In this document: positions 1-64,000 of the stretch, piece after piece
Numbering within the stretch: the stretch's first letter is position 1
Layout of the letters: every line of letters begins with the position of its first letter
Assembly (NCBI GenBank): GCA_963769885.1
Contig: CAVYNH010000006.1
Coordinates: 480,001-544,000, forward strand
Length of the DNA: 64,000 nucleotides
Direction of reading: 5' to 3'
From: Methanobacteriota archaeon
Lineage (GTDB): Archaea > Thermoplasmatota > E2 > DHVEG-1
Position numbers and translations under genes: made by a program
Notes under the pieces: generated by a model
The model's database searches: none
What the model saw: only the letters and a program-made list of their open reading frames with translations
Told to the model about the DNA's origin: nothing

Positions 1-2
1 TT

Positions 3-1022
3 TGGGTCTGTAACGTGGGAAGCGGTGCGATCGTCACCCATGTCGTGCGGCTTAACGATGTGAACCTGAACGGCTATGATGATATCCTCGTCGGCCATAG
101 TGGACAAATGACTGTGCAGTTGCTTGATGGGCTTGACGGCTCGCTGATCTGGGGGCATTCAACCGCGGATCAACCCTGGAATGTAGCTCGTCTCGCGGAC
201 ATCAGCGGCGACGGGGTCGATGACGTCGTGGTAGGGACACTGTACACGAACAACTACGCCTATTTCCTCAGCGGCGTCGATGGGTCGGAGTTGACGGCGC
301 CGATTTCGTACGGTCAGGCTCTTGATGCCATCGCTGCCATCCCGGATGTCGTCAATGACGGCTCCATGGAGATGATGGCTGGAGGGCGGGACGGCAAGGT
401 CACCTGTTACTCCGGCGGGCTCAATGCCTCCCAAGGCCCGATGCACCTGACCGCGGATTTCATCGCAGACCCTAGGTCAGGGGAGACCCCGCTCCAGGTG
501 CAGTTCAACGATACGTCGGTGGCAGAGAACACGACGATCACTTCCTGGAAGTGGGATTTCAACCATGATGGGATCATCGATTCCACAGTGCAGAACCCCT
601 TATGGATATATACGGAGCCTGGGAACTATACGGTGTCTTTGACGGTCTCCAACGGGCATCTCACCGATACCATGACCAAGGAGGACTACATCACGGTTCT
701 CCAGGGGAAAAACCCTATCGTGATTGGTAACGTCACGGGTGGTCTGATGAAGATACAGGCAGAGATCCACAACAACGGGACCCTTAATTTGAGTCAAGTC
801 CAGTGGAGCTTCACGGTCAGTGGGGGCTTTGTCCTGCTTGGGAAGACGAAGGAAGACATGATCTTCATGCTGGCAGGCGGGCAGACTGAGGTAATCGTTG
901 ATAGACCAGTGCTCGGCCTGGGAAAGGTCACTATCGAAGTCACTGCGAAAGCGCCAGACTACGAGAAAGCCACGAAGACCGTGGAGGGGGTCCTCCTTTT
1001 CTTCTTCGTCATCATCCGGTAG
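3..1022 (+). CDS. Secreted FG-GAP-repeat / PKD-domain protein with conserved C-terminal domain (5' truncated by window edge)
   Basis: Frame open to window start; DVNLNGYDDILVG and DISGDGVDDVVVG repeats; PKD motif WKWDFNHDG...YTEPGNYTVSLTV; C-terminal GG...W...GG.VLLG...LGLG...LFFFVIIR domain shared with 3 other genes. Confidence 0.85.
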   Translation, partial: WVCNVGSGAIVTHVVRLNDVNLNGYDDILVGHSGQMTVQLLDGLDGSLIWGHSTADQPWNVARLADISGDGVDDVVVGTLYTNNYAYFLSGVDGSELTAPISYGQALDAIAAIPDVVNDGSMEMMAGGRDGKVTCYSGGLNASQGPMHLTADFIADPRSGETPLQVQFNDTSVAENTTITSWKWDFNHDGIIDSTVQNPLWIYTEPGNYTVSLTVSNGHLTDTMTKEDYITVLQGKNPIVIGNVTGGLMKIQAEIHNNGTLNLSQVQWSFTVSGGFVLLGKTKEDMIFMLAGGQTEVIVDRPVLGLGKVTIEVTAKAPDYEKATKTVEGVLLFFFVIIR

Positions 1023-1111
1023 CTGGTCCACGGCCACGAATAAAATCGAAGGAAACCGGCGTCCAAACACCGGGATGCCGCTGTTTCTTCCTTTTTTTTA
1101 TTATTATTTTA

Positions 1112-1936
1112 TCAGTGTTCAAGGGGTGTTATCATCGGCATTGGTCGATCCCAGGTGGTGTGAAGGAAGGCGGACTGTTGTTGGATTTGGAAGTCGTGCA
1201 GGGAGGGATTAAATTCCTCAATTTTCTGGATGAGGTAGAAGATGGTATGTGATCCTATGGTGTGTTGGGCGAGGTCGATGGGAATCCAGCCTGCGGTGGG
1301 GGTGAGGCATTCGGCCCAGGCATGGGGCTCCGGGGTCGTCCCTTCGATGAGGTAACCGGTGAGGCGTCGGCTGGGGATGCCGCGTAGCCTGGAAAGGGTG
1401 ATGAAGAGGTCAGTGTACTCGTCGCAGTCGCCGATGCCGGTGCTAAGGACGGCGTCGGCGCCCCAGCGTTTGTCCTGCGGCTCGGGGCTGTGGATGATGG
1501 CAGTAATCGCCTTTGACACATCGGAGAGCCAGTCTTGGAGGCGGTCGGTGGTGAACCACCGTTCGGCAGCGAGAGCTTTGATTTGGGGGGAATTGAGGGG
1601 CCAGTAGGGGTGGCTTTGGGTGTATTTCTTGACGAGATCATGTGGGATGTCGGAGATGCGGCCGTAGTCGCGGGGCGGCTGGGTGGGGTGTGGGGTGACG
1701 GCGATGGTGCGGTCGAAGGAGAGAGTGCCTCTGGTGGGGACTTTGCCGGTGTAGAGGAAGTAGGTGTTGAGGCCTTTAGTTTTGAGGGTGCAGTCCCTGG
1801 GTGGTTCTCGGATTGTGACGGTCTGGCGGTAGGGTGGATAGTGGTAGAATTTGATGCGCAGGCTTGGTGCTCCTCGGGCGGCCTGGTAGATAAGGCGGTC
1901 GGTGTGATGGACGAGCCAGCCGGTGGGGGTGGGCAT
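1112..1936 (-). CDS. Transglutaminase-like domain protein
   Basis: GDCDEY, HAWAE and GWIPID (Cys-His-Asp triad); start moved to ATG 1936 because the upstream extension overlaps paaK. Confidence 0.85.
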   Translation of the reverse strand: MPTPTGWLVHHTDRLIYQAARGAPSLRIKFYHYPPYRQTVTIREPPRDCTLKTKGLNTYFLYTGKVPTRGTLSFDRTIAVTPHPTQPPRDYGRISDIPHDLVKKYTQSHPYWPLNSPQIKALAAERWFTTDRLQDWLSDVSKAITAIIHSPEPQDKRWGADAVLSTGIGDCDEYTDLFITLSRLRGIPSRRLTGYLIEGTTPEPHAWAECLTPTAGWIPIDLAQHTIGSHTIFYLIQKIEEFNPSLHDFQIQQQSAFLHTTWDRPMPMITPLEH

Positions 1937-2021
1937 TGGGTGGCCTCGGTTTTTCTTGGAGGAGGAGATGGTCGTCAAGCTTAATAAAGATGAGCGGATT
2001 CCCTTCGTAATTGGGAGTGCT

Positions 2022-3323
2022 ATGGAGTCATTTTTCAACGCGTCCCTGGAGACCTTGCCCCGGAAGAAGCTGGAGGAGTTGCAACTGCAGCGGCTGCGGG
2101 AGGCGGTTCATCGAGTGTATCAGCATGTACCGTTCTATAAGGAAGAGATGAGGCGATTGAAGGTTCGTCCGGAGGATATCAAGTCGCTTGAGGATGTCCG
2201 ACGGTTGCCGTTGACGACGAAGGACAACCTGCGGAAACATGCGCCGTTCGGGCTGCTGGCTACTTCTTTGGATAATTGTATTGAGTTGCATGCATCGTCG
2301 GGGACAACCGGGGTGCCGGTGACCGCGTGTTACACGCGCCATGATCTTGATGTCTGGGGCGAGGTGATGGCGCGGTGCCTGGCGATGTCCGGGTTGACGA
2401 AGAAGGATATTTTTCAGAATCCAATCCCGTATGGGACGTTCACGGGTGCGTTTGGGTTCCATTATGGGGCGCAGCGGGTGGGTGCGCTGGTGATTCCGTC
2501 GGGGATGGGCCAGTCGGAGCGGCAGCTGAAGCTCATGGAGTACTATGGGACGACGTTCCTCTCTGGTGTGGCGTCGTACATGATTCGATTGGGGCAGGTC
2601 GCGGGGGAGATGGGCATCGATCCCAAGAAGCTCAAGGTCCGGAACGGGTTGTTTGGCGCGGAGATGTTCACGCCAGGGCTGAAGAAGCGGATCATGGAGA
2701 CCTGGGATATGGACGTCCATGACATTTACGGGTTGACGGAGATGTGCGGGCCCGGGGTCTCGACGGACTGTGACAGGCACGATGGCCTGCATCTGTGGGA
2801 GGATCATTTCCTGGTGGAATGCCTGGATCCGATCACGCTGGAGCCGGTCAGGCCGGAGGAGGAGGGCGAGCTCGTCCTGACGACGCTGACGAAGGAGGGC
2901 ATGCCGCTATTACGGTATCGGACGCGGGACATCGCGAAGCTCTATGACGCCCGGGGGTGCGACTGCGGACGGACGCATGTGCGGCATTCGATGATCAAGG
3001 GCCGCAGCGACGATATGCTGATCATCCGGGGGACGAACATTTACCCGGGTCAGGTCGAGTCCGTGCTGATGAAGCATCCGGCGGTGGGGGGGAACTGGCA
3101 GATGGTGCTGTCGACGGAGGATGACATCGATCAGTTGACGGTGGTGGTGGAGACGAAGGAGCGGCTCAGTCCGGATGAGAGTGTGCGGTTGTCGGGAGTG
3201 CTGCAGCGGGCGATCCAGGCGGTGATCGTGTTCACGCCGCGGGTGGAGGTGGTGGCGCCGAACAGCATCCCGGAAACTGGTTTAAAGGCGAAGCGTGTTC
3301 TCGATAATCGGAGGAAGGCGTAG
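2022..3323 (+). CDS. paaK: Phenylacetate--CoA ligase
   Basis: SSGTTG P-loop, YGLTE, RYRTRD, GRSDDMLIIRGTN; ATG 2022 after GGGAG. Confidence 0.88.
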   Translation: MESFFNASLETLPRKKLEELQLQRLREAVHRVYQHVPFYKEEMRRLKVRPEDIKSLEDVRRLPLTTKDNLRKHAPFGLLATSLDNCIELHASSGTTGVPVTACYTRHDLDVWGEVMARCLAMSGLTKKDIFQNPIPYGTFTGAFGFHYGAQRVGALVIPSGMGQSERQLKLMEYYGTTFLSGVASYMIRLGQVAGEMGIDPKKLKVRNGLFGAEMFTPGLKKRIMETWDMDVHDIYGLTEMCGPGVSTDCDRHDGLHLWEDHFLVECLDPITLEPVRPEEEGELVLTTLTKEGMPLLRYRTRDIAKLYDARGCDCGRTHVRHSMIKGRSDDMLIIRGTNIYPGQVESVLMKHPAVGGNWQMVLSTEDDIDQLTVVVETKERLSPDESVRLSGVLQRAIQAVIVFTPRVEVVAPNSIPETGLKAKRVLDNRRKA

Positions 3324-3327
3324 GCGT

Positions 3328-3993
3328 ATGAAGGCGCGGGTGCAGGCGCTGCTGTCGTCGCCGGGTCCGCTCGCGGAGAACGAGGTCAAGGGCATCTTGA
3401 AGGTGTACGGTATTCCGACGACGACGTACCAGGTGGTTCATGCTCGGGATGAGCTGTCGCGGTTGTCGGTGCATTTCCCGGTGGCGCTGAAGGTCTGCTC
3501 GCGGAAGATCCTGCATAAGACGGATGTGGGCGGCGTGAAGCTGGGGATCCGGGATTTGGCGGGTCTTCAGGCCGCGTTCCGGGATTTCCAGAAACGGTTC
3601 CCTGGTGAGGCATTCTTGGTGGAGGAGATGGTGAACCCGGGGGTGGAGATCATCATCGGGTTAGTGCAGGACCCGTCGTTCGGCCTGTGCGTGATGTGCG
3701 GCATCGGGGGGATCTTCACGGAGTTGTACAAGGATGTGTCGTTCCGGGTGGTGCCGATTGAGCGGGCGGATGCGGAGGAGATGGTGGAGGAGATCCGAGG
3801 GAAGAAGCTGCTGGAGGGCTTCCGGCATATCCGGGCGAACAAGGAACTGGTCTTGGATCTGCTCATGAGGGTGTCGTGCCTGGGGGAGGAGCTTGGCGCA
3901 TATATTGATCAGTTTGATTTGAATCCCGTGCTGGTGTACGCGGATTCGTTGTGTGTTGTAGACGCGAAGATGGTTGTGAGGAAACCGAGTTGA
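3328..3993 (+). CDS. ADP-forming acyl/acetate--CoA ligase, beta (ATP-grasp) subunit
   Basis: FPVALK...HKTDVGGV, GIGGIFTELYKD, DLNP, VVDA; 4 nt downstream of paaK. Confidence 0.85.
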   Translation: MKARVQALLSSPGPLAENEVKGILKVYGIPTTTYQVVHARDELSRLSVHFPVALKVCSRKILHKTDVGGVKLGIRDLAGLQAAFRDFQKRFPGEAFLVEEMVNPGVEIIIGLVQDPSFGLCVMCGIGGIFTELYKDVSFRVVPIERADAEEMVEEIRGKKLLEGFRHIRANKELVLDLLMRVSCLGEELGAYIDQFDLNPVLVYADSLCVVDAKMVVRKPS

Positions 3994-3999
3994 GGGAGT

Positions 4000-5415
4000 A
4001 TGAAGACGCAGTTCACGGACTATAAGGTGCGGGACATCGGGCTGGCGGAATCGGGGCGCAAGGAGATTGTGATCGCGGAGAAAGAGATGCCTGGGCTGAT
4101 GGCGGTCCGGGAGAAGTACGCGGCGAAGAAGCCGCTGCGCGGCGCCCGGATTACCGGCAGCTTGCATATGACGATCCAGACCGCGGTGCTCATCGAGACG
4201 CTGGTGGAGCTGGGGGCGCAGGTGCGCTGGGCGAGTTGCAACATCTTCTCCACGCAGGACAACGCGGCGGCGGCGATCGCCGCGGGCGGCGTCCCCGTGT
4301 TCGCATGGAAAGGCGAGACGCTCGCGGAGTACTGGTGGTGCACGCAGAAGGCGTTCGATTTCGGCGGCGGGAAAGGCCCGCAGCTGATCGTGGACGACGG
4401 CGGCGACGCGACGCTTATGATCCATAAGGGGATGGAGGTCGAGCGTGACCCGGGTCTCCTGAAAAAAGACTACAGTGGGGAGAATCAGGATTATGCGGAG
4501 CTCATGTACCGGCTCAAGGCGATTCATGCCGAGAACCCGGGGTACTGGTCGCAGATGCTCAAGGACATCAAGGGCGTCTCCGAGGAGACGACGACCGGGG
4601 TACATCGGCTGTACCAGATGTGGGAGCGCGGGGAGCTGCTGTTCCCGGCGATCAATGTGAACGATTCGGTGACGAAGTCGAAGTTCGACAACCTCTATGG
4701 CTGCCGGGAGAGCCTGGTGGACGGCATCAAGCGCGGCACCGATGTGATGCTCGCCGGCAAGGTCGTCGTGGTCTGTGGCTATGGTGACGTCGGCAAGGGC
4801 TGCTGTCAGTCCATGCGCGGCTATGGGGCGCGGGTCGTCGTCACGGAGATCGACCCGATCTGCGCGCTGCAGGCGGCGATGGAGGGCTACCAGGTCCTCA
4901 CGATCGAGGATACGCTGGGCATCGGGAATATCTACGTGACCGCGACGGGGAACAAGGATGTGATCACCCTGGAGCATATGCAGCGGATGCGGGACCAGGC
5001 GATCGTCTGCAACATCGGGCATTTCGACCATGAGATCCAGATCAGCAGGCTGGACCGGATGCCGGGGATCAAGAAGATCAACATCAAGCCGCAGGTGGAC
5101 AAGTACCGGTTCCCGGACGGCCATGAGATCTTCGTCCTTTCCGAGGGCCGGCTGGTGAACCTGGGCAACGCCCATGGGCATCCCAGCTTCGTGATGAGCA
5201 ACTCGTTCACGAACCAAGTCCTAGCCCAGATGCGGCTGTGGCAGCAGAAGCACGAGAATAAGGTCTACATTCTGCCCAAGGAGCTGGATGAGGAGGTCGC
5301 GCGGCTGCACCTTGGCAAGCTCGGCGTCCATTTGACGAAGTTAAGCGAGGAGCAGGCGAAGTACATCGGCGTGAACGTGAACGGGCCGTACAAGTCCGAG
5401 TATTACCGTTATTAG
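4000..5415 (+). CDS. ahcY: Adenosylhomocysteinase (long form)
   Basis: [48 protein letters not shown]. Confidence 0.97.
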
Positions 5416-5483
5416 GGTAAAAAGAGCTCGTAAAAAACAAAGAAAAAAAGGTTGAAAAAAGGGAACGGGAAGGAGGCACGTTT

Positions 5484-5567
5484 TTAGTAGAACCGTTTCC
5501 TTCTTTCAATACGGAGCCAGTGCTCAGAGAGCTCGTCTTCTCGGTAGTCGTCAATCACATTACACAT
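5484..5567 (-). CDS. Putative 27-aa microprotein (MCNVIDDYREDELSEHWLRIERRKRFY)
   Basis: ATG about 25 nt downstream of a minus-strand TTTTAAATA box (5591-5599); T-rich tract downstream on the minus strand. Confidence 0.35.
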   Translation of the reverse strand: MCNVIDDYREDELSEHWLRIERRKRFY

Positions 5568-5612
5568 ACGTATACTAGTAGACTGGACACTATTTAAAAT
5601 TGTCGATAGAAA

Positions 5613-5630
5613 TATCGTCAAATGACGATA
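5613..5630. promoter_or_regulatory. Perfect 8-2-8 palindrome, candidate transcription-factor site
   Basis: TATCGTCA-AA-TGACGATA beside a TATA-like box. Confidence 0.4.
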
Positions 5631-5874
5631 ACAGAGTGAGTACACCCAACCAAAAAAACCCCGCTCCCACGGGTTTCCAATATCCCCTGTGGTCATGCAA
5701 GTTCTTAAAACTTATGCTTCAACCATTCACCGAAGCCCAAAAGATGACCCGACAAATCCGCTTCACATCCGCCGACCATCATACCCTTTATAAAACAAAA
5801 CAAGACGGGTGGCAACCTATATCAAACCCACCCCGCTATCCCCCACACACACCAGAAAAGAGGCACCCACCCCC

Positions 5875-6618
5875 ATGATCACCCTCATCGGCACCGGCCA
5901 CGTCTTCGACCTCACCACCCCGCTCCTCGCCATCCTCCAAGAGAAAAACCCAGACGTCATCGGCGTCGAAATCGACTACCAACGCTACCAAGCCCTCCTC
6001 CAACGCCAAGCCACCCCAGACCAACCCACAACCACAGACAAAAACCTCCCCTTAATCTACCGCCTCCTCGCCCGCTTCCAAGAAAACATGGCCCACCAAT
6101 ACGGCGTCCACGCCGGCGACGAGATGCTCACCGCCATCACCTACGCCCAAAGCCACCAGCTCCCCCTCGAATTCATCGACGTCAACGCCCAACACCTCTT
6201 CATCACCATGTGGCACACCATGCCCATGACCGAAAAACTCAAACTCCTCCTCTCCGGCTTCTCCGGCCTCTTCGTCAGCCGCAAACAAGTCGAAACCGAA
6301 CTGCAGAAATACGAAAACGACTTCAACGCCTACCTCACCGAAATCGGCAAACGCTTCCCCACCATAAAGAAAGTCCTCATCGACAACCGCAACCGCCACA
6401 TGGCCGACGCCCTCATCGAACTCAATACCAAATTCGAACGCGTCGTCGCCTGCGTCGGCGATGGCCACATCCCCGGCCTCACCAGTATCTTCTCAGAACG
6501 GCATATCCCCGTAGAAGCGATCCGGCTCCCGGATCTCCAAAAGATCCAGCCTCCCCCCGCCGACGGCGCCTCCGCAACCTTCACTACCACGTACTCAGAT
6601 CCCACACAAGTCGAATAG
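5875..6618 (+). CDS. TraB/PrgY (TIKI) family protein
   Basis: LIGTGHV, VEID..RY, GDEMLTA, LIDNRNRHMA, VGDGHIPG. Confidence 0.85.
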   Translation: MITLIGTGHVFDLTTPLLAILQEKNPDVIGVEIDYQRYQALLQRQATPDQPTTTDKNLPLIYRLLARFQENMAHQYGVHAGDEMLTAITYAQSHQLPLEFIDVNAQHLFITMWHTMPMTEKLKLLLSGFSGLFVSRKQVETELQKYENDFNAYLTEIGKRFPTIKKVLIDNRNRHMADALIELNTKFERVVACVGDGHIPGLTSIFSERHIPVEAIRLPDLQKIQPPPADGASATFTTTYSDPTQVE

Positions 6619-6700
6619 ACCTCCTTCTTTTTCTTTCACAAGAAACCTAAACTCTGGCGAAGGCTAATTAAGTCCGCAGACGAATAACCTGAAGGTTCAC

Positions 6701-6775
6701 GGGCCTGTAGCCTAGACTGGATAGGGCGACAGCCTCCTAAGCTGTAGGCCGCGGGTTCGAATCCCGCCAGGCCCG
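6701..6775 (+). tRNA. tRNA-Arg(CCT)
   Basis: Cloverleaf GGGCCTG/CAGGCCC; anticodon arm ACAGC-CTCCTAA-GCTGT; GGTTCGAATCC. Confidence 0.95.
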
Positions 6776-6901
6776 TTTCTAGACCGAGCCTTTCCCACTT
6801 CGAAATTCCACAGGCTACGTGAAGTACCCAGCACAACGAAACAAAAAAAGAGGAGAAAGCCCCTCCCACGGAAAATCCCCCATGGGAGGGCTACGTATCT
6901 A

Positions 6902-9900
6902 TTATGACGACTCAGTCTGAACTGGATGCGCGCCGTTGTACAAATGCCACATGATCGCCTTCACGATGAAGTAGCCGATGATGACAGGATGCATCCGCCA
7001 CCGCCAGACCAACATGGAATCCACGGCGCTGTTCCCCGCCTTGTCCGTCGCCACAGCCTTCAAGACATGCTTCATCGGCTTCGGCTCCGACCAAAGATAC
7101 TGATACGGTGGCGTCGTCAACACAGCCTTACTGACGTTGTCGATGAAGATCTCCACATGGTCGACGCCGGACATGTTATCCGTCGCGTTCACAATCACCG
7201 TCAGGTTGTGGAAGAACAACGGCATCGTGAACGGGCACAGCATCCGGTCGAGCAAATAGACCGCGTCGATAGGCTGGTCGATATGGACCGTCGGCGCCCA
7301 CAAGTCCATCATCGAGAAATGCGCAGTGACGGACGCGTTGCCTGAGATGGTGATGGTTACCGGGTTCGTCGTCCCTGTCGCGTTCCCGCTCCAGTGGTCA
7401 AACGTCCAGTTCGCCGCCGGCTGGGCGGTGAGCTGCACCGTCTGTCCGTAGGTGTAGGTCGCCTGCTCCGGGTTCTTGACGACAGTCCCGGATCCGACGG
7501 TCGACACCGAGAGAATGTACTGGATTTGGGTGAAATACGCCGTCACGGCCAGGTTGCCGTTCACGGTGACCTCTACGGGGTTCACGGAGCCTGTTGCATC
7601 CCCGCCCCAGTAGTTGAAGCTCCAGCCCGGGCTCGGGATAGCAGTGAGCCGGACAACCTGCCCGTAGACGTACGTCGTCTGCTCAGGGTCTTTGGTGACT
7701 GTACCGGATCCGTTGACGGACACGGCGATTGTGTACTGATTCTGGGTGAAGTGTGCGGTCACGGCCTTATTCCCATTTATCGTGATGTTCACCGGGTTCG
7801 TCGTCCCCGTGACATTTCCACTCCAATGATTGAACGTCCACCCAGCGGCTGCAACGGCCGTCAACTGGACCGATTGCCCATAGGTATAAGTGCTCTGATT
7901 CGGCAGGCGCGTAATCGTCCCATTCCCGTTCACCGAGGTGGTCAGCGTGTACTGGTTCTGCGTGAAGTGCGCGGCGGCCGCCATGTTCCCGGTGACCGTG
8001 ATCTGCACGGGGTTGGCTGTACCGGTGGCGTTCCCGCTCCAGAAGCTGAAGGTCCAGCCGGGGTTCGGGATTGCGGTGAGGTTCACCGTCTGGCCATAGA
8101 TGTAGGTCGACTGGTTGGGGGTGCGGGTGACTGTCCCGGAACCGACGCTGGACACCGTGACCGTGTACTGGTTCTGCGTGAAGTGCGCGGTGACGGCTTT
8201 GTTACCCGTCATGGTGACGTTGACTGGGTTTGTGGTTCCTGTGGCGTTCCCGGTCCACATACCGAAGGACCAGCCGAGAGTCGGCTGCGCCGTGAGGCGG
8301 ACGACCTGCCCGTAGACGTACGTGGCTTGGCTCGGGTTCTTCGTGACCGTCCCGGAGCCTGCCAGGGTAACGCTGAGGGTGTACTGGTCCTGGGTGAAGT
8401 GTGCGGTGACGGCCGCGTTCGCGGTGATCGTGACATCAACCGTGAGGGCGTTCCCGCTCGCGTTCCCGCTCCAGTGATTGAAGGTCCAGCCCGCCTGGGG
8501 TTGAGCCGTGAGATGGACGATCTGTCCGTAGGTGTAGGTCGACTGGCTGGGGTTCTTAAGGATGCTGCCGTTGCCGTTCACGCTGAGGGTGAGGGTGTAC
8601 TGGTTTTGGGTGAAGTACCCGGTGACGGCCGCGTGGCCGGCCATGGTGAAGTTCACGGGGTTTGCGGTCCCGTTTGCTGCCCCCGCCCAGTGGTTGAAGG
8701 TCCAGCCGAGGTCTGCCATGGCCGTGAGATAGACCTTTTGCCCGTAGACGTAGGTGGTCTGCTGGGGGGAGATCTGGATCGTCCCTGATCCGTTCGTCGA
8801 TACGCTAAGCGTGTACTGGTCCTGGGTGAAGTGTGCGGTGGCCGAGCTGTTGTGGGTGATGGTGATGTTGGCGGTGGGTGATGGTCCCGTGGCATCTCCG
8901 GTCCAGTGATCGAAGCTCCATCCGAGGCTCGGCTGGGCGGTGATATGGACGACTTGGCTGTAGAGGTAGCTTGGATAGTCCGGGTTCTTGATCAGGCTGC
9001 CGTTCCCGATCGCCGTCAGCGCCAGGGTGTAGTGGAGCTGGGTGAAGTGTGCAGTGGCCGTCGTGTTGTCCGTGACCGTGATGTTGATGGGGTTCGTGGT
9101 CCCGGTGGCGTCGCCGGTCCAGTAGCTGAAGCTCCAGCCGGGTTGTGGCTGGGCGGTGAGGTGGATGACCTGGCCGTAGACGTAGGTGGCTAGGGTTGGC
9201 TCGTTGTCGATGCTGCCGTTGCCGATGGTGGCAAGCGAGAGGGTGTATTGGTTCTGAGTGAAGTAGGCGGTGGCCGCCTTGTTGCCGATGATCGTCACGT
9301 TCACAGAAGTGGTCGTGCCGGTGGCGTCGCCGGTCCAGTGGTCGAAGGTCCAGCCGGGTTGGGGCTGGGCGGCCAGTTGGACGGTCTGGTTGTAGGTGTA
9401 GTTGGCTTGGCTGGGGTTCTTATTGATGCTGCCGTTGCCGTTCGTGGTGAGGGTCAGGGTGTAGTGGTTCTGGGTGAAGGAGGCGGTGGCGGTCTTGTCG
9501 CCGTTCATGGTGAGGGAGGTGGTGGTGGTGTTGCCGGTGGCGTCGCCGGTCCAGTGGTCGAAGGTCCAGCCGGGGCTGGCGGTCGCGGTGAGGTTGACGA
9601 GTTGGCCGTAGACGTAGCTGGCGAGGTTGGGGGTCTTGGTGATGCTGCCGGAGCCGTTGCAGGTGAGGGTGAGGGTGCGGGCGGGGACGGTGACTTCGAT
9701 GAGGGTGCGTTGGACGGTGGTGCTGACGCCGAGGAGGACGGCGCAGATCTGTCCGGGGGCGGGGATGAAGCTGCCGTTGCCGCGGGCGGCGTTGACCAGG
9801 GCCCAGCCTTGGGTGTTGAGGCCGAGGTTGCCGCAGTCGAGGAGGTACCAGATGGCGTCTTGGACTTGTTGGTAGCTGGTGCCGACCCTATGGTTGAGGA

Positions 9901-10351
9901 CGTAGTTGATCTTGCTCCAGTTGGCGTGGTAGAGGTAGGTGGGGAGGGCGTTGTCGTAGGTGGAGTAGAGGGTGGCTTGGTAGTTTTGTTGGAGGTTGAT
10001 GTAGTGGAAGTAGTCGCCGCACCAGCCGTTGTACCAGTGGTTGATGACGTCGTAGCCGCCGGGGACGTTGGAGAGGGTGGTGTTGAGGTAGGAGAGGGTG
10101 GTGCCGAGGCGTAGATAGATGGTGACCTGGGAGGAGGGGAGTTTAATGACGAGGGGGTAGGTGGTGAGGGGCCGCGGGGTTTGCTGGTGTGGGGGCGCCG
10201 GGGTGAAGAGAGCGGTGAGGGGGCCTTGGGGCGGCTGTGGGTTGCCGAGCCCTTCGGCGAACTGGGCTTGGATGGTTGGGATCAGGGCGGTGCTGAGGAA
10301 AAGGAGACTTAGAATTACGACTATGGTTTTCGTGAGTGGGTGTTTTGACAT
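6902..10351 (-). CDS. Large surface adhesin: signal peptide, thioester (TED/TQXA-like) head, 11 InlB-B/Flg_new-type repeats, C-terminal Ig-like domain
   Basis: ATG 10351 after GGAGG; WCGD, VQDAIW, VQRTLI motifs; 72-aa repeats Y.YGQ.V.LTA.P..GW.F..W.G. Confidence 0.8.
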   Translation of the reverse strand: MSKHPLTKTIVVILSLLFLSTALIPTIQAQFAEGLGNPQPPQGPLTALFTPAPPHQQTPRPLTTYPLVIKLPSSQVTIYLRLGTTLSYLNTTLSNVPGGYDVINHWYNGWCGDYFHYINLQQNYQATLYSTYDNALPTYLYHANWSKINYVLNHRVGTSYQQVQDAIWYLLDCGNLGLNTQGWALVNAARGNGSFIPAPGQICAVLLGVSTTVQRTLIEVTVPARTLTLTCNGSGSITKTPNLASYVYGQLVNLTATASPGWTFDHWTGDATGNTTTTSLTMNGDKTATASFTQNHYTLTLTTNGNGSINKNPSQANYTYNQTVQLAAQPQPGWTFDHWTGDATGTTTSVNVTIIGNKAATAYFTQNQYTLSLATIGNGSIDNEPTLATYVYGQVIHLTAQPQPGWSFSYWTGDATGTTNPINITVTDNTTATAHFTQLHYTLALTAIGNGSLIKNPDYPSYLYSQVVHITAQPSLGWSFDHWTGDATGPSPTANITITHNSSATAHFTQDQYTLSVSTNGSGTIQISPQQTTYVYGQKVYLTAMADLGWTFNHWAGAANGTANPVNFTMAGHAAVTGYFTQNQYTLTLSVNGNGSILKNPSQSTYTYGQIVHLTAQPQAGWTFNHWSGNASGNALTVDVTITANAAVTAHFTQDQYTLSVTLAGSGTVTKNPSQATYVYGQVVRLTAQPTLGWSFGMWTGNATGTTNPVNVTMTGNKAVTAHFTQNQYTVTVSSVGSGTVTRTPNQSTYIYGQTVNLTAIPNPGWTFSFWSGNATGTANPVQITVTGNMAAAAHFTQNQYTLTTSVNGNGTITRLPNQSTYTYGQSVQLTAVAAAGWTFNHWSGNVTGTTNPVNITINGNKAVTAHFTQNQYTIAVSVNGSGTVTKDPEQTTYVYGQVVRLTAIPSPGWSFNYWGGDATGSVNPVEVTVNGNLAVTAYFTQIQYILSVSTVGSGTVVKNPEQATYTYGQTVQLTAQPAANWTFDHWSGNATGTTNPVTITISGNASVTAHFSMMDLWAPTVHIDQPIDAVYLLDRMLCPFTMPLFFHNLTVIVNATDNMSGVDHVEIFIDNVSKAVLTTPPYQYLWSEPKPMKHVLKAVATDKAGNSAVDSMLVWRWRMHPVIIGYFIVKAIMWHLYNGAHPVQTESS
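7304..9679 (-). repeat. 11 tandem 216-bp (72-aa) coding repeats
   Basis: Counted in the translation from RTLTLTCNG to AHFSMMD; constant length, diverged DNA. Confidence 0.9.
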
Positions 10352-10556
10352 ACCGGACGGTCCTCCCTTCATCGCATTGGGACAATAGGATGGAGACTTA
10401 TATACAAATCATTATATTAATATTTTATGCTATCTTATAAAAGTATCTTATAAAAGGGGTTTCCTGATGGGCGAGGGGGCATACCGGGGTACCTAAAAGT
10501 GCAAAAGTCTTGATATTCAATAAAACTAATTCTTCAAATAGCCAATCCCTTTATAT

Positions 10557-10691
10557 GAGACTGTCAACTTAAGATTTTTCTATCTTCTAACAGTTCCACT
10601 ATCTGGTTGAGCATTCCCCTCCCTCTCTGTTGAAGTCAAAGATGGATGGGTCTGCTCAATTAATAGCCTATTTCCTTAAGTTGACACTCTC
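10557..10691. mobile_element. 135-bp MITE with IS256-type ends
   Basis: Terminal inverted repeats GAGACTGTCAACTTAAG / CTTAAGTTGACACTCTC (16/17 match); flanking 9-bp duplication CCTTTATAT / CCTTTATAC. Confidence 0.75.
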
Positions 10692-10763
10692 CCTTTATAC
10701 AATAGAAACCTTTATAAATGGATTTTTTATTATTGTACTTTAATTATATTGGGGGAACAGAAA

Positions 10764-12029
10764 ATGAAACGTAAATTGATAACAATATTAATTTGTACGC
10801 TGATGTGCGCTACTGTAGCATCGGTAGCAGGGTCTATGAATAATAATGAGAGAGCTGTAAAAGCAATAGCAGACTCATCGTCTAATACTATCGTATGGTT
10901 ACAGCCTAGTGAAGTGCAAACAAAGACTGCCTCGTTATTCTGGCCACCAACATGGGTGCACTATGATGATGGTACCTCTGAGAACTCTCTAGGATTAACT
11001 GCTGGCGGGATTCTTACTGAGGCTATTAAATTAACACCTACGGAACTCACCGGCTTAAGCGGATCTTTTATTTGTATTAAGGTCATGCATGGATGTCCGC
11101 TCTATCCAGGTTGCCCGGCATCAGCCTACACCGCATGGTGTTGGGAAGGCGCTACTGCACCATCTAGTCCGTCTGCGGCTACAATTGTTAGCAGTGGTAC
11201 ATGCCCAGCAATAGACAACTATTATTACATCAACTTTACCGGTTTTCCATTCGATAACACTAAAACGTATTGGATCGGAGTAGATTGGACTCACGCTGCT
11301 GGTTCTTTTCCATGTGGCTTTGATACAGCCTCTTGTATTGTTGGTAAAAGCGATTGGCTTTGGTATTCCGGTGGTACATGGACGGAACTTACCACTATTG
11401 GTTACCCCGGAAACTGGAACCTTTGGGTGGGAGTAGGATCAGAAGGAAATCTGCCTCCAGTCACACCCGGTGCACCAGCCGGGCCGACAAGCGGTGTCAC
11501 AGGTGTATCGTACTCATTTACCGCAGCGACCTACGACCCTGACGGAGCCACTGTTTCTTATAAGTTCGATTATGGCGACGGTAGCTTTTCAGCATGGATT
11601 GGACCGTTAGCGAACAATGTTACCGCAACGGGATCGCATACCTATACTGCTGCTGGGAATTACAACGTCAAGGTGATAGCACAAGATAGCGCGGGCGCTA
11701 ACAGTAGCTGGTCTGCTGCACATGCCATCGCTATTACCCTGGCGCCAACCATCACGATCGCCATCAAGGGCGGCTTGGGCGTCACCGCGAATATCACCAA
11801 CAGTGGCGCAGCGGCCATCACCGCGAACTGGACGATCGACCTGAGCGGCGGCCTCATCATCCTCGGCAAGCACAAGGCAAACAGCCACAGCATCGCGGCC
11901 GGCGGCTCCTACAACGCCAAGGACTTCGTCCTCGGCTTCGGCTCGACCACGATCACCGCCACCGCCAACGGGGTCACGAAGACCGCGACCGCCAAGGTCA
12001 TCCTGATCTTCGTCACCGGAGTCGCCTAA
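10764..12029 (+). CDS. Secreted PKD-domain protein with conserved C-terminal domain
   Basis: Signal peptide MKRKLITILICTL; YDDGTSEN module; PKD YKFDYGDG; C-terminal cassette. Confidence 0.85.
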   Translation: MKRKLITILICTLMCATVASVAGSMNNNERAVKAIADSSSNTIVWLQPSEVQTKTASLFWPPTWVHYDDGTSENSLGLTAGGILTEAIKLTPTELTGLSGSFICIKVMHGCPLYPGCPASAYTAWCWEGATAPSSPSAATIVSSGTCPAIDNYYYINFTGFPFDNTKTYWIGVDWTHAAGSFPCGFDTASCIVGKSDWLWYSGGTWTELTTIGYPGNWNLWVGVGSEGNLPPVTPGAPAGPTSGVTGVSYSFTAATYDPDGATVSYKFDYGDGSFSAWIGPLANNVTATGSHTYTAAGNYNVKVIAQDSAGANSSWSAAHAIAITLAPTITIAIKGGLGVTANITNSGAAAITANWTIDLSGGLIILGKHKANSHSIAAGGSYNAKDFVLGFGSTTITATANGVTKTATAKVILIFVTGVA

Positions 12030-12050
12030 GACTCCCCCCTTTTTTCTTTT
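11756..12050 (+). repeat. Copy 1 of near-identical ~290-bp C-terminal cassette plus terminator
   Basis: 7 mismatches versus copy 2 up to the stop codon, only 1 in the last ~230 bp. Confidence 0.92.
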
Positions 12051-12060
12051 TTTTTCTCCT
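12030..12060 (+). terminator. Oligo-T archaeal terminator (duplicated at 13802-13832)
   Basis: C-run then T-rich tract directly after the stop. Confidence 0.6.
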
Positions 12061-12194
12061 CCCAAGCACGCCAAGGTATCGATATTTTTTCCACTCTGTT
12101 CACGTGGAACTTCTCGCTTGTGTTTTGACTCGAGGAGGACGAAGGAGAGAACCGTGCCAAATGACCGCCTCATGGAAGACTCATCGATCCCTCC

Positions 12195-12275
12195 GCAATC
12201 ACCATCACCGCGGGGGGACAAACGAAGACCGCGAACGCCGTAACCCTGCTGGTCTTCATAGTAGTTTCTGCCTAT
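12195..12275 (+). pseudogene. Orphan remnant of the C-terminal domain
   Basis: Translates AITITAGGQTKTANAVTLLVFIVVSAY versus TITATANGVTKTATAKVILIFVTGVA; in-frame TGA at 12162, no start. Confidence 0.6.
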
Positions 12276-12547
12276 CATCCCTTTTCCTCTCTTTTTCACC
12301 GTCCTTTATTAACCTCGAGTACATCAACCTCTTGTATTTTGTCATAACCCCCTCTCTTTTCATCATTCGTGAAAGAAAAAGTGCCCCGACTCCTGTAAAC
12401 AACAGCTATAAGACCAAATACTCAGATATAATTAAACCGCAATCACAGTGAACAAGAGAAGAAAGAGTGGTTATGCATTCCGAAAGAAATATATACTAAT
12501 AACACAATTAAAAAATAGTACTCTCTTATAAAAGGAGGCAAAAAAAG

Positions 12548-13801
12548 ATGTTAGGCAAATCATTATTGAAAGCAGCTGTAGTCATCGCCATCGCTCTGGC
12601 CATGATCATGCCAGCCTCAGCAGCGATCACAAAAACCCGAACACCAACGACCACCCCCACGCCACACCCCGCCACCCGGGGAATCCTCCTCCAAGACGGC
12701 TTTGAAAGCTACGACGACTTCGCCATCGCCTTCCCGCCATGGACCAACATCGATACTGACGCACTACCGACCTACGGGATGACTGGATATACATGGACCA
12801 ACCAATTCTCACCGCAGGCGTACATGGTCTTCAACCCCGCAATGACGTCTCCCGCCATAACCCTCCCTGATTTACAGCCCCACGCCGGAGCCAAATTCGC
12901 CACCTGCTGGGCTGACGTCCCCTCCGGGTCTCAATACAATGACGACTGGCTCATCACCCAGCAACTCAGCGCCGGCACCTTCGGCTACGTCAGCTTCTAC
13001 GCCCGCTCCTACGTCTCAACCTACGGACTGGAACGGTTCGCCGTCGGCATCTCAACCACGAACACCCAACCCTCCAGCTTCACCATCATCTCACCCGGAA
13101 GCTACGTCGAAGCCCCCACAGCTTGGACCCTGTACAACTACTCGCTCTCCTCATACCACGGGAACATCTACGTCGGGTTCCACTGCGTCTCCCAGGACGC
13201 CTTCATCTTCATGCTCGATGATGTCACCGTCGCGGGAGAAGGCGGCGCAGACCTCATCCCACCCGTCACCACCTGCAACCTCACCGGAACCATCGAAGGA
13301 GACCACTATATCGGCGATGTCAAGGTGACCCTGTCGGCTACCGATGAAGGAGGATCCGGCGTCGCATTCACCATGGTCAAGGTCGACTCTGGGCTCTGGG
13401 GGAACTACACCGGGCCCTTCAACGTCACCGCTGACGGCGACCACACCGTCTACTACTACTCCGTTGACGGCGCCGGCAACCATGAGACCCCGAAGAGCAC
13501 CGACTTCAAGATCCAGCACCCGATCGTGATCGCCATCAAGGGCGGCCTCGGTGTCACCGCGACCATCACCAACAATGGCGCAGCGGCCATCACCGCGAAC
13601 TGGACGATCGACCTGAGCGGCGGCCTCATCATCCTCGGCAAGCACAAGGCAAACAGCCACAGCATCGCGGCCGGCGGCTCCTACAACGCCAAGGACTTCG
13701 TCCTCGGCTTCGGCTCGACCACGATCACCGCCACCGCCAACGGGGTCACGAAGACCGCGACCGGCAAGGTCATCCTGATCTTCGTCACCGGAGTCGCCTA
13801 A
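12548..13801 (+). CDS. Secreted cleaved-adhesin (choice-of-anchor J)-like protein with OmpL47-type Ig module and conserved C-terminal domain
   Basis: AAGGAGG RBS; DGFESY...WTNIDTD, NDDWLIT, ERFAVGIS, FMLDDV; PPVTTC...YYSVDGAGN. Confidence 0.85.
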   Translation: MLGKSLLKAAVVIAIALAMIMPASAAITKTRTPTTTPTPHPATRGILLQDGFESYDDFAIAFPPWTNIDTDALPTYGMTGYTWTNQFSPQAYMVFNPAMTSPAITLPDLQPHAGAKFATCWADVPSGSQYNDDWLITQQLSAGTFGYVSFYARSYVSTYGLERFAVGISTTNTQPSSFTIISPGSYVEAPTAWTLYNYSLSSYHGNIYVGFHCVSQDAFIFMLDDVTVAGEGGADLIPPVTTCNLTGTIEGDHYIGDVKVTLSATDEGGSGVAFTMVKVDSGLWGNYTGPFNVTADGDHTVYYYSVDGAGNHETPKSTDFKIQHPIVIAIKGGLGVTATITNNGAAAITANWTIDLSGGLIILGKHKANSHSIAAGGSYNAKDFVLGFGSTTITATANGVTKTATGKVILIFVTGVA

Positions 13802-13822
13802 GACTCCCCCCCTTTTTCTTTT
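13528..13822 (+). repeat. Copy 2 of near-identical C-terminal cassette plus terminator
   Basis: Constant 1772-bp offset from copy 1. Confidence 0.92.
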
Positions 13823-13907
13823 TTTCTTTTTCACTCCTCACAGGATAGCAGGCCCACTCGATGAATTTTTATAGGTACAACCCCGTTAAATATCTTCGGG
13901 GAAGACT

Positions 13908-15845
13908 ATGAATAAGCACGCTTTTACCACTGGAAGGCTACTCACCATCCTGGTACTATTGACCTGCGCCTCACTGCTCGCCTCGGCCGCCCCCCAAGTA
14001 CAACAGTCGCGGCCCCAGCCCGCAGGGCAACCCACCCTGCCCAGCCAATATGACCTTCGCAACGTCAACGGCACGAACTACGTCACCGGCATCCGCAACC
14101 AAGGGCAATACGGCACCTGCTGGACCCACGGCATCATGGCCTCCATGGAAGGCAACCTCCTTATAACCGGCAACTGGGCGGCCGCCGGGGAGACCGGCGA
14201 ACCGAACCTCGCCGAAGCCCACCTCGACTGGTGGAACGGATTCAACGACCAAAACAACGACGACGACCCGGGCGGACCCGGGATTGAGGTTCACGAAGGC
14301 GGCGACTACCGCGTCGGCACCGCGTACCTCACCAGAGGCGAAGGCGCCGTCCGCGAAATCGACGCCCCCTACTCCAATTTAGTAACCCAATGCGCTCGCA
14401 CGAGCCCCACATACCACTATTATATCCCCCACGACGTCGAATGGTACGTCGCCGGATCGAGCCTTAGCAACATCAACTCGATTAAACTCAGCCTCATATT
14501 GCACGGTGTTATCGGCACCTGCATCGACTACGCCAACTTCATGCAAAACTACATCCAGTACCAACCCCCGACCGACCCCAACCCACCTAACCATGCGGTC
14601 GCGATCGTCGGCTGGAACGACAACATGGTGACACAAGCCCCGCAAGGCCATGGGGCCTGGATCGCCAAGAACAGCTGGGGCAATTGGGGTCCCTATGGCG
14701 GGTACTTCTATATCTCTTACTACGACAAATGCTGCTGTCAAGACCCCCAGATGGGCGCTGTCTCGTTCCAGGGAGTCGATTTTATGAATCAGTCGACCAA
14801 GATTTACTACCATGATTATCATGGCTGGCGCGACACCTTCGCCGGCGCAACCGAGGTCTTTAACGCGTTTACCGCAACCCGGCAGGATGCGCTCCAGGCG
14901 GTCAGCTTCTTTACGGCGGCTGACAATGCTTCCTATACGGTAAAAATCTATAAGAGCTATGAGAGTGGGCAACTCCAAAACGAGGTCGCCTCAGAAAGCG
15001 GGATCTTTCCCTATCTTGGATTCCATACTGTGGATCTCAGCCATCCCATCGGACTCGCTGCAGGGTCGAACTTCTATGTCTACCTTTCCCTCTCCCCTGG
15101 CGGCATCCCCTTCGATCGCACCTCTGACGTGCCTGTGCTTCTTGGAGGCTCCTCTCGGACCGTTGTCCACTCGATCGCGCATCCTGGAGAAAGCTATTAC
15201 AAGAATGGCAACACATGGACTGATCTCTACGGCTACCACTTCTCAAACTCATCGTGGGATGGCACGGCGAACTTCTGTGTCAAAGCCATGACGAATAACG
15301 CTTCGGGAGACCTCTGGCCACCTGTGACGACCTGCTCGTTGAACGGTACCCTCCAGGGCGGTGTCTACCTCGGCGATGTACAAGTCAGCCTGCATGCCAC
15401 GGACAACCTGTCTGGCGTCGCACAGACCAATTACTCGCTCGACGGTGGCTCCTGGACAACCTACGTGGATTCATTCATCGTGGCTGAAAACGGACCCCAT
15501 GTCCTTCGGTTCTATTCGACGGATTATGCGGGGAACGTCGAACCTGTACAGACCGCCGAGTTCACGATTCAACCTTCGTTAACCATCACGGGTGGATTCG
15601 GCCTGAAAGTCACCGTCAAGAACGTCGGGTCTCTGAATTTGACAGATGTACCATGGAATGTCTCGATGAAGAAAGGATTGGTGTTGCTCGGTAGAAGTGG
15701 GCACATCAGCCTTGCGACAGGCGAGGAGACCACCGTCAGAAGCGTCGTCTTTGGATTGGGTCGTACGGACGTCACGTTCACGATCGGTCCTTGTGAAAAG
15801 ACCACAGCGGCGACCATCTTCCTCTTCTTCGTGATAACGGGGTAA
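13908..15845 (+). CDS. Secreted papain-family (C1A) cysteine peptidase with lectin-like, Ig and conserved C-terminal domains
   Basis: NQGQYGTCW, NHAVAIVGW, KNSWG catalytic motifs. Confidence 0.9.
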   Translation: MNKHAFTTGRLLTILVLLTCASLLASAAPQVQQSRPQPAGQPTLPSQYDLRNVNGTNYVTGIRNQGQYGTCWTHGIMASMEGNLLITGNWAAAGETGEPNLAEAHLDWWNGFNDQNNDDDPGGPGIEVHEGGDYRVGTAYLTRGEGAVREIDAPYSNLVTQCARTSPTYHYYIPHDVEWYVAGSSLSNINSIKLSLILHGVIGTCIDYANFMQNYIQYQPPTDPNPPNHAVAIVGWNDNMVTQAPQGHGAWIAKNSWGNWGPYGGYFYISYYDKCCCQDPQMGAVSFQGVDFMNQSTKIYYHDYHGWRDTFAGATEVFNAFTATRQDALQAVSFFTAADNASYTVKIYKSYESGQLQNEVASESGIFPYLGFHTVDLSHPIGLAAGSNFYVYLSLSPGGIPFDRTSDVPVLLGGSSRTVVHSIAHPGESYYKNGNTWTDLYGYHFSNSSWDGTANFCVKAMTNNASGDLWPPVTTCSLNGTLQGGVYLGDVQVSLHATDNLSGVAQTNYSLDGGSWTTYVDSFIVAENGPHVLRFYSTDYAGNVEPVQTAEFTIQPSLTITGGFGLKVTVKNVGSLNLTDVPWNVSMKKGLVLLGRSGHISLATGEETTVRSVVFGLGRTDVTFTIGPCEKTTAATIFLFFVITG

Positions 15846-15966
15846 GGGCACCCAAGCGGACGGGGGGACAGGATGGTTTTTCCTGTCCTTTCTCCTTCTT
15901 TTCTTGTTTTTTTTTCAGAGCCGAAAAAGGGAATGATATTTTACTGCCGATTGGACGCGGAAAGCC

Positions 15967-17079
15967 CTATGACACTGTCGTGGCTGTCCAGATGTCTATA
16001 GTGTCCTTTGAGAGGTTCGTGCCATCCGAGGCTAAGGCATCGAGGGCGTGGAGGCCTTTGCTGGCAGCTAGCGGCCAGTCGAAGGGTGGCTCGGTGTCGT
16101 TTTTCACCAAGGCTCCGTCAAGGTAGAAGGAGACGCTGGTCGCGTTGGTCGTAGTCACGGTGATGACGGCGTTTCCGAAGAATCGTGCGGCACCGCGTTC
16201 GATTGAGGGGAGTTTGCGGGCGATGGTGGGAAATCCGTGGCCGAAGAGGTAGGTCTTGAAGTTGAGGGGTGTGTCGAAGCTGATGGTGGGGGCGTTGGGT
16301 CTGAGGTTGCCGTAGACGTCGCCGAGGTACATGATGCCGGTCCCTGGTCCGTACCAGGAGGAGAAGATGTTGGCGGAGTAGCTGAGTCGGAACCAGCCGT
16401 CCTCGCCCCAGCGGGTCCCCCAGCTGTTTTTAAGGATCCAGCAGGAGTTGGCGTCGTCGTAGCCGACGAGGGCGACGACGTGGCCGCCGACGATTTGTCC
16501 AGAGCCGGGGGTGTAGACGCCGTGGCGGTAGTTGAAGAAGTCGTTGGGGAAGTGGATGCAGACGACGAGGGGGCCGTGGGTGATGAGGTTTTGTTTGATG
16601 GTGTCGATATCGTGGGCGATCCAGCCCCAGTCCGTGATTTTGACGGTGCGGTTCTGCCAGCCTGGGAGGCTTTGGTAGGTGAAGTCGGCGGGGCGGTGAG
16701 GGTCGGGGAAGCAGCCTTCGTCGGGGACGCCGTAGGTTTTGAGGTAGTTGGCGGCGTCTTGGAGGTTGACGTAGCCTTGGGCGATGGTGCCGCCGGCGTA
16801 GAAGTAGATGTGGGCTTCGGAGAGGTCGGAGATGGTCTGTGCGTGGAGGGCGTAGCGGACTTTGGTTTCGAGGGCGGCGCAGATGGCGTAGCCTTCGCAG
16901 GTGGGGGCGGGGGATTGGTCTTTGATGGGGGTGGTGTAGTCGGTGCCGTTGATGTCTCTCCAAGAGAACGAGGAGGGGAATGTGGGGGTTGCAGTGCCGG
17001 TGGGGGTGGGGAGGATAGGAATGGTGGTGAGGAGGACGAGGGCGATGGCGGTGGTGAGGAGGGTGCGAGGGGCGGACAT
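15967..17079 (-). CDS. Secreted papain-family (C1A) peptidase with atypical catalytic-Cys context
   Basis: KDQSPAPTCEGYA, GGHVVALVGY, KNSWGTRWGEDG; C-terminal Ig domain. Confidence 0.88.
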   Translation of the reverse strand: MSAPRTLLTTAIALVLLTTIPILPTPTGTATPTFPSSFSWRDINGTDYTTPIKDQSPAPTCEGYAICAALETKVRYALHAQTISDLSEAHIYFYAGGTIAQGYVNLQDAANYLKTYGVPDEGCFPDPHRPADFTYQSLPGWQNRTVKITDWGWIAHDIDTIKQNLITHGPLVVCIHFPNDFFNYRHGVYTPGSGQIVGGHVVALVGYDDANSCWILKNSWGTRWGEDGWFRLSYSANIFSSWYGPGTGIMYLGDVYGNLRPNAPTISFDTPLNFKTYLFGHGFPTIARKLPSIERGAARFFGNAVITVTTTNATSVSFYLDGALVKNDTEPPFDWPLAASKGLHALDALASDGTNLSKDTIDIWTATTVS

Positions 17080-17477
17080 GGGGTTACTATTATCTGGTGG
17101 TGTTTTTATATTTGTCTATGGGTTTTTGAGTTGATTTGTATGTACTCTTTTTAAGATTCTTGGCTTGGTCCTGTGGTGGTATGAGGATTGTCCCTGATAC
17201 GAATGTGATTTTTGATGGGAGGATCAGGGGGAAGCTTGAGGAGGGGGAGTTGGGATACTTCTGAGGCGTTGTTTGCTGAGGCGATGTTGTCTGAGTTGGG
17301 GGCTCTGGCGACTGCGGGGTAGATGTCGAGGGTGCCTTCCCATTCAGCTTCGCACTGTTGGTATTGGGGCAATGAGGATTCTTTCGTGATTGGTTCTTAA
17401 TAAACATCGTGTGCAATCATGAGGAAGGAAGAAAGAGAAGAGGGGGGCAGGGGTGAATCCTGCCAGGTTATTCTGTG

Positions 17478-18323
17478 CTAGACCGTTGGCACGTATGCGG
17501 CGTCGGCCTGATCCATGTAAAAGGCGACGTGCTTCCCGATGTGGTTAGTTGGGTCCGCGGGGATCTGGTGGGGCATCCAGTGGGCTAGCGTCGAGATGAC
17601 CATGATGTTGCTGTCTTGGATGTCGGGGAAGGTGAGGTTCCCGTGATTGGCGGCTCCGTCCCAGGTAACCGACAGCTCCTTCGTCTTGTGGGGGGAGAGG
17701 AGCACAAGCTTCCTGAATGCATAATCGAGGAGACCGTAGTGGTAGGGGTCGCCATCTGCGTTCTTCCATCGGGAGGAAATCTCGGTCACGTATGATTTCA
17801 AGATCCCGAAATACGGGGAGTTGCCGTTGTTCGTTATCTTGACGGTGATGTCTAGCTTGCCGTTGTCATGCCCAACGATGGTGGTATTCACCGCGACGGC
17901 ATGGACTTCGCGTGCGCCCGCCGTCTCGATCAGGGTCTTGTACGAGGCTTTCGTCTGGTTCACGGTGCCAGAGGTGCCGACCTGATGGGAGAAATCACCA
18001 TCGAGGAAGACGGAGGGAAACGCGCGGCCGCCGAGTTGCAGGAACCGGGATTTGGAAACCGAGCTTTGGTCGTAGACCTCGGCGAGGAAATAGAAGCTGT
18101 GCGAGGAGCCTTCCTCCTCGAAGAGGGCGTTGAGTGCCTCCGCGGCGGTCGGGCAGTAGCCGCACCAGGTCGCGGTGCCTTCTTCGACACAGACAACATG
18201 GGTCGCGGTAGCGGCGGGCTCCGGGGTAGTCGGAGTGGTGAGCTGGGTGGTTCGGACGGCAGCGTTCGCAAGGGGTGACAGGGTCACCGCTGCAATGAGG
18301 ACGAGCAGGAAGAACTTCTTCAT
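17478..18323 (-). CDS. Secreted thioredoxin-fold (Omp28-like) protein
   Basis: Signal peptide; EEGTATWCGYCP; cis-Pro motif AFPSVFLDG. Confidence 0.75.
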   Translation of the reverse strand: MKKFFLLVLIAAVTLSPLANAAVRTTQLTTPTTPEPAATATHVVCVEEGTATWCGYCPTAAEALNALFEEEGSSHSFYFLAEVYDQSSVSKSRFLQLGGRAFPSVFLDGDFSHQVGTSGTVNQTKASYKTLIETAGAREVHAVAVNTTIVGHDNGKLDITVKITNNGNSPYFGILKSYVTEISSRWKNADGDPYHYGLLDYAFRKLVLLSPHKTKELSVTWDGAANHGNLTFPDIQDSNIMVISTLAHWMPHQIPADPTNHIGKHVAFYMDQADAAYVPTV

Positions 18324-18746
18324 AGTATCCCCCTTTAGGTTTGTATCCAGAATATATGAAGGCGGCGTTATTTAAATATTTTTTCACCTTTTCGAAGCTT
18401 GCAGCCGGCAGTTTCATCAACTCCAGGCAAGACTAGGGCGATGAGAGCCACCCATCGTCAACCTTGATGCCCATCGCTCTGGGAGAAAACTGTGCGGTAA
18501 GCCCCCCTCTGCCCCTTAAGACCCCAGCTAAACAGGATGCATAAAAAAGACCGCTTGAATAATAAACGACGCATTCTACGGCCTTTTCATGAAAACTTTT
18601 ATTAAATGCCAGGAGAATGCTGGAGTCGCATCACGCAGCTTCGCATGATTGAGAAAATTGCCCGCACATCACTAACACCCCTGCGGTTTTTTTGATCACC
18701 GGTTGCCGTGATCCCCAAAGACTCCACCCAGAGGAGGAACACCCCA

Positions 18747-18938
18747 ATGAAAGGCACAATAAAGTGGTACAACACACGCAAAGGCTATGGATTCATCCTC
18801 GGAGAAGACGGAAAAGACATCTTCGTCCACCGCTCATCCGTCCCCTCAGACATGAATCTCAACGAAGGCGACAAGGTCGAATACGAAACCGAAGACACCG
18901 AACGAGGCCCCAAGGCCATCAACATCAAAAAAGAATAA
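18747..18938 (+). CDS. csp: Cold-shock domain protein
   Basis: KGTIKWYN, RNP1 KGYGFI, RNP2 IFVH; GGAGG RBS. Confidence 0.95.
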   Translation: MKGTIKWYNTRKGYGFILGEDGKDIFVHRSSVPSDMNLNEGDKVEYETEDTERGPKAINIKKE

Positions 18939-19245
18939 ACACCACCCACCACCCTCACCACGCCCCGCTCCAGAGGGCGCACGAGTGGGTACTCGCACCT
19001 CGCCAACCCCCCCGCCTACCTTAAAACGAAAAATAAAAACACCCACTGTTTTTCACCTATTCTTCTACTGCCTTTAAAAAGCCCCGTACCCCTCTGAACC
19101 CAATGGGAGAACTCCGCATCCTGTCCCATACCGACACCCCCTTCCGCGACCGCCCAGACGCCGCACGCCTCCTCAGAGAACAGCTGATCATTGACGAAGA
19201 CGAACACCCCCTCCGAAATCCTAATATTAAAAAAAACTAAAAAAA

Positions 19246-19440
19246 TTACTTCGCACTCACCTCTTTATCAAGCGCGAAACACCGATCACACAACGTATCC
19301 CCCTCCGGGATCCGCTTCCCACACTTCGCACACGCTCCATACTTCCTCGTGATAAACCCGACCACGATCTCATGGTGCTTCGTGATCCAATGAAACATCA
19401 GCTTGTTGCGATGGATTCGCTGTGCCACAGTTCTTCCCAC
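19246..19440 (-). CDS. Small zinc-ribbon protein
   Basis: CAKC...CDRC; start uncertain (GTG 19440 or ATG 19398). Confidence 0.55.
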   Translation of the reverse strand: MGRTVAQRIHRNKLMFHWITKHHEIVVGFITRKYGACAKCGKRIPEGDTLCDRCFALDKEVSAK

Positions 19441-19694
19441 CAGCCTCGAGAAACACTCCTCGGCTAGTAAAAGGTTTCGCCCATGAACATTTCTCTACAC
19501 TACATTCGAGTAGAGCCAGATAACTGAGCAATGATCATTTCTCCTCAAATACTGTCTCACTTCTTTGTTGGTATCGAATTTTAATCACTAATCAATACAA
19601 GACATTCCACCAAGGTCCGTCTTCGGCATCCCGAAAGGGAAAATATTCTTAAATTACCACGATATCAACACCACCCAGGAGTCCACACACCACT

Positions 19695-20627
19695 ATGCGC
19701 GTCTTCATCACCGGCGGCGCCGGATTCATCGGCAGCAACCTCGTCGACACCCTCCTCGACCAACACCACGACATCACCGTCTACGACAACCTCAGCTCCG
19801 GCAACAAACACTTCCTCCCCACCTCACCCCACCTCACATTCAAAAAAGCAGACCTCCTCACCCCCACCACCCTCACCAAAACCATGAAAGACCACGACCT
19901 CGTCATCCACCTCGCCGCCAACCCCTACGTACGACTCGGTGAAACCCACACCGACCTCGACCTCAAACAAGGCACCATCGCCACCTACAACGTCCTCGAA
20001 GCCATGCGCACCAACAACATCCACGACATCATCTACTCCAGTAGCAGCGTCGTCTACGGCGAAACCCCTGGTGACCTTCTCCCCGAGACCTATGGCCCCA
20101 CCCTCCCCATTTCACTATACGGCGCCGGCAAACTCGGCGGCGAAGGCCTCATAAGCGCATACGTGGGCACCTTCGGCCTGCGCGCCTGGATCTACCGCTT
20201 CGCCAACGTCGTCGGAAAAAACGGCACCCACGGCGTTATCACCGACTTCATCGCCAAACTCAAAAAAAACTCTCGCACCCTCGAAATCCTCGGCGACGGC
20301 ACACAACGCAAACCCTACCTCTACGTCACCGACTGCGTCAGCGGCATGCTCCACGGCTACCACCACAGCCACCACCAAATCAACCTCTACAACCTCAGCT
20401 GCACCACCACCACCACCGTCACCCGCATCGCCGAAATGGTCGTCGAAGAAATGGGACTTTCCAACGTCGCCTTCCACTACACCGGCGGTGACCGCGGCTG
20501 GAAAGGCGACGTCCCCATCTTCCAACTCGACCCCACCGCCATGAACAACCTCGGCTGGACCGCCACCTACACCTCAGACGACGTCGTCCGTAAAGCCATC
20601 CACGACACCCTCCACGCCAACCTTTAA
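19695..20627 (+). CDS. NAD-dependent nucleotide-sugar epimerase/dehydratase
   Basis: GGAGFIG, YGAGK, YRFANVVG. Confidence 0.92.
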   Translation: MRVFITGGAGFIGSNLVDTLLDQHHDITVYDNLSSGNKHFLPTSPHLTFKKADLLTPTTLTKTMKDHDLVIHLAANPYVRLGETHTDLDLKQGTIATYNVLEAMRTNNIHDIIYSSSSVVYGETPGDLLPETYGPTLPISLYGAGKLGGEGLISAYVGTFGLRAWIYRFANVVGKNGTHGVITDFIAKLKKNSRTLEILGDGTQRKPYLYVTDCVSGMLHGYHHSHHQINLYNLSCTTTTTVTRIAEMVVEEMGLSNVAFHYTGGDRGWKGDVPIFQLDPTAMNNLGWTATYTSDDVVRKAIHDTLHANL

Positions 20628-20656
20628 AGAACACCAGCCATTTCCCACTCCCAGTC

Positions 20657-21925
20657 ATGAGACTCACCGTCATCGGAACAGGCTACGTTGGCCTCGTCAC
20701 CGCTGCCTGCTTCGCCAAACTCGGACACTCCGTCACCTGCGTCGACGTCGACGCCGCCAAAGTCGAAACCATCAACAGCGGCCAATCCCCCATCTACGAA
20801 CCAGGCCTCGAAGACCTCCTCCAAATCTACGCCCACAACCTCCACGCCACCACCGACGCCGCCACCGCCGTCCAACACAGCGACATCACCTTCATCTGCG
20901 TCGGCACCCCCTCCAGCCCGGACGGCTCCATCGACCTCACCTCCATCCAAAACACCGCAGCCCAGATAGGTAAAATCCTCAAGACCCTCCCCGCCTGGCA
21001 CCTCATCGTCGTCAAAAGCACCGTCGTCCCCGGCACCACCGACACCGACGTCAAAACACTCCTCGAACAAAACTCAGGCAAACACGTCACCACCGGCTTC
21101 GGCCTCGCCATGAACCCCGAATTCCTCAGAGAAGGCAACGCCATCCACGACTTCCTCAACCCCGACCGCATCGTCATCGGCGTCTCCGACCAAAAAACAG
21201 CGGACACCCTCCGCCACCTCTACAAAGACTTCACCTGCCCCATCCTCGAAACCAGCCTCTCCGCCGCCGAGATGATCAAATACGCCAGCAACGCCTTCCT
21301 CGCCACCAAAATCTCTTACATCAACGAAATCGGCAACCTCTGCAAAAAACTCAACATCGACACCTACCAAGTCGCCGACGGCATGGGCTACGACAAACGC
21401 ATCGTACGAGCCTTCCTAGACTCAGGCACGGGCTGGGCGGGCAGCTGCTTCCCCAAGGACCTCAACGCCCTCGTTGCCTTCGCTAAAAAGCACCACGAAC
21501 CTCTCCAAATCATCGAAAGCACCATCAAAATCAACGACGAACAACCACTCCGCCTCATCACCCTCCTCAAAAAACACCTCCCCACCCTCAAAGGAAAAAC
21601 CATCGGCCTCCTCGGCCTCGCCTTCAAACCACAAACCGACGACATCAGAGAAAGCCGCGCCATCCCCATCACCCACGAACTCCTCAAAGCCGGCGCCCAC
21701 ATCAAAGCCTACGACCCCCAAGCCATGAACAACTTCAAAACCCTCTTCCCCACCATCGAATACTGCACCCACCCCCAAGAAGTCCTCACCGCCGACGCCA
21801 TCCTCATCACCACCAAATGGGAAGAATTCAGCGCCCTTGACTTCACCGGAAAAACCGTCATCGACGGACGCCGCCTCGACCAAGCCAAAAACACCGCCCG
21901 CATCTACGAAGGCATCTGCTGGTAA
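20657..21925 (+). CDS. ugd: UDP-glucose/GDP-mannose dehydrogenase family protein
   Basis: GTGYVG, KSTV, NPEFLREG, GSCFPKD, GLAFKP.TDDIRES. Confidence 0.92.
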   Translation: MRLTVIGTGYVGLVTAACFAKLGHSVTCVDVDAAKVETINSGQSPIYEPGLEDLLQIYAHNLHATTDAATAVQHSDITFICVGTPSSPDGSIDLTSIQNTAAQIGKILKTLPAWHLIVVKSTVVPGTTDTDVKTLLEQNSGKHVTTGFGLAMNPEFLREGNAIHDFLNPDRIVIGVSDQKTADTLRHLYKDFTCPILETSLSAAEMIKYASNAFLATKISYINEIGNLCKKLNIDTYQVADGMGYDKRIVRAFLDSGTGWAGSCFPKDLNALVAFAKKHHEPLQIIESTIKINDEQPLRLITLLKKHLPTLKGKTIGLLGLAFKPQTDDIRESRAIPITHELLKAGAHIKAYDPQAMNNFKTLFPTIEYCTHPQEVLTADAILITTKWEEFSALDFTGKTVIDGRRLDQAKNTARIYEGICW

Positions 21926-21929
21926 CCCC

Positions 21930-22799
21930 ATGACAAAAATCACCAAAGCCGTCATCCCCGCCGCCGGCCTCGGCACCCGCTTCCTCCCCGTCACCAAAGC
22001 CATGCCCAAAGAAATGCTCCCCATCATCGACACCCCTGCCATCCACTACGTCGTCAAAGAAGCCATCGACGCTGGCCTCGACGACATCATCATCATCACC
22101 GGCCGCGGCAAACGCGCCATCGAAGACTACTTCGACGAATCACCAGAACTCGAAATGCACCTCAAAAAAACAAACAAAAACAACCTCCTCGCCCTCATCA
22201 CCGACATCTCCACCATGGCCAACATCCACTACATCAGACAAAAATCCCCCAAAGGCCTCCCCGACGCCATCCTCGCCGCCGAAAAACACATCGGCACCGA
22301 ACCCTTCGCCGTCCTCCTCGGCGACGACATCATCGTCTCCCACCCCCCCTGCACCACACAACTCCTCGACGTCTACCACACCCACCACTCCTCTGTCATC
22401 GCCGTCCAAAACGTCCCCCGCGACAACATCGAGCGCTACGGCGCCGTCAGCGCCACGAAAGTCCCCGACCCCACCCACGACCTCTACCTCGTCGACCACA
22501 TCGTCGAAAAACCCAAACCCAAGGACGCCCCCTCCACCCTCGCCGCTATCGGCCGCTACATCTTCACCCCAGAAATCTTCGACGCTATGAAACAGACCAC
22601 CCCTGGAGTCAACAACGAACTCCAGATCGCCGACTCCCTTAACATCCTCTCCAGAACCCAGAAGATCTACGCCTGCGCCTTCCAAGGCAAACGCTACGAC
22701 GTCGGCGACAAACTCGGCTACATCCAAGCCATCATCGACTTCGCCATCGCCAACCCAGAACTCAAAAACGGCGTCCTCTCCCACATCAACAGCAGCTAA
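21930..22799 (+). CDS. galU: UTP--glucose-1-phosphate uridylyltransferase
   Basis: KAVIPAAGLGTRFLP.TK..PKEMLP, VEKP. Confidence 0.95.
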   Translation: MTKITKAVIPAAGLGTRFLPVTKAMPKEMLPIIDTPAIHYVVKEAIDAGLDDIIIITGRGKRAIEDYFDESPELEMHLKKTNKNNLLALITDISTMANIHYIRQKSPKGLPDAILAAEKHIGTEPFAVLLGDDIIVSHPPCTTQLLDVYHTHHSSVIAVQNVPRDNIERYGAVSATKVPDPTHDLYLVDHIVEKPKPKDAPSTLAAIGRYIFTPEIFDAMKQTTPGVNNELQIADSLNILSRTQKIYACAFQGKRYDVGDKLGYIQAIIDFAIANPELKNGVLSHINSS

Positions 22800-22808
22800 T
22801 CCCTTGAC

Positions 22809-23909
22809 TCATTTTTTCACAGCCGCTGTTATGGACTCGACGACGAACTGCTGTTGCTCATCCGTCAACTCAGGATACATCGGGATGGAGACGATCTCCT
22901 CCGCCAACCGCTCAGTGACCGGGAACTGCCCCCTTCGCCACCCACGGGAGGCATACGCTGGCTGCAGATGCAACGGGATCGGATAATGAATCCCACACTC
23001 AATCCCCTGACCAGCCAGCGACGCCATCACCCCAGCACGCCGCTGCGTCCGAATCACATACATGTAATAGACATGCTTCGCCCCAGGTGCCTCATGGATC
23101 CGCTCCAGTGACGACGGCAACGCCTCATCATAGAAGCGGGCATGAGCACGGCGCAGATCCGTCCACCGCGACAAATGACGCAGCTTCACGGAAAGCACGG
23201 CAGCTTGAAGGGCATCCAGCCGGTAGTTGTATCCTTCAGCCTCATGCTCATACTTTTTCGTGCGGCCATGATTCGATAACATCCGCAGCCGCGCTGCGAG
23301 CTCCGAATCATTAGTTGTAATCGCCCCGCCATCGCCATAGCACCCAAGGTTTTTCGCGGGGAAGAAACTATAACAGGCGACCCTCCCGTACGCCCCGGGT
23401 TGCCGACCTCGCCATTCCGCCCCATGGGCTTGTGCAGCGTCCTCAATGATGGCGATGTCTCGGGCCTCTGCCATCTCCTGAAGACGGTCCATGTCTGGCA
23501 TCTGCCCATAAAGGTCGACGACGATGATTGCCTTCGTCTTCGGCGTCAGTGCCTTCTCCACACGATCGACATCAATCAGGCCCGTCTCCGGGACCACGTC
23601 CACAAAACGAATGATGCCGCCGACATACGAGATACACTCGGTCGTCGCAATAAACGTGTTCGGGACGGTGAGTACCTCGTCTCCTTTCATCACCCCGCAG
23701 CCAAGGAGGGCGAGATGCAGCGCCGCGGTTCCGTTGGAACATCCAATCGCGTGTTTCATGGAAGTATACGCCGCAAACTCATCCTCGAAACCCTTGACTC
23801 GAGGGCCCATGATGAAGGAGCCGCTTTCCAAGACCTTATTGATAGCCTGGTCTACCTCTGATTTGATGGAATGGTAATTCGCCTTGAGGTCCACCAGCGG
23901 TATTTTCAT
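22809..23909 (-). CDS. DegT/DnrJ/EryC1/StrS aminotransferase (WbpE-like)
   Basis: NGTAAL, EDAAQAHG, SFFPAKNLG; start MKIPLVDL. Confidence 0.9.
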   Translation of the reverse strand: MKIPLVDLKANYHSIKSEVDQAINKVLESGSFIMGPRVKGFEDEFAAYTSMKHAIGCSNGTAALHLALLGCGVMKGDEVLTVPNTFIATTECISYVGGIIRFVDVVPETGLIDVDRVEKALTPKTKAIIVVDLYGQMPDMDRLQEMAEARDIAIIEDAAQAHGAEWRGRQPGAYGRVACYSFFPAKNLGCYGDGGAITTNDSELAARLRMLSNHGRTKKYEHEAEGYNYRLDALQAAVLSVKLRHLSRWTDLRRAHARFYDEALPSSLERIHEAPGAKHVYYMYVIRTQRRAGVMASLAGQGIECGIHYPIPLHLQPAYASRGWRRGQFPVTERLAEEIVSIPMYPELTDEQQQFVVESITAAVKK

Positions 23910-23913
23910 GGGT

Positions 23914-24390
23914 TCACTCTCGTCGCAGCGACCGCAGCTTTCGAGCTGGGTTCCCTGCATAGATTCCCGGAGAGGTAATGTCTTTGGTAACGACAGACCC
24001 GGCGCCAATAACAACGTGATCAGTGATGCAGACCGGAAGGATTGTCGCATTCGTCCCTATCGACACGTGGTTGCCGATGGTGGTTGGTTTCCACAACGAC
24101 TGATCTCCGCCCGCTGGTCTGCCGACTGAGAAGAGATCGTTGACGAACTTCGCCCCGTGGGAGATGAAACAGTAGTCTCCAATGGTCACAAGCGAGCAGA
24201 TGAAGGCGTGGGATTGGATCTTGCAGTTACGGCCGATCTTGACCGTGCTTTGAATCTCGACAAACGGACCGATGAAGCAGTTATCGCCGATCTCGCATTC
24301 GTAGAGGTTCACGGGCTCGACGACGGTCACGTTCTCTCCGAAGGTCACGTCTCTGATTTGGGCCTTAGACAGCTTTGGAGTGTTCGTCAT
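23914..24390 (-). CDS. Hexapeptide-repeat N-acetyltransferase (WbpD-like)
   Basis: Left-handed beta-helix repeats; GAGSVVTKD, GNPAR. Confidence 0.88.
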   Translation of the reverse strand: MTNTPKLSKAQIRDVTFGENVTVVEPVNLYECEIGDNCFIGPFVEIQSTVKIGRNCKIQSHAFICSLVTIGDYCFISHGAKFVNDLFSVGRPAGGDQSLWKPTTIGNHVSIGTNATILPVCITDHVVIGAGSVVTKDITSPGIYAGNPARKLRSLRRE

Positions 24391-25420
24391 TTAGCACGTT
24401 CCCTTAAGTTTCCTACCCGATGCTTTGTATATTTTTTCAATGATTTGAACGGTCTTGAGGCCGTCGAGCATGTCTGTGGTGATTCGGCCGCCGTGGACAA
24501 GGACATCGACGATGTTTTGGTAGACTTTGTCGTGATTGGACATCGATCCTTGGGCTTTGCCGTAGATGTTCGGCGGGTTTCCGAGGGGGAGGCTGGGGAT
24601 CGTATAGCCCTCGATATTTTGGTACTCGAGGATGTTGAGGGTACTGTCCGCCGATCTTCACAGTCCCTTTTTCACCGAAGAGCGTCAACGAGCCCTCCAT
24701 GTTCTTGCCGTAGCTGTCGATTGTGAAGTTGATCGCCCCGATTGCCCCGGAGGAGAACGAAAGGATGGCGACGCCCGTGTCCTCGAATTCCACGGTGTCA
24801 TGGTGCAGGTAGTTTTGGGTATATACTTTCACGTCCTCGACGTCTCCGATGAGCCAGTAGATGAGGTCGATGAAGTGGCTGTACTGGGTGAAGAGGGTGC
24901 CTCCGTCTAGCGCGAGTTTCCCCCGCCAGTCGGATTCTCGATAATAGTCTTGGTTCCTGTTCCAGAAGCAGTTGACTTGGATGTTGATGATCTTGCCGAG
25001 TTTCCCGGCGTCGATGGCCTGTTTTAGGGCGGCGACGGGGGGGTTAAACCGGTTTTGCTTGACGATAAATAGCCGGCGGTTGGTCTCTTCTGCGGTATGG
25101 ATCATGCGTTCGCAGTCGTGGACGGTTGTGGCCATGGGTTTTTCGCAGAGGACGTTGCAGCCTGCCTTTAACGCCGCGATGGTATGATGCGCATGGAGTC
25201 CATTGGGCGTGCAGATGGAGATGAGGTCCAGGGTTTTTTCCTCGGCGAGCATGTCTTCGAGGGAATAGTATGCCCGGCAGTTGTAGGCCGCGGCGATGGT
25301 GTCGGCTCGGTCGTGTTTGATGTCGCAGACTGCCGCGAGGTCGCCGATGGCGTTTGCGTGTCGTGCGTGTTGGGAGCCGATGTGGCCGACTCCGAGGACT
25401 GCGATACGGAGTTTTTTCAT
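24391..25420 (-). CDS. Gfo/Idh/MocA oxidoreductase (WbpB-like), frameshifted near 24640
   Basis: GVGHIG, CEKPM, QNRFNP; removing one base at 24639-24641 restores YLNILEYQ...NHDKVY with a stop abutting the next ATG. Confidence 0.85.
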
Positions 25421-25564
25421 GTCTCTTGCGGATAATTCTTCTCCCCTATTTAAACAATGACCGCCGTTTCCAGGTGGAGAGGAGGGTGTGGGTCTGTGGG
25501 GATTCCAGGGAAGGATGATTTTATATAGCTCTAGTGGTCTTTTTGATTGGGGTGAATTGGTACT

Positions 25565-26260
25565 ATGAAGAAGATCTTGGTAGTTGGGGCTGTCCTTGTT
25601 GTGGTCAGTCTCTTAGGCATCTCGTTGTCATCGGCAGTGGTTGTTCGGCCGTCAGAGCCGGCGAGTGAAGCGACTCTTGACCAGAATCCTGTATGGGAGG
25701 CGGCAGAGCGTGTGTTGCCTGCGTCGGTTGCGAAGCAGATTTTGACTCTGGCGCAGGATCATCCTGAAGTCGCTTCAGCCATGGCCATGAGGGGATCGGT
25801 TGGGCAGCTGGCTAATGGATCTAATACGTCGTTTTTGACGAAGATGTGGCGGGTCGTGTTCTACTACCGCCTCTGTCGCTTATTGTTCAGTTATGGCGTG
25901 TTCACCGTGTTTCCCACGAAGGTCATGGGAGTCCGTGTATTGCATTGGGCGATCCAGGTCTTGAAGTGGGTTCAGATTGGTTTATTGCTTGGTCTGATTG
26001 AGGTCCCGCAGCCGCCACCGGTGCCACCTGAGATTTCGTTTGTGGCGGACGATACGAACCGGACTATGACGGTGACGGCAGTAAATTTCTCGCAACCTGT
26101 TAACTGGTCCGATATCGCTCAGGTTGGGAATGGCACGTGTGACCCCTTGCCGAATGGGACCGTGGAGGCCGGGGATATGATTACGAACTGTTCCGGGTGG
26201 ATCATCCTAGTATATGTGCCGTATTCGGCATGGCTGTACGATCATCAGTTCCCTGAGTGA
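25565..26260 (+). CDS. Hypothetical membrane/secreted protein
   Basis: Signal-like N-terminus, hydrophobic middle, Pro-rich linker, small beta-rich C-terminal domain. Confidence 0.7.
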   Translation: MKKILVVGAVLVVVSLLGISLSSAVVVRPSEPASEATLDQNPVWEAAERVLPASVAKQILTLAQDHPEVASAMAMRGSVGQLANGSNTSFLTKMWRVVFYYRLCRLLFSYGVFTVFPTKVMGVRVLHWAIQVLKWVQIGLLLGLIEVPQPPPVPPEISFVADDTNRTMTVTAVNFSQPVNWSDIAQVGNGTCDPLPNGTVEAGDMITNCSGWIILVYVPYSAWLYDHQFPE

Positions 26261-26278
26261 AGTCTTCGCTGGGTTGTC

Positions 26279-27274
26279 TTAGAGCTTGCTGTAGACGAGT
26301 CCTCGCAGGAAGCCGAGGCCATATCCGACGTGGATGAGGAGGTAAAAGAAAGGGCTGGTGATGACGACTGCAAGCCGTCGGATGACCTGCAAGATGCTTA
26401 TTATTGAGAGGAGGATATAGGCGACGACGAGGAGGGGGACAACCCAGATTGGAATGAGGAGGGTGGCGGTCAGCGCCACGAGGGAGATGCCGCCGATGAT
26501 GAGGACTGGTCCGAGGAGATGGAAGTATCTCAGGGTCGTGGGATGTTTTTTAACCATTTTCGCGCGCGCGATCCCGTAGCGGTACATCTGGTGCCAGAGT
26601 GACCGGATGGTGGGTCGTTTGAAGTGGAGGACCTTGGTGTTGGGGGTGTAGAGGATCTTGTAGCCGGCGTCGCGGAGGCGGATGTCGAGCTCGTAATCTT
26701 GGCCGCACCAAAAATCCGGGTCGAATTTCCCGACTTGTTCGACGGGTTTGCGGCGGTAGCAGGCGAAGGAGATGTGGTCGGTGAATCGTTCGGTAGGGTA
26801 CACGGCGTTTTGCGAGAAGAAGCTCTTGCCGCCGAGGAAGCTGAGGAAGGCGGCGGCGGAGGCTTGGGCGATGAAGCCTTGATCTGGGGGGGAGAGGTTG
26901 GAGCATCCGACGGCGGCGACGTCCGGTGGCTGTTGCTGGAGGGTGAGGGCGAGGACGGTGAGGAGGTTTTGTTCGGCGATGACGTGACCGGAGTAGTTCA
27001 TGAGCATGTCGGTGGTGGAGTGGTCGATGCAGAGGTTGCGGCCGATGGCGGTGTTGCCGGTTGGGTTGTCAATGATTTTGATGGTGGGGTGTTTTTTGGC
27101 GTAGTCTTCGGCGATGGCTCGGGTGGCGTCGGTTGAGGGTCCGATGGCGAGGAGGATCTCGGTTTTATCTTTGGGGTAGTCTAAGTTGAGGAGGGCGTCG
27201 AGGCATTGCCTGAGGGTTTTTTCTTCGTTTCGTAGGGGTATGAGGAATGCGACTTTGGGATACTCGCATTGCAT
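26279..27274 (-). CDS. Family 2 glycosyltransferase
   Basis: IPLRNEE, FACYRR, GQDYEL, QMYRYG, C-terminal TM helices. Confidence 0.88.
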   Translation of the reverse strand: MQCEYPKVAFLIPLRNEEKTLRQCLDALLNLDYPKDKTEILLAIGPSTDATRAIAEDYAKKHPTIKIIDNPTGNTAIGRNLCIDHSTTDMLMNYSGHVIAEQNLLTVLALTLQQQPPDVAAVGCSNLSPPDQGFIAQASAAAFLSFLGGKSFFSQNAVYPTERFTDHISFACYRRKPVEQVGKFDPDFWCGQDYELDIRLRDAGYKILYTPNTKVLHFKRPTIRSLWHQMYRYGIARAKMVKKHPTTLRYFHLLGPVLIIGGISLVALTATLLIPIWVVPLLVVAYILLSIISILQVIRRLAVVITSPFFYLLIHVGYGLGFLRGLVYSKL

Positions 27275-27379
27275 GGGGGGTAAAAAACAGCTGATTCTAT
27301 TTAATTGTACTTGCTGGGTCGTGTGGGAGCGAAGTGGAAATATTGCGGAAAAGAGGGAAATGGTTGGTTGAGTGTGTCC

Positions 27380-28993
27380 TTATTTACGGTCTTCGTCTGA
27401 TTCTTCCTTGATTTCTGTTTTGATGTATTTGTACATCTCGCGTGGGTGGAGGATGTTAAGGAAGAACCTAAGGTCTTTTTTGGTGAATTCGCGCATAAGG
27501 GAGAGGATTCCGAGGTAGAGGAGGAGGCCGACGGCGGCGACGAGGAGAACGGTGTACCAGCGGTTGATGAGGACAAGGGTGCTGACGGCGTAGAGCGCGA
27601 GGCCCATGAGGGCTCCGGCGAGGATGTGCAGGAATGTTTTGAGTGGGATTATTGTTGAGTGGACGAGTCGTTTTGCAGAGATTTTTAGGAGCACGAGTCC
27701 GACGAAGATTGCGGTGCTGGAGGCAATGGCGGCGCCAGTGGGGCCGTTGATGCCGAGGGGGGCGAGCAGTCCCTGTTGTGGGACGAAGAGGAAGTCGAGG
27801 ATGATGTTGATGAGGCAGATGATGAGCCCGTTTTTCGCCGCGACCTTCGGCTTGTTTACTCCTGTGATAAGGGAAGTATGGAGGGCCATGTAGGTGTAGA
27901 TGAAGGTGTAGATGGAGAGGGTGATGAGGACGCTTATCGCTGGGTAGAAGGAGCTGTTGAGCATGATGCTGATGATTGGTTTGGCGAAGACGATGATGAC
28001 GACGATGACTGGGATCATGATCATGCTGATATATCGTTCCGCCATTGCAAGGGTCTCGCGTATTTTCCCGTAGTCAGCGGTTGAGTGGAATTGTGAGAAG
28101 GCGGGGAAGAGGACGAAGGTCATGGCGGCGGAGATGATGAGGAGGATTTGGATGATTTGCTGGACGGAGAAGTAATAGCCGACCTCGACGGAGGTCCAGA
28201 AGAATCCGATGACGATTCGGTCCAAGTTCGCGGAGAGGATTAGGAGCACTGAGATGAGGAGGGTCGGGAGGGCGAAGCTGAAGTAGTTTTTTGCCAGTGC
28301 CATGCTCGGTCGTTTCACTGGGCATTTTCTGAGGAACCAGAATCCAATGATCGCTGAGGCAATCATGCCGAAGACATAGGCCATGGCCTGGGATCCGACG
28401 GCGTGGGTTGCGATGAATTGCTGCAGTGGTGTGAGTGTCTCGGGCCAGATGATGAGCGGGGCGATGCCGGCGATGGTGACTCCTGCGAGTGCGACAAAGA
28501 TGGTGAGGGGGACTTTCACGATGTTCTCCGTGACGGCCGTGAGTTGTTGTTTCGCAATTTCGCCTTTTCCGTTAAAGGTCACCATGGTGATTTGTTGGAG
28601 GTTGTAGAAGAAGTAGTAGATGACAAAGACGTAGACGATGGATTCTGTGGTCGCGTCAGTGAAGCCGCCATGAAGGAGAGTTTTCCATAAGAAGATGCTA
28701 GTGAGGACAACAGCGACCATGAGCAGGTTGAGAAGTATTTTTATGGTGGCGAAGGTGCCGATGCAGGTGCTAAGGTCTTGGCCTTCGGAGATGCGTTTGA
28801 TGTGTGCCTGGGTGAAACCAAGGTCGCCGATGATGTTGAAGATGCTGACAAAAGCCATGGCGAACCCGATGATTCCGAGGGCTTCGGGGGCGAAACCGCC
28901 CCACAGCTTGGCGAGGATGAGGAGTCCGAACCATCCGAGGAACCGGGTGAAAAACTGTGCTCCGATAACGAGGAATGATTTTCTTGCCAGCAT
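27380..28993 (-). CDS. Oligosaccharide flippase (Wzx/MOP family)
   Basis: About 14 hydrophobic segments; DRIVIG...VGYY. Confidence 0.85.
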   Translation of the reverse strand: MLARKSFLVIGAQFFTRFLGWFGLLILAKLWGGFAPEALGIIGFAMAFVSIFNIIGDLGFTQAHIKRISEGQDLSTCIGTFATIKILLNLLMVAVVLTSIFLWKTLLHGGFTDATTESIVYVFVIYYFFYNLQQITMVTFNGKGEIAKQQLTAVTENIVKVPLTIFVALAGVTIAGIAPLIIWPETLTPLQQFIATHAVGSQAMAYVFGMIASAIIGFWFLRKCPVKRPSMALAKNYFSFALPTLLISVLLILSANLDRIVIGFFWTSVEVGYYFSVQQIIQILLIISAAMTFVLFPAFSQFHSTADYGKIRETLAMAERYISMIMIPVIVVIIVFAKPIISIMLNSSFYPAISVLITLSIYTFIYTYMALHTSLITGVNKPKVAAKNGLIICLINIILDFLFVPQQGLLAPLGINGPTGAAIASSTAIFVGLVLLKISAKRLVHSTIIPLKTFLHILAGALMGLALYAVSTLVLINRWYTVLLVAAVGLLLYLGILSLMREFTKKDLRFFLNILHPREMYKYIKTEIKEESDEDRK

Positions 28994-29167
28994 GAGGTCA
29001 GGGGGAACATCATTCTTTGTCTTTTAAAGATGTATCCTTAGCACCCTCGGTTTTAAGAAAGGGAAAAAACCGTTCACCAAACTGCGGTGTCTGGGTTCAA
29101 CTCGCCATTGCAAATTGATTCAGGTCCATGGGAAGCAAAACAGGTTCAGGGAAATCACTGCTGCCGA

Positions 29168-29539
29168 CTACCCAATGACCTGAACGACATGCTCGTTCAG
29201 AATAAGGAACTCCACGAGCTCCTGCGTCTTCTTCAGGTTCTTGAGCAGATTAGAGTCGACCGTGTACTTAAAGCGTGACAGGATACGACTACCGGTCGGC
29301 CCCCAGCTCCCGATCTCTACGTACTGACCGTCCACATTCTTAATCCCCCCGAGAATCGTGAATGACTCGGTGACCATCCGATACGAACAAGACCCACATT
29401 CCATAACCGTACGATAGGGGACAAACGCGTTGTCCACATCATAAATCGGCTCAATCTGGATAATGGTCAGCTTCCCCTGGCATTGCGGGCAGCGCAGCCC
29501 AGGCGCCCCCGGCTCATGAACCATTTTCTCCTCCTGCAT
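29168..29539 (-). CDS. Zinc-ribbon hypothetical protein
   Basis: CPQC...CGSC. Confidence 0.7.
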   Translation of the reverse strand: MQEEKMVHEPGAPGLRCPQCQGKLTIIQIEPIYDVDNAFVPYRTVMECGSCSYRMVTESFTILGGIKNVDGQYVEIGSWGPTGSRILSRFKYTVDSNLLKNLKKTQELVEFLILNEHVVQVIG

Positions 29540-29666
29540 GAGGCTCCCTTCCGAATACTTTCTCCACTCCGTATTATTACTCCGTTCCCCTATATAGAGT
29601 TTTGCACCCTTCCGCCACGATCCGGCACGGCCTTATTAACACCCACGAAGATAGCGGAATACGACG

Positions 29667-30452
29667 ATGCCACACATGAAAATCATCACGTTTCTCACGG
29701 ACTTCGGCGACAAAGACGGGTACGTCGCCCAGATGAAAGGCGTCGCCAGCTGTCTGACCAACGCACGGCTCCTCGACATCACCCATGATGTTCCCGCGCA
29801 CCACGTGCGGCACGGCGCCTTCCTCCTCTGGACCGTCGCCGGATGGTTCCCCAAAGGAACCGTCCATGTCGCCGTGGTCGACCCTGGCGTCGGGACCCCC
29901 AGAAAACCCATCTTTGTCGTCGCCAAGAATTACGTTTTCATCGGCCCGGACAACGGCCTGCTCCTCCCCGCCTGTCACAACGAGTCCCCGTTCACCGTCT
30001 ATGAGATCACCGAACAGAATTTCCATATCCATGGCGGTCAAACGTTCCATGGGCGTGACATCTTCACCCCGGTCGCCGCGTACATCACCAACGGCGTCCC
30101 GTTCGAAAAACTCGGGAGGCCGACGACGTCTTACGTCGACCTCCGGTTTCCTATAGCAGAGCGGCATGAAGACGCAATCCACGGGATGATTCTCTATGTG
30201 GACCGTTTCGGCAACCTCATTACCAACATCAAGGGCCAGCTGCTTCCGGCCCGGGAAGGCAGAGTACGTATCTCATTCTCTGGCCATGAGGAGAGCCTGC
30301 CCGTTATGTCATCGTACGGTCATGTTGGCGTGGGGGAGCCGCTGCTCACGGTGGGCAGTAGCGGGTTCCTTGAGATCGCCGTGAACAAAGGGAATGCAGC
30401 GACCAGGTTCCAGGCACGTGAGGAGGATCCGGTCGCGATTCGGCTCGTCTAA
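29667..30452 (+). CDS. SAM hydroxide adenosyltransferase (DUF62; chlorinase/fluorinase family)
   Basis: LTDFG, VVDPGVGT.R, GPDNG, TFHGRDIF, DRFGN. Confidence 0.92.
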   Translation: MPHMKIITFLTDFGDKDGYVAQMKGVASCLTNARLLDITHDVPAHHVRHGAFLLWTVAGWFPKGTVHVAVVDPGVGTPRKPIFVVAKNYVFIGPDNGLLLPACHNESPFTVYEITEQNFHIHGGQTFHGRDIFTPVAAYITNGVPFEKLGRPTTSYVDLRFPIAERHEDAIHGMILYVDRFGNLITNIKGQLLPAREGRVRISFSGHEESLPVMSSYGHVGVGEPLLTVGSSGFLEIAVNKGNAATRFQAREEDPVAIRLV

Positions 30453-31001
30453 AATTCTCTCCTGGCTTTTGGGTCCAAGGTGGTATACTCGTTGTCTCCG
30501 ATGTAGTACAGCGGTTGTCGATGCTTGATGTTCAACAACTCGTTGGTGAACGAGTCATCGTCCGCGGTGATTGCGACCACCTCACCGATGAGAAGATCAT
30601 GGTCACCGATACGGACGGCCTGGTGGAGGGTACATTCGAGGTGGGCGTAGCCTTCGGCGAGGCTCGGGGTTTTCAGCTTCGGTACTCGGTTCGAAGGTGA
30701 GGCGGGTTTCCCGGGCCTTGTCTACGGTTCGCCCAGAGTGCGTTCCACAGTAGTCTGCCTGTTGAGCGAGTGAATAGGGGATGAAGTTGATGACGAACTC
30801 CTTGGTTTTGGTGATGCAGCCGTGGGAGTAGCGTCTGGGTGAGACGGAGATGCCGTAGAGTGGGGGGTTGCGGGAGATCGGGGTGTGCCAGGCAAGCGTG
30901 ATGATGTTGGTCTTGCCATGGTCGTCGTTGCTGGTGACGAGCACGGTCTGCATGGGGAAGGCGTAGTGGTGGTAGGATGCGAGGGGTCGTGGTGTTTTCA
31001 T
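30449..31001 (-). CDS. Flavin reductase-like protein, frameshifted near 30681
   Basis: NIITLAW...S.NPP, CGTHSG; removing one base restores KLKTPSLAEGYAHLEC...GDHDLLIGEV to TAG at 30449. Confidence 0.85.
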
Positions 31002-31234
31002 GAGGAGTGTTCCTCCGTGGTTTTTCGGATGGCGTCGAGGAGGCCGTGGGCGTAGTTGATGCAGCCGAAGGCGGTGAAGTAGTCGCGTTTGTTGTAGTAG
31101 TATTTGGTGTCTTCGTAGTATTGGCAGGCGAGGGTGAGGACGGCGGTCGTCGGTTCGGGGAGGCGGGGTGGGAGGGTTTTTTGGTTTTCTTCGAACATGG
31201 TGATGTCCGTGGCGACGCGGGTTTTTTGGTCCAT
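30998..31234 (-). CDS. DUF357 domain protein
   Basis: YYEDTKYY...DYFTAFGCINYAHGLLDA. Confidence 0.85.
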   Translation of the reverse strand: MDQKTRVATDITMFEENQKTLPPRLPEPTTAVLTLACQYYEDTKYYYNKRDYFTAFGCINYAHGLLDAIRKTTEEHSS

Positions 31235-31418
31235 GGTCTCTTGCCTTGACTTCGGGTGAGCGTCTTGGGTGGCTTTAAATGTTGTTTTGTGTAGTTTTGT
31301 CGTTTTGTATCCGATATTTTGTTTCGTCGTCTGTGAGGCGACAAAAGTCGAAAGTTATTTAAAGCCGGGAGTCCACGGTTTTTTCATAGGTTCACGGTCT
31401 TAATTTGGATGTGGATGC

Positions 31419-31799
31419 ATGAGCCGTCGTGTTGGGACCCGGTTGTTGGAGGGCGCAGTGCAGGATCTCTTTGACTCGCGGGCGGAGGCGCGCATCTATC
31501 TGTTTCTGCTTCGTCATGAGGGGGCGCTGGGGGAGGAGGTGATCCGCGGGACGCGGCTTCATCCGAGTACGGTGCGGGAGCTGCTGTCGCGGATGTTTGC
31601 GCATCAGGTTATTGTGCGCCGGAAGCTGAAGACCGATTCGATCGGGAAGAACCCGTACCTGTATTTTGCGGTGTCGCCGGTGGTGTTGTTGCGGCGAAGG
31701 GCGAAGACGCTGGAGCAGCGGTTGAACCTGATTGCCTCGTACGGGAGCCGTCAGGAGACGGCGCATGTCCGTATCTGGGTCCGGGAGGAGGCGTCATGA
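31419..31799 (+). CDS. TrmB-like winged-HTH regulator
   Basis: EARIYLFL...HPSTVRELL...Y.AVSP; ATGA overlap with next gene. Confidence 0.75.
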   Translation: MSRRVGTRLLEGAVQDLFDSRAEARIYLFLLRHEGALGEEVIRGTRLHPSTVRELLSRMFAHQVIVRRKLKTDSIGKNPYLYFAVSPVVLLRRRAKTLEQRLNLIASYGSRQETAHVRIWVREEAS

Positions 31800-34027
31800 T
31801 CGCGCATCGGCTCGCCCAGGTCCTGGTACGCCGGCCGAAGACGGTCTTGCTGGTGTTTACCATTGTCACTGTTCTTGTCGGGCTGCAGATGCATAACGTC
31901 TACATGCAGTCGGAACTGACCACGTATCTGCCACGCGATTCCCCGATGATCGCGCAGTGGGCGGCGCTGAACCAGGAGTTCCAGATCGGCTCGACGATTA
32001 TCGTGTATGTGGAGGCTGACGACATCCGGGATCCGCTGGTCCTGCAGGAGATGGACCGGGTGGCGACCCGGGTTGATACGTATTCGCTGGATCGTGGCGA
32101 GCTGGACGGCGTGGTCACGGTCACGAGCCTGGCGAGCCTGATCAAGGAGGAGCATGCGAAACCACTGCTCCCCGGGGGCTTCGGGGGGGAAGGCCTTAAC
32201 GAGGTGCCGACGGACCCTGCGCTGATCACCACATATCTTGCCCGGGTCCAGTCCATGAAGGAGACGCTGTTCCTGGATACGTATAAGGTGGGGGTCATCG
32301 TCTTTCAGCTGTCGCAGACCGCGGATGCGGCGAAGGTCCTACAGGCGGTCCATGAGGCGGTCGCGAAGAACGCCCATTACGCGGACATGACCGTCACGGG
32401 CAGCATCGCCGTGAAGCAGGCGATGCAGGTACAGACCACGCAGTCGCTGCTGATTGTCGCCGTCATCGCCCTCGCGTTGGTCATGGTCAACATCTATCTG
32501 TTCCATCGGAGTCTGAAAAGCTTCGTGGTCGCGTTCCTGCCGCTGGGGTTCTCGTTGGCTCTCACCTTTGGGATCCTGGGGCTGGTGCATCCGGAGATCA
32601 CGGTTCTCACGATCGCTGCTGTCGCCCTCCTCGTCGGTCTGGGCGATGACTACGCGGTCTACCTTTCCAGCCGCTTCGCCGAAGGGACGACCCAGAAGGA
32701 TCAAATCGAGAGGGTCGAGTCGATGCTGCGGATGACCGGCAAGGCCGTGTTCCTCTGCTGTCTGGCGACGGCGATCGGGTTCGGCTCGCTGATGACGTCC
32801 TCGATGGCGCCGATCGTCGCCTTCGGTTTCGTCTGCCTCCTGGGGACCATGCTGGTGTTCGTCTCCGCGGTCATCCTTGTCCCCTGCCTCTGCATCCTGC
32901 TCCATTATGAGAGCCATGAGACGGGCCGTCGCTGGCACCGCTTCTCCGCTTTCCTTGTTGACCAGCGGAAACGGCTCTTCGTCATCGGGTGCGCCTTCGT
33001 CGTCCTCTCGCTCGTGGTGCTCCCCCAGGTCAAAACCGACGTGAACTACCTGAAGATGGCGCCGCAGGACATCCCCGAGGTCCAGAAGCTCCTGGAGTAT
33101 TCGGAGAAGTTCGGGAAAGGGGCGAACTTCAACGCCCTCCTTGTCCAGACCGAGAATCAGGGGCTCATCGACCCTGAGACGATTGACGCGATCTACGCCC
33201 TGGAAACCCGGATCCGTGCCGCGGGCGGCTCCGCCTACTCTATCGTCGACGAGTTGAAGAAATACAATGAGGTCTTCGACCGAAACACCCTCCTCAGGAA
33301 CATCACGGCGCTCGCTGGCATCAACACCCTCATCTTCGACAAGATCGCGGAGAAAGGACTCGTGAACACGGATTGCTCCAAGACCCTCATCTTGGTCTCG
33401 TTCCCCGCGCAGCTCACCATCGAACAGCTCGAGACCGCTGTCGCCAGTGTCAACACCCTCGCGGCCTCCGCCGGCCTCCCCGGTGACGGCCGGGTCTCCT
33501 CCCTCATCGGCCAGGACGCCGTCACCGTCATCGTCAACCAGCAGATCATGGGCACGCAGATGACCTCGCTGCTCACCGAGCTGTTGCTGATTCTCGCCTG
33601 CCTCATCATCGGGTTCAGCTCCGTCCGGGTCGGAATCCTCTCCATCGTCCCGGTCCTGTTCGTCCTTGCCTGGGAGCCAGGCTCCCTCGTGATGCTGAAC
33701 ATCCCCCTCTCTGTCGTCAACATCACCGTCGCCGCCATCGTGATCAGCACCGGCATCGACTACGGCATCATCGTTACTCAGCGGCTGAACGAAGAACGCG
33801 GCAAAGGCAGATCCAAGGAAGACGCCCTGAAGACGACGCTGGAGACCAGCGGCTTCTCCATCATCACCGCCTCCTCCACCACCATGGTCGCCTTGCTGGC
33901 CACCTTCTTCGTCAACATCCCGATGCTGCAGCAGTTCAGCGTCATCGTCATCGTCCTCTACCTGCTCGCGCTCGTCGCCTGCTTCTGCATCCTGCCTACC
34001 GTCTATGTCTCAAAATGGTTCCGGTAG
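31796..34027 (+). CDS. MMPL/RND-family membrane transporter
   Basis: Two repeats with GLGDDYAVY and GIDYGII; about 12 TM. Confidence 0.9.
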   Translation: MIAHRLAQVLVRRPKTVLLVFTIVTVLVGLQMHNVYMQSELTTYLPRDSPMIAQWAALNQEFQIGSTIIVYVEADDIRDPLVLQEMDRVATRVDTYSLDRGELDGVVTVTSLASLIKEEHAKPLLPGGFGGEGLNEVPTDPALITTYLARVQSMKETLFLDTYKVGVIVFQLSQTADAAKVLQAVHEAVAKNAHYADMTVTGSIAVKQAMQVQTTQSLLIVAVIALALVMVNIYLFHRSLKSFVVAFLPLGFSLALTFGILGLVHPEITVLTIAAVALLVGLGDDYAVYLSSRFAEGTTQKDQIERVESMLRMTGKAVFLCCLATAIGFGSLMTSSMAPIVAFGFVCLLGTMLVFVSAVILVPCLCILLHYESHETGRRWHRFSAFLVDQRKRLFVIGCAFVVLSLVVLPQVKTDVNYLKMAPQDIPEVQKLLEYSEKFGKGANFNALLVQTENQGLIDPETIDAIYALETRIRAAGGSAYSIVDELKKYNEVFDRNTLLRNITALAGINTLIFDKIAEKGLVNTDCSKTLILVSFPAQLTIEQLETAVASVNTLAASAGLPGDGRVSSLIGQDAVTVIVNQQIMGTQMTSLLTELLLILACLIIGFSSVRVGILSIVPVLFVLAWEPGSLVMLNIPLSVVNITVAAIVISTGIDYGIIVTQRLNEERGKGRSKEDALKTTLETSGFSIITASSTTMVALLATFFVNIPMLQQFSVIVIVLYLLALVACFCILPTVYVSKWFR

Positions 34028-34038
34028 CCAGACAACCC

Positions 34039-34296
34039 TTATCTTTTTCGCTTCCGGAAATGCATCGTCCGCAGGAACGGCACGTCAAAGACGAGCGTCC
34101 CGACAAGGATAAGACAGCCTAACATGAACTCGGCCTCGTACGTCGGCAGACCCTTGAGGAGCCCTTGCCCAATAGACTCAATCAGAAAAAGAACCGCGAT
34201 GAGGAACGGCGCGATGACTAGAATCGGCGTCAACCACAGCTCCAGCCGCCTGCTCAAGATGATTTTCTGCGCCTGCCGCAACCCCCGCTTGTCCAT
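34039..34296 (-). CDS. Small two-TM hypothetical protein
   Basis: Abuts the upstream gene's stop; two hydrophobic helices. Confidence 0.65.
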   Translation of the reverse strand: MDKRGLRQAQKIILSRRLELWLTPILVIAPFLIAVLFLIESIGQGLLKGLPTYEAEFMLGCLILVGTLVFDVPFLRTMHFRKRKR

Positions 34297-34995
34297 CTAC
34301 GACCAGCCTCCAAGCGGATGGATGAGCTCAGGCGGCAGGATATTCACATGGAACAGTCCAAGGCTCTGCCACAACAGAAACAACAATAACGCGGGAACGA
34401 GCTGGATGAGGAGGTCGTCATCGAGCCACCGGAACTTCACCCGCTCTCCCAAGATTGCCCCAACGGCACCGATGAGACCGACGGCAACGAGAACAGGCGG
34501 CGCCGCCCGATACCAGGTCGCCACGAAAAAGCAGAAACTCAGCAAAAACCCGAGCAGATACGCGAACCGCCGAGGAAAACGATACCGGAATTCCCCGATT
34601 GACGGGTCGACGAAACAGGCGCAGAGAATGCAGGGGACGGCGATCTGTTGCGGAAATAACAAAAACAGAAGAATCAGGCCAACTCCGAAGTAAAAATAGC
34701 TCGCGGGACGGTGATGTTCATAGGACCGCAGCCCGAAAAAATATTGACGATCCAGTTCACCGCCGAGACGCCGGACCTCAATAATGCCTACACACACCAG
34801 GATAACCACCGGCACTACGATCTTCGCCAGGTCGATCCACGGCTCAACCGGCAGCAGGTAGTACACCAGAAAACAAGAGGCAAACGTATGAAACACCCGA
34901 CGGAACCAATGGGCGTCCACCTCGATGGACAGAAGACGCTCCAAAAGCTCGTCCTGATATTCCTCAACCCGTTCCTTCAGCTGCTTCGCGTTCAT
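34297..34995 (-). CDS. Dolichol/phytol kinase-like (CTP-dependent) membrane protein
   Basis: RRVFH, LRSYE, DPSIGE, DDDLLI. Confidence 0.7.
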   Translation of the reverse strand: MNAKQLKERVEEYQDELLERLLSIEVDAHWFRRVFHTFASCFLVYYLLPVEPWIDLAKIVVPVVILVCVGIIEVRRLGGELDRQYFFGLRSYEHHRPASYFYFGVGLILLFLLFPQQIAVPCILCACFVDPSIGEFRYRFPRRFAYLLGFLLSFCFFVATWYRAAPPVLVAVGLIGAVGAILGERVKFRWLDDDLLIQLVPALLLFLLWQSLGLFHVNILPPELIHPLGGWS

Positions 34996-35047
34996 GCAGT
35001 AAGCGATGGAAAAACCCTACTCGATTATTAATCCTATGGCCTCGAAT

Positions 35048-35743
35048 TTAGTCGGTGCTTGACACCTGCTGATCCAGGGTCATAATCCCCTGACGGCTGG
35101 CCACAATCACAAGGTCCGCGAGATTAATGAACAGCCCATTCTCAACCACTCCGGGAATCGCGTTAATGTCTTTTTCCAGGACTTCAGGCTGAGCAATCCG
35201 ACCGAAGTCACAATCGATGATATAGTTGCCATTATCCGTGATGAACTTCTCATCAACGATTGTGCGCAGCTCCGCCGTACATCCCAGGTCAACCAGGGAT
35301 TTTTTCGTCGCCGCCCAGCCAAACTTCGTCACTTCGACAGGCACGGGAAAATCAGCCCCGAGGCCTTTGACAATCTTGGTCTCATCCACGGCGATGATTT
35401 CCTTTTTCGTATGGTACGCCACGATCTTCTCGCGGGTCAGTGCGCCGCCACCGCCTTTAATGAGGTTCAAATGGGAGTCCACCTCGTCAGCGCCATCGAT
35501 GGTGACGTCGATTTCTATAGTCTCGTCAAGCTCGATGATGGGGATGGCGAATTCACTGGCGAGTTTCTTGGATTTCATGGAGGTCGGGACAGCCTGTATC
35601 CGGAAGCCGTCTTTGACCATGGCGCCAAGCTTGCGAACGGCGAACTCAGCGGTTGAACCGGTCCCCAGACCTACAATCATTCCATCTTCGACGAACTGCA
35701 CCGCGCGCTCCGCGGCCAGTTTCTTCATTTCCGGTTGTTCCAC
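35048..35743 (-). CDS. rpiA: Ribose-5-phosphate isomerase A
   Basis: GLGTGST, DGADEVD, KGGGGALTREK. Confidence 0.97.
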   Translation of the reverse strand: MEQPEMKKLAAERAVQFVEDGMIVGLGTGSTAEFAVRKLGAMVKDGFRIQAVPTSMKSKKLASEFAIPIIELDETIEIDVTIDGADEVDSHLNLIKGGGGALTREKIVAYHTKKEIIAVDETKIVKGLGADFPVPVEVTKFGWAATKKSLVDLGCTAELRTIVDEKFITDNGNYIIDCDFGRIAQPEVLEKDINAIPGVVENGLFINLADLVIVASRQGIMTLDQQVSSTD

Positions 35744-35817
35744 GCTGTCACCACTCTTGTAACCGGCGTCGTATACAAAAACTTATACTTTGGAGTGGCA
35801 TTTCCCACCGTGACATT

Positions 35818-36522
35818 ATGCTAGGCAACTGTGATGACCACGGGTACTTCCGAGGCGAAGTCTGCCCAATCTGTAACCACAAGGGCCGTTTCCTGATGAG
35901 CGACCGTGAGCTCGACTCGCTGGGTCGAATCATGGCCGGCGTCTTGCGGCATTTCCCGGAGAAATTGGGAGTCGTGGTCGACGGTCATGGCTGGGTCGAT
36001 ATTTCGAAGTTCGTGGAGGCAGTCGGCGGGAGCCGCTCGGGGTTCCATTGGTTGAAGACCACGCACGTCGAGGCCATCGCATTGACGGACCCGAAGGGGC
36101 GGTACCAGGTTGACGGTGGGATGATTCGGGCGACGTATGGGCATACCATCGATGTGAAGCTGGATGACCTGCCGCTGGCGGACAATGAGTTCTTCTATTA
36201 CCCGGTGACCGAGGAGGAGATCGATTTGATCCTTGAGGGTGGGTTGAGGCCGATTGACCGTCGTCAGGTGCATCTCAGCGGGAGCATCGGGAAGGCGTTG
36301 GAGGCGGGTCGTGTGCGTACGGAGGATCCGTTGATTCTTCGGATTGATGGGAAGAAGGCCAAGGAGGACGGATTGCTCATTTATCGTGCCGGGTTCGATG
36401 TGTATGTGACGGACCGGGTTGACGCGAAGTACATCTCTAAAGTTGATCCCTCCGAGTATACGGAATCTGGGGAAAAGAGCGATGAAACCGGCGAGGAACC
36501 CAGTGAGGAAAAAAGCGAATAG
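35818..36522 (+). CDS. kptA: RNA 2'-phosphotransferase (Tpt1/KptA) with N-terminal Zn finger
   Basis: LRH.P, GWV, KGRY, IRATYGHT, R..VHLS. Confidence 0.9.
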   Translation: MLGNCDDHGYFRGEVCPICNHKGRFLMSDRELDSLGRIMAGVLRHFPEKLGVVVDGHGWVDISKFVEAVGGSRSGFHWLKTTHVEAIALTDPKGRYQVDGGMIRATYGHTIDVKLDDLPLADNEFFYYPVTEEEIDLILEGGLRPIDRRQVHLSGSIGKALEAGRVRTEDPLILRIDGKKAKEDGLLIYRAGFDVYVTDRVDAKYISKVDPSEYTESGEKSDETGEEPSEEKSE

Positions 36523-36645
36523 ACGTGGGCCATTGCTGAGGGGGGTGTCGAGGCATTCTCTTTCTTCGTTCTCGCTTGGGTGGGTACCGTTAGATTTTTA
36601 ATCATAAAGCAGTTAGGGTCTCCCACCAGGGTTTTACTCCTGGAA

Positions 36646-36720
36646 GGGCTTGTAGCTCAGCTAGGTTAGAGCAGTCGGCTCTTAACCGACTGGCCGTGGG
36701 TTCGAATCCCTCCAAGCCCG
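36646..36720 (+). tRNA. tRNA-Lys(CTT)
   Basis: GGGCTTG/CAAGCCC; anticodon arm GTCGG-CTCTTAA-CCGAC. Confidence 0.95.
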
Positions 36721-36887
36721 TTCTTTTTTTCAAACCAAGGAGGTATCGTATCGTGTTTGGTATTATCATGGCGGGGGTGGGGGTTGTTGTTCCTGTTGTT
36801 GTTGTCGGACTTGGCGTGGACGTAGTGAGGCCTTTATAACTCCTTGATGATTTCTGAACAGCAGAATTGGGTAATGTCCTTTGGGTG

Positions 36888-37220
36888 ATGGGTTATCAAA
36901 AAGAGGTGTCCTGAGTGTCGCATGAAAGCCGTCCGTCTCTATCAGAACCGGACGGTCGATGGGCGGCGGAAATGGGTTCCTGTGGCCTGGTGCTGTACTG
37001 AGTGTTCGTATACGTATACGATTGAGTCTAATACGTTGCTGTATCCGATTGGGGGGAGCTCTATCAGGAGTCGTTTCAGGGGCTCTGCCCGAAGTGCGGG
37101 CAGAGATTGTCTCGGCTCTTTCGGCATAAGAACCCGACCCGGGGCAAGCAGGAGTGGGTCTCCAGCGCGTGGTACTGCACGCGGTGTAAGTGGGTCTGGA
37201 ACGATGCTGCCTCGCATTGA
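36888..37220 (+). CDS. Tandem double zinc-ribbon protein, two compensating single-base indels
   Basis: Removing one A (36898-36902) and adding one G (37051-37056) gives CPEC...WCCTEC / CPKC...WYCTRC. Confidence 0.7.
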
Positions 37221-37363
37221 CGATATGGATGAAGCGTGTTCAGCATTGTGCTAGGCGGACTCGCCGACCGGTTTTTTCAAGGTGGACGCTCCCCTGTTTT
37301 GGCGGCTATAAGTATAAATACAGCTATCCTTTTTAGGGCTGGGTATACACCAGAGGAAACGCA

Positions 37364-37462
37364 ATGAAACGCAGCTCACGGGTATGGAAGAAACGGCGGA
37401 AAATGCGCTGGAAGTGGCGCAAGAAACGGATGCGCCGCGAGAAGCGCATGCGCAAACAGTGA
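37364..37462 (+). CDS. rpl41e: Ribosomal protein L41e
   Basis: MKRSSRVWKKRRKMRWKWRKKRMRREKRMRKQ; GAGG RBS; below the ORF-track cut-off. Confidence 0.9.
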   Translation: MKRSSRVWKKRRKMRWKWRKKRMRREKRMRKQ

Positions 37463-37483
37463 TCTTCGATGATTCGCCCCTAT

Positions 37484-37622
37484 GGGAGCATGGTGTAACC
37501 CGGCATCATTACGGGCTCCAGTTAGGTATGATTACAAGAGGGTCATCTGACGGATGATGAGTAACTGGAGCGATGACCTACGAAGAGACCCGTCGATCTG
37601 GGTTCAAATCCCAGTGCTCCCA
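37484..37622 (+). tRNA. tRNA-Trp(CCA) with 66-nt intron (37522-37587) at position 37/38
   Basis: GGGAGCA/TGCTCCC; ACGGG-CTCCAG[intron]A-CCCGT; GGTTCAAATCC. Confidence 0.93.
37522..37587 (+). ncRNA. Intron-encoded box C/D guide sRNA
   Basis: C (ATGATTA), D' (CTGA 37547), C' (ATGATGA), D (ATGA 37573); guide TAACTGGAGC exactly complements 37515-37524 and the N+5 rule selects C34. Confidence 0.85.
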
Positions 37623-37676
37623 TCCCTCTCGCCCGCCTCTGAACAAAAAAATGGAACCAATGAGGTTAGAAGAACT

Positions 37677-37877
37677 ATGTTCAGCCTGAAGAAATTCAAC
37701 CTGACAACCGTCTTTGCCATCCTCCTCGTCATCGCAGGACTTGCCTTGTACATCGGCTGGGGAATCCAGTACGGCGTCTGGTACGACATCGGCATCTATT
37801 CAATCGTCATTGTGCTGGTCCTCGCCGGCATCCTCGGCATCCTGATCTCCCTGCGCGACGTCAAAGAAGAGGCATAA
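37677..37877 (+). CDS. Small two-TM membrane protein
   Basis: GAGG RBS; 66 aa; followed by C/T terminator. Confidence 0.75.
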   Translation: MFSLKKFNLTTVFAILLVIAGLALYIGWGIQYGVWYDIGIYSIVIVLVLAGILGILISLRDVKEEA

Positions 37878-37940
37878 CCCCCCCTTTTTCCCCCTATTTT
37901 CTAGATAACTATTAAATAGAATCCCAGATACTTACCCTTG

Positions 37941-38150
37941 ATGAATCCGAGCGACGAGGAATTACGGAAGTACTCTGGAGAATGGGTCCTGCTGTTCAAA
38001 GACAAGGTCGTCGACCACAGCGTCAACCTCGAAGAGGTCCTCAAGGTCGCCGAGGAGAAATACCCGGAAGACAAGGTCCCCAAGGACAGCCTCAAGATTT
38101 CCAGGGTCCTCACCAGCCCGCAGGAAAAAAGCCAGCGGTTCATCAAATAA
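37941..38150 (+). CDS. DUF5678-like small protein
   Basis: LRKYSGEWV...KVV...LEEV. Confidence 0.7.
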   Translation: MNPSDEELRKYSGEWVLLFKDKVVDHSVNLEEVLKVAEEKYPEDKVPKDSLKISRVLTSPQEKSQRFIK

Positions 38151-38194
38151 CCCCGGTCCCATCGCAAATCTTATTCAATCCCAACCCTTTACCT

Positions 38195-38599
38195 ATGCCG
38201 ATGCCATCACGACCCCTCATCTTCCCCTACAACGACTATCCCTTGATTCCCATCAAGTTCCACTACCAGGACCGCGTCACCCCTCTCATTGACGCCCTCC
38301 TCGACTCCGGCGGCGACTTCATCGTCATCCCCAACGCCATCGCCAAATTCCTCAAACTCAAACTCTCCAAAGCCGGCTGCGTCGACACCGCCGGCGGCGA
38401 AGCCACCCTCTGCAGCTCCCGCGTCACCATGACCATCCACGGCGACGGCCACCAGTACAGCTACCCCAACATCGAGATCTTCGTCTCCGACCGCAACGAC
38501 CTCCCCGTCCTCCTCGGCCGCAAACCCATCTTCGACGACTACGAGATCGTCTTCAAGAAACACGAAAACACCCTCATTCTCCAATCCATCCACCCCTAA
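38195..38599 (+). CDS. Retropepsin-like single-domain aspartyl protease
   Basis: ALLDSGG catalytic motif, TAGG flap, LLGR. Confidence 0.8.
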   Translation: MPMPSRPLIFPYNDYPLIPIKFHYQDRVTPLIDALLDSGGDFIVIPNAIAKFLKLKLSKAGCVDTAGGEATLCSSRVTMTIHGDGHQYSYPNIEIFVSDRNDLPVLLGRKPIFDDYEIVFKKHENTLILQSIHP

Positions 38600-38713
38600 A
38601 AACAACCCAATAGACACCTGGAACAGGGGAAATAGTCACAGAAAACCATTGTTAATATTAAAGGAACCTTTAAATCAAAGAGCATGGATATCCCACCCCG
38701 AGGGAACAAACCT

Positions 38714-38899
38714 ATGGTGTATGAACAGAATGGATGGAAACTCTATAAACGCGACGTCACTTTGAAAGGAGGACGGAATCAAACCATTTACTTTTTCAGC
38801 AAACGCATCCCAAAAAGCGGGACACCCTGCGATCTCCCACCTGGCTACACCGTCGGTGTCAACAAACGCACCGGCCTGCCCTACCTTAAAAAAGCATAA
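38714..38899 (+). CDS. Small basic hypothetical protein (61 aa)
   Basis: GAGG RBS and TTTAAA box upstream; V.LKGG..Q.IYFF...LP.GY.V..N.RTGLP.LKK. Confidence 0.75.
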   Translation: MVYEQNGWKLYKRDVTLKGGRNQTIYFFSKRIPKSGTPCDLPPGYTVGVNKRTGLPYLKKA

Positions 38900-39079
38900 A
38901 TCCGAGGGTCCTGCCCTCTAACCGCCTCAAGCGACAGCCTTTCGCCGTCCCTTGAGTCTTTCTTCCCATTTTCTCCTTCGCTATACTCGTTTTCGGTTCT
39001 TCAGGCAGGGTTCCTGACTTGGTTCTCCCCGTTCTTCTACCACAATCTCCATAAACAGCCGATAAGTTATCCTATCCCC

Positions 39080-40162
39080 GTGGACCCTCCCCCAAAACGG
39101 CCGAAGGTCAAGCTCTACACGGTCATCAGCCTTACCCTTAGCCTTCTCATCATCGTTCTTGTCCTGTACTTCACTATCAGCCCGGATACCGTGAACAAGC
39201 TATCCCAGGTGCAAATCCATTATGAGTTCTTCGTCTTCGCGATCCTATTGAACATCGCGTCCTGGGTGCTGTGGGGCTGGCGTCTCCAAGTCCTCGCCCG
39301 GTCGTTGGATCCAACGGTTCAGATTAGTCTCTGGGAAGGGACCCGTATCGTTATCGCAAACTTGTTTCTGGCGAGCATCACCCCGGCGCTTGCGGGCGGT
39401 GAGCCGCTTCGGATCTATCTCTTGAAAAAAGATGGGATGAGTATTGGAGGAGCGACCGCCGCGATCATCGGGGAACGCCTCATTGACGCCCTCTTAATCT
39501 TGATCCTCCTGCCGTTCGCGTTCCTTATCTTTAAAGACCGACTCAATAGCCCGATGGTCGCCTGGGGTGCGGGGATTGGTATCGCTGTATTCATCGTGTT
39601 TATCGTCCTCTTCCTCTATGCGTTACGAAACCCGGAGCGGATAAAGCGATTTCTTCTCTATCTCAATGAAAGGTTTTCGCGGTTGAGGAAAAAGAAGGAA
39701 GATTCGGCTGAGTCAGCGAAGTCCGTTTCGTTTATCAGTCGCGAGGTTGACAGCTTTTCCTCCAGCATGCGGTTCTTGACGGGTAAGGGGAAACGGGCGT
39801 TCTTGTACGTCAGCCTCCTGACGGTCGCTTTCTGGGGGGTCTCGTTCATGATTCCGTCAATGTTGCTGCGCGGCCTAGGATTGCCACCGTTCGTCATCGA
39901 ATCCTATGCGGCGCAGCTGATCTTGCTGATTATCGTGATGATGCCGACGACGCCGGGGAGCAGCGGCATTGCGGAGATTAGTATCAGCGGGTTGTACAGC
40001 GTCATCATCGGCGCGACCAATGGGTACCTGCTTGGAGTCTTCGTCCTCCTCTTCCGATTGATCACCTACCATATGAATTTGATCGCGGGGGCGATCTTCC
40101 AGTATCGGATCTTCAAATCGTTGACCTCGTTCACGTTCGACGCGCTGTCTAAGGATGATTGA
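39080..40162 (+). CDS. Lysylphosphatidylglycerol-synthase TM / flippase-like (UPF0104) protein
   Basis: ITP...GGEP, ERL.D, PTTPGSSG.AE, FRLITY. Confidence 0.85.
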   Translation: MDPPPKRPKVKLYTVISLTLSLLIIVLVLYFTISPDTVNKLSQVQIHYEFFVFAILLNIASWVLWGWRLQVLARSLDPTVQISLWEGTRIVIANLFLASITPALAGGEPLRIYLLKKDGMSIGGATAAIIGERLIDALLILILLPFAFLIFKDRLNSPMVAWGAGIGIAVFIVFIVLFLYALRNPERIKRFLLYLNERFSRLRKKKEDSAESAKSVSFISREVDSFSSSMRFLTGKGKRAFLYVSLLTVAFWGVSFMIPSMLLRGLGLPPFVIESYAAQLILLIIVMMPTTPGSSGIAEISISGLYSVIIGATNGYLLGVFVLLFRLITYHMNLIAGAIFQYRIFKSLTSFTFDALSKDD

Positions 40163-40199
40163 GATATCATTTTAAATACGCCATGAGCTGTGGGGTGAT

Positions 40200-40835
40200 G
40201 TGTCCGCTCTCTCGGATTTCTTCGGCATAATCGCCAACTTCATTCTGGCCACGATTTCGGTGCTGGGATATGGCGGCTTGTTTGTCATGATGGTCTTGGA
40301 GAGTATGGTGTTCCCTGCGCCATCGGAGCTGATCATGCCGTTCGCCGGGTTCATCGCCTACCAAGGGAACTTTAACTTGATTCTCGTCATCGTGGTAAGC
40401 ACGCTCGGCAGCATCGTGGGGTCGGTGGCCTCGTATTATATCGGGAAGCGGTGGGGCACGAAACTTGTGATATTGTACGGGAAGTACATGCTCATCGGTA
40501 CAGATGATCTGCAGAAGACGGAGACATGGTTCCGGAAGCGTGGTGAGCTGACGGTGTTCGTGACCAGGCTGGTGCCGGTGATTAGGCATCTGATCTCCTT
40601 GGTCGCTGGTGTGGCGGAGATGGATTTCAAGAAGTTCGTCGTGTATACGCTGCTGGGGGCGGCAGTATGGAACTCGCTGATGGCCTATTTCGGGTTCTAT
40701 CTGGGGGAGAATTGGCATTTGATTACCCAGTACGCGGATGAGATCTCCGTCGTCGTGGTTATTTTGATCATCATCGGCGGGATGTGGTTCATTGTCCGTC
40801 ATCTTCTTCGGCGACGGAAAATGCAGCTGGGGTAG
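40200..40835 (+). CDS. dedA: DedA family membrane protein
   Basis: LES..FPAPSE...PFAG, RLVPVIRHLIS..AG. Confidence 0.9.
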   Translation: MSALSDFFGIIANFILATISVLGYGGLFVMMVLESMVFPAPSELIMPFAGFIAYQGNFNLILVIVVSTLGSIVGSVASYYIGKRWGTKLVILYGKYMLIGTDDLQKTETWFRKRGELTVFVTRLVPVIRHLISLVAGVAEMDFKKFVVYTLLGAAVWNSLMAYFGFYLGENWHLITQYADEISVVVVILIIIGGMWFIVRHLLRRRKMQLG

Positions 40836-41033
40836 GAAGCTTCCTTCTTTGTTTCGCTTTGAACAAAAATCTTATTGGTTCTGTGCGGGATTCAGGTCTT
40901 CATCCTAGTGGGACTGCATGAGTGATTCACCGAATCGGCTATGGTAATTCTTGTTCCAGTGGCGTCCTATGGATAAATCGGGGGTCGGTCCAAAAATAAA
41001 GGTGAGGGTTTTAGGAGATTCCCTAGACGAGAA

Positions 41034-41106
41034 TGGGCCCGTTGAGATTTGAACTCAAGTCACTTGCACCCCAAGCAAGAAGGATACCAAGCTACCCCAC
41101 GGGCCC
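41034..41106 (-). tRNA. tRNA-Pro(GGG)
   Basis: Reverse complement GGGCCCG...CTTGC-TTGGGGT-GCAAG...GTTCAAATC...CGGGCCCA. Confidence 0.95.
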
Positions 41107-41251
41107 AGGAGAAACTGGCCGGGTGCTGACCAAGGGTGCATGCTGACAAGCCTTAATATAGTTTTTACTCACCCAGACAATATATTATTCTTCTTTCCTT
41201 AGTGAAAGCGAGACCTGAGCCAAGGGTGTTTCCGTAAACCGATATTTTAAT

Positions 41252-42433
41252 ATGCAAGGACCTCATTCGTTACAATGGAGGAGGACGCCCCTGATAAGGC
41301 AATATTTACTACAAAAGCACTCTCTTAAGATGAGTTGGCTCTTGATTATATTGGTTATGGCATCGATGTTGTTTACAAATATCCCTACCATGCCGGTGCG
41401 TGGAACCCATTGCAGTCTCGATTATACGCACGACGTCAGCATCACCATCACAGCGCCGACAAAAGCCATCCACTACAAAGCGCCAGGCACGCAAAATATC
41501 AGCGGCACCGCTAAAAACAATGGGACTTCCCCTGAGACTGGGCTCGTCGCAACAGCCGCCTTCAACAATTCCGCCCATGAGTACTACAACAATTCCATCA
41601 GCGGAATCACCCTCGCGGCCGGTGACCAACAAGAGCTTTCCTTCCCTAACTTCACGTTCATGTGTGAGGACGTCTACACCCTCCGAATGAGCCTACCACT
41701 CGCCACCGACGAGGATCCGACCAACAACGCTCAGAGCATCACCCTCGGCATTGACGCCACCCCGCCCGTCGTCCAGATCATCGTCGACCCCCCGAACCCG
41801 AACGGACAGAACGGCTGGTACATCACCAACCCCAGCATCAGTTTCAACGTCTACGATCCTCCTTTGAATGGAACGAGCGTCCCAGGATCGGGAATCGCCA
41901 GCATCATGTTCAAGATTGACGACGGGTGTTGGATGACATACACAGGACCATTTGTCATTACAGCTGACGGCACGCATAGCATCACAGTCATGGCAATTGA
42001 CAGAGTCGGCAATATAGGGATGTCGGAAATCTTATCCTATAAAGTCGACACCCATAACCCAACAATCACCCTGAGCAAGAAGATAGGGTTCAATTCAATT
42101 ACTTTCACCGCAAACGTCTCTGATTTCGGCAGCGGCGTAGAACGGGTCGTCTTTTCCACGGATTATGAACAAGTAACCATCTATGAGCCTGGCCCATACA
42201 TCTGGAGGCTCAGCCCCATACCGGGCCCAAACGGAACCAACGTGAAGGCCCAAGTCTTTGACTACGCCGGCCGCAGCTCTATCGTATTTTCGGGATCCAT
42301 CACCCCTCAAGCCGCACCACAGCCTCAGCAATGCCAGAGCACACTCTTATGCTGGGCAAACGCTCGAGGAAGACCCCAACTCATCTTGGGCCGGTACCAT
42401 ATCTCTGGTAGAAACATCATTACTCTGTCCTAA
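41252..42433 (+). CDS. Secreted Ig-like protein (CARDB-like plus OmpL47-type modules)
   Basis: Signal peptide; DEDPTNN; P.GQNGWY; DGTHSI...DRVGN; start uncertain (41252, 41291 or 41330). Confidence 0.75.
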   Translation: MQGPHSLQWRRTPLIRQYLLQKHSLKMSWLLIILVMASMLFTNIPTMPVRGTHCSLDYTHDVSITITAPTKAIHYKAPGTQNISGTAKNNGTSPETGLVATAAFNNSAHEYYNNSISGITLAAGDQQELSFPNFTFMCEDVYTLRMSLPLATDEDPTNNAQSITLGIDATPPVVQIIVDPPNPNGQNGWYITNPSISFNVYDPPLNGTSVPGSGIASIMFKIDDGCWMTYTGPFVITADGTHSITVMAIDRVGNIGMSEILSYKVDTHNPTITLSKKIGFNSITFTANVSDFGSGVERVVFSTDYEQVTIYEPGPYIWRLSPIPGPNGTNVKAQVFDYAGRSSIVFSGSITPQAAPQPQQCQSTLLCWANARGRPQLILGRYHISGRNIITLS

Positions 42434-42595
42434 TCGCGACCAGAACCTTCAGGGAGGTCTATTTCGTCGTCTTTCAAGAGACCTTTGCCGAAGTTGACGC
42501 TACCCACCCCTTTAAGGGTCAGAGCCACATCACGTGGTCCGCACGCTCTTTTTCACATCCTTTAATATCATCCACTTGCTTCCCCATAGACAACC

Positions 42596-42868
42596 ATGAA
42601 CATCGACCCCATCACCCTCATCGGCGTCGCCGCCGGCGCCATCACCTCCATCGGCTTCATCCCCCAGATCCTCAAAGGCCTCAGGACCAAACGACTCACC
42701 GACGTCTCCTACGGCATGCCCGCACTCCTCGCCTTCGGCATGGGCCTGTGGCTCTCCTACGGCATCCTCCGTGATGACGTGGCCATCATCGCCGCCAACG
42801 CCGTCGGCGTCACCTGCAACCTCCTCCTCGTCATCCTCAAATACCGATACGACCACCCCCGCCCCTAA
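42596..42868 (+). CDS. SemiSWEET / PQ-loop transporter
   Basis: FIPQILK...DVS, WLSYG, AN. Confidence 0.9.
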   Translation: MNIDPITLIGVAAGAITSIGFIPQILKGLRTKRLTDVSYGMPALLAFGMGLWLSYGILRDDVAIIAANAVGVTCNLLLVILKYRYDHPRP

Positions 42869-42973
42869 CCGGCAATTATTAAATACTACCGCCCCGCATA
42901 TCCCCGCCTGCCTCAGGGAAACACCCCCCTCAGACCTCCAGAGGACGTCCCTCTGGCCACGCTGCGAGACCGC

Positions 42974-43597
42974 ATGACCACTCCTCAGCCCACCCGCTCT
43001 CGCTCGACCCTTGCGGTCCTCATTAAACTCATCTCCAACTCGTTCTGGGAATTCGCCGACTACTGCGCCTACAAAAGCGAAGGCGCCGCCCGCCTCTACG
43101 ACAACCGCATCGGCGGCGACTACAAAGAAGAATACGAACGCTGCGGCATCGCGACCGCAGTCAACATCCTCCACATCGGCTGCGGCGCCTACCCTCTCAC
43201 CGAGATGGTCCTCGCCTCCGTCAGCTACGGACATGTCACCGGCATCGACAAAAACCCCTCCACCGTCACCAAAGCCCAACACGTCATCACCCGCCGACGC
43301 CTCACCGACCGCATCACCATCCACCACGGCGACGGCCTCACCTACCCGATCACCGCCTTCGACGCCGTCATTGTCTCCAGCTGCAGCATCCCCAAAATCG
43401 AGATCCTCGAACACCTCTCACAGACCACTAGCCCCCGCACCAACATCATCGTCCGCGAAGTCGACATCGCCTGCGCCGACATCGACCACTTCCTCGCCTC
43501 CCACCCCGAGATGACCACCCTGCAGCGCATCCGCCACAACCCCTTCCCATTCATCGAACCCATGGGCTGGGTCACCTTCCATATCCAGAAGCGATAA
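42974..43597 (+). CDS. Nicotianamine-synthase-like class I SAM-dependent enzyme (copy A)
   Basis: ILHIGCGAYPLT, GID, GDG..YP...FDAVIV, PK.EIL.HL, IIVR. Confidence 0.7.
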   Translation: MTTPQPTRSRSTLAVLIKLISNSFWEFADYCAYKSEGAARLYDNRIGGDYKEEYERCGIATAVNILHIGCGAYPLTEMVLASVSYGHVTGIDKNPSTVTKAQHVITRRRLTDRITIHHGDGLTYPITAFDAVIVSSCSIPKIEILEHLSQTTSPRTNIIVREVDIACADIDHFLASHPEMTTLQRIRHNPFPFIEPMGWVTFHIQKR

Positions 43598-43635
43598 TCT
43601 TTTTACCATCCCTCTTCGTTTCCCTCCTCGACCCA

Positions 43636-44658
43636 ATGCCTGATCAAACCCCGACCGAGACCCAACCTCGGTATCACAACCGCATCCTCAATTTCATAGC
43701 CACCTGGCGGTCCTTCCCTGCCTATGAGATGCTCAGCTACCTCTTCATGTACGCAGGCGCGGTCATGTTCGCCTACGGCATCCATCGCTACACCCCCCAG
43801 ACCTACCTCATCCTTATCCTAGCAATGGCGACGATGTACGCCGGATTCTTCGCCGCCGTCATCTGGAACGACATCACGGACCAGGACATCGACGCGGTCG
43901 TCCACCCGAACCGACCCATTCCTGGGAGCCGGATCTCACCGCGGCGGTTCTTCGCCATCGCCCTGGTATTCTCCGCCATGACGTTCCTGTTCGCCCTCCT
44001 CGTCAGCCCCTGGTGCTTCATCCTCGTGGGGACCGCCGCGCTCTTCGTCGCCGTCCACAACAAGTATCTGAAAAAAATAGTGAAATTTCCTGCTTACTCC
44101 GAGATTTTCACCCCGGTGCAATGGATCGTCGTCCCCTTATTCGGCTTCTTCGCCGTCTGGTCCGCGCTCCCAACTTGTGTGGATTTCACGATCACCGCGC
44201 CCCTGCTCGGCTCGTTGTCGATCGCGCGGGCGGACCTGCTGCCCATGGCCCTACTCGTGTTGTTTACCTATTTCACGGACGATGCCCATGACCTCGCGGA
44301 AGGCATCCATGATGCCGACGGCGACCGCCGGACCGGCGTGCGGACCTACGCGACCTCGTTCGGGCCACGGGTTGCGGCAGCCGTCTCGTTTTCCATGTTC
44401 CTCCTCTCCGGCATCCTCGGAATCCTCCTCTATCTCTACTCACTCCTCACCTTGGTTTTCCTTCTCCCATTCCTCGCCTTCTGGGGATACACGCTCTTCT
44501 TCTCTATCCAGTTGCTGCGGGAAAAAGATCCACAGCAACAAAAAGACATCGGGACAATCGTCGGCAGAAAAGGCTACAACCTTCTGTTGGTATCCTACGT
44601 GCTCATCTTCGTCGACGTCCTCATCCAGCTTCTGCTTAGCACGCCGAGAGGCTGCTAA
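43636..44658 (+). CDS. UbiA-family prenyltransferase (copy A)
   Basis: NDITDQDID...PNRPIP; IHDADGD...GVRT. Confidence 0.88.
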   Translation: MPDQTPTETQPRYHNRILNFIATWRSFPAYEMLSYLFMYAGAVMFAYGIHRYTPQTYLILILAMATMYAGFFAAVIWNDITDQDIDAVVHPNRPIPGSRISPRRFFAIALVFSAMTFLFALLVSPWCFILVGTAALFVAVHNKYLKKIVKFPAYSEIFTPVQWIVVPLFGFFAVWSALPTCVDFTITAPLLGSLSIARADLLPMALLVLFTYFTDDAHDLAEGIHDADGDRRTGVRTYATSFGPRVAAAVSFSMFLLSGILGILLYLYSLLTLVFLLPFLAFWGYTLFFSIQLLREKDPQQQKDIGTIVGRKGYNLLLVSYVLIFVDVLIQLLLSTPRGC

Positions 44659-45581
44659 ACAGTTGGGGCGAGGAGCTTGAGAAGGAGCGCCAGCTGCGCC
44701 CACAGCCGGTTCTCCGCCTCGTCGATGATAACGGACTGCGGGCCATGGGCCACGTCCTTGGTGACCTCTTCGCCGTAATAAATGGGCATGCAGTGCATGA
44801 AGATGGCGTCGGGCTTCGCCTTGCTCATCACCTCGGCGGTGACCGTATAGTCTTTGAGGTCCGCGAGGCGTTTCTTGCGATCCTGTTCGTACCAAAACGA
44901 GACCCAGGTGTCAGTCGCCACGACATCGGATGAGGCGACGGCATCGAGATCCGAGGTCACGGTAATGGTATGGTGCTTCGCTGCCGCGATCTCTTTCGCC
45001 TTCTGCACGTAAGAGTCGGCAGGCCAATAGGCCTTCGGGGCGATCACGGTCACGTCCATGCCCGTCAAGGCACAGCCGAGGAGGTAGGAATGCGTGAGAT
45101 TATCATCGCCGTCGCCGATGAAGGTGAAGTGAAGGCCCTCCAACCGGCCTTTTTTCTCCTTGATGGTCATGAGGTCCGCGAGGATCTGGCAAGGATGCTC
45201 GTACCGGTCCAGACCGTTGATGACGGGGACGGTCGCAGCCGCCGCGAGCCCTTGGAGCCTCTTTTCATCGATCGCCCGGTACATGATGGCGTCCACGTAG
45301 CGGGACATGACCAAGGCGACATCCTCGGGCGTCTCCCGGGTGCCGATGCCGATTTCGTCCTTTGAGAGAAAGATTGCATGGCCACCGAGCATCGTCATGC
45401 CGACTTCGAAGGAGATCCGGGTGCGGGTCGAGGCCCGCTCGAAGATCATGGCAAGGGTCTTCCCCTGGAGGTACGGGGTGTGCTTCCCGGCTTTCTTCAC
45501 CTGTTTTAGGCGGATGCCGAGGTCGATGATGCTGGTGATCTCGTCTTTCACATCGAGGATTGAAAGCACGTTTTTCTTCAT
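44655..45581 (-). CDS. argF: Ornithine carbamoyltransferase-family protein with altered acceptor motifs
   Basis: STRTR, HPCQ, HCMP, EAENR; DTWVSFW replaces DxWxSMG. Confidence 0.75.
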   Translation of the reverse strand: MKKNVLSILDVKDEITSIIDLGIRLKQVKKAGKHTPYLQGKTLAMIFERASTRTRISFEVGMTMLGGHAIFLSKDEIGIGTRETPEDVALVMSRYVDAIMYRAIDEKRLQGLAAAATVPVINGLDRYEHPCQILADLMTIKEKKGRLEGLHFTFIGDGDDNLTHSYLLGCALTGMDVTVIAPKAYWPADSYVQKAKEIAAAKHHTITVTSDLDAVASSDVVATDTWVSFWYEQDRKKRLADLKDYTVTAEVMSKAKPDAIFMHCMPIYYGEEVTKDVAHGPQSVIIDEAENRLWAQLALLLKLLAPTV

Positions 45582-45648
45582 GGAAGCAGGCTCCTTGTGA
45601 AATCCCCCTCCGTATATTAAGATTGTGAAGACCACCGAATCCAGAGCC

Positions 45649-46956
45649 TTATGGGAGGACGGTCTCCCTCGGGATCGAACTCGGATTAATTGCGGTATGC
45701 TGCCTGGAGAACCGGGGAGGGATGAGCTGCAGGGTCGTCGAGGTCTTCCTCTTCTTCGGATGCGACTCGACCTCCATCGTCAGCCCGAGGCCTTTGGGGG
45801 GTTTGAGGAAGGTGAAGCGGACGGCGCTGTGCCCATGCCGGGGTGCCTCGCGTAGGGGCTCGTTCTTGCACAGGCCCGTGAGAGGGACCGCATGGTCGCG
45901 GTCGGTGAAGGTGCCCTCGATTCTGCCGGGGAGTTCGCAGAGGACGTAGGCGGTGAAGAACTTCTTTCGTCTGGGGAGGTCGATGTATTCGTAGGATTCG
46001 CAGGTGGAGGTGAAGCGGAGGCGGAGGGTCTTGTCGTCGAGCCTGCCGAAGAGTTCGAGGTCGCTGGGGTAGTAGACGTCGTGGTCTTTGATGTAGCGGA
46101 CCTTGTTGTATTTGAAGTGGAGGTCGCAGAATTCGAGGTAGTGTCTGCCGTCGGCGGTGAGGTAGAGGGGGCCGAAGCAGGGGCCCTGGGTGAGCCAGAG
46201 GAGGGTGTTGCCGAAGAAGAAGCTCCAGTCGTTGTCGAAGACGCCCCAGAGCCAGTCGAAGCTCATCGGGTTGTTGTCGGTGGCGAAGCCGATCTTGGTG
46301 GGGAGATGGTGGTGGTGTTGGGAGAGCCACCAGTAGCCGAGGCGCAGGTAGGTGCCTAGGGTTTTGGGGACGCCGCTGACGGCCTGTAGCGGGTTTTCGT
46401 AGGACCAGTTGCCGTAGGCGTGCTCGAAGTAGCCTTTGCCGGTGAGAGTACGAGTCATCCCTTGGTGGGTCATGGTGCCGGTGAGGGTGAGGTGGGGGAT
46501 GAAGCCGTAGCGGTAGTGGTTCAGGCCAGCGGGGATGTAGCCGTTGGTGGTTTCCTGGGTGATCCAGTGGGGCAGCGCGCGGGCATCCAGGGTGATGTCA
46601 GCGGAAAAGGCGGCGTCCGGGTCGTGGAGGCGGAGGCGGTACTGTGGGTACAAGCCCTGCAGCGTGTTGTGTTTGTACCGCAGGTCGACGCGGTTCTTCA
46701 CGGTCGTAAGCTCGGTGAGAGGATCGTTAAGGTCTTTGTGCAGGACGCACTTGTGTGTGGTGAGGTCGAAGAGGACGTGTTGGTAGAAGCAGGAGGGCGG
46801 CTCGTGGGTGACGGCGAACGAGGTCATCAGGTTCCAGAGGTGCTGGTCCTCCGGTGTCGTGAAGAAGAGCTCCGTGGTCCACCATTCCTTGCGGATGGGG
46901 GCATGGTCGCCTTCATCCTCGAGGGTCCAGGGGTTCATGGGGTCGCGTGGTTCCAT
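45649..46956 (-). CDS. CrtC/AttH/tocopherol-cyclase-fold protein (copy A, no signal peptide)
   Basis: KEWW, L.GT.T..G.....TGKGYFEHAYG, FDWLW, YP..LEL. Confidence 0.65.
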   Translation of the reverse strand: MEPRDPMNPWTLEDEGDHAPIRKEWWTTELFFTTPEDQHLWNLMTSFAVTHEPPSCFYQHVLFDLTTHKCVLHKDLNDPLTELTTVKNRVDLRYKHNTLQGLYPQYRLRLHDPDAAFSADITLDARALPHWITQETTNGYIPAGLNHYRYGFIPHLTLTGTMTHQGMTRTLTGKGYFEHAYGNWSYENPLQAVSGVPKTLGTYLRLGYWWLSQHHHHLPTKIGFATDNNPMSFDWLWGVFDNDWSFFFGNTLLWLTQGPCFGPLYLTADGRHYLEFCDLHFKYNKVRYIKDHDVYYPSDLELFGRLDDKTLRLRFTSTCESYEYIDLPRRKKFFTAYVLCELPGRIEGTFTDRDHAVPLTGLCKNEPLREAPRHGHSAVRFTFLKPPKGLGLTMEVESHPKKRKTSTTLQLIPPRFSRQHTAINPSSIPRETVLP

Positions 46957-47091
46957 AGCAACGGCTCTTGCGCGCCTTCGACATGCCGGCGCGGAAATAT
47001 AACCTTTGTCTCCCTTCGGTTGATAGGGAAGGAGGATTTTATTGAGTCTCATCAAAGGAATAAGAAAAAAGAAATCAGGCGTATTGCCTGA

Positions 47092-47997
47092 TTAATTGAT
47101 TACGTTGAACTGCCAAGAGGTGGCGAGCACGTGTTGATCGCTATCGACTAAGATGTTGCCGTTGGGGTCACGGAACGCGGCATAGACACGGTACACGCCC
47201 TCGCCATTCTTTAAATCCCCTGCCCGGACAAGACCATTGAAAATCTGGTCCAAGGCAAGCTGCTGCCCCGGTCCAATCATCCTGGGACTCGTTTCATTGA
47301 CCACATCATTATCAAGGATCCATTCCTTGGAATCATGGAACTGCACTTGAATCGAGAGATACCCACTGAGATTCGTGGTTCCCGTATTCTTGATCTTCGA
47401 CTGGTTCTCATGGACGATAACAAGCCTTGGCGCGAAATCAGCTCCTTGTTCACTGTTGAAGAAGTCGACGTATTCATCCCCGGTCGGTTGCAGAGCGCAG
47501 ATGTCACGGCTGCTGCGCAGGCAGAGCTTCGTCCAATGGCTTATATTGATCCATTTCTGGCTTCTGTTACCGATGAGCTCAATGTCGTTGTACCCTTCGA
47601 CGAGATTAGCGGTATTCAAGGTCCCACTAATGTTGCTGTAATATGCTTTGTTATAATCTGTTGACTCAAGAGGATCTTTGGGGTGATCCGGCTGCCCGCT
47701 CTGAACCTGGATATTGAAATCGGTGTCGGAGTTATCGCCAGCATTATAGAGACTGAGTGTCACATTGCGGATGACCATGTTGCTGGGAAGCATCGACGTA
47801 TTGAAATACACATAGCCACGGTTGATAGTATAGGTCTGGGAGACCTTGCTTTGGCCGATAAAAATATCATAACAGGGTGTCCATACTGCGCCGTTCTCTG
47901 ATGTCGCCTGCCATGCATCAATATAATTCTCTTCAGAATGGTGGAGAAAGCCATCACTACTGCTGGAATCCACGATCAATGTTGGATCAATGATGAC
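47092..47997 (-). pseudogene. 3' fragment of a secreted protein gene truncated at an IS junction
   Basis: Frame begins at PVIIDPT against transposase DNA; no start or signal peptide; intact C-terminus. Confidence 0.7.
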
Positions 47998-48677
47998 CGG
48001 GCTGGCTGCTGGAGACGGTCCCCGATGCGAACACCGCACAGGACCACATCGGGGACATCCCCGTCGCCTACCTCGCCGACCTGTTGCAGGAGACCGTCCG
48101 CGACATGGATGGATGCGGGATGACCGTGATCATCGACGCCACCGGGCTGTCGTTGAACCAGTACGGCCAGTGGATCCGCGTACGGAATGGGAAGCGGAAG
48201 GCGAAACGGAAATTCATCAAGGTCCACCTCGCCGTGGACAAAGGCAGCGGCAAGATCCTTGTCGGCCTCAGCTCCAAAGGCTGGAAGCATGACCACAAGT
48301 TTGGGGTCATGCTCGTCAAAGCGCTCCGCAGGCTCACGGCACGGTCCGGCGGGACAATCAAAGCAGAGCTGATGGACTCAGGGTATCTCTCACGGGAGAT
48401 GACCGATGAGGTCGAGCGATCCCAAGCGAAGCCGTACATCAAGATGAAGAGCAACTCGACCACGAAGGCCCGGCGGAGCCGGGCATGGAGGCAGAACATC
48501 CGCCTCCAGAAAAACCACCCGGAAGAGTTCATGAAAGAATACTGCTATCGGGTGGTCATCGAAGGGATTATCTCTGCCTTCAAGCGGGTGTTCGGATCGA
48601 TGCTGGCGTCGAAGAAACGACGCCATCAAGACATCGAGGTGCTTTGCAGGCTCATTCTATGGAACTGTATGCACTAA
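47998..48677 (+). pseudogene. tnp: IS5-family DDE transposase lacking its N-terminus, frameshift near 48045
   Basis: IDATG, FIKVHLAVD, DSGY, Y..R..IE...S..KR; upstream TPHRT lies in another frame. Confidence 0.8.
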
Positions 48678-48710
48678 AACAGGAGGAAGAACGAATTTAC
48701 GGGCAACACT
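47998..48710 (+). mobile_element. Truncated IS5-family (IS903-like) element
   Basis: Transposase fragment plus candidate right end GAATTTACGGGCAACACT (48693-48710); left end not found. Confidence 0.75.
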
Positions 48711-48764
48711 AAAAGAGTCTTAAGTTTTAAATAATCGAAGTGTAATTATTTATCTGAGATAATC

Positions 48765-50303
48765 ATGATAAAGAAGAAAAATCATTTTTATTTCTTATTT
48801 ACTTTGTTGATAATTTTTTTTCAATTTGAAATAATAAATTTTTCTTATGCAATAAATATTGAAAAAAATCAACAATGGCCTATGTTTCATTATAATATAC
48901 AACGAACTGGAAGATGCTCTTTCGGTGTAAACCCACAAAATAGTACTCCTATTGTTAAATGGAAATATTTCACAACAAATATGGGATCTCTATCATCGCC
49001 TGCAATAGATGACAATGGTATACTCTATATTGGAACCTATGATTTACACAAGAGCTTTTTTGCCATAAATAAAAATGGGACAGAAAAATGGCATTTTGAT
49101 GCTGGTGACCTAGTTCGATCTTCCCCAGCTATCGGATCTGATGGAACAATTTATTTCGGTGCAGATAACGGTAATCTCTACGCTCTCTTACCAAATGGCA
49201 CTTTAAAATGGTGTATCAATCTTGGACTCGGATGGGTTATATCTTCACCGGTAATCGATAGCAATGGAGTTATATACGCAGCCTCGACAGCAAGCAGCAT
49301 GTTTTATGCTATATACCCTAATGGAACTTTAAAATGGTCCTTTCAAACGAATGACTGGATTTACTCATCACCTGCAATATCTGAAGATGGAACGATTTAT
49401 TTTGGTGCGAACGATCATTATCTCTACGCCATTTCACCTAATGGCTCGATGAAATGGAGATATAGTGCAGGACAGGAAATTCAATCCACCCCAAGTATTG
49501 ACTCTGCAGGTAATATTTACTTTGGTTCCTGGGATGATAACCTCTACGCTCTTTATCCTAATGGCACATTAAAATGGAAGATAAATGCAGGTGGCACCAT
49601 CGACGATTCATCCCCGGCAATTTCTGAGAACGGGACAATCTACATTGGTACGCTGAAAGGAGATATCCTAAGCGTTAGTCCAGGGGGGCATCTCAATTGG
49701 AGATATAGGACAGGGGACGAGATTTATTCATCACCAGCCATCGACCGCTATGGCATCATCTATTGTGGTTCATGCGATGGATATCTTTATGCATGCAATC
49801 CCAATGGAACGCTTCATTGGAGATTCAATCTAGGGTATCCAGTTATGTCCTCACCGGCTATTGACGAAAACGGAACCACTTATATCGCATGTTGGGGGCC
49901 ATATATATACGCCTTGTCCATCATTTACGATAATCATCCTTCTAAGCCTTCTATCAACGGTCAAGTAAACGGAAAAATAAACTATCCATATAACTATACT
50001 ATTGTCTCAACTGATATTGACAACGATAACATCTCCTACTACGTCAACTGGGGCGACGGCACCACCACCAACTGGACCACCCCCACCCACTCAAGCCAAC
50101 AGGTCATCCTATCGCACACCTGGCAGAAACGAGGCTCGTACACTATCAAGACAAAGGCCCAGGACGAACACGGCATGGAAAGCGACTGGGCCACCCTCAC
50201 CGTGAAGATGCCGTACCAGCCACCAAACTTCCCAATCTTACACTGGCTTTTGGACCGGTTCCCCAATGCCTTCCCCCTGCTTCACAGACTCTTCGGGTAT
50301 TAG
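48765..50303 (+). CDS. Secreted PQQ-like beta-propeller plus PKD protein with amphipathic tail
   Basis: WPMF; repeated SSPAI..DGTIYFG...LYA..PNGTLKW; WGDG; tail FPILHWLLDRFPNAFPLL. Confidence 0.9.
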   Translation: MIKKKNHFYFLFTLLIIFFQFEIINFSYAINIEKNQQWPMFHYNIQRTGRCSFGVNPQNSTPIVKWKYFTTNMGSLSSPAIDDNGILYIGTYDLHKSFFAINKNGTEKWHFDAGDLVRSSPAIGSDGTIYFGADNGNLYALLPNGTLKWCINLGLGWVISSPVIDSNGVIYAASTASSMFYAIYPNGTLKWSFQTNDWIYSSPAISEDGTIYFGANDHYLYAISPNGSMKWRYSAGQEIQSTPSIDSAGNIYFGSWDDNLYALYPNGTLKWKINAGGTIDDSSPAISENGTIYIGTLKGDILSVSPGGHLNWRYRTGDEIYSSPAIDRYGIIYCGSCDGYLYACNPNGTLHWRFNLGYPVMSSPAIDENGTTYIACWGPYIYALSIIYDNHPSKPSINGQVNGKINYPYNYTIVSTDIDNDNISYYVNWGDGTTTNWTTPTHSSQQVILSHTWQKRGSYTIKTKAQDEHGMESDWATLTVKMPYQPPNFPILHWLLDRFPNAFPLLHRLFGY

Positions 50304-50421
50304 GCTCTCATTTATCAAGTAAGAAACGGAGACATGATACCTTATCCTTTTCCTCTTTTTCCTCATTCAAATACTTGCACTGCTTAAAGGTTTATATGCG
50401 TTCGGTGAATTCATCCAATCC

Positions 50422-51402
50422 GTGCGAGAGACGAGCGAAAGAACGGTGGCGTCACGGCTGTTCGCCCATTTGGAGACGATGCGGCCGTACACCCTGTTCT
50501 GGTGCGGGCTGGTCAGCCTCGCCGGTGCCGTCCTCGCCTCACAAACCTTGCCTTCGAAGTGGCTGTTGATTTTTATTGTCCCAATCCTCGGCTGGATCGC
50601 CGGCCTCTACCTCGCGGACTACTCCGACCGGAATCTGGATCGGGTCCAGAAACCGCACCGGCCCATCCCCTCCGGGCGCATCACCCCACGGGAGGCTCTC
50701 AGCGTGGGCGCGGTCTTCGCCGTTCTCGGTCTCATCCTGACCTTCCTGCTCAGCCTGGTGAACGTCCTACTGACGTTCCTCGCCGCAGCCCTCGTCTACC
50801 TTTACGCTCACTATGCCAAACCGCGCGGACTCTGGGGGAACTTGACGAGAGGCACGTTGACCATGACGACGTTCTTCTTCGGCGTCGCCGCTGTCCTGCC
50901 ACTCACATCGCTGTCTCTTCCATTAGTCTGGTTCGCCGTGGTCTTCTTCATCCATGATACGAACAGCAACATCATCGGCGCCTTGCGGGATGTCAGCGGC
51001 GACCGGGCCGCCGGCTGCCAGACCACGCCAGTCCGGTACGGCATGCGTATAGCGCTCCTCATTTCCCTGGCGTTGTCCCTGCTGTATTTGAGCCTGGCCG
51101 TCATCCTCGTCCTCATCGCGTCTCCCCTTCCCCACTTCACACTGTTCCTTCTCATCCTCGCCACAGGAATCGTTCTCCTAGGAATCATGTATGCTCTTCT
51201 TTTCCGGTCCATCCAAGTATCGTCTCAGCTTCGGATGCTGCATGCGCATGAGCTCTTCGTCGCCGAACGTATCCTGTTCGCCTCCGCCTTCATCTTCGGC
51301 ATCTTAAACGTCAGCTCCTTCACTCTCACTCTGGTGCTTAGCGCACTACTCCTCACCCTCCTCTCTCAGCACCTCCTCCGCCGTCGGTACGAGCTCACCT
51401 GA
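50422..51402 (+). CDS. UbiA-family prenyltransferase (copy B, DGGGP-synthase-like)
   Basis: MRPY, ADYSDRNLD...PHRPIPSG, LRDVSGD...T.P..YG. Confidence 0.88.
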   Translation: MRETSERTVASRLFAHLETMRPYTLFWCGLVSLAGAVLASQTLPSKWLLIFIVPILGWIAGLYLADYSDRNLDRVQKPHRPIPSGRITPREALSVGAVFAVLGLILTFLLSLVNVLLTFLAAALVYLYAHYAKPRGLWGNLTRGTLTMTTFFFGVAAVLPLTSLSLPLVWFAVVFFIHDTNSNIIGALRDVSGDRAAGCQTTPVRYGMRIALLISLALSLLYLSLAVILVLIASPLPHFTLFLLILATGIVLLGIMYALLFRSIQVSSQLRMLHAHELFVAERILFASAFIFGILNVSSFTLTLVLSALLLTLLSQHLLRRRYELT

Positions 51403-51544
51403 CCAAGGACCTGTTTCTTTTCGAGGAACACTCCATGCTCAACAATATGATTTTTACAAATAAAGAAAAAGGTTACAATTACCTTTAAATAGACAGTGGA
51501 TAGTCTTAAAAGGTTCTATAAAGATTACATAGCGGAGGAAGGCA

Positions 51545-52336
51545 ATGAAGAAGCTGATGGTTGTTGGTATTATTCTATTATTCTGTTTTTCAAGCACACC
51601 TGCATTAGGCATCAGCAAAGAAATTCCATGTAGTAGTGGAAGAGATCCTGTTTGCTACCCTGTTCTTAATGGAACGATAGGCTGGAATGGAGCTTATGTT
51701 AGTCCTGTCCAAGTCTCTTTCTTCTATAATGAAGAGGTAGTGCTTGTTCAGTACAATTTTGGGGGAAATTGGATAAATTACACTGAACCCTTTACCATTT
51801 ACGGGGAAGGTTCAATCGTCTTCATGTTTCAGTACCTTGATGTTTATGGTCACTGGTCTCAAACCTATGTAATGCCACCAATTAAAATTGATTATACTCC
51901 ACCTACGGTCACAGCAGATCTTCGATGTTTAATAAATAAACTCTCGATAACCGCTGACGTTCAAGACAGTGTCAGTGGCATCGCCTATGTTGAGTTTTTC
52001 CTAAATGATGTGTTAATGTTCAACGATTCTGACATGCCGTATCAATGTTTTTTATACCCCTTCCCCAGATTGGACGGCCTCTGTATTCAAATAGTCGTAT
52101 ATGACCGCGCAGGGAACATGAATGAAACCAAGGTTTATTTCTATCACGTTCGGGGGTCCGTTCTTCGTCTTGGACAGACAACAGAATACTATCAATGCTT
52201 CGCCCTTGCATTGAAGATCTCTGACCACTGGCATTACTTTGAAAAAATCGAACTATCCAAGGTCCATTTTGGACGCACTGGTCTATTCTTCTTCAATGGA
52301 TTCTTCTTATTCAAAGAGCCACTTCCTACAAGATAA
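51545..52336 (+). CDS. AT-rich secreted Ig-like protein
   Basis: Signal peptide; NGT.G.NG.Y.S.V; D..SGI..VEF, YDRAGN. Confidence 0.75.
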   Translation: MKKLMVVGIILLFCFSSTPALGISKEIPCSSGRDPVCYPVLNGTIGWNGAYVSPVQVSFFYNEEVVLVQYNFGGNWINYTEPFTIYGEGSIVFMFQYLDVYGHWSQTYVMPPIKIDYTPPTVTADLRCLINKLSITADVQDSVSGIAYVEFFLNDVLMFNDSDMPYQCFLYPFPRLDGLCIQIVVYDRAGNMNETKVYFYHVRGSVLRLGQTTEYYQCFALALKISDHWHYFEKIELSKVHFGRTGLFFFNGFFLFKEPLPTR

Positions 52337-52427
52337 AAAGAAGCGTGTCAATAAGGCTGGAGAAAGTCTTAGAAGGGGAAAAAACCAGTACCTTTAAACC
52401 ACCAGGAGTGTTTTCCCTCCGAGCCGA

Positions 52428-53078
52428 ATGCCCTCCCCCCTGACCAGACTCTTCTCCTTCGCCCAAAAAATGGTCTTCGTCGAACTCGGCAACCGGTTCC
52501 CCAACAAAGAAATCAAACGACTCATGGACTACGGCTTCATCATCTTCGAAAAAATGGGCGTCAAATTCCCCGCCATCGCCCACCTCTACCTCCAATTCTA
52601 CTCAAACGTCGTCCAACAGGAAACCATCCTCGCCAAGATCACCCCCGCCGACCGCGTCCTCGTCATCGGCAGCGGCTCACTCCCCGCCACCCCCATCCTC
52701 ATCACCCGCACCACCGGCGCAACCGTCGTCAGCATCGACCACGACCAGTCCGCCGTCAAAGCCAGCACCCAATTCATCCGCAACATCCACCTCGACCACA
52801 GCCTCTCCATCGCCCACGGCGAAGGCCTCACCTACCCCGTCAAGGACTTCACCGTCGTCTACATCCTCTACGGCGTCAAAAACACCCAAGCCGTCCTCGC
52901 CTCACTCCCCAGCAGAATCTCCGACGGCTGCCGCGTCGTCCTCCGCCTCATGTGCGACCAACACCGAAAAATCATCGGCGACCTCGACATCACCAGCTAC
53001 TTCACCATCAAAAACCAGGTCCATACCACCGCACTCGGCAGCTTCGAGACCTTCCTCCTCGAAAAGAAACCGACTTAG
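52428..53078 (+). CDS. Nicotianamine-synthase-like class I SAM-dependent enzyme (copy B)
   Basis: FYSNVVQQE, VLVIGSGSLPATPI, SID.D, GEG..YP, VVLR. Confidence 0.7.
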   Translation: MPSPLTRLFSFAQKMVFVELGNRFPNKEIKRLMDYGFIIFEKMGVKFPAIAHLYLQFYSNVVQQETILAKITPADRVLVIGSGSLPATPILITRTTGATVVSIDHDQSAVKASTQFIRNIHLDHSLSIAHGEGLTYPVKDFTVVYILYGVKNTQAVLASLPSRISDGCRVVLRLMCDQHRKIIGDLDITSYFTIKNQVHTTALGSFETFLLEKKPT

Positions 53079-54394
53079 AACCCGAAATCCTTCTTATAAT
53101 ACCGCCGGAACGTGTAGTTCGTCCCCGCCGGCAACACCCCCGCGAACTTCTTCGTCCGCCACATCACCCGCACAAACCGCGACACCACATCCGGCATCGA
53201 ATAAAACTCCCTGGCGACCCGCCGCGCCCCGTCGAACAACTCCTCAGGCGACATCAGCTTGGGCTGGAACACCACCTCAACCTGATTATACCGCGACCAG
53301 TCCCGCGTCAAAATACGGCCCTCACGCTCCAGACGATCAAACAACGGCGTCCCCGGATACGGCGTCAAGATATTCACCTCCACCGCATCCAACTCCCACT
53401 CATACATCTTCTGCAGCGTCGCATCAAAGATATCCGGCGCATCCTCATCAAACCCAAAAATAATCCCCCCCTGCACCGTCATCCCATGATCATGGATCCG
53501 ATCAATCGTCCTCTTGAAATCCTCAACCTTGTTCACAACCTTCTTGATCCCGTTCAACGCCGCCTGACTCACCGACTCGAACCCCACGAACCACTCCACA
53601 CAGCCGGACCGCCTCGCCAGGTCCAAGAACTCGTCATCCACCTTCCCCAGCACGTTCGCATTCCCATTCCCCGCCCAGCCCTTATGCACCCGCTGACGGA
53701 TCAACTCCTTCATCAACGCCCGCGTGTACGCCGGGCTCACCGTCAGACTCGGATCATGGAACACATAAATCGGGTTCGGCATCGCCTTGATCTCAGCGAC
53801 CACACTCTCCACCGGCCGATGCTTCACCCCATGCTTACAGAAACTCGCAATCGCACAAAACTCACACTTATTCGGACACCCACGCGTCGACTGCACCGCC
53901 CCGATCAGCGGATTCTGCCGAATCAAATCCCGACGCAACGGCGGAATCTTCGCCATGTCAAAATCCGGGCTCGGCCCATAGAACGGCTGCAACTCACCCT
54001 TCGACGCATCCTCGAGGACCTGCGGCCAGGTCAGCTCAGCCTCGCCAAGGACCACGCAATCCGCATGCTCCTTTGCCTCCGCCGGCATCGCGGTCGGATG
54101 GTACCCGCCGAGGACAACCTTTCTGCCTAGCCTACGGAACTCATCAGCCAGGTCGTAGACCCGGGGTGCCGTCATGGTGTAGCAGGTGATCCCCACGAGG
54201 TCAGCCGGCTCATTGAAATCAAGGTCTTCGTAGTTCTCATTAATTATCTTTATCTCATGACACGGCGGGGTGATTGCCGCGAGATGAGGCAGCGTGATGA
54301 CCGGGTACCCGAAAAGTATCGAACTCCACGATCCTTTGTCCGAGTACGTCGTTGCTCCGTGTTCAATCCGCGGGAATACCAGTAAAATCTTCAT
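53075..54394 (-). CDS. Cobalamin-binding radical SAM protein
   Basis: N-terminal B12 domain (VVLGGYHPT, GEAE); RGCPNKCEFC; GFES; TPYPGT. Confidence 0.92.
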   Translation of the reverse strand: MKILLVFPRIEHGATTYSDKGSWSSILFGYPVITLPHLAAITPPCHEIKIINENYEDLDFNEPADLVGITCYTMTAPRVYDLADEFRRLGRKVVLGGYHPTAMPAEAKEHADCVVLGEAELTWPQVLEDASKGELQPFYGPSPDFDMAKIPPLRRDLIRQNPLIGAVQSTRGCPNKCEFCAIASFCKHGVKHRPVESVVAEIKAMPNPIYVFHDPSLTVSPAYTRALMKELIRQRVHKGWAGNGNANVLGKVDDEFLDLARRSGCVEWFVGFESVSQAALNGIKKVVNKVEDFKRTIDRIHDHGMTVQGGIIFGFDEDAPDIFDATLQKMYEWELDAVEVNILTPYPGTPLFDRLEREGRILTRDWSRYNQVEVVFQPKLMSPEELFDGARRVAREFYSMPDVVSRFVRVMWRTKKFAGVLPAGTNYTFRRYYKKDFGF

Positions 54395-54481
54395 GAGCCA
54401 CCTGCATATGCTACGTCTCCGTATTTAACGTTTCTTTAGATGCCAGGGGAGGCATGGGCATCCGCTCGCTCTGTGGATTTT

Positions 54482-56620
54482 TTATGGGATGCTTCTCGGT
54501 CCTTTCCCTTTGTACACTGCTTCCGCGAAGTTGATTTGGCGCATGCGCGGCTGTGAAGCGACTTCTTCGAAGTAATGGGCGGAGAGGCCAGCTATCCTCC
54601 CGTAGATGAAGAACGCCTTTGCCATCGCAGGCTCGAGGTTCATATCTGCCACGATTGCTCCGATCACCCCGTCGACGTTAATCGGGAGGCTCATCCCTCT
54701 CACCTGCTCAAAGACCGTGCTCACTATCTTTGAGAGCTGTACATGTTTGCCAGCGATGCCGGTCTGAGCGGCAAGCGCCCATAGCACGTCGCGGCGCGGG
54801 TCTTTGGTATGCAGTCGATGCCCGAGGCCTTCGATGCGTTTTCCTTCTTCGACGTAGGCCCTCATGATCTCCCTGGTGGCCTGCGCGACGTCGATGTTCT
54901 CCTTCTCCGACTTTCTGATGCATTCATTGAAGAGCGCTGCCGCCTTCGCGCCAGCGCCGCCATGAACATCGGTGATCGCGCCGACGCCTTGAGCCACGGC
55001 GACCTCGAAGGGCGCCCTCGTGGATGCCGCGATGAGCGTCGCTTGGGCAGACGGCGGGGTCACCCCATGGTCGACGCAGGCGACAATCATCGCCTCGATC
55101 ATCCGGGAATGGTGTTCATTCACCGTTGTATTGCCCGTCACCGCGTGATAGATAACATGGGAGAACGGTTCGTCCCCGTGAAGGTTCTCCACCGCGTTTT
55201 CCGTGCCTAATACCCCGCTGAGGTATCGGGCGACCCGGCCGAGGCAGAACACGGTTTTTTTCACCGCTCCCTCGGTGCCCCCCTCGGGATACTGTGCAAG
55301 CTCCTCGTCAAGGACGAAGTATTTGACCAGTGTCTTTGAGATATCCTCGTTCTTCATGCGGGTGACTTTCGGGATGGGCCGTTTTGCGGCATCAACCGCG
55401 ATATTCCGCATCTCCTCAAGTGTTTTTTTCTCAGGGAACTCTCCTTTGACGAGGAGGTAGGCAGTCTCAAGAACACTCTTTTTCTCCACGATGTCCTGCA
55501 ATGAATACCCGGAGATCACCAGGTTATTGGGCATGACCTTGGTGATGAGCGTCCCCCAGCCGGGTTTCTTGGAGGGGGCATCCCAGATCGTCTTCATCTT
55601 CTTGTAGTAATGCTCCACGTCGAAGTAGGTTTTATTCGCAAGTCTCCGCTGCACCTCGGTGATGAGGTCGTACTGGCTGTTCACCACGGGGACGCCGGCG
55701 TCTTCCAACGCGGTTTTCTTCGACTGGAACGTCCCGTAGACCTGCCCGGGGGAGACGATCGCGCCCGCATGACCCATGGTTTTCCCCTCGGGGGCGTGCG
55801 CCCCGGAGATCAACGCGACGAGCGGCTTTGGGTATTTCTTCGGGTTTTTCTTCATGTCCTCTGCGAGGAGCTCTTCTTGGCATCCGCCGATTTCCCCAGC
55901 GACGACGACGAGGTCGGTGTTCTTGTAGGCCATGGCGAGTGGGACAAGGTCGCGGAACGTCGAGCCGATCGCACCGTCCCCGCCGACGCCGATGACCGCG
56001 TTCTGTGCGATGCCGACGCTTGCCAACGCATCTGAGAGATGGTACAGGATGGCGCCGCTGCGAGAGATGATAGTGACCCCTTTCGGCCCAAACGCCTCTG
56101 GGGAGACTTCCTCCGGGTAGAACACGTCCGGGAGCATCCCTGCCTTGATTCCCTCAGGAGGGAAGATGACGCCGGGGGTGTTCCCGCCGATGAGCACGGT
56201 GTTGTGCTTCCGTGCTGCGACGAGGATGTCACGGACGTCTTTCAACGGAATCCCTTCGCTGATGAGGATGACGACGGGGATGCCTGCGTCGATGACGTCG
56301 ATGGTCGCATCCTTCGCGGTGGAATAATGCCGCCAGATGCTCGCGACCGCGATGCCGGGATGTTCTTTGATGCATTCGCCGATGGTATCGTACACCGGGA
56401 TCGTCTCAAGAAGCCGTGTGCCTCCACGGCCGGGGGCGATCCCTGCCGTGATGGTCGTCCCGTACTGCTGCATGAGCTCCGCGTGTCGCGTCCCTTGTCT
56501 TCCAAGGCCGACGACCACGGTTTCGATGATCCCGGTTTTTTTTATTTTTTTCGCAAGGTCTGGTCGTTTACTCTCGATGATGTAGAAGAGCATTCCTTGG
56601 TCGGGGGGAACGAGTCTCAT
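54482..56620 (-). CDS. SucD-like CoA-ligase alpha subunit fused to citryl-CoA-lyase/citrate-synthase domain (AclA-like architecture)
   Basis: GGNTPG, SRSG, GEIGG, MGHAGA; then DHG..PPS, HGGAG, GLGHR.H..DPR, NVDG; ATGA overlap with the beta gene. Confidence 0.85.
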
Positions 56621-57900
56621 GGTTTCCACCCCTTGGATTCGAACGCTTTTTGGATGCCCTCGCGGATCACATCTGCCATGATCCGCTGGTTTCCTACGTA
56701 AATAGTGACCTGTTGTAATGCCTCTGGATACTCTGCTTTTGCTCGTTCGAGGAATGTCCGTGCGCTGGGGAGGTCGGTGCCGACCATCCTGCCGAAGATC
56801 GGGACCATTCGCCTTCCGCTCTCGTAGCGTTCTTTGACTGCTTGCACCATACCGCGGATGAAGATGTCGCAGCTGGAGATGCCGCCGAACCGCGAGGTCA
56901 CGATCAGGTCGACAACCGGGTAGTCCATGAGGAGGTGGAACATCTCGGCGACCCGGTTCTGCGGGGGGCCTCCGCCGCTGTCCATGAAATTCACGGGGAC
57001 GACCCGGTCATGGAAGAAGCGGCTTCCTATCGTGGCGACCTCGTCGATGGAGAAGATCCCGTAGCCTGCGCCGCCGGGGATGAGGCCGACGTAGAGTTTT
57101 TCCGGGTCTTTCGTAAAAGGCTGTGGCAGGAGATCGATGTACGGGAACCCGGCGGACTGCGCGCGCAGCTCGTTCTTGGTTCGTTCCGCTACATCATGTC
57201 GTTTTTCGGTGATGCCGAGCAGTTCAAGGAGCTCGACTTGTCTGAAGAGCGCGTTGTCGTCGAGGACGAGTTTTGCGTCTGCGGCGACAACACCTGTCGG
57301 TGTGATGATCAGTGGATTGATCTCGCAGAGTCTGGCGTCGAATCGCTGATAGGTCGCGTACACCTTCGTAATGATTTCAGCAAGGGTGCTCGTCATCTCT
57401 TTTTTACTCCCGAGTTGCGCGGCGAGGGACGCAGCGAGGTCATGGGTTAGATTTTTGGATAGTTCCTTGGCGTTATCCGGTATTTCCCTCTTGATGATCG
57501 CTTCTGGCCTCTCCGCTGCCACCTGTTCGATGTCAACGCCTCCTGAGGCACTGACGATGACGACGTTGTTGAATGTCGTCGGGTCCATGGTGATGCCAAT
57601 GTAGCACGCCCCGATTTCCTGGACTGCTGCTTCAATAAGAATGCATTCCACGGGGAATCCTTTGATGGTGAGTGTGAACAACTCCGTCGCGATTCTTTTT
57701 GCTTCCTCCCTGTTTTTCGCTTTCTTGATGCCGCCTGCTTTGCCTCTGCCGCCGACCAGTACCATGGACTTCAGCATCACCGGGAATTCCATTGGTAACG
57801 GATCGAGCTCTGTGGGAGAACGAATCACGCCGTACTGGTTCGGGGTGGGGATTCCCATGTTCTGGAATACTTTCTTCGCCTCGTACTGGTACAGCCTCAT
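56617..57900 (-). CDS. SucC/AclB-like ATP-grasp CoA-ligase beta subunit
   Basis: L.QYEAK, GGRGKAGGI, GGVDIE, EINPL, DDNALFRQ, GGAG, NF.D.GGG. Confidence 0.88.
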   Translation of the reverse strand: MRLYQYEAKKVFQNMGIPTPNQYGVIRSPTELDPLPMEFPVMLKSMVLVGGRGKAGGIKKAKNREEAKRIATELFTLTIKGFPVECILIEAAVQEIGACYIGITMDPTTFNNVVIVSASGGVDIEQVAAERPEAIIKREIPDNAKELSKNLTHDLAASLAAQLGSKKEMTSTLAEIITKVYATYQRFDARLCEINPLIITPTGVVAADAKLVLDDNALFRQVELLELLGITEKRHDVAERTKNELRAQSAGFPYIDLLPQPFTKDPEKLYVGLIPGGAGYGIFSIDEVATIGSRFFHDRVVPVNFMDSGGGPPQNRVAEMFHLLMDYPVVDLIVTSRFGGISSCDIFIRGMVQAVKERYESGRRMVPIFGRMVGTDLPSARTFLERAKAEYPEALQQVTIYVGNQRIMADVIREGIQKAFESKGWKP

Positions 57901-58433
57901 TTCTTCTGATCTCCTTTCGTCTGCATCGTCTTCTTGATCTCAAAATCGATGAAATCGCAATGATGCACGATGATTGCCTCCGGCGTCCGGTTCATCGCGT
58001 CACCCTCGTGTGAGTGTGCGGCGATGATGTGGACGACCTCGGGGGGGAGCCCGGCTGCTTGGGCGAGGGACGCCCCGATCGCGGGATGGCGTTGGGTCTG
58101 ACCGGAGCGCTTCTCGACCTTCCCGTTGACCATCTCGTACTCGAGGAGTTTGCCGACGTCGTGAAGGAGGGCGCCGGCGATGAGGTAGTCGGTGTTGAGC
58201 TGCTCTTCCCTGGCGCTGGCGGCGGCCCAGACGAGCTTGGTGATGCGTCTGGTGTGGTCGACAAGGCGGCCGGAGTCGGGAAAAATGAGGGTGAAGGGGA
58301 CGTCGTCGAAGCTGGTCCATTTGCCTTGGTCTTTGGCGGTGGTCCAGACCTGTTGGACTTTCTGGCCGAGTCCTTTGTTGTGGATGAGGTTGAGCTCTGG
58401 GAACATGGTTTCGAGGTTTTCATGGGGTGTCAT
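57897..58433 (-). CDS. HD-domain (HDIG) metal-dependent phosphohydrolase
   Basis: H...GALLHDVGK...H...AHS...HHCD; ATGA overlap with the beta gene. Confidence 0.88.
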   Translation of the reverse strand: MTPHENLETMFPELNLIHNKGLGQKVQQVWTTAKDQGKWTSFDDVPFTLIFPDSGRLVDHTRRITKLVWAAASAREEQLNTDYLIAGALLHDVGKLLEYEMVNGKVEKRSGQTQRHPAIGASLAQAAGLPPEVVHIIAAHSHEGDAMNRTPEAIIVHHCDFIDFEIKKTMQTKGDQKK

Positions 58434-58588
58434 GTTGTTGTTCGCCTCCTTCCGTTTACCGGGGTGGGGTAATTCTCCTTGGATTTATTTAAGCTTGGTT
58501 CGCGGGGTATGGGTAAGGGATGTACAGGAAGTTATTAATAAATAGAAGGGGGAAGTCTTCTGTAACAGTTTGGTGAGAATTGAGATCT

Positions 58589-59872
58589 ATGCCTCGGAGA
58601 CTGCGGACGGTCGACGTCTGTATCGTTATCGGGTTGCTGGTCGCTTCGGCCGGGTTTTTGTATAAGGCTGAGGTGTTATCGCCGTTGTTTCCTGTGTCTC
58701 ATCCTCCTGTTGTTCCTGTGAATAATCAGACGGTGGGTCCGTCCGTGTTGCCGCCGGTGTCGTTGGTTCCGTCGTCGCGGCGTGACGTGTCTGGGGAGGA
58801 TGAGGGGGTGCATTTCGATGGGTTGGCGGTGTCGCGGGAGTGGTGGTATTTTGCTGGGGTCTTCAACGGCTCGGGTTCTGCGTTGAAGAATTGGGGGGTT
58901 GGGGTGAGTTTTGCGCATCTGGCGCCGGGGGATTTGTTGGGGACGGCGAAGCCGGATTTACTGGTGATCAGTCTGTTGGATCCGAGCGGGGATCATGTGG
59001 GGGGGTTGGTGAATAAGCGGCATTATCTCGGCGTGTTGAAGAGCGGTACCCTGGTGGCGAGTTCGCCGGGGGTGAAGTTGAGTTATGAGTCGTCGTGGGT
59101 GGAGGGGACGGCGCCGTCGTGGCATGTGCATGCGGAGGACCCTGCCATTGATGGGGCGCATACGGTGGTTGTGGATCTGGATTTCCATGCGGTCAGTCTG
59201 CCGGTGTGGACGCTGGGGAGCCGGGCGTTTGCATTGTCGAATAGTTCGCTTGCGAGTTACGTGTTCCTTGGATGTGAGATTTCTGGGACGGTGACCATCG
59301 ATGGGGTTGAATCGGCGGTGTCTGGGGTGGGGACGTATGAGCATGCGTGGTCGCCGAAGATTGTGAGCCGCGCGGAGATCAACGGGTGGGATTGGTGCAG
59401 CCTAGTGTTGGAGAATGGCTGGACAGTGTACGTGTCTGATTTCTTGCCTGCACCGGCGGTCGTCACGCAGAAGACGCCGGCGTTGTCGCCGTTTGGGACC
59501 GTGATTGTGACGACGGATCGGGGAGAGACGTGCACAGAGCTGAAAAACGTGGGAATCAAGGTGACGGCGAGCGATGAGCGAGTGTTCCCGCTGGTGAAGA
59601 TGCCGTCGGCGTTCAATCTTGAGGCGTCGCCGAGCCTGAACCCAAGCTACCTGGTGAGCCAGTCGCTGCTGTTGGGGTCGAAGTTGTCGCTGTCTGCGGA
59701 TTGTTCGGTACTTAGTTCGGTGGATAAAATCTGGAAGTTCCCCACGTATGTTGGGATGCGGATCGGGTACGTGCAGGTGAGCGGGGAGCTGTCGTGGATT
59801 GATGCGGACGGGTCGCATTCAGTTCCGTTTTCCGGAGTCGGTGTCTCCTGGGACATGCGGGCGTTGCTGTAG
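58589..59872 (+). CDS. CrtC/AttH/tocopherol-cyclase-fold protein (copy B, N-terminal membrane anchor)
   Basis: DEGVH...REWWYF, ISGTVTIDG....VSG.G.YEHAW, GWDW. Confidence 0.7.
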   Translation: MPRRLRTVDVCIVIGLLVASAGFLYKAEVLSPLFPVSHPPVVPVNNQTVGPSVLPPVSLVPSSRRDVSGEDEGVHFDGLAVSREWWYFAGVFNGSGSALKNWGVGVSFAHLAPGDLLGTAKPDLLVISLLDPSGDHVGGLVNKRHYLGVLKSGTLVASSPGVKLSYESSWVEGTAPSWHVHAEDPAIDGAHTVVVDLDFHAVSLPVWTLGSRAFALSNSSLASYVFLGCEISGTVTIDGVESAVSGVGTYEHAWSPKIVSRAEINGWDWCSLVLENGWTVYVSDFLPAPAVVTQKTPALSPFGTVIVTTDRGETCTELKNVGIKVTASDERVFPLVKMPSAFNLEASPSLNPSYLVSQSLLLGSKLSLSADCSVLSSVDKIWKFPTYVGMRIGYVQVSGELSWIDADGSHSVPFSGVGVSWDMRALL

Positions 59873-59879
59873 ATTTAGC

Positions 59880-60053
59880 TTAAGTTTTTGTTAAGAAAAA
59901 AGAAGCCTTAGACACTACAGGCTTCAGAAGCGACAGTCACATATCCAGTCTCAGAAGATACTTTGATAGAAGAATACCTACTGTAATAGTTAGTGAGGCA
60001 AAGATGAGAACAACAGCCAGGATGTTTATTCCAATGATACTTCGCTTATCCAT
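59880..60053 (-). pseudogene. Truncated paralogue of 60070-60846
   Basis: MDKRSIIGINILAVVLIFASLTITVG / YSSIKVSSETGYVTVASEACSV* aligns to VVGYRSVKASQENDYFDVTVRACGI after a one-base shift. Confidence 0.65.
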
Positions 60054-60069
60054 ATCAATTCCCTGTATG

Positions 60070-60846
60070 TTAGTCTGGTGGATAGATTAGTTCTGTGGAA
60101 TAGCTCCATCCTAGACAAGTAACTTGTTCTTCCTTAAAGTCGATTGTAATTTGTAATCCAACAAATCCAAAGACTCCAAGATCACTAACATTCTCACACT
60201 GCTTTATCCCTAATAGTCCAATGGTAAATAGCTGAGCTTCATTAAATTCCAGAATGCACAATGCATTGAAAGGTTTGAAAACAGCCCATGCAAGGAGACA
60301 AATACTTAAAAATACAATAATACCAGAAAGATGATACCCAGCCCAACGATTGAGAAGAATTCCAGTCAAAGTCCAGATACTCATTTTATTTGAAATGATA
60401 CCATTGATATAGGTTAGACAATAAATGTTGGTGACATTATCTCTCGCACTCTTTTCCAGAAACCGATTCCATTTAGATGAAGAAGGTCGTTCAACTACAA
60501 GTTCCTGCGCCTTTTGAATACTCATTCTCTTTGGCAACAGTCCATATTCATTTAACTCAATCACAGCCTCTTGGAAGATGGGTATTGCTTTTTCTCGGGC
60601 GCTCGTTTGATTCAATCGAGTTCTAATACCGATGAGATAAGTTTCTAAATCCTTATATTGTTGTTTGGTTAAACGAACCGTGTTATTCCCAAATCCCTCA
60701 ATGCCGCAAGCTCTTACAGTTACATCAAAATAATCATTCTCTTGAGAAGCCTTAACAGAACGATATCCTACTACACTTGTCTGTGAGCCAAGGACGATGA
60801 GAACAATAGTTAGAAGACTTCCCCCGACGAGCACTACCTTCTTCAT
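60070..60846 (-). CDS. AT-rich hypothetical secreted/membrane protein
   Basis: Signal-like N-terminus; internal TM; GFVG.I motif. Confidence 0.75.
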   Translation of the reverse strand: MKKVVLVGGSLLTIVLIVLGSQTSVVGYRSVKASQENDYFDVTVRACGIEGFGNNTVRLTKQQYKDLETYLIGIRTRLNQTSAREKAIPIFQEAVIELNEYGLLPKRMSIQKAQELVVERPSSSKWNRFLEKSARDNVTNIYCLTYINGIISNKMSIWTLTGILLNRWAGYHLSGIIVFLSICLLAWAVFKPFNALCILEFNEAQLFTIGLLGIKQCENVSDLGVFGFVGLQITIDFKEEQVTCLGWSYSTELIYPPD

Positions 60847-60882
60847 GTTTTATCCTTCTCTAGCAAGTATACATTGACCTCC

Positions 60883-62351
60883 CTAAAGGAATTTCCAGAC
60901 GGAAATTTTATCGCTTGCCGTCTGTCCAAGAGTATTGTACCCGATTACGGAAATTGTATGTTGGATGAACGGTTCTATTCTCCATGTCCAGGTATAGGGT
61001 GGTGTGCGGCAGGTGTGTCTGAGCTTTCCGTCGATGTAAAAATCGACGTAATCGATAGTCGCGTTATCGATGGCCGTGACCCTGATTGTTATTTTGCCGA
61101 CGATCACGGTGGGTGCTGGGTTTGGTACGAGGTAATTCATGGGGAATAGTTCATGATTGCAGACGTAGAGATATCCAGCCTTTATGCTGGTGATATCGAC
61201 GTATAAGGGGAGGTTTCCGTGCGGCTTCATGAGCGGAAAACGGTCACGGTTTATTCCCCCTGAGATATTGTAGGGGGTGTCCCCGATGCCGTCGCCATTG
61301 GCATCGATCCCGGTGTAGTCGTCCCAATAGTTGCCGGTTGAGGTCCGTTATCCCATTGGTTTGACCAGTTGTCGTAGCCGTTTCGGCCATTGTTGAAGAA
61401 GTTATTTTGATAAATTATGATGCCACCGATATGGCTGTCAATGTGAACCCCACTTTCGAGGTTCCCGGCCAGGGTATTTCTTATCACGATATTATTGTTG
61501 AATGGCCCATCGACGTTATCAAAATGGATGCCGGCTCCTTTATTCTTCATGATGATGTTTTCAAGGATCGTATTGTTTTCTGAGTTTAGAACCCAGACCC
61601 CGTCAAAAGTTTTGCTGTAGAGGATGGTGTTGTTACAAACGAGGGTATGCTGCGCACACCATAGAAAAATCCCATCATTGTTTCCTTCGATTGTATTTCC
61701 AATTATAATATTTCTATCTGGTTGAGGCGTTGGTTGAAAAATGCTGATGCCAACATAGATACCATGGTTCGTATTATTCGTAATCGTATTTCCGATTACA
61801 CGGTTGTCAATCGATCCAGGACCAAGGACAATACCAATGAAAGCATTTTCTGAGGCTGTATTATATTCGATAGTATTGTTTGTTGAGTTCGAAAGGAGGA
61901 TACCAAAATTGTTCTTTCGAAAAATATTTCCGGAGACAATGCAGTTCGAATGGTTTGTAAGAACAACGCCATTTCCTTGGTTTGCTCCCCCTCCATTTTG
62001 TATGGTGAATCCAGTGATTTTGATATAATCTGATTGAACTGTTATGACATGACCATGCCCTTGTCCATCGATGATTGTTGCATTCTTGTTTTCACCGATT
62101 AGGTTAATAGCATGTGGGATAATCAATCGTTCATAGTAGGGTAACGTATGGGCGTAAACGAAAACGGTATCTCCTGCCGTCGAATTGTTGATAGCCGCCT
62201 GGATAGTTGAATAGTTCTCAGGTCCAGACCCTCCTACATAAAGAATATTCCCACTGGATGAAGGAAGAGCTGACTTCTCATTTGAGTGTGCTACGACAAT
62301 GATGCTTGAGCAAAGAAGCAGCAGGACTACCCAAACTACTAAATTCTTCAT
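60883..62351 (-). CDS. Secreted NosD/CASH right-handed beta-helix protein with C-terminal Ig domain, frameshifted near 61345
   Basis: LYVGGSGPENYSTIQAAI; adding one base restores GNYWDDYTG.D.NGDGIGDTPY and joins ORF 60883-61230. Confidence 0.85.
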
Positions 62352-62462
62352 TGCTTCCCCTCTATATAATTTAAAAAGAGGCTTTTAAAACCTTCTATAG
62401 CCTATATAAGAGCAAATGAAACCTTTATCCTCTTCTATAAAGAGGAATCAACTTTCGAATAG

Positions 62463-62855
62463 TTATTTTTTCGAATTGACCGTGACTGTTCCAGAGTCGG
62501 CGTCGAGGGTGACCTGGTCGCCATCCTTGATCTGGTCGATGTCGATCTTGTCAATGCAGGGGATGCCGGCGAGGATGACGCCGGTGGCGACGATGGTCTC
62601 GGTCTCCTTATTGATGATGCCTTTGGGGCCGACCTTGTTCTTCGCCAGGCCGTAGATGACGTAGGAGCCGACGGTGGAGCCCTTGCCGTTGGGGAAGACG
62701 AGAATCTTATCCTTGACGCTCTTGCCTTCGAGCGGGTGACCTTTTTCAATAACGAGGCCGGTCTTGATGTCGACCATGCCGTAGAAGCCGAGCGGTTCCT
62801 TAGAGACGAGGGCTGTGCCTGTTGCCTTTCCGGGGGAGATGATGCGTCCATTCAT
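62463..62855 (-). CDS. Aconitase X small (DUF126) subunit; phosphomevalonate dehydratase small subunit
   Basis: G.A.G.ALVS, GHPL.G.S, KGSTVGSY. Confidence 0.88.
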   Translation of the reverse strand: MNGRIISPGKATGTALVSKEPLGFYGMVDIKTGLVIEKGHPLEGKSVKDKILVFPNGKGSTVGSYVIYGLAKNKVGPKGIINKETETIVATGVILAGIPCIDKIDIDQIKDGDQVTLDADSGTVTVNSKK

Positions 62856-64000
62856 GCGATTGCCTCCACGAGCGCGTCAAGGTTCGCAAAACACACGCTC
62901 TGTTTGCAGAAGCTGGGGAGATAGTTTGCGGCTTTACCTGACGTTACTCCTGTGGTCTTATAGCCCATGTCTTCGATGGGGCTGACAACCATGCAGGTGT
63001 CGGCGACGATATGGCCGCCTGCTTTTTCGATGATCTGACTGTAGCCCATGCGGTCCGCGGCCTCCTTCATCATCCGGCTGGTGCAGACCCAGAGGGGCTT
63101 GCGCAGCTTCTTCCCCTTGACTTTGTCGGCGACCGAACTGATCTCCCGCAGCGAGGCGTGCGGGCAGCCGACGATGACGATGTCCGGTTCTTTGCCGGTG
63201 TTGAGCTTGGCGTAGGCGTCCTGGAGGTCTTTCTTGGCGATCGTGATGGTCTCGAGATTGTCTTTCTTGACGAGGTCTGCTTCGGGGGTGAGGCCTTCGA
63301 CGTGGTACAACGCGACGGCGCCGGAGGCGGCCATCGCTGCTCCGAGGGCCTTGAGCTGGTCGGTGTCCGCGTTCTTGATGCCGGTAAAATAGGGGATCTT
63401 GTTCTTGATCTGCTTTCCCAGGATGTAGCCTAAGGCGCCGAAATCAGAATCAAAAACTAAATCGGTTTCAACTTTGACTTTGATGCTCGGCTGGCGCTGC
63501 TCCCAGAGGTGGAAGCCGTAGTTGGGGGTCTTGCCGAAGATCGCGGCCGCAAGCGCGGAGGGCCCGCCTTCACGGTTGGTACGCGCGCCGATGACGCTGT
63601 TGGAAAACGAGATGGCGGAGGACTCGGACCAGGCGATGTGTTCCCTGAATCGTGGAAGGTTGCCGGCCAGATATGGGGTGCAGGTGGCGGTGATGACAAT
63701 ACCCATCTGTTTGAAGGCGTCCATGATGCGCATCTGGTTCTTCGCGAACTCCTTTTTAAAGCCGAGCTTCTGCCAGTCTTCCAGGTCCATGCCGGCGGGG
63801 TTGAGGAAGGTGAGGACTTTCACTTTGACACCTTGGCTGGCGATGTCTTCGAGGAACTCGGTGCCGGGTTCTTCGATGGATTTGTAGGAGACGCCGGCGA
63901 CCTGGACGGATCCGACGGGGATCATCTTGTCGGCGCCGTAGATCTCGCCGAGACGTACGAGGAGGCGGAACATGCGTTCCTGGACGGGGCCTTCCTCTCC
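62852..64000 (-). CDS. Aconitase X large (DUF521) subunit; phosphomevalonate dehydratase large subunit (5' truncated)
   Basis: GVSYK, CTPY, WSES.A...NSV.GARTNREGG, GCPH, DTCMVV, SGKA; frame open to window end. Confidence 0.9.
   Translation of the reverse strand, partial: GEEGPVQERMFRLLVRLGEIYGADKMIPVGSVQVAGVSYKSIEEPGTEFLEDIASQGVKVKVLTFLNPAGMDLEDWQKLGFKKEFAKNQMRIMDAFKQMGIVITATCTPYLAGNLPRFREHIAWSESSAISFSNSVIGARTNREGGPSALAAAIFGKTPNYGFHLWEQRQPSIKVKVETDLVFDSDFGALGYILGKQIKNKIPYFTGIKNADTDQLKALGAAMAASGAVALYHVEGLTPEADLVKKDNLETITIAKKDLQDAYAKLNTGKEPDIVIVGCPHASLREISSVADKVKGKKLRKPLWVCTSRMMKEAADRMGYSQIIEKAGGHIVADTCMVVSPIEDMGYKTTGVTSGKAANYLPSFCKQSVCFANLDALVEAIA

Follow-up and report, generated by a model that had tools for sequence, protein, structure and literature searches.

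A conserved gene island with nicotianamine-synthase-like enzymes and UbiA prenyltransferases in sediment Thermoplasmatota: a possible route to tailored isoprenoid lipids

Described systems that resemble the island

A pair of enzymes modifying archaeal tetraether lipids was described in 2025, consisting of the B12 radical SAM tetraether desaturase Ted and the AttH-like hydroxy-GDGT synthase Hgs (Garcia et al., bioRxiv 10.1101/2025.10.20.683597). The Ted search of that study took proteins of at least 500 aa, and the study reports Thermoplasmatota to be without Hgs homologues at its thresholds. We analyzed a stretch of 64,000 nucleotides (the window) from an uncultured sediment archaeon of the Thermoplasmatota, which contains a gene island beside genes for isoprenoid precursors. 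Compared by description, the island resembles Ted/Hgs in the genomic linkage of a cobalamin radical SAM enzyme and an AttH-fold protein in an archaeon, and in 7 of 62 loci of relatives the two kinds of gene are adjacent and co-directional. It differs in that its radical SAM enzyme comprises only 439 aa and is encoded about 6 kb from the AttH-like gene, the two being non-adjacent in the window.

The small SAM enzymes of the island can be compared with the SAM 3-amino-3-carboxypropyl transferases CntL, which makes staphylopine, and MtNAS, the thermonicotianamine synthase. They share the Rossmann core and the motif GxGxxPxT with both, and a conserved Tyr, a Glu, an acidic Asp at beta-2 and a C-terminal Arg align with CntL. 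However, they are shorter (207-216 aa versus 264-298 aa), their N-terminal acceptor-binding domain is reduced, and metallophore partner genes are missing; the genes beside them encode membrane prenyltransferases, ligases and radical SAM enzymes. The two UbiA proteins share Asp-rich motifs and a multi-TM architecture with the DGGGPS from M. jannaschii (6m31), but they score far below the equivalog cut-offs and the genome holds a better candidate (C6:354412-355320). Under a lipid hypothesis only, the betaine-lipid (DGTS) enzymes BtaA/BtaB are a further parallel: a membrane lipid receives a SAM-derived aminocarboxypropyl group, which then undergoes further changes. There is no homology between BtaA and NAS/CntL (PMC10491745), and the substrate of BtaA is diacylglycerol, in bacteria and algae, whereas the lipid acceptor of the island is hypothetical. 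Searching the literature, we found neither a described counterpart of the NAS-like/UbiA module nor a description of the island.

Organization and conservation of the island

The seven genes named in a preliminary description of this DNA (two NAS-like, two UbiA, two CrtC-like, one B12 radical SAM) are present at or close to the positions given there. The paired genes are strongly diverged, with 26-32% identity over partial alignments, and therefore do not stem from a recent duplication. The term "doubled" for this set could not be maintained: the closest paralogue of CrtCa and of CrtCb is in each case a different gene elsewhere in the genome, UbiAb is nearer to two other UbiA genes of the genome than to UbiAa, and a deep split separates the clades of NASa and NASb. 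The inventory was correct for the seven genes and incomplete for other conserved members, namely a transcarbamylase in the window and a PaaK-like ligase, a reductase-type SDR, a second B12 radical SAM enzyme and a GATase-like protein, which are encoded in relatives and lost from the window.

The GC content drops to 0.35-0.48 at 47.0-50.0 kb and 51.5-52.5 kb compared with about 0.58-0.61 elsewhere, in agreement with the AT-rich inserts reported before. The first block (47092..50303) encodes a DNRLRE-domain protein on the minus strand and, on the plus strand, a DDE transposase ORF and a secreted PQQ beta-propeller/PKD protein; the supposed insertion sequence consists of this 197-aa ORF alone, without terminal repeats. 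The block lies outside the island, and G001, a genome of the same genus, lacks it, CrtCa there adjoining UbiAb. An AT-rich Big_7 ORF (51545..52336, plus strand) occupies the slot of the SDR gene in relatives; it is probably a replacement for that gene and no island member. In G001 this slot is the gap of 60 bp between UbiAb and NASb, and the set is contiguous there, as predicted for removal of the inserts, in the order NASa-UbiAa-OTC-CrtCa-UbiAb-NASb-ACL-HD-CrtCb. The B12 radical SAM gene is missing from the corresponding site of G001. Two long ORFs (42530-43414, minus strand; 52952-54130, plus strand) were rejected as antisense to real genes and matched no family.

Using the NAS-like motif, 63 species-level loci were collected from other Thermoplasmatota. 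Within 8 kb of the NAS-like genes we found PaaK-like ligases at 35 loci, UbiA at 31, B12 radical SAM enzymes at 28 and AttH/CrtC-like proteins at 21. Among the 62 loci that kept hits, the pairs separated by less than 400 bp were NAS-PaaK-like (28), UbiA-SDR (12), SDR-NAS (12), NAS-UbiA (11) and B12rSAM-AttH (7). A recurrent order, UbiAa-OTC-CrtC-UbiAb-SDR-NASb-(PaaK-like)-CrtC-B12rSAM-citrate lyase-HD-CrtCb-AcnX, was identified in L044, L048, L050, L100, L112, L117 and L119. The adjacency of NASa and UbiAa recurs in L022, L100, L112, L117 and L119, and the order UbiAb-SDR-NASb in L044, L048, L050 and 12 further loci. The UbiA-NAS pairings are swapped among genera: in many, the NAS-like gene next to UbiAa is one of clade B. 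Linkage within this group of genes is thus conserved; a lack of linkage, which the preliminary description had named as evidence against its proposal, was not found.

One clade of sediment Thermoplasmatota, at the level of a family (Thermoprofundales/MBG-D-like), has conserved the island. UbiAa orthologues were present in 16 of 24 genomes within the family and in none of 16 outside. The core of a sister family is PaaK-like-B12rSAM-NAS-like, without UbiA. In a neighboring lineage the only NAS-like gene is surrounded by genes of housekeeping type, namely S8e, SRP19, one similar to NAD kinase and one for a PLP enzyme; an ancestral role unconnected with lipids is therefore conceivable.

Upstream of the island the window encodes an LPG_synthase_TM membrane protein resembling the MprF flippase domain (39080..40162, plus strand; PF03706, 150.8 bits) and a DedA/VTT-domain membrane protein (40200..40835, plus strand; PF09335, 82.2 bits). 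The LPG_synthase_TM family is the most frequent neighbor of NASa orthologues in other genera, and its members adjoin clade-A NAS-like genes in L027, L029 and L038; together with DedA and mevalonate kinase they make up the lipid-type neighbors of this clade. A citrate-cleaving (ACL-like) operon with an HD hydrolase (54482..58433, minus strand) lies in a flank that is syntenic in relatives, CitF/CitE-like genes and HD occupying the same position in L048-L051; the operon possibly supplies acetyl-CoA. Further downstream follows the large subunit of a phosphomevalonate-dehydratase-type AcnX (62852..63973, minus strand; the L038 orthologue scores 543 bits with PF04412), an enzyme of the archaeal mevalonate pathway. 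A UbiD-type decarboxylase and a mevalonate kinase are located just outside the window (orthologues in G000 at C6:545574-547846). The earlier statement that citrate-cleaving and mevalonate genes adjoin the island holds, and the arrangement is kept across genera.

Enzyme families encoded in the island

NASa (42974..43597, plus strand, 207 aa, clade A) and NASb (52428..53078, plus strand, 216 aa, clade B) are short class I SAM enzymes that scored 26.2 and 25.5 bits with the Pfam NAS model, slightly below its gathering score of 27.1, and they are also below the NCBIfam cut-offs. At the level of single sequences the generic models Methyltransf_25/31 match about as well as the NAS model. In contrast, the family profile matched CntL with 78.7 bits (E 3e-21) and MtNAS with 53 bits (E 2e-13), compared with 33 bits (E 2.6e-7) for the best methyltransferase, and PF03059 was the most widely matched family (42 of 45 members). 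CntL and MtNAS are the best solved relatives of both proteins and the best folds for an AF2 model of NASb (pLDDT 92), with MtNAS nearest (TM 0.72-0.76 over 186-198 columns). The NAS-type motif GxGxxPxT is present in the family, and a near-invariant Tyr and an invariant Glu align with the Tyr and Glu of CntL. The NAS-like proteins are therefore true relatives of NAS/CntL and not generic methyltransferases, as had been proposed. In MtNAS and CntL the acceptor site is shaped by an N-terminal domain, of which the NAS-like proteins are missing about 45-65 residues; no counterpart of the catalytic Glu81/E84 could be assigned, and a search for fusion proteins of the NAS-like family gave none. NASa ends 38 bp upstream of UbiAa, and NASb is convergent with the B12 radical SAM gene, overlapping it by 4 bp.

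UbiAa (43636..44658, plus strand; PF01040, 105.7 bits; about 8 TM segments) and UbiAb (50422..51402, plus strand; PF01040, 114.3 bits; about 10 TM segments) are 2 of 16 UbiA genes in the 2.09-Mb genome and were placed on the DGGGPS/chlorophyll-synthase branch. Both have intact Asp-rich motifs, NDITDQDID and DADGD in UbiAa, DYSDRNLD and DVSGD in UbiAb. The nearest solved structure is the DGGGPS 6m31 (E 2e-8 for UbiAa; E 7e-21 over the full length for UbiAb), with chlorophyll synthase as second-best solved relative of both. In line with the suggestion of an undescribed pathway, both proteins are below threshold for every curated DGGGPS, MenA, UbiA and homogentisate prenyltransferase model. UbiAa reached 64 bits with the DGGGPS equivalog (cut-off 296) and stayed below all NCBIfam equivalogs; UbiAb reached 119 bits with the DGGGPS model (cut-off 296) and 136.6 bits with PRK12884 (cut-off 269).

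The gene between UbiAa and CrtCa (44655..45635, minus strand) encodes an enzyme of the ornithine-carbamoyltransferase family (TIGR00658, 350 bits, above cut-off); it is convergent with UbiAa with a 4-bp overlap and lies 13 bp downstream of CrtCa. Like anabolic ArgF it passes the NCBIfam OTC cut-offs and retains the motifs STRTR and HPxQ, but the SMG substrate loop is changed to S[F/L/I]W in 12 of 12 island-linked orthologues and HCLP to HCMP. Unlike argF, the island gene always adjoins UbiAa. A search of the genome gave no argG, and PyrB is the only other member of the transcarbamylase family there. As judged from its sequence, the "ornithine carbamoyltransferase" of the island is a conserved divergent form.

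CrtCa (45649..47055, minus strand) is an AttH/CrtC-like putative isoprenoid hydratase without a TM segment. It scored 20.7 bits with PF07143 (cut-off 22.5), a model matched by 8 of 19 members of its family, and its orthologues in relatives adjoin B12 radical SAM or UbiA genes. CrtCb (58580..59872, plus strand; the longest ORF uses a TTG start 9 nt upstream of the previously assigned 58589) had no Pfam match. It was recognized as an AttH-like double beta-barrel protein by BLASTP to CrtCa (E 1e-8) and by matches of its model to AttH 2ich (7e-14) and kievitone hydratase (6e-11). It has an N-terminal hydrophobic helix (residues 8-26), and its position between the HD and AcnX genes is conserved in L048-L051, L095 and L037/L038. 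No tocopherol-cyclase match was seen, and the analogy to tocopherol or chromanol synthesis lacks support; the combination of AttH-like proteins and B12 radical SAM enzyme is better likened to Ted/Hgs. In the B12 radical SAM enzyme (53075..54394, minus strand), B12-binding, Radical_SAM and DUF4070 domains are accompanied by a CxxxCxxC motif (CPNKCEFC) at residue 176; the enzyme scores far under the cut-offs of the BchE and HpnJ-type models. Orthologues with 60-77% identity occur across the family and adjoin NAS-like, PaaK-like or AttH-like genes.

Possible functions of the island

We give about an even chance to the island serving the lineage-specific making or tailoring of isoprenoid (ether) membrane lipids. 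The data show what the genes are, their folds and motifs and the conservation of their linkage; we infer all substrates, the transfer of an aminocarboxypropyl group and the assignment of the product to the lipids. Two sub-modules can be envisaged. For the chain, the cobalamin radical SAM enzyme together with the AttH/CrtC-like proteins would desaturate or methylate the isoprenoid by a radical reaction and then hydrate it to a tertiary alcohol, analogous to Ted/Hgs. For the polar end, the two prenyltransferases of the DGGGPS branch would equip a non-standard polar acceptor with a polyprenyl chain. The NAS-like/UbiA module possibly adds an aminocarboxypropyl group to a lipid: the short NAS/CntL-type enzymes would transfer the 3-amino-3-carboxypropyl group of SAM, and not its methyl group, to an amine or hydroxyl carried by either the polar acceptor or the lipid head group. 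The divergent transcarbamylase and, in relatives, the PaaK-like ligase and the SDR may modify this amino-acid-like group further, and the LPG_synthase_TM and DedA proteins could carry the product across the membrane.

It is unlikely that the NAS-like proteins are ordinary methyltransferases which, following MenA/MenG or UbiA/UbiE logic, form with UbiA a prenylated and methylated small molecule such as a quinone-like carrier, with further C-methyl groups added by the B12 radical SAM enzyme. The class I Rossmann fold, the equal scores of Methyltransf_25/31 and NAS for single sequences, weak matches to UbiG, MpqE, CbiT and demethylmenaquinone methyltransferase models, and the use of aryl acids by PaaK-like ligases would agree with such a pathway. 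At the profile level, however, CntL and MtNAS lead all methyltransferases by 20-45 bits, and the structural comparison likewise ranks them first; the glycine-rich motif is of the NAS type and not the usual one of methyltransferases. Moreover, the UbiA proteins are unlike MenA, UbiA and MqnP (18-47 bits; cut-offs 264-430), and no genes for aromatic-ring biosynthesis were seen in the island. Modification of a tetrapyrrole or another cofactor by a BchE/BchQ-type radical SAM enzyme, a CbiT/BchM-like SAM enzyme and a tail-adding prenyltransferase like ChlG or heme O synthase is very unlikely. Among NCBIfam models BchE fits the radical SAM enzyme best, the UbiA proteins match chlorophyll synthase models (50-84 bits) and the solved structure, and many homologues are labelled "precorrin-6B methylase 2" in the sources. 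But the scores are far under the cut-offs (BchE 115 versus 481 bits; ChlG 84 versus 313 bits), DGGGPS-type models outscore chlorophyll synthase for both proteins, and the islands of the relatives examined contain no tetrapyrrole biosynthesis genes; isoprenoid chains also better suit the AttH-like hydratases and the mevalonate neighborhood.

Still less probable is the synthesis of a soluble metallophore of the nicotianamine/opine type beside unrelated prenyltransferase genes. The closest characterized relatives, CntL and MtNAS, do produce metallophore precursors, but an opine dehydrogenase (CntM), a histidine racemase and a metallophore transporter are absent among the conserved neighbors, the acceptor domain is truncated, and the NAS-UbiA, NAS-SDR and NAS-PaaK-like adjacencies are conserved on the same strand with small gaps. 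Least probable of all is a mere gathering of unrelated accessory genes in a variable region. The inserted AT-rich genes and the transposase fragment in the window and the differing gene content among genera could be read in this way, and some UbiA adjacency could be due to chance because the genome has 16 paralogues. The synteny data largely refute it, since dozens of species-level genomes carry these families together, and gene order, strand and short or overlapping spacing are often shared.

Taken together, the interpretation of the window in the preliminary description was partly supported. The pairing of nicotianamine-synthase-type SAM enzymes with prenyltransferases is unusual, and in this family of sediment archaea the island would most likely serve to decorate membrane ether lipids.

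Gene content of the window and its AT-rich inserts

The source genome, in which the window spans C6:480001-544000, has a size of 2.09 Mb and a completeness of 92%. Since the homologues of its proteins carry the names of sediment-derived Thermoplasmatota or Thermoplasmatales MAGs, SM1-50 and SG8-52-3 among them, we treated the lineage as Thermoprofundales/MBG-D-like. ORF listing and family scans verified all seven genes named in the preliminary description. Two of them encode small class I SAM enzymes, NASa (42974-43597, plus strand) and NASb (52428-53078, plus strand), which reach 26.2 and 25.5 bits with the Pfam NAS model PF03059 and stay below its gathering score of 27.1 bits. UbiAa (43636-44658, plus strand) and UbiAb (50422-51402, plus strand) are clear members of the UbiA superfamily. 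CrtCa (45649-47055, minus strand) and CrtCb (58580-59872, plus strand) are AttH/CrtC-like proteins homologous to each other (E 1e-8), and the gene at 53075-54394 (minus strand) encodes a B12-binding domain and a radical SAM core. An OTC-family gene is located at 44655-45635 (minus strand). Genes for an LPG_synthase_TM protein (MprF flippase-like) and a DedA/VTT protein (39080-40835, plus strand) lie upstream of NASa. In other genomes NASa orthologues are most often flanked by LPG_synthase_TM proteins and mevalonate kinase; the LPG_synthase_TM gene of other genera directly adjoins them, sometimes as a fusion with a methyltransferase domain (533 aa). The open reading frames at 42530-43414 (minus strand), 52952-54130 (plus strand) and 40167-40802 (minus strand) are antisense to NASa, the radical SAM gene and the DedA gene, have no family hits and were rejected as genes. 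Their length is an artefact of the high GC content, and the tblastn match of one of them to relatives is due to conservation of its sense gene.

Insertions or replacements had been proposed at 47.1-50.3 kb and 51.5-52.3 kb, without which UbiAb and NASb would become neighbours. Both proposals are confirmed by the GC composition and by a genome of the same genus (G001, locus L022), in which CrtCa abuts UbiAb and only 60 bp separate UbiAb from NASb. The insertion sequence suggested for this region is present only as a 197-aa DDE transposase ORF adjoining the first AT-rich block; since terminal repeats were not found, an intact element was rejected. AT-rich genes are interspersed in the GC-rich island at 47092-50303, 41252-42433, 51545-52336 and 60070-62351, and encode secreted or surface proteins with DNRLRE, PQQ beta-propeller/PKD, Big_7 and NosD/beta-helix domains.

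The gene set had also been regarded as doubled. The paired genes are highly diverged, as stated, with only 26-32% identity between members. Since they are not each other's nearest paralogues, a recent or modular duplication was rejected. Two further UbiA genes of this genome are nearer to UbiAb than UbiAa is, the closest paralogues of CrtCa and CrtCb are found at C6:118443 and C7:494089 on the contigs C6 and C7, and NASa and NASb belong to clades that diverge basally in the family tree (support 100/99). In many genera UbiAa is paired with a NAS-like gene of clade B or clade D, and only in some with one of clade A.

Family assignment of the encoded enzymes

Searches with a 45-member family profile (A1) of the NAS-like proteins recovered CntL with 78.7 bits (E 3e-21) and MtNAS with 53 bits (2e-13), compared with 33 bits (2.6e-7) for the best methyltransferase. 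MtNAS and CntL also occupied Foldseek ranks 1-8 for the NASb model. This model (pLDDT 92) superimposes on MtNAS with TM 0.72-0.76 over 186-198 columns, CntL being nearest as well, whereas ordinary methyltransferases reach at most 0.59. The family invariants E65, G81, G83, P86 and D104 (NASb numbering) are accompanied by near-invariant Y54 and R173, and the conserved residues pair with identical residues of CntL, namely the glycine-rich motif GSGAYPMT, Y, E, IDID and R. Based on these profile scores, aligned residues and structural matches, the assignment of the NAS-like proteins as kin of NAS and CntL, and not as ordinary methyltransferases, is solid. The NCBIfam equivalog of CntL, NF033601, is not reached by the two proteins (39 and 43 vs 350 bits).

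The NAS-like proteins are about 45-65 residues shorter at the N-terminus than CntL and MtNAS. The NASb model contains three N-terminal helices only, and the alignment with CntL begins at about residue 106-110 of CntL and residue 43 of the query. MtNAS deprotonates the acceptor amine by Glu81 together with Tyr107 (PMC10491745), and E84 is the catalytic glutamate of CntL. When this residue of the acceptor chamber was sought in the NAS-like family, the tyrosine was found to be retained in the matching helix; no residue could be assigned as the counterpart of Glu81, and an acidic residue that is common 13 positions before the tyrosine is a possible candidate. Longer, fused NAS-like proteins were not found, although the search provides weak evidence on this point. 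The type of transfer, of an aminocarboxypropyl or of a methyl group, is a prediction.

UbiAa and UbiAb score above the PF01040 cut-off, and each contains two Asp-rich motifs along with 8-10 hydrophobic segments. UbiAb aligns with the DGGGPS of M. jannaschii over the full length (7e-21), UbiAa only around the first motif (2e-8). Neither reaches the DGGGPS equivalog cut-off (119 bits for UbiAb and 64 for UbiAa vs 296), and the best DGGGPS candidate of this genome is located at C6:354412-355320, with higher scores (167 and 237 bits). Altogether 16 UbiA (PF01040) genes are present; PRK12884/DGGGPS models are nearest for all of them and all stay below curated cut-offs. Such a number in a 2-Mb genome suggests an unusually diverse prenyl-lipid repertoire. 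Four of these genes are packed in 9 kb on contig C4 (C4:31611-40087), and another site is C7:437253-439161.

The B12 radical SAM protein matches PF02310 (57.5 bits) and PF04055 (52.2 bits), contains a CxxxCxxC motif at residue 176 and does not reach any curated family. CrtCb has no Pfam hit; its AlphaFold model (pLDDT 74) matches AttH (2ich, 7e-14) and kievitone hydratase (7a0q, 6e-11), both with a lipocalin-like double beta-barrel fold. PF07143 was detected in 8 of 19 members of the AttH-like family, always weakly, and CrtCa itself stays below the cut-off. A link to tocopherol cyclase, drawn in the preliminary description, found no backing in Pfam or NCBIfam hits of CrtCa or CrtCb.

A combination of these two enzyme types has been described for tetraether lipids: the B12 radical SAM protein Ted desaturates the chains, and the AttH-like Hgs, encoded by an overlapping gene, subsequently hydrates them to hydroxy-GDGTs (Garcia et al. 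preprint, 10.1101/2025.10.20.683597). Several relatives resemble this arrangement in that their B12 radical SAM and AttH-like genes are adjacent and co-directional. In the window, by contrast, UbiAb and NASb separate the corresponding genes, which share a strand at a distance of about 6 kb, and the radical SAM protein has 439 aa compared with at least 500 aa for Ted; Ted and Hgs were compared by description. The length and the taxonomic survey of the preprint, in which Thermoplasmatota were without Hgs homologues at the thresholds used (10.1101/2025.10.20.683597), argue against orthology with Ted and Hgs.

The OTC-like protein scores above the OTC cut-offs in spite of an altered substrate loop. 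In 12 of 12 island-linked orthologues S[F/L/I]W takes the place of the ornithine-binding SMG in this loop (DTWVSFW in the window) and HCMP that of HCLP (FMHCMP in the window), and the gene is convergent with UbiAa in every island-linked case. PyrB is the sole other transcarbamylase-family member in the genome; argG was not found and argH gave a weak hit only in this 92% complete assembly. Because of the altered loop in all island copies, the single paralogue PyrB and the missing argG, a role as housekeeping ArgF was rejected, and the gene is probably an island member with a changed substrate.

Conservation of the island in relatives

To compare the neighbourhoods, about 100 stretches of relatives' genomes, each surrounding a NAS-like gene, were annotated by tblastn, ORF clustering and Pfam. 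Absence of conserved linkage, which would have spoken against a common pathway, was not observed; the linkage is conserved. An order frequent within the family is NASa, UbiAa, OTC-like (minus), AttH-like (minus), UbiAb, SDR, NASb and PaaK-like ligase, followed by AttH-like (minus), B12 radical SAM (minus), in part a second B12 radical SAM, citrate lyase/ACL, HD, CrtCb, AcnX, UbiD and mevalonate kinase (exemplified by loci L044, L048, L050, L100, L112, L117 and L119). A second frequent layout consists of GATase-like, UbiAa, NASb, PaaK-like (minus) and two B12 radical SAM genes (both minus). Within the genus, the citrate-cleaving slot (54482-57900 in the window) contains an ACL-like pair composed of SCS-type subunits and a fused citrate-synthase-like domain; in other genera (L048-L051) it is occupied by CitF and a CitE-like gene, and the HD gene and then CrtCb always come next.

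For a count, 63 species-level loci were gathered by the NAS-like motif, many of them cut short by contig ends. Within 8 kb of the NAS-like gene a PaaK-like ligase was found in 35/63 loci, UbiA in 31/63, B12 radical SAM in 28/63, AttH-like in 21/63 and SDR in 14/63. Among the 62 loci with hits kept, the adjacent pairs (<400 bp) were NAS-PaaK-like (28), UbiA-SDR, SDR-NAS and B12 radical SAM-PaaK-like (12 each), NAS-UbiA (11) and B12 radical SAM-AttH-like (7). Orthologues of UbiAa were detected in 16 of the 24 family genomes and in 0 of the 16 non-family genomes. In a sister family without UbiAa the core, which includes no UbiA gene, is an operon of overlapping PaaK-like, B12 radical SAM and NAS-like genes with a divergent HVO_A0261-type HTH regulator (L053, L055, L057, L073, L074, L076, L082 and L085). 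Another Thermoplasmatota lineage (L040, L075, L077, L079-L081, L084 and L103) has a single short NAS-like gene amid housekeeping genes. Ribosomal protein S8e, SRP19 and a resolvase-like gene precede or follow it at one end, genes for an NAD-kinase-like protein and a PLP enzyme flank the other end, and lipid genes are absent from the vicinity. The full-length (about 300 aa) tandem NAS-like pair of Methanocalculus and the matches in CPR bacteria, Dehalococcoidia and one Mollicutes MAG are without island genes within 8 kb and are uninformative on the island.

Comparison with the relatives revealed that the PaaK-like ligase and the SDR, a reductase type according to its Epimerase, 3Beta_HSD and NAD_binding_4 hits, are lost from the island of the source genome. 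A Big_7 ORF occupies the SDR slot, and a divergently arranged PaaK-like/B12 radical SAM pair is retained at C4:186391-189173. Near the beginning of the window, at 1923-3323, there is a further ORF with a weaker PaaK-like match (E 7e-19). In the same-genus genome G001 the B12 radical SAM gene is absent at this site.

A putative island for isoprenoid-lipid tailoring

The best-supported reading, to which we assign about an even chance, is a lineage-specific island for the tailoring of isoprenoid lipids in two parts. The radical SAM and AttH-like proteins would modify the chain, and the UbiA and NAS-like proteins together with the transcarbamylase would act on the polar end, where relatives would add the ligase and the reductase. 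A more specific version, which we put forward tentatively and consider rather unlikely, is that the NAS-like enzymes transfer the aminocarboxypropyl group of SAM to a membrane lipid or to a precursor of such a lipid and, with DGGGPS-like prenyltransferases, a carboxylate-activating ligase, a reductase and a new transcarbamylase, lead to undescribed amino-acid-bearing archaeal ether lipids, possibly phosphorus-free or ureido lipids. If true, the NAS family would gain its first lipid-directed member, and Archaea a new head-group or backbone chemistry.

The NAS-like proteins could also act as ordinary methyltransferases in a prenyl-quinone-like pathway. Such a role is unlikely: the structural and profile matches point to NAS and CntL, UbiAa and UbiAb do not reach the MenA, 4-hydroxybenzoate and homogentisate prenyltransferase cut-offs (18-47 vs 226-430 bits), and no MenA-, UbiA- or COQ2-type structure was among their PDB hits. 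Chlorophyll synthase is the second-ranked structure for both prenyltransferases; modification of a tetrapyrrole or cofactor by the island is improbable, with DGGGPS models nearest in sequence. A soluble metallophore, suggested by the kinship with nicotianamine synthase, is a slightly poorer candidate still, and a metallophore context (opine dehydrogenase, racemase, transporters) was not found among the conserved neighbours. Clustering by chance is very improbable in view of the linkage kept in relatives.

A literature search on nicotianamine synthase, UbiA and Archaea yielded no described counterpart of the NAS-like/UbiA pairing, and searches on lipids of Thermoprofundales and on butanetriol tetraether biosynthesis yielded no gene assignment for the island. 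Thermoprofundales-like archaea are uncultured and among the most abundant archaea of marine sediments and of the benthos. The island adjoins isoprenoid-precursor genes and includes enzyme types recently shown to remodel archaeal tetraethers; together with the NAS/prenyltransferase pairing, this makes it a candidate gene set for unexplained sedimentary ether lipids. These may be hydroxylated, methylated or nitrogen-bearing, and some lipids of this kind are used as proxies of environmental conditions. Aminocarboxypropylation of lipids by the NAS-like enzymes, if it does occur, would extend what is known of the chemistry of this enzyme family and of archaeal membranes.
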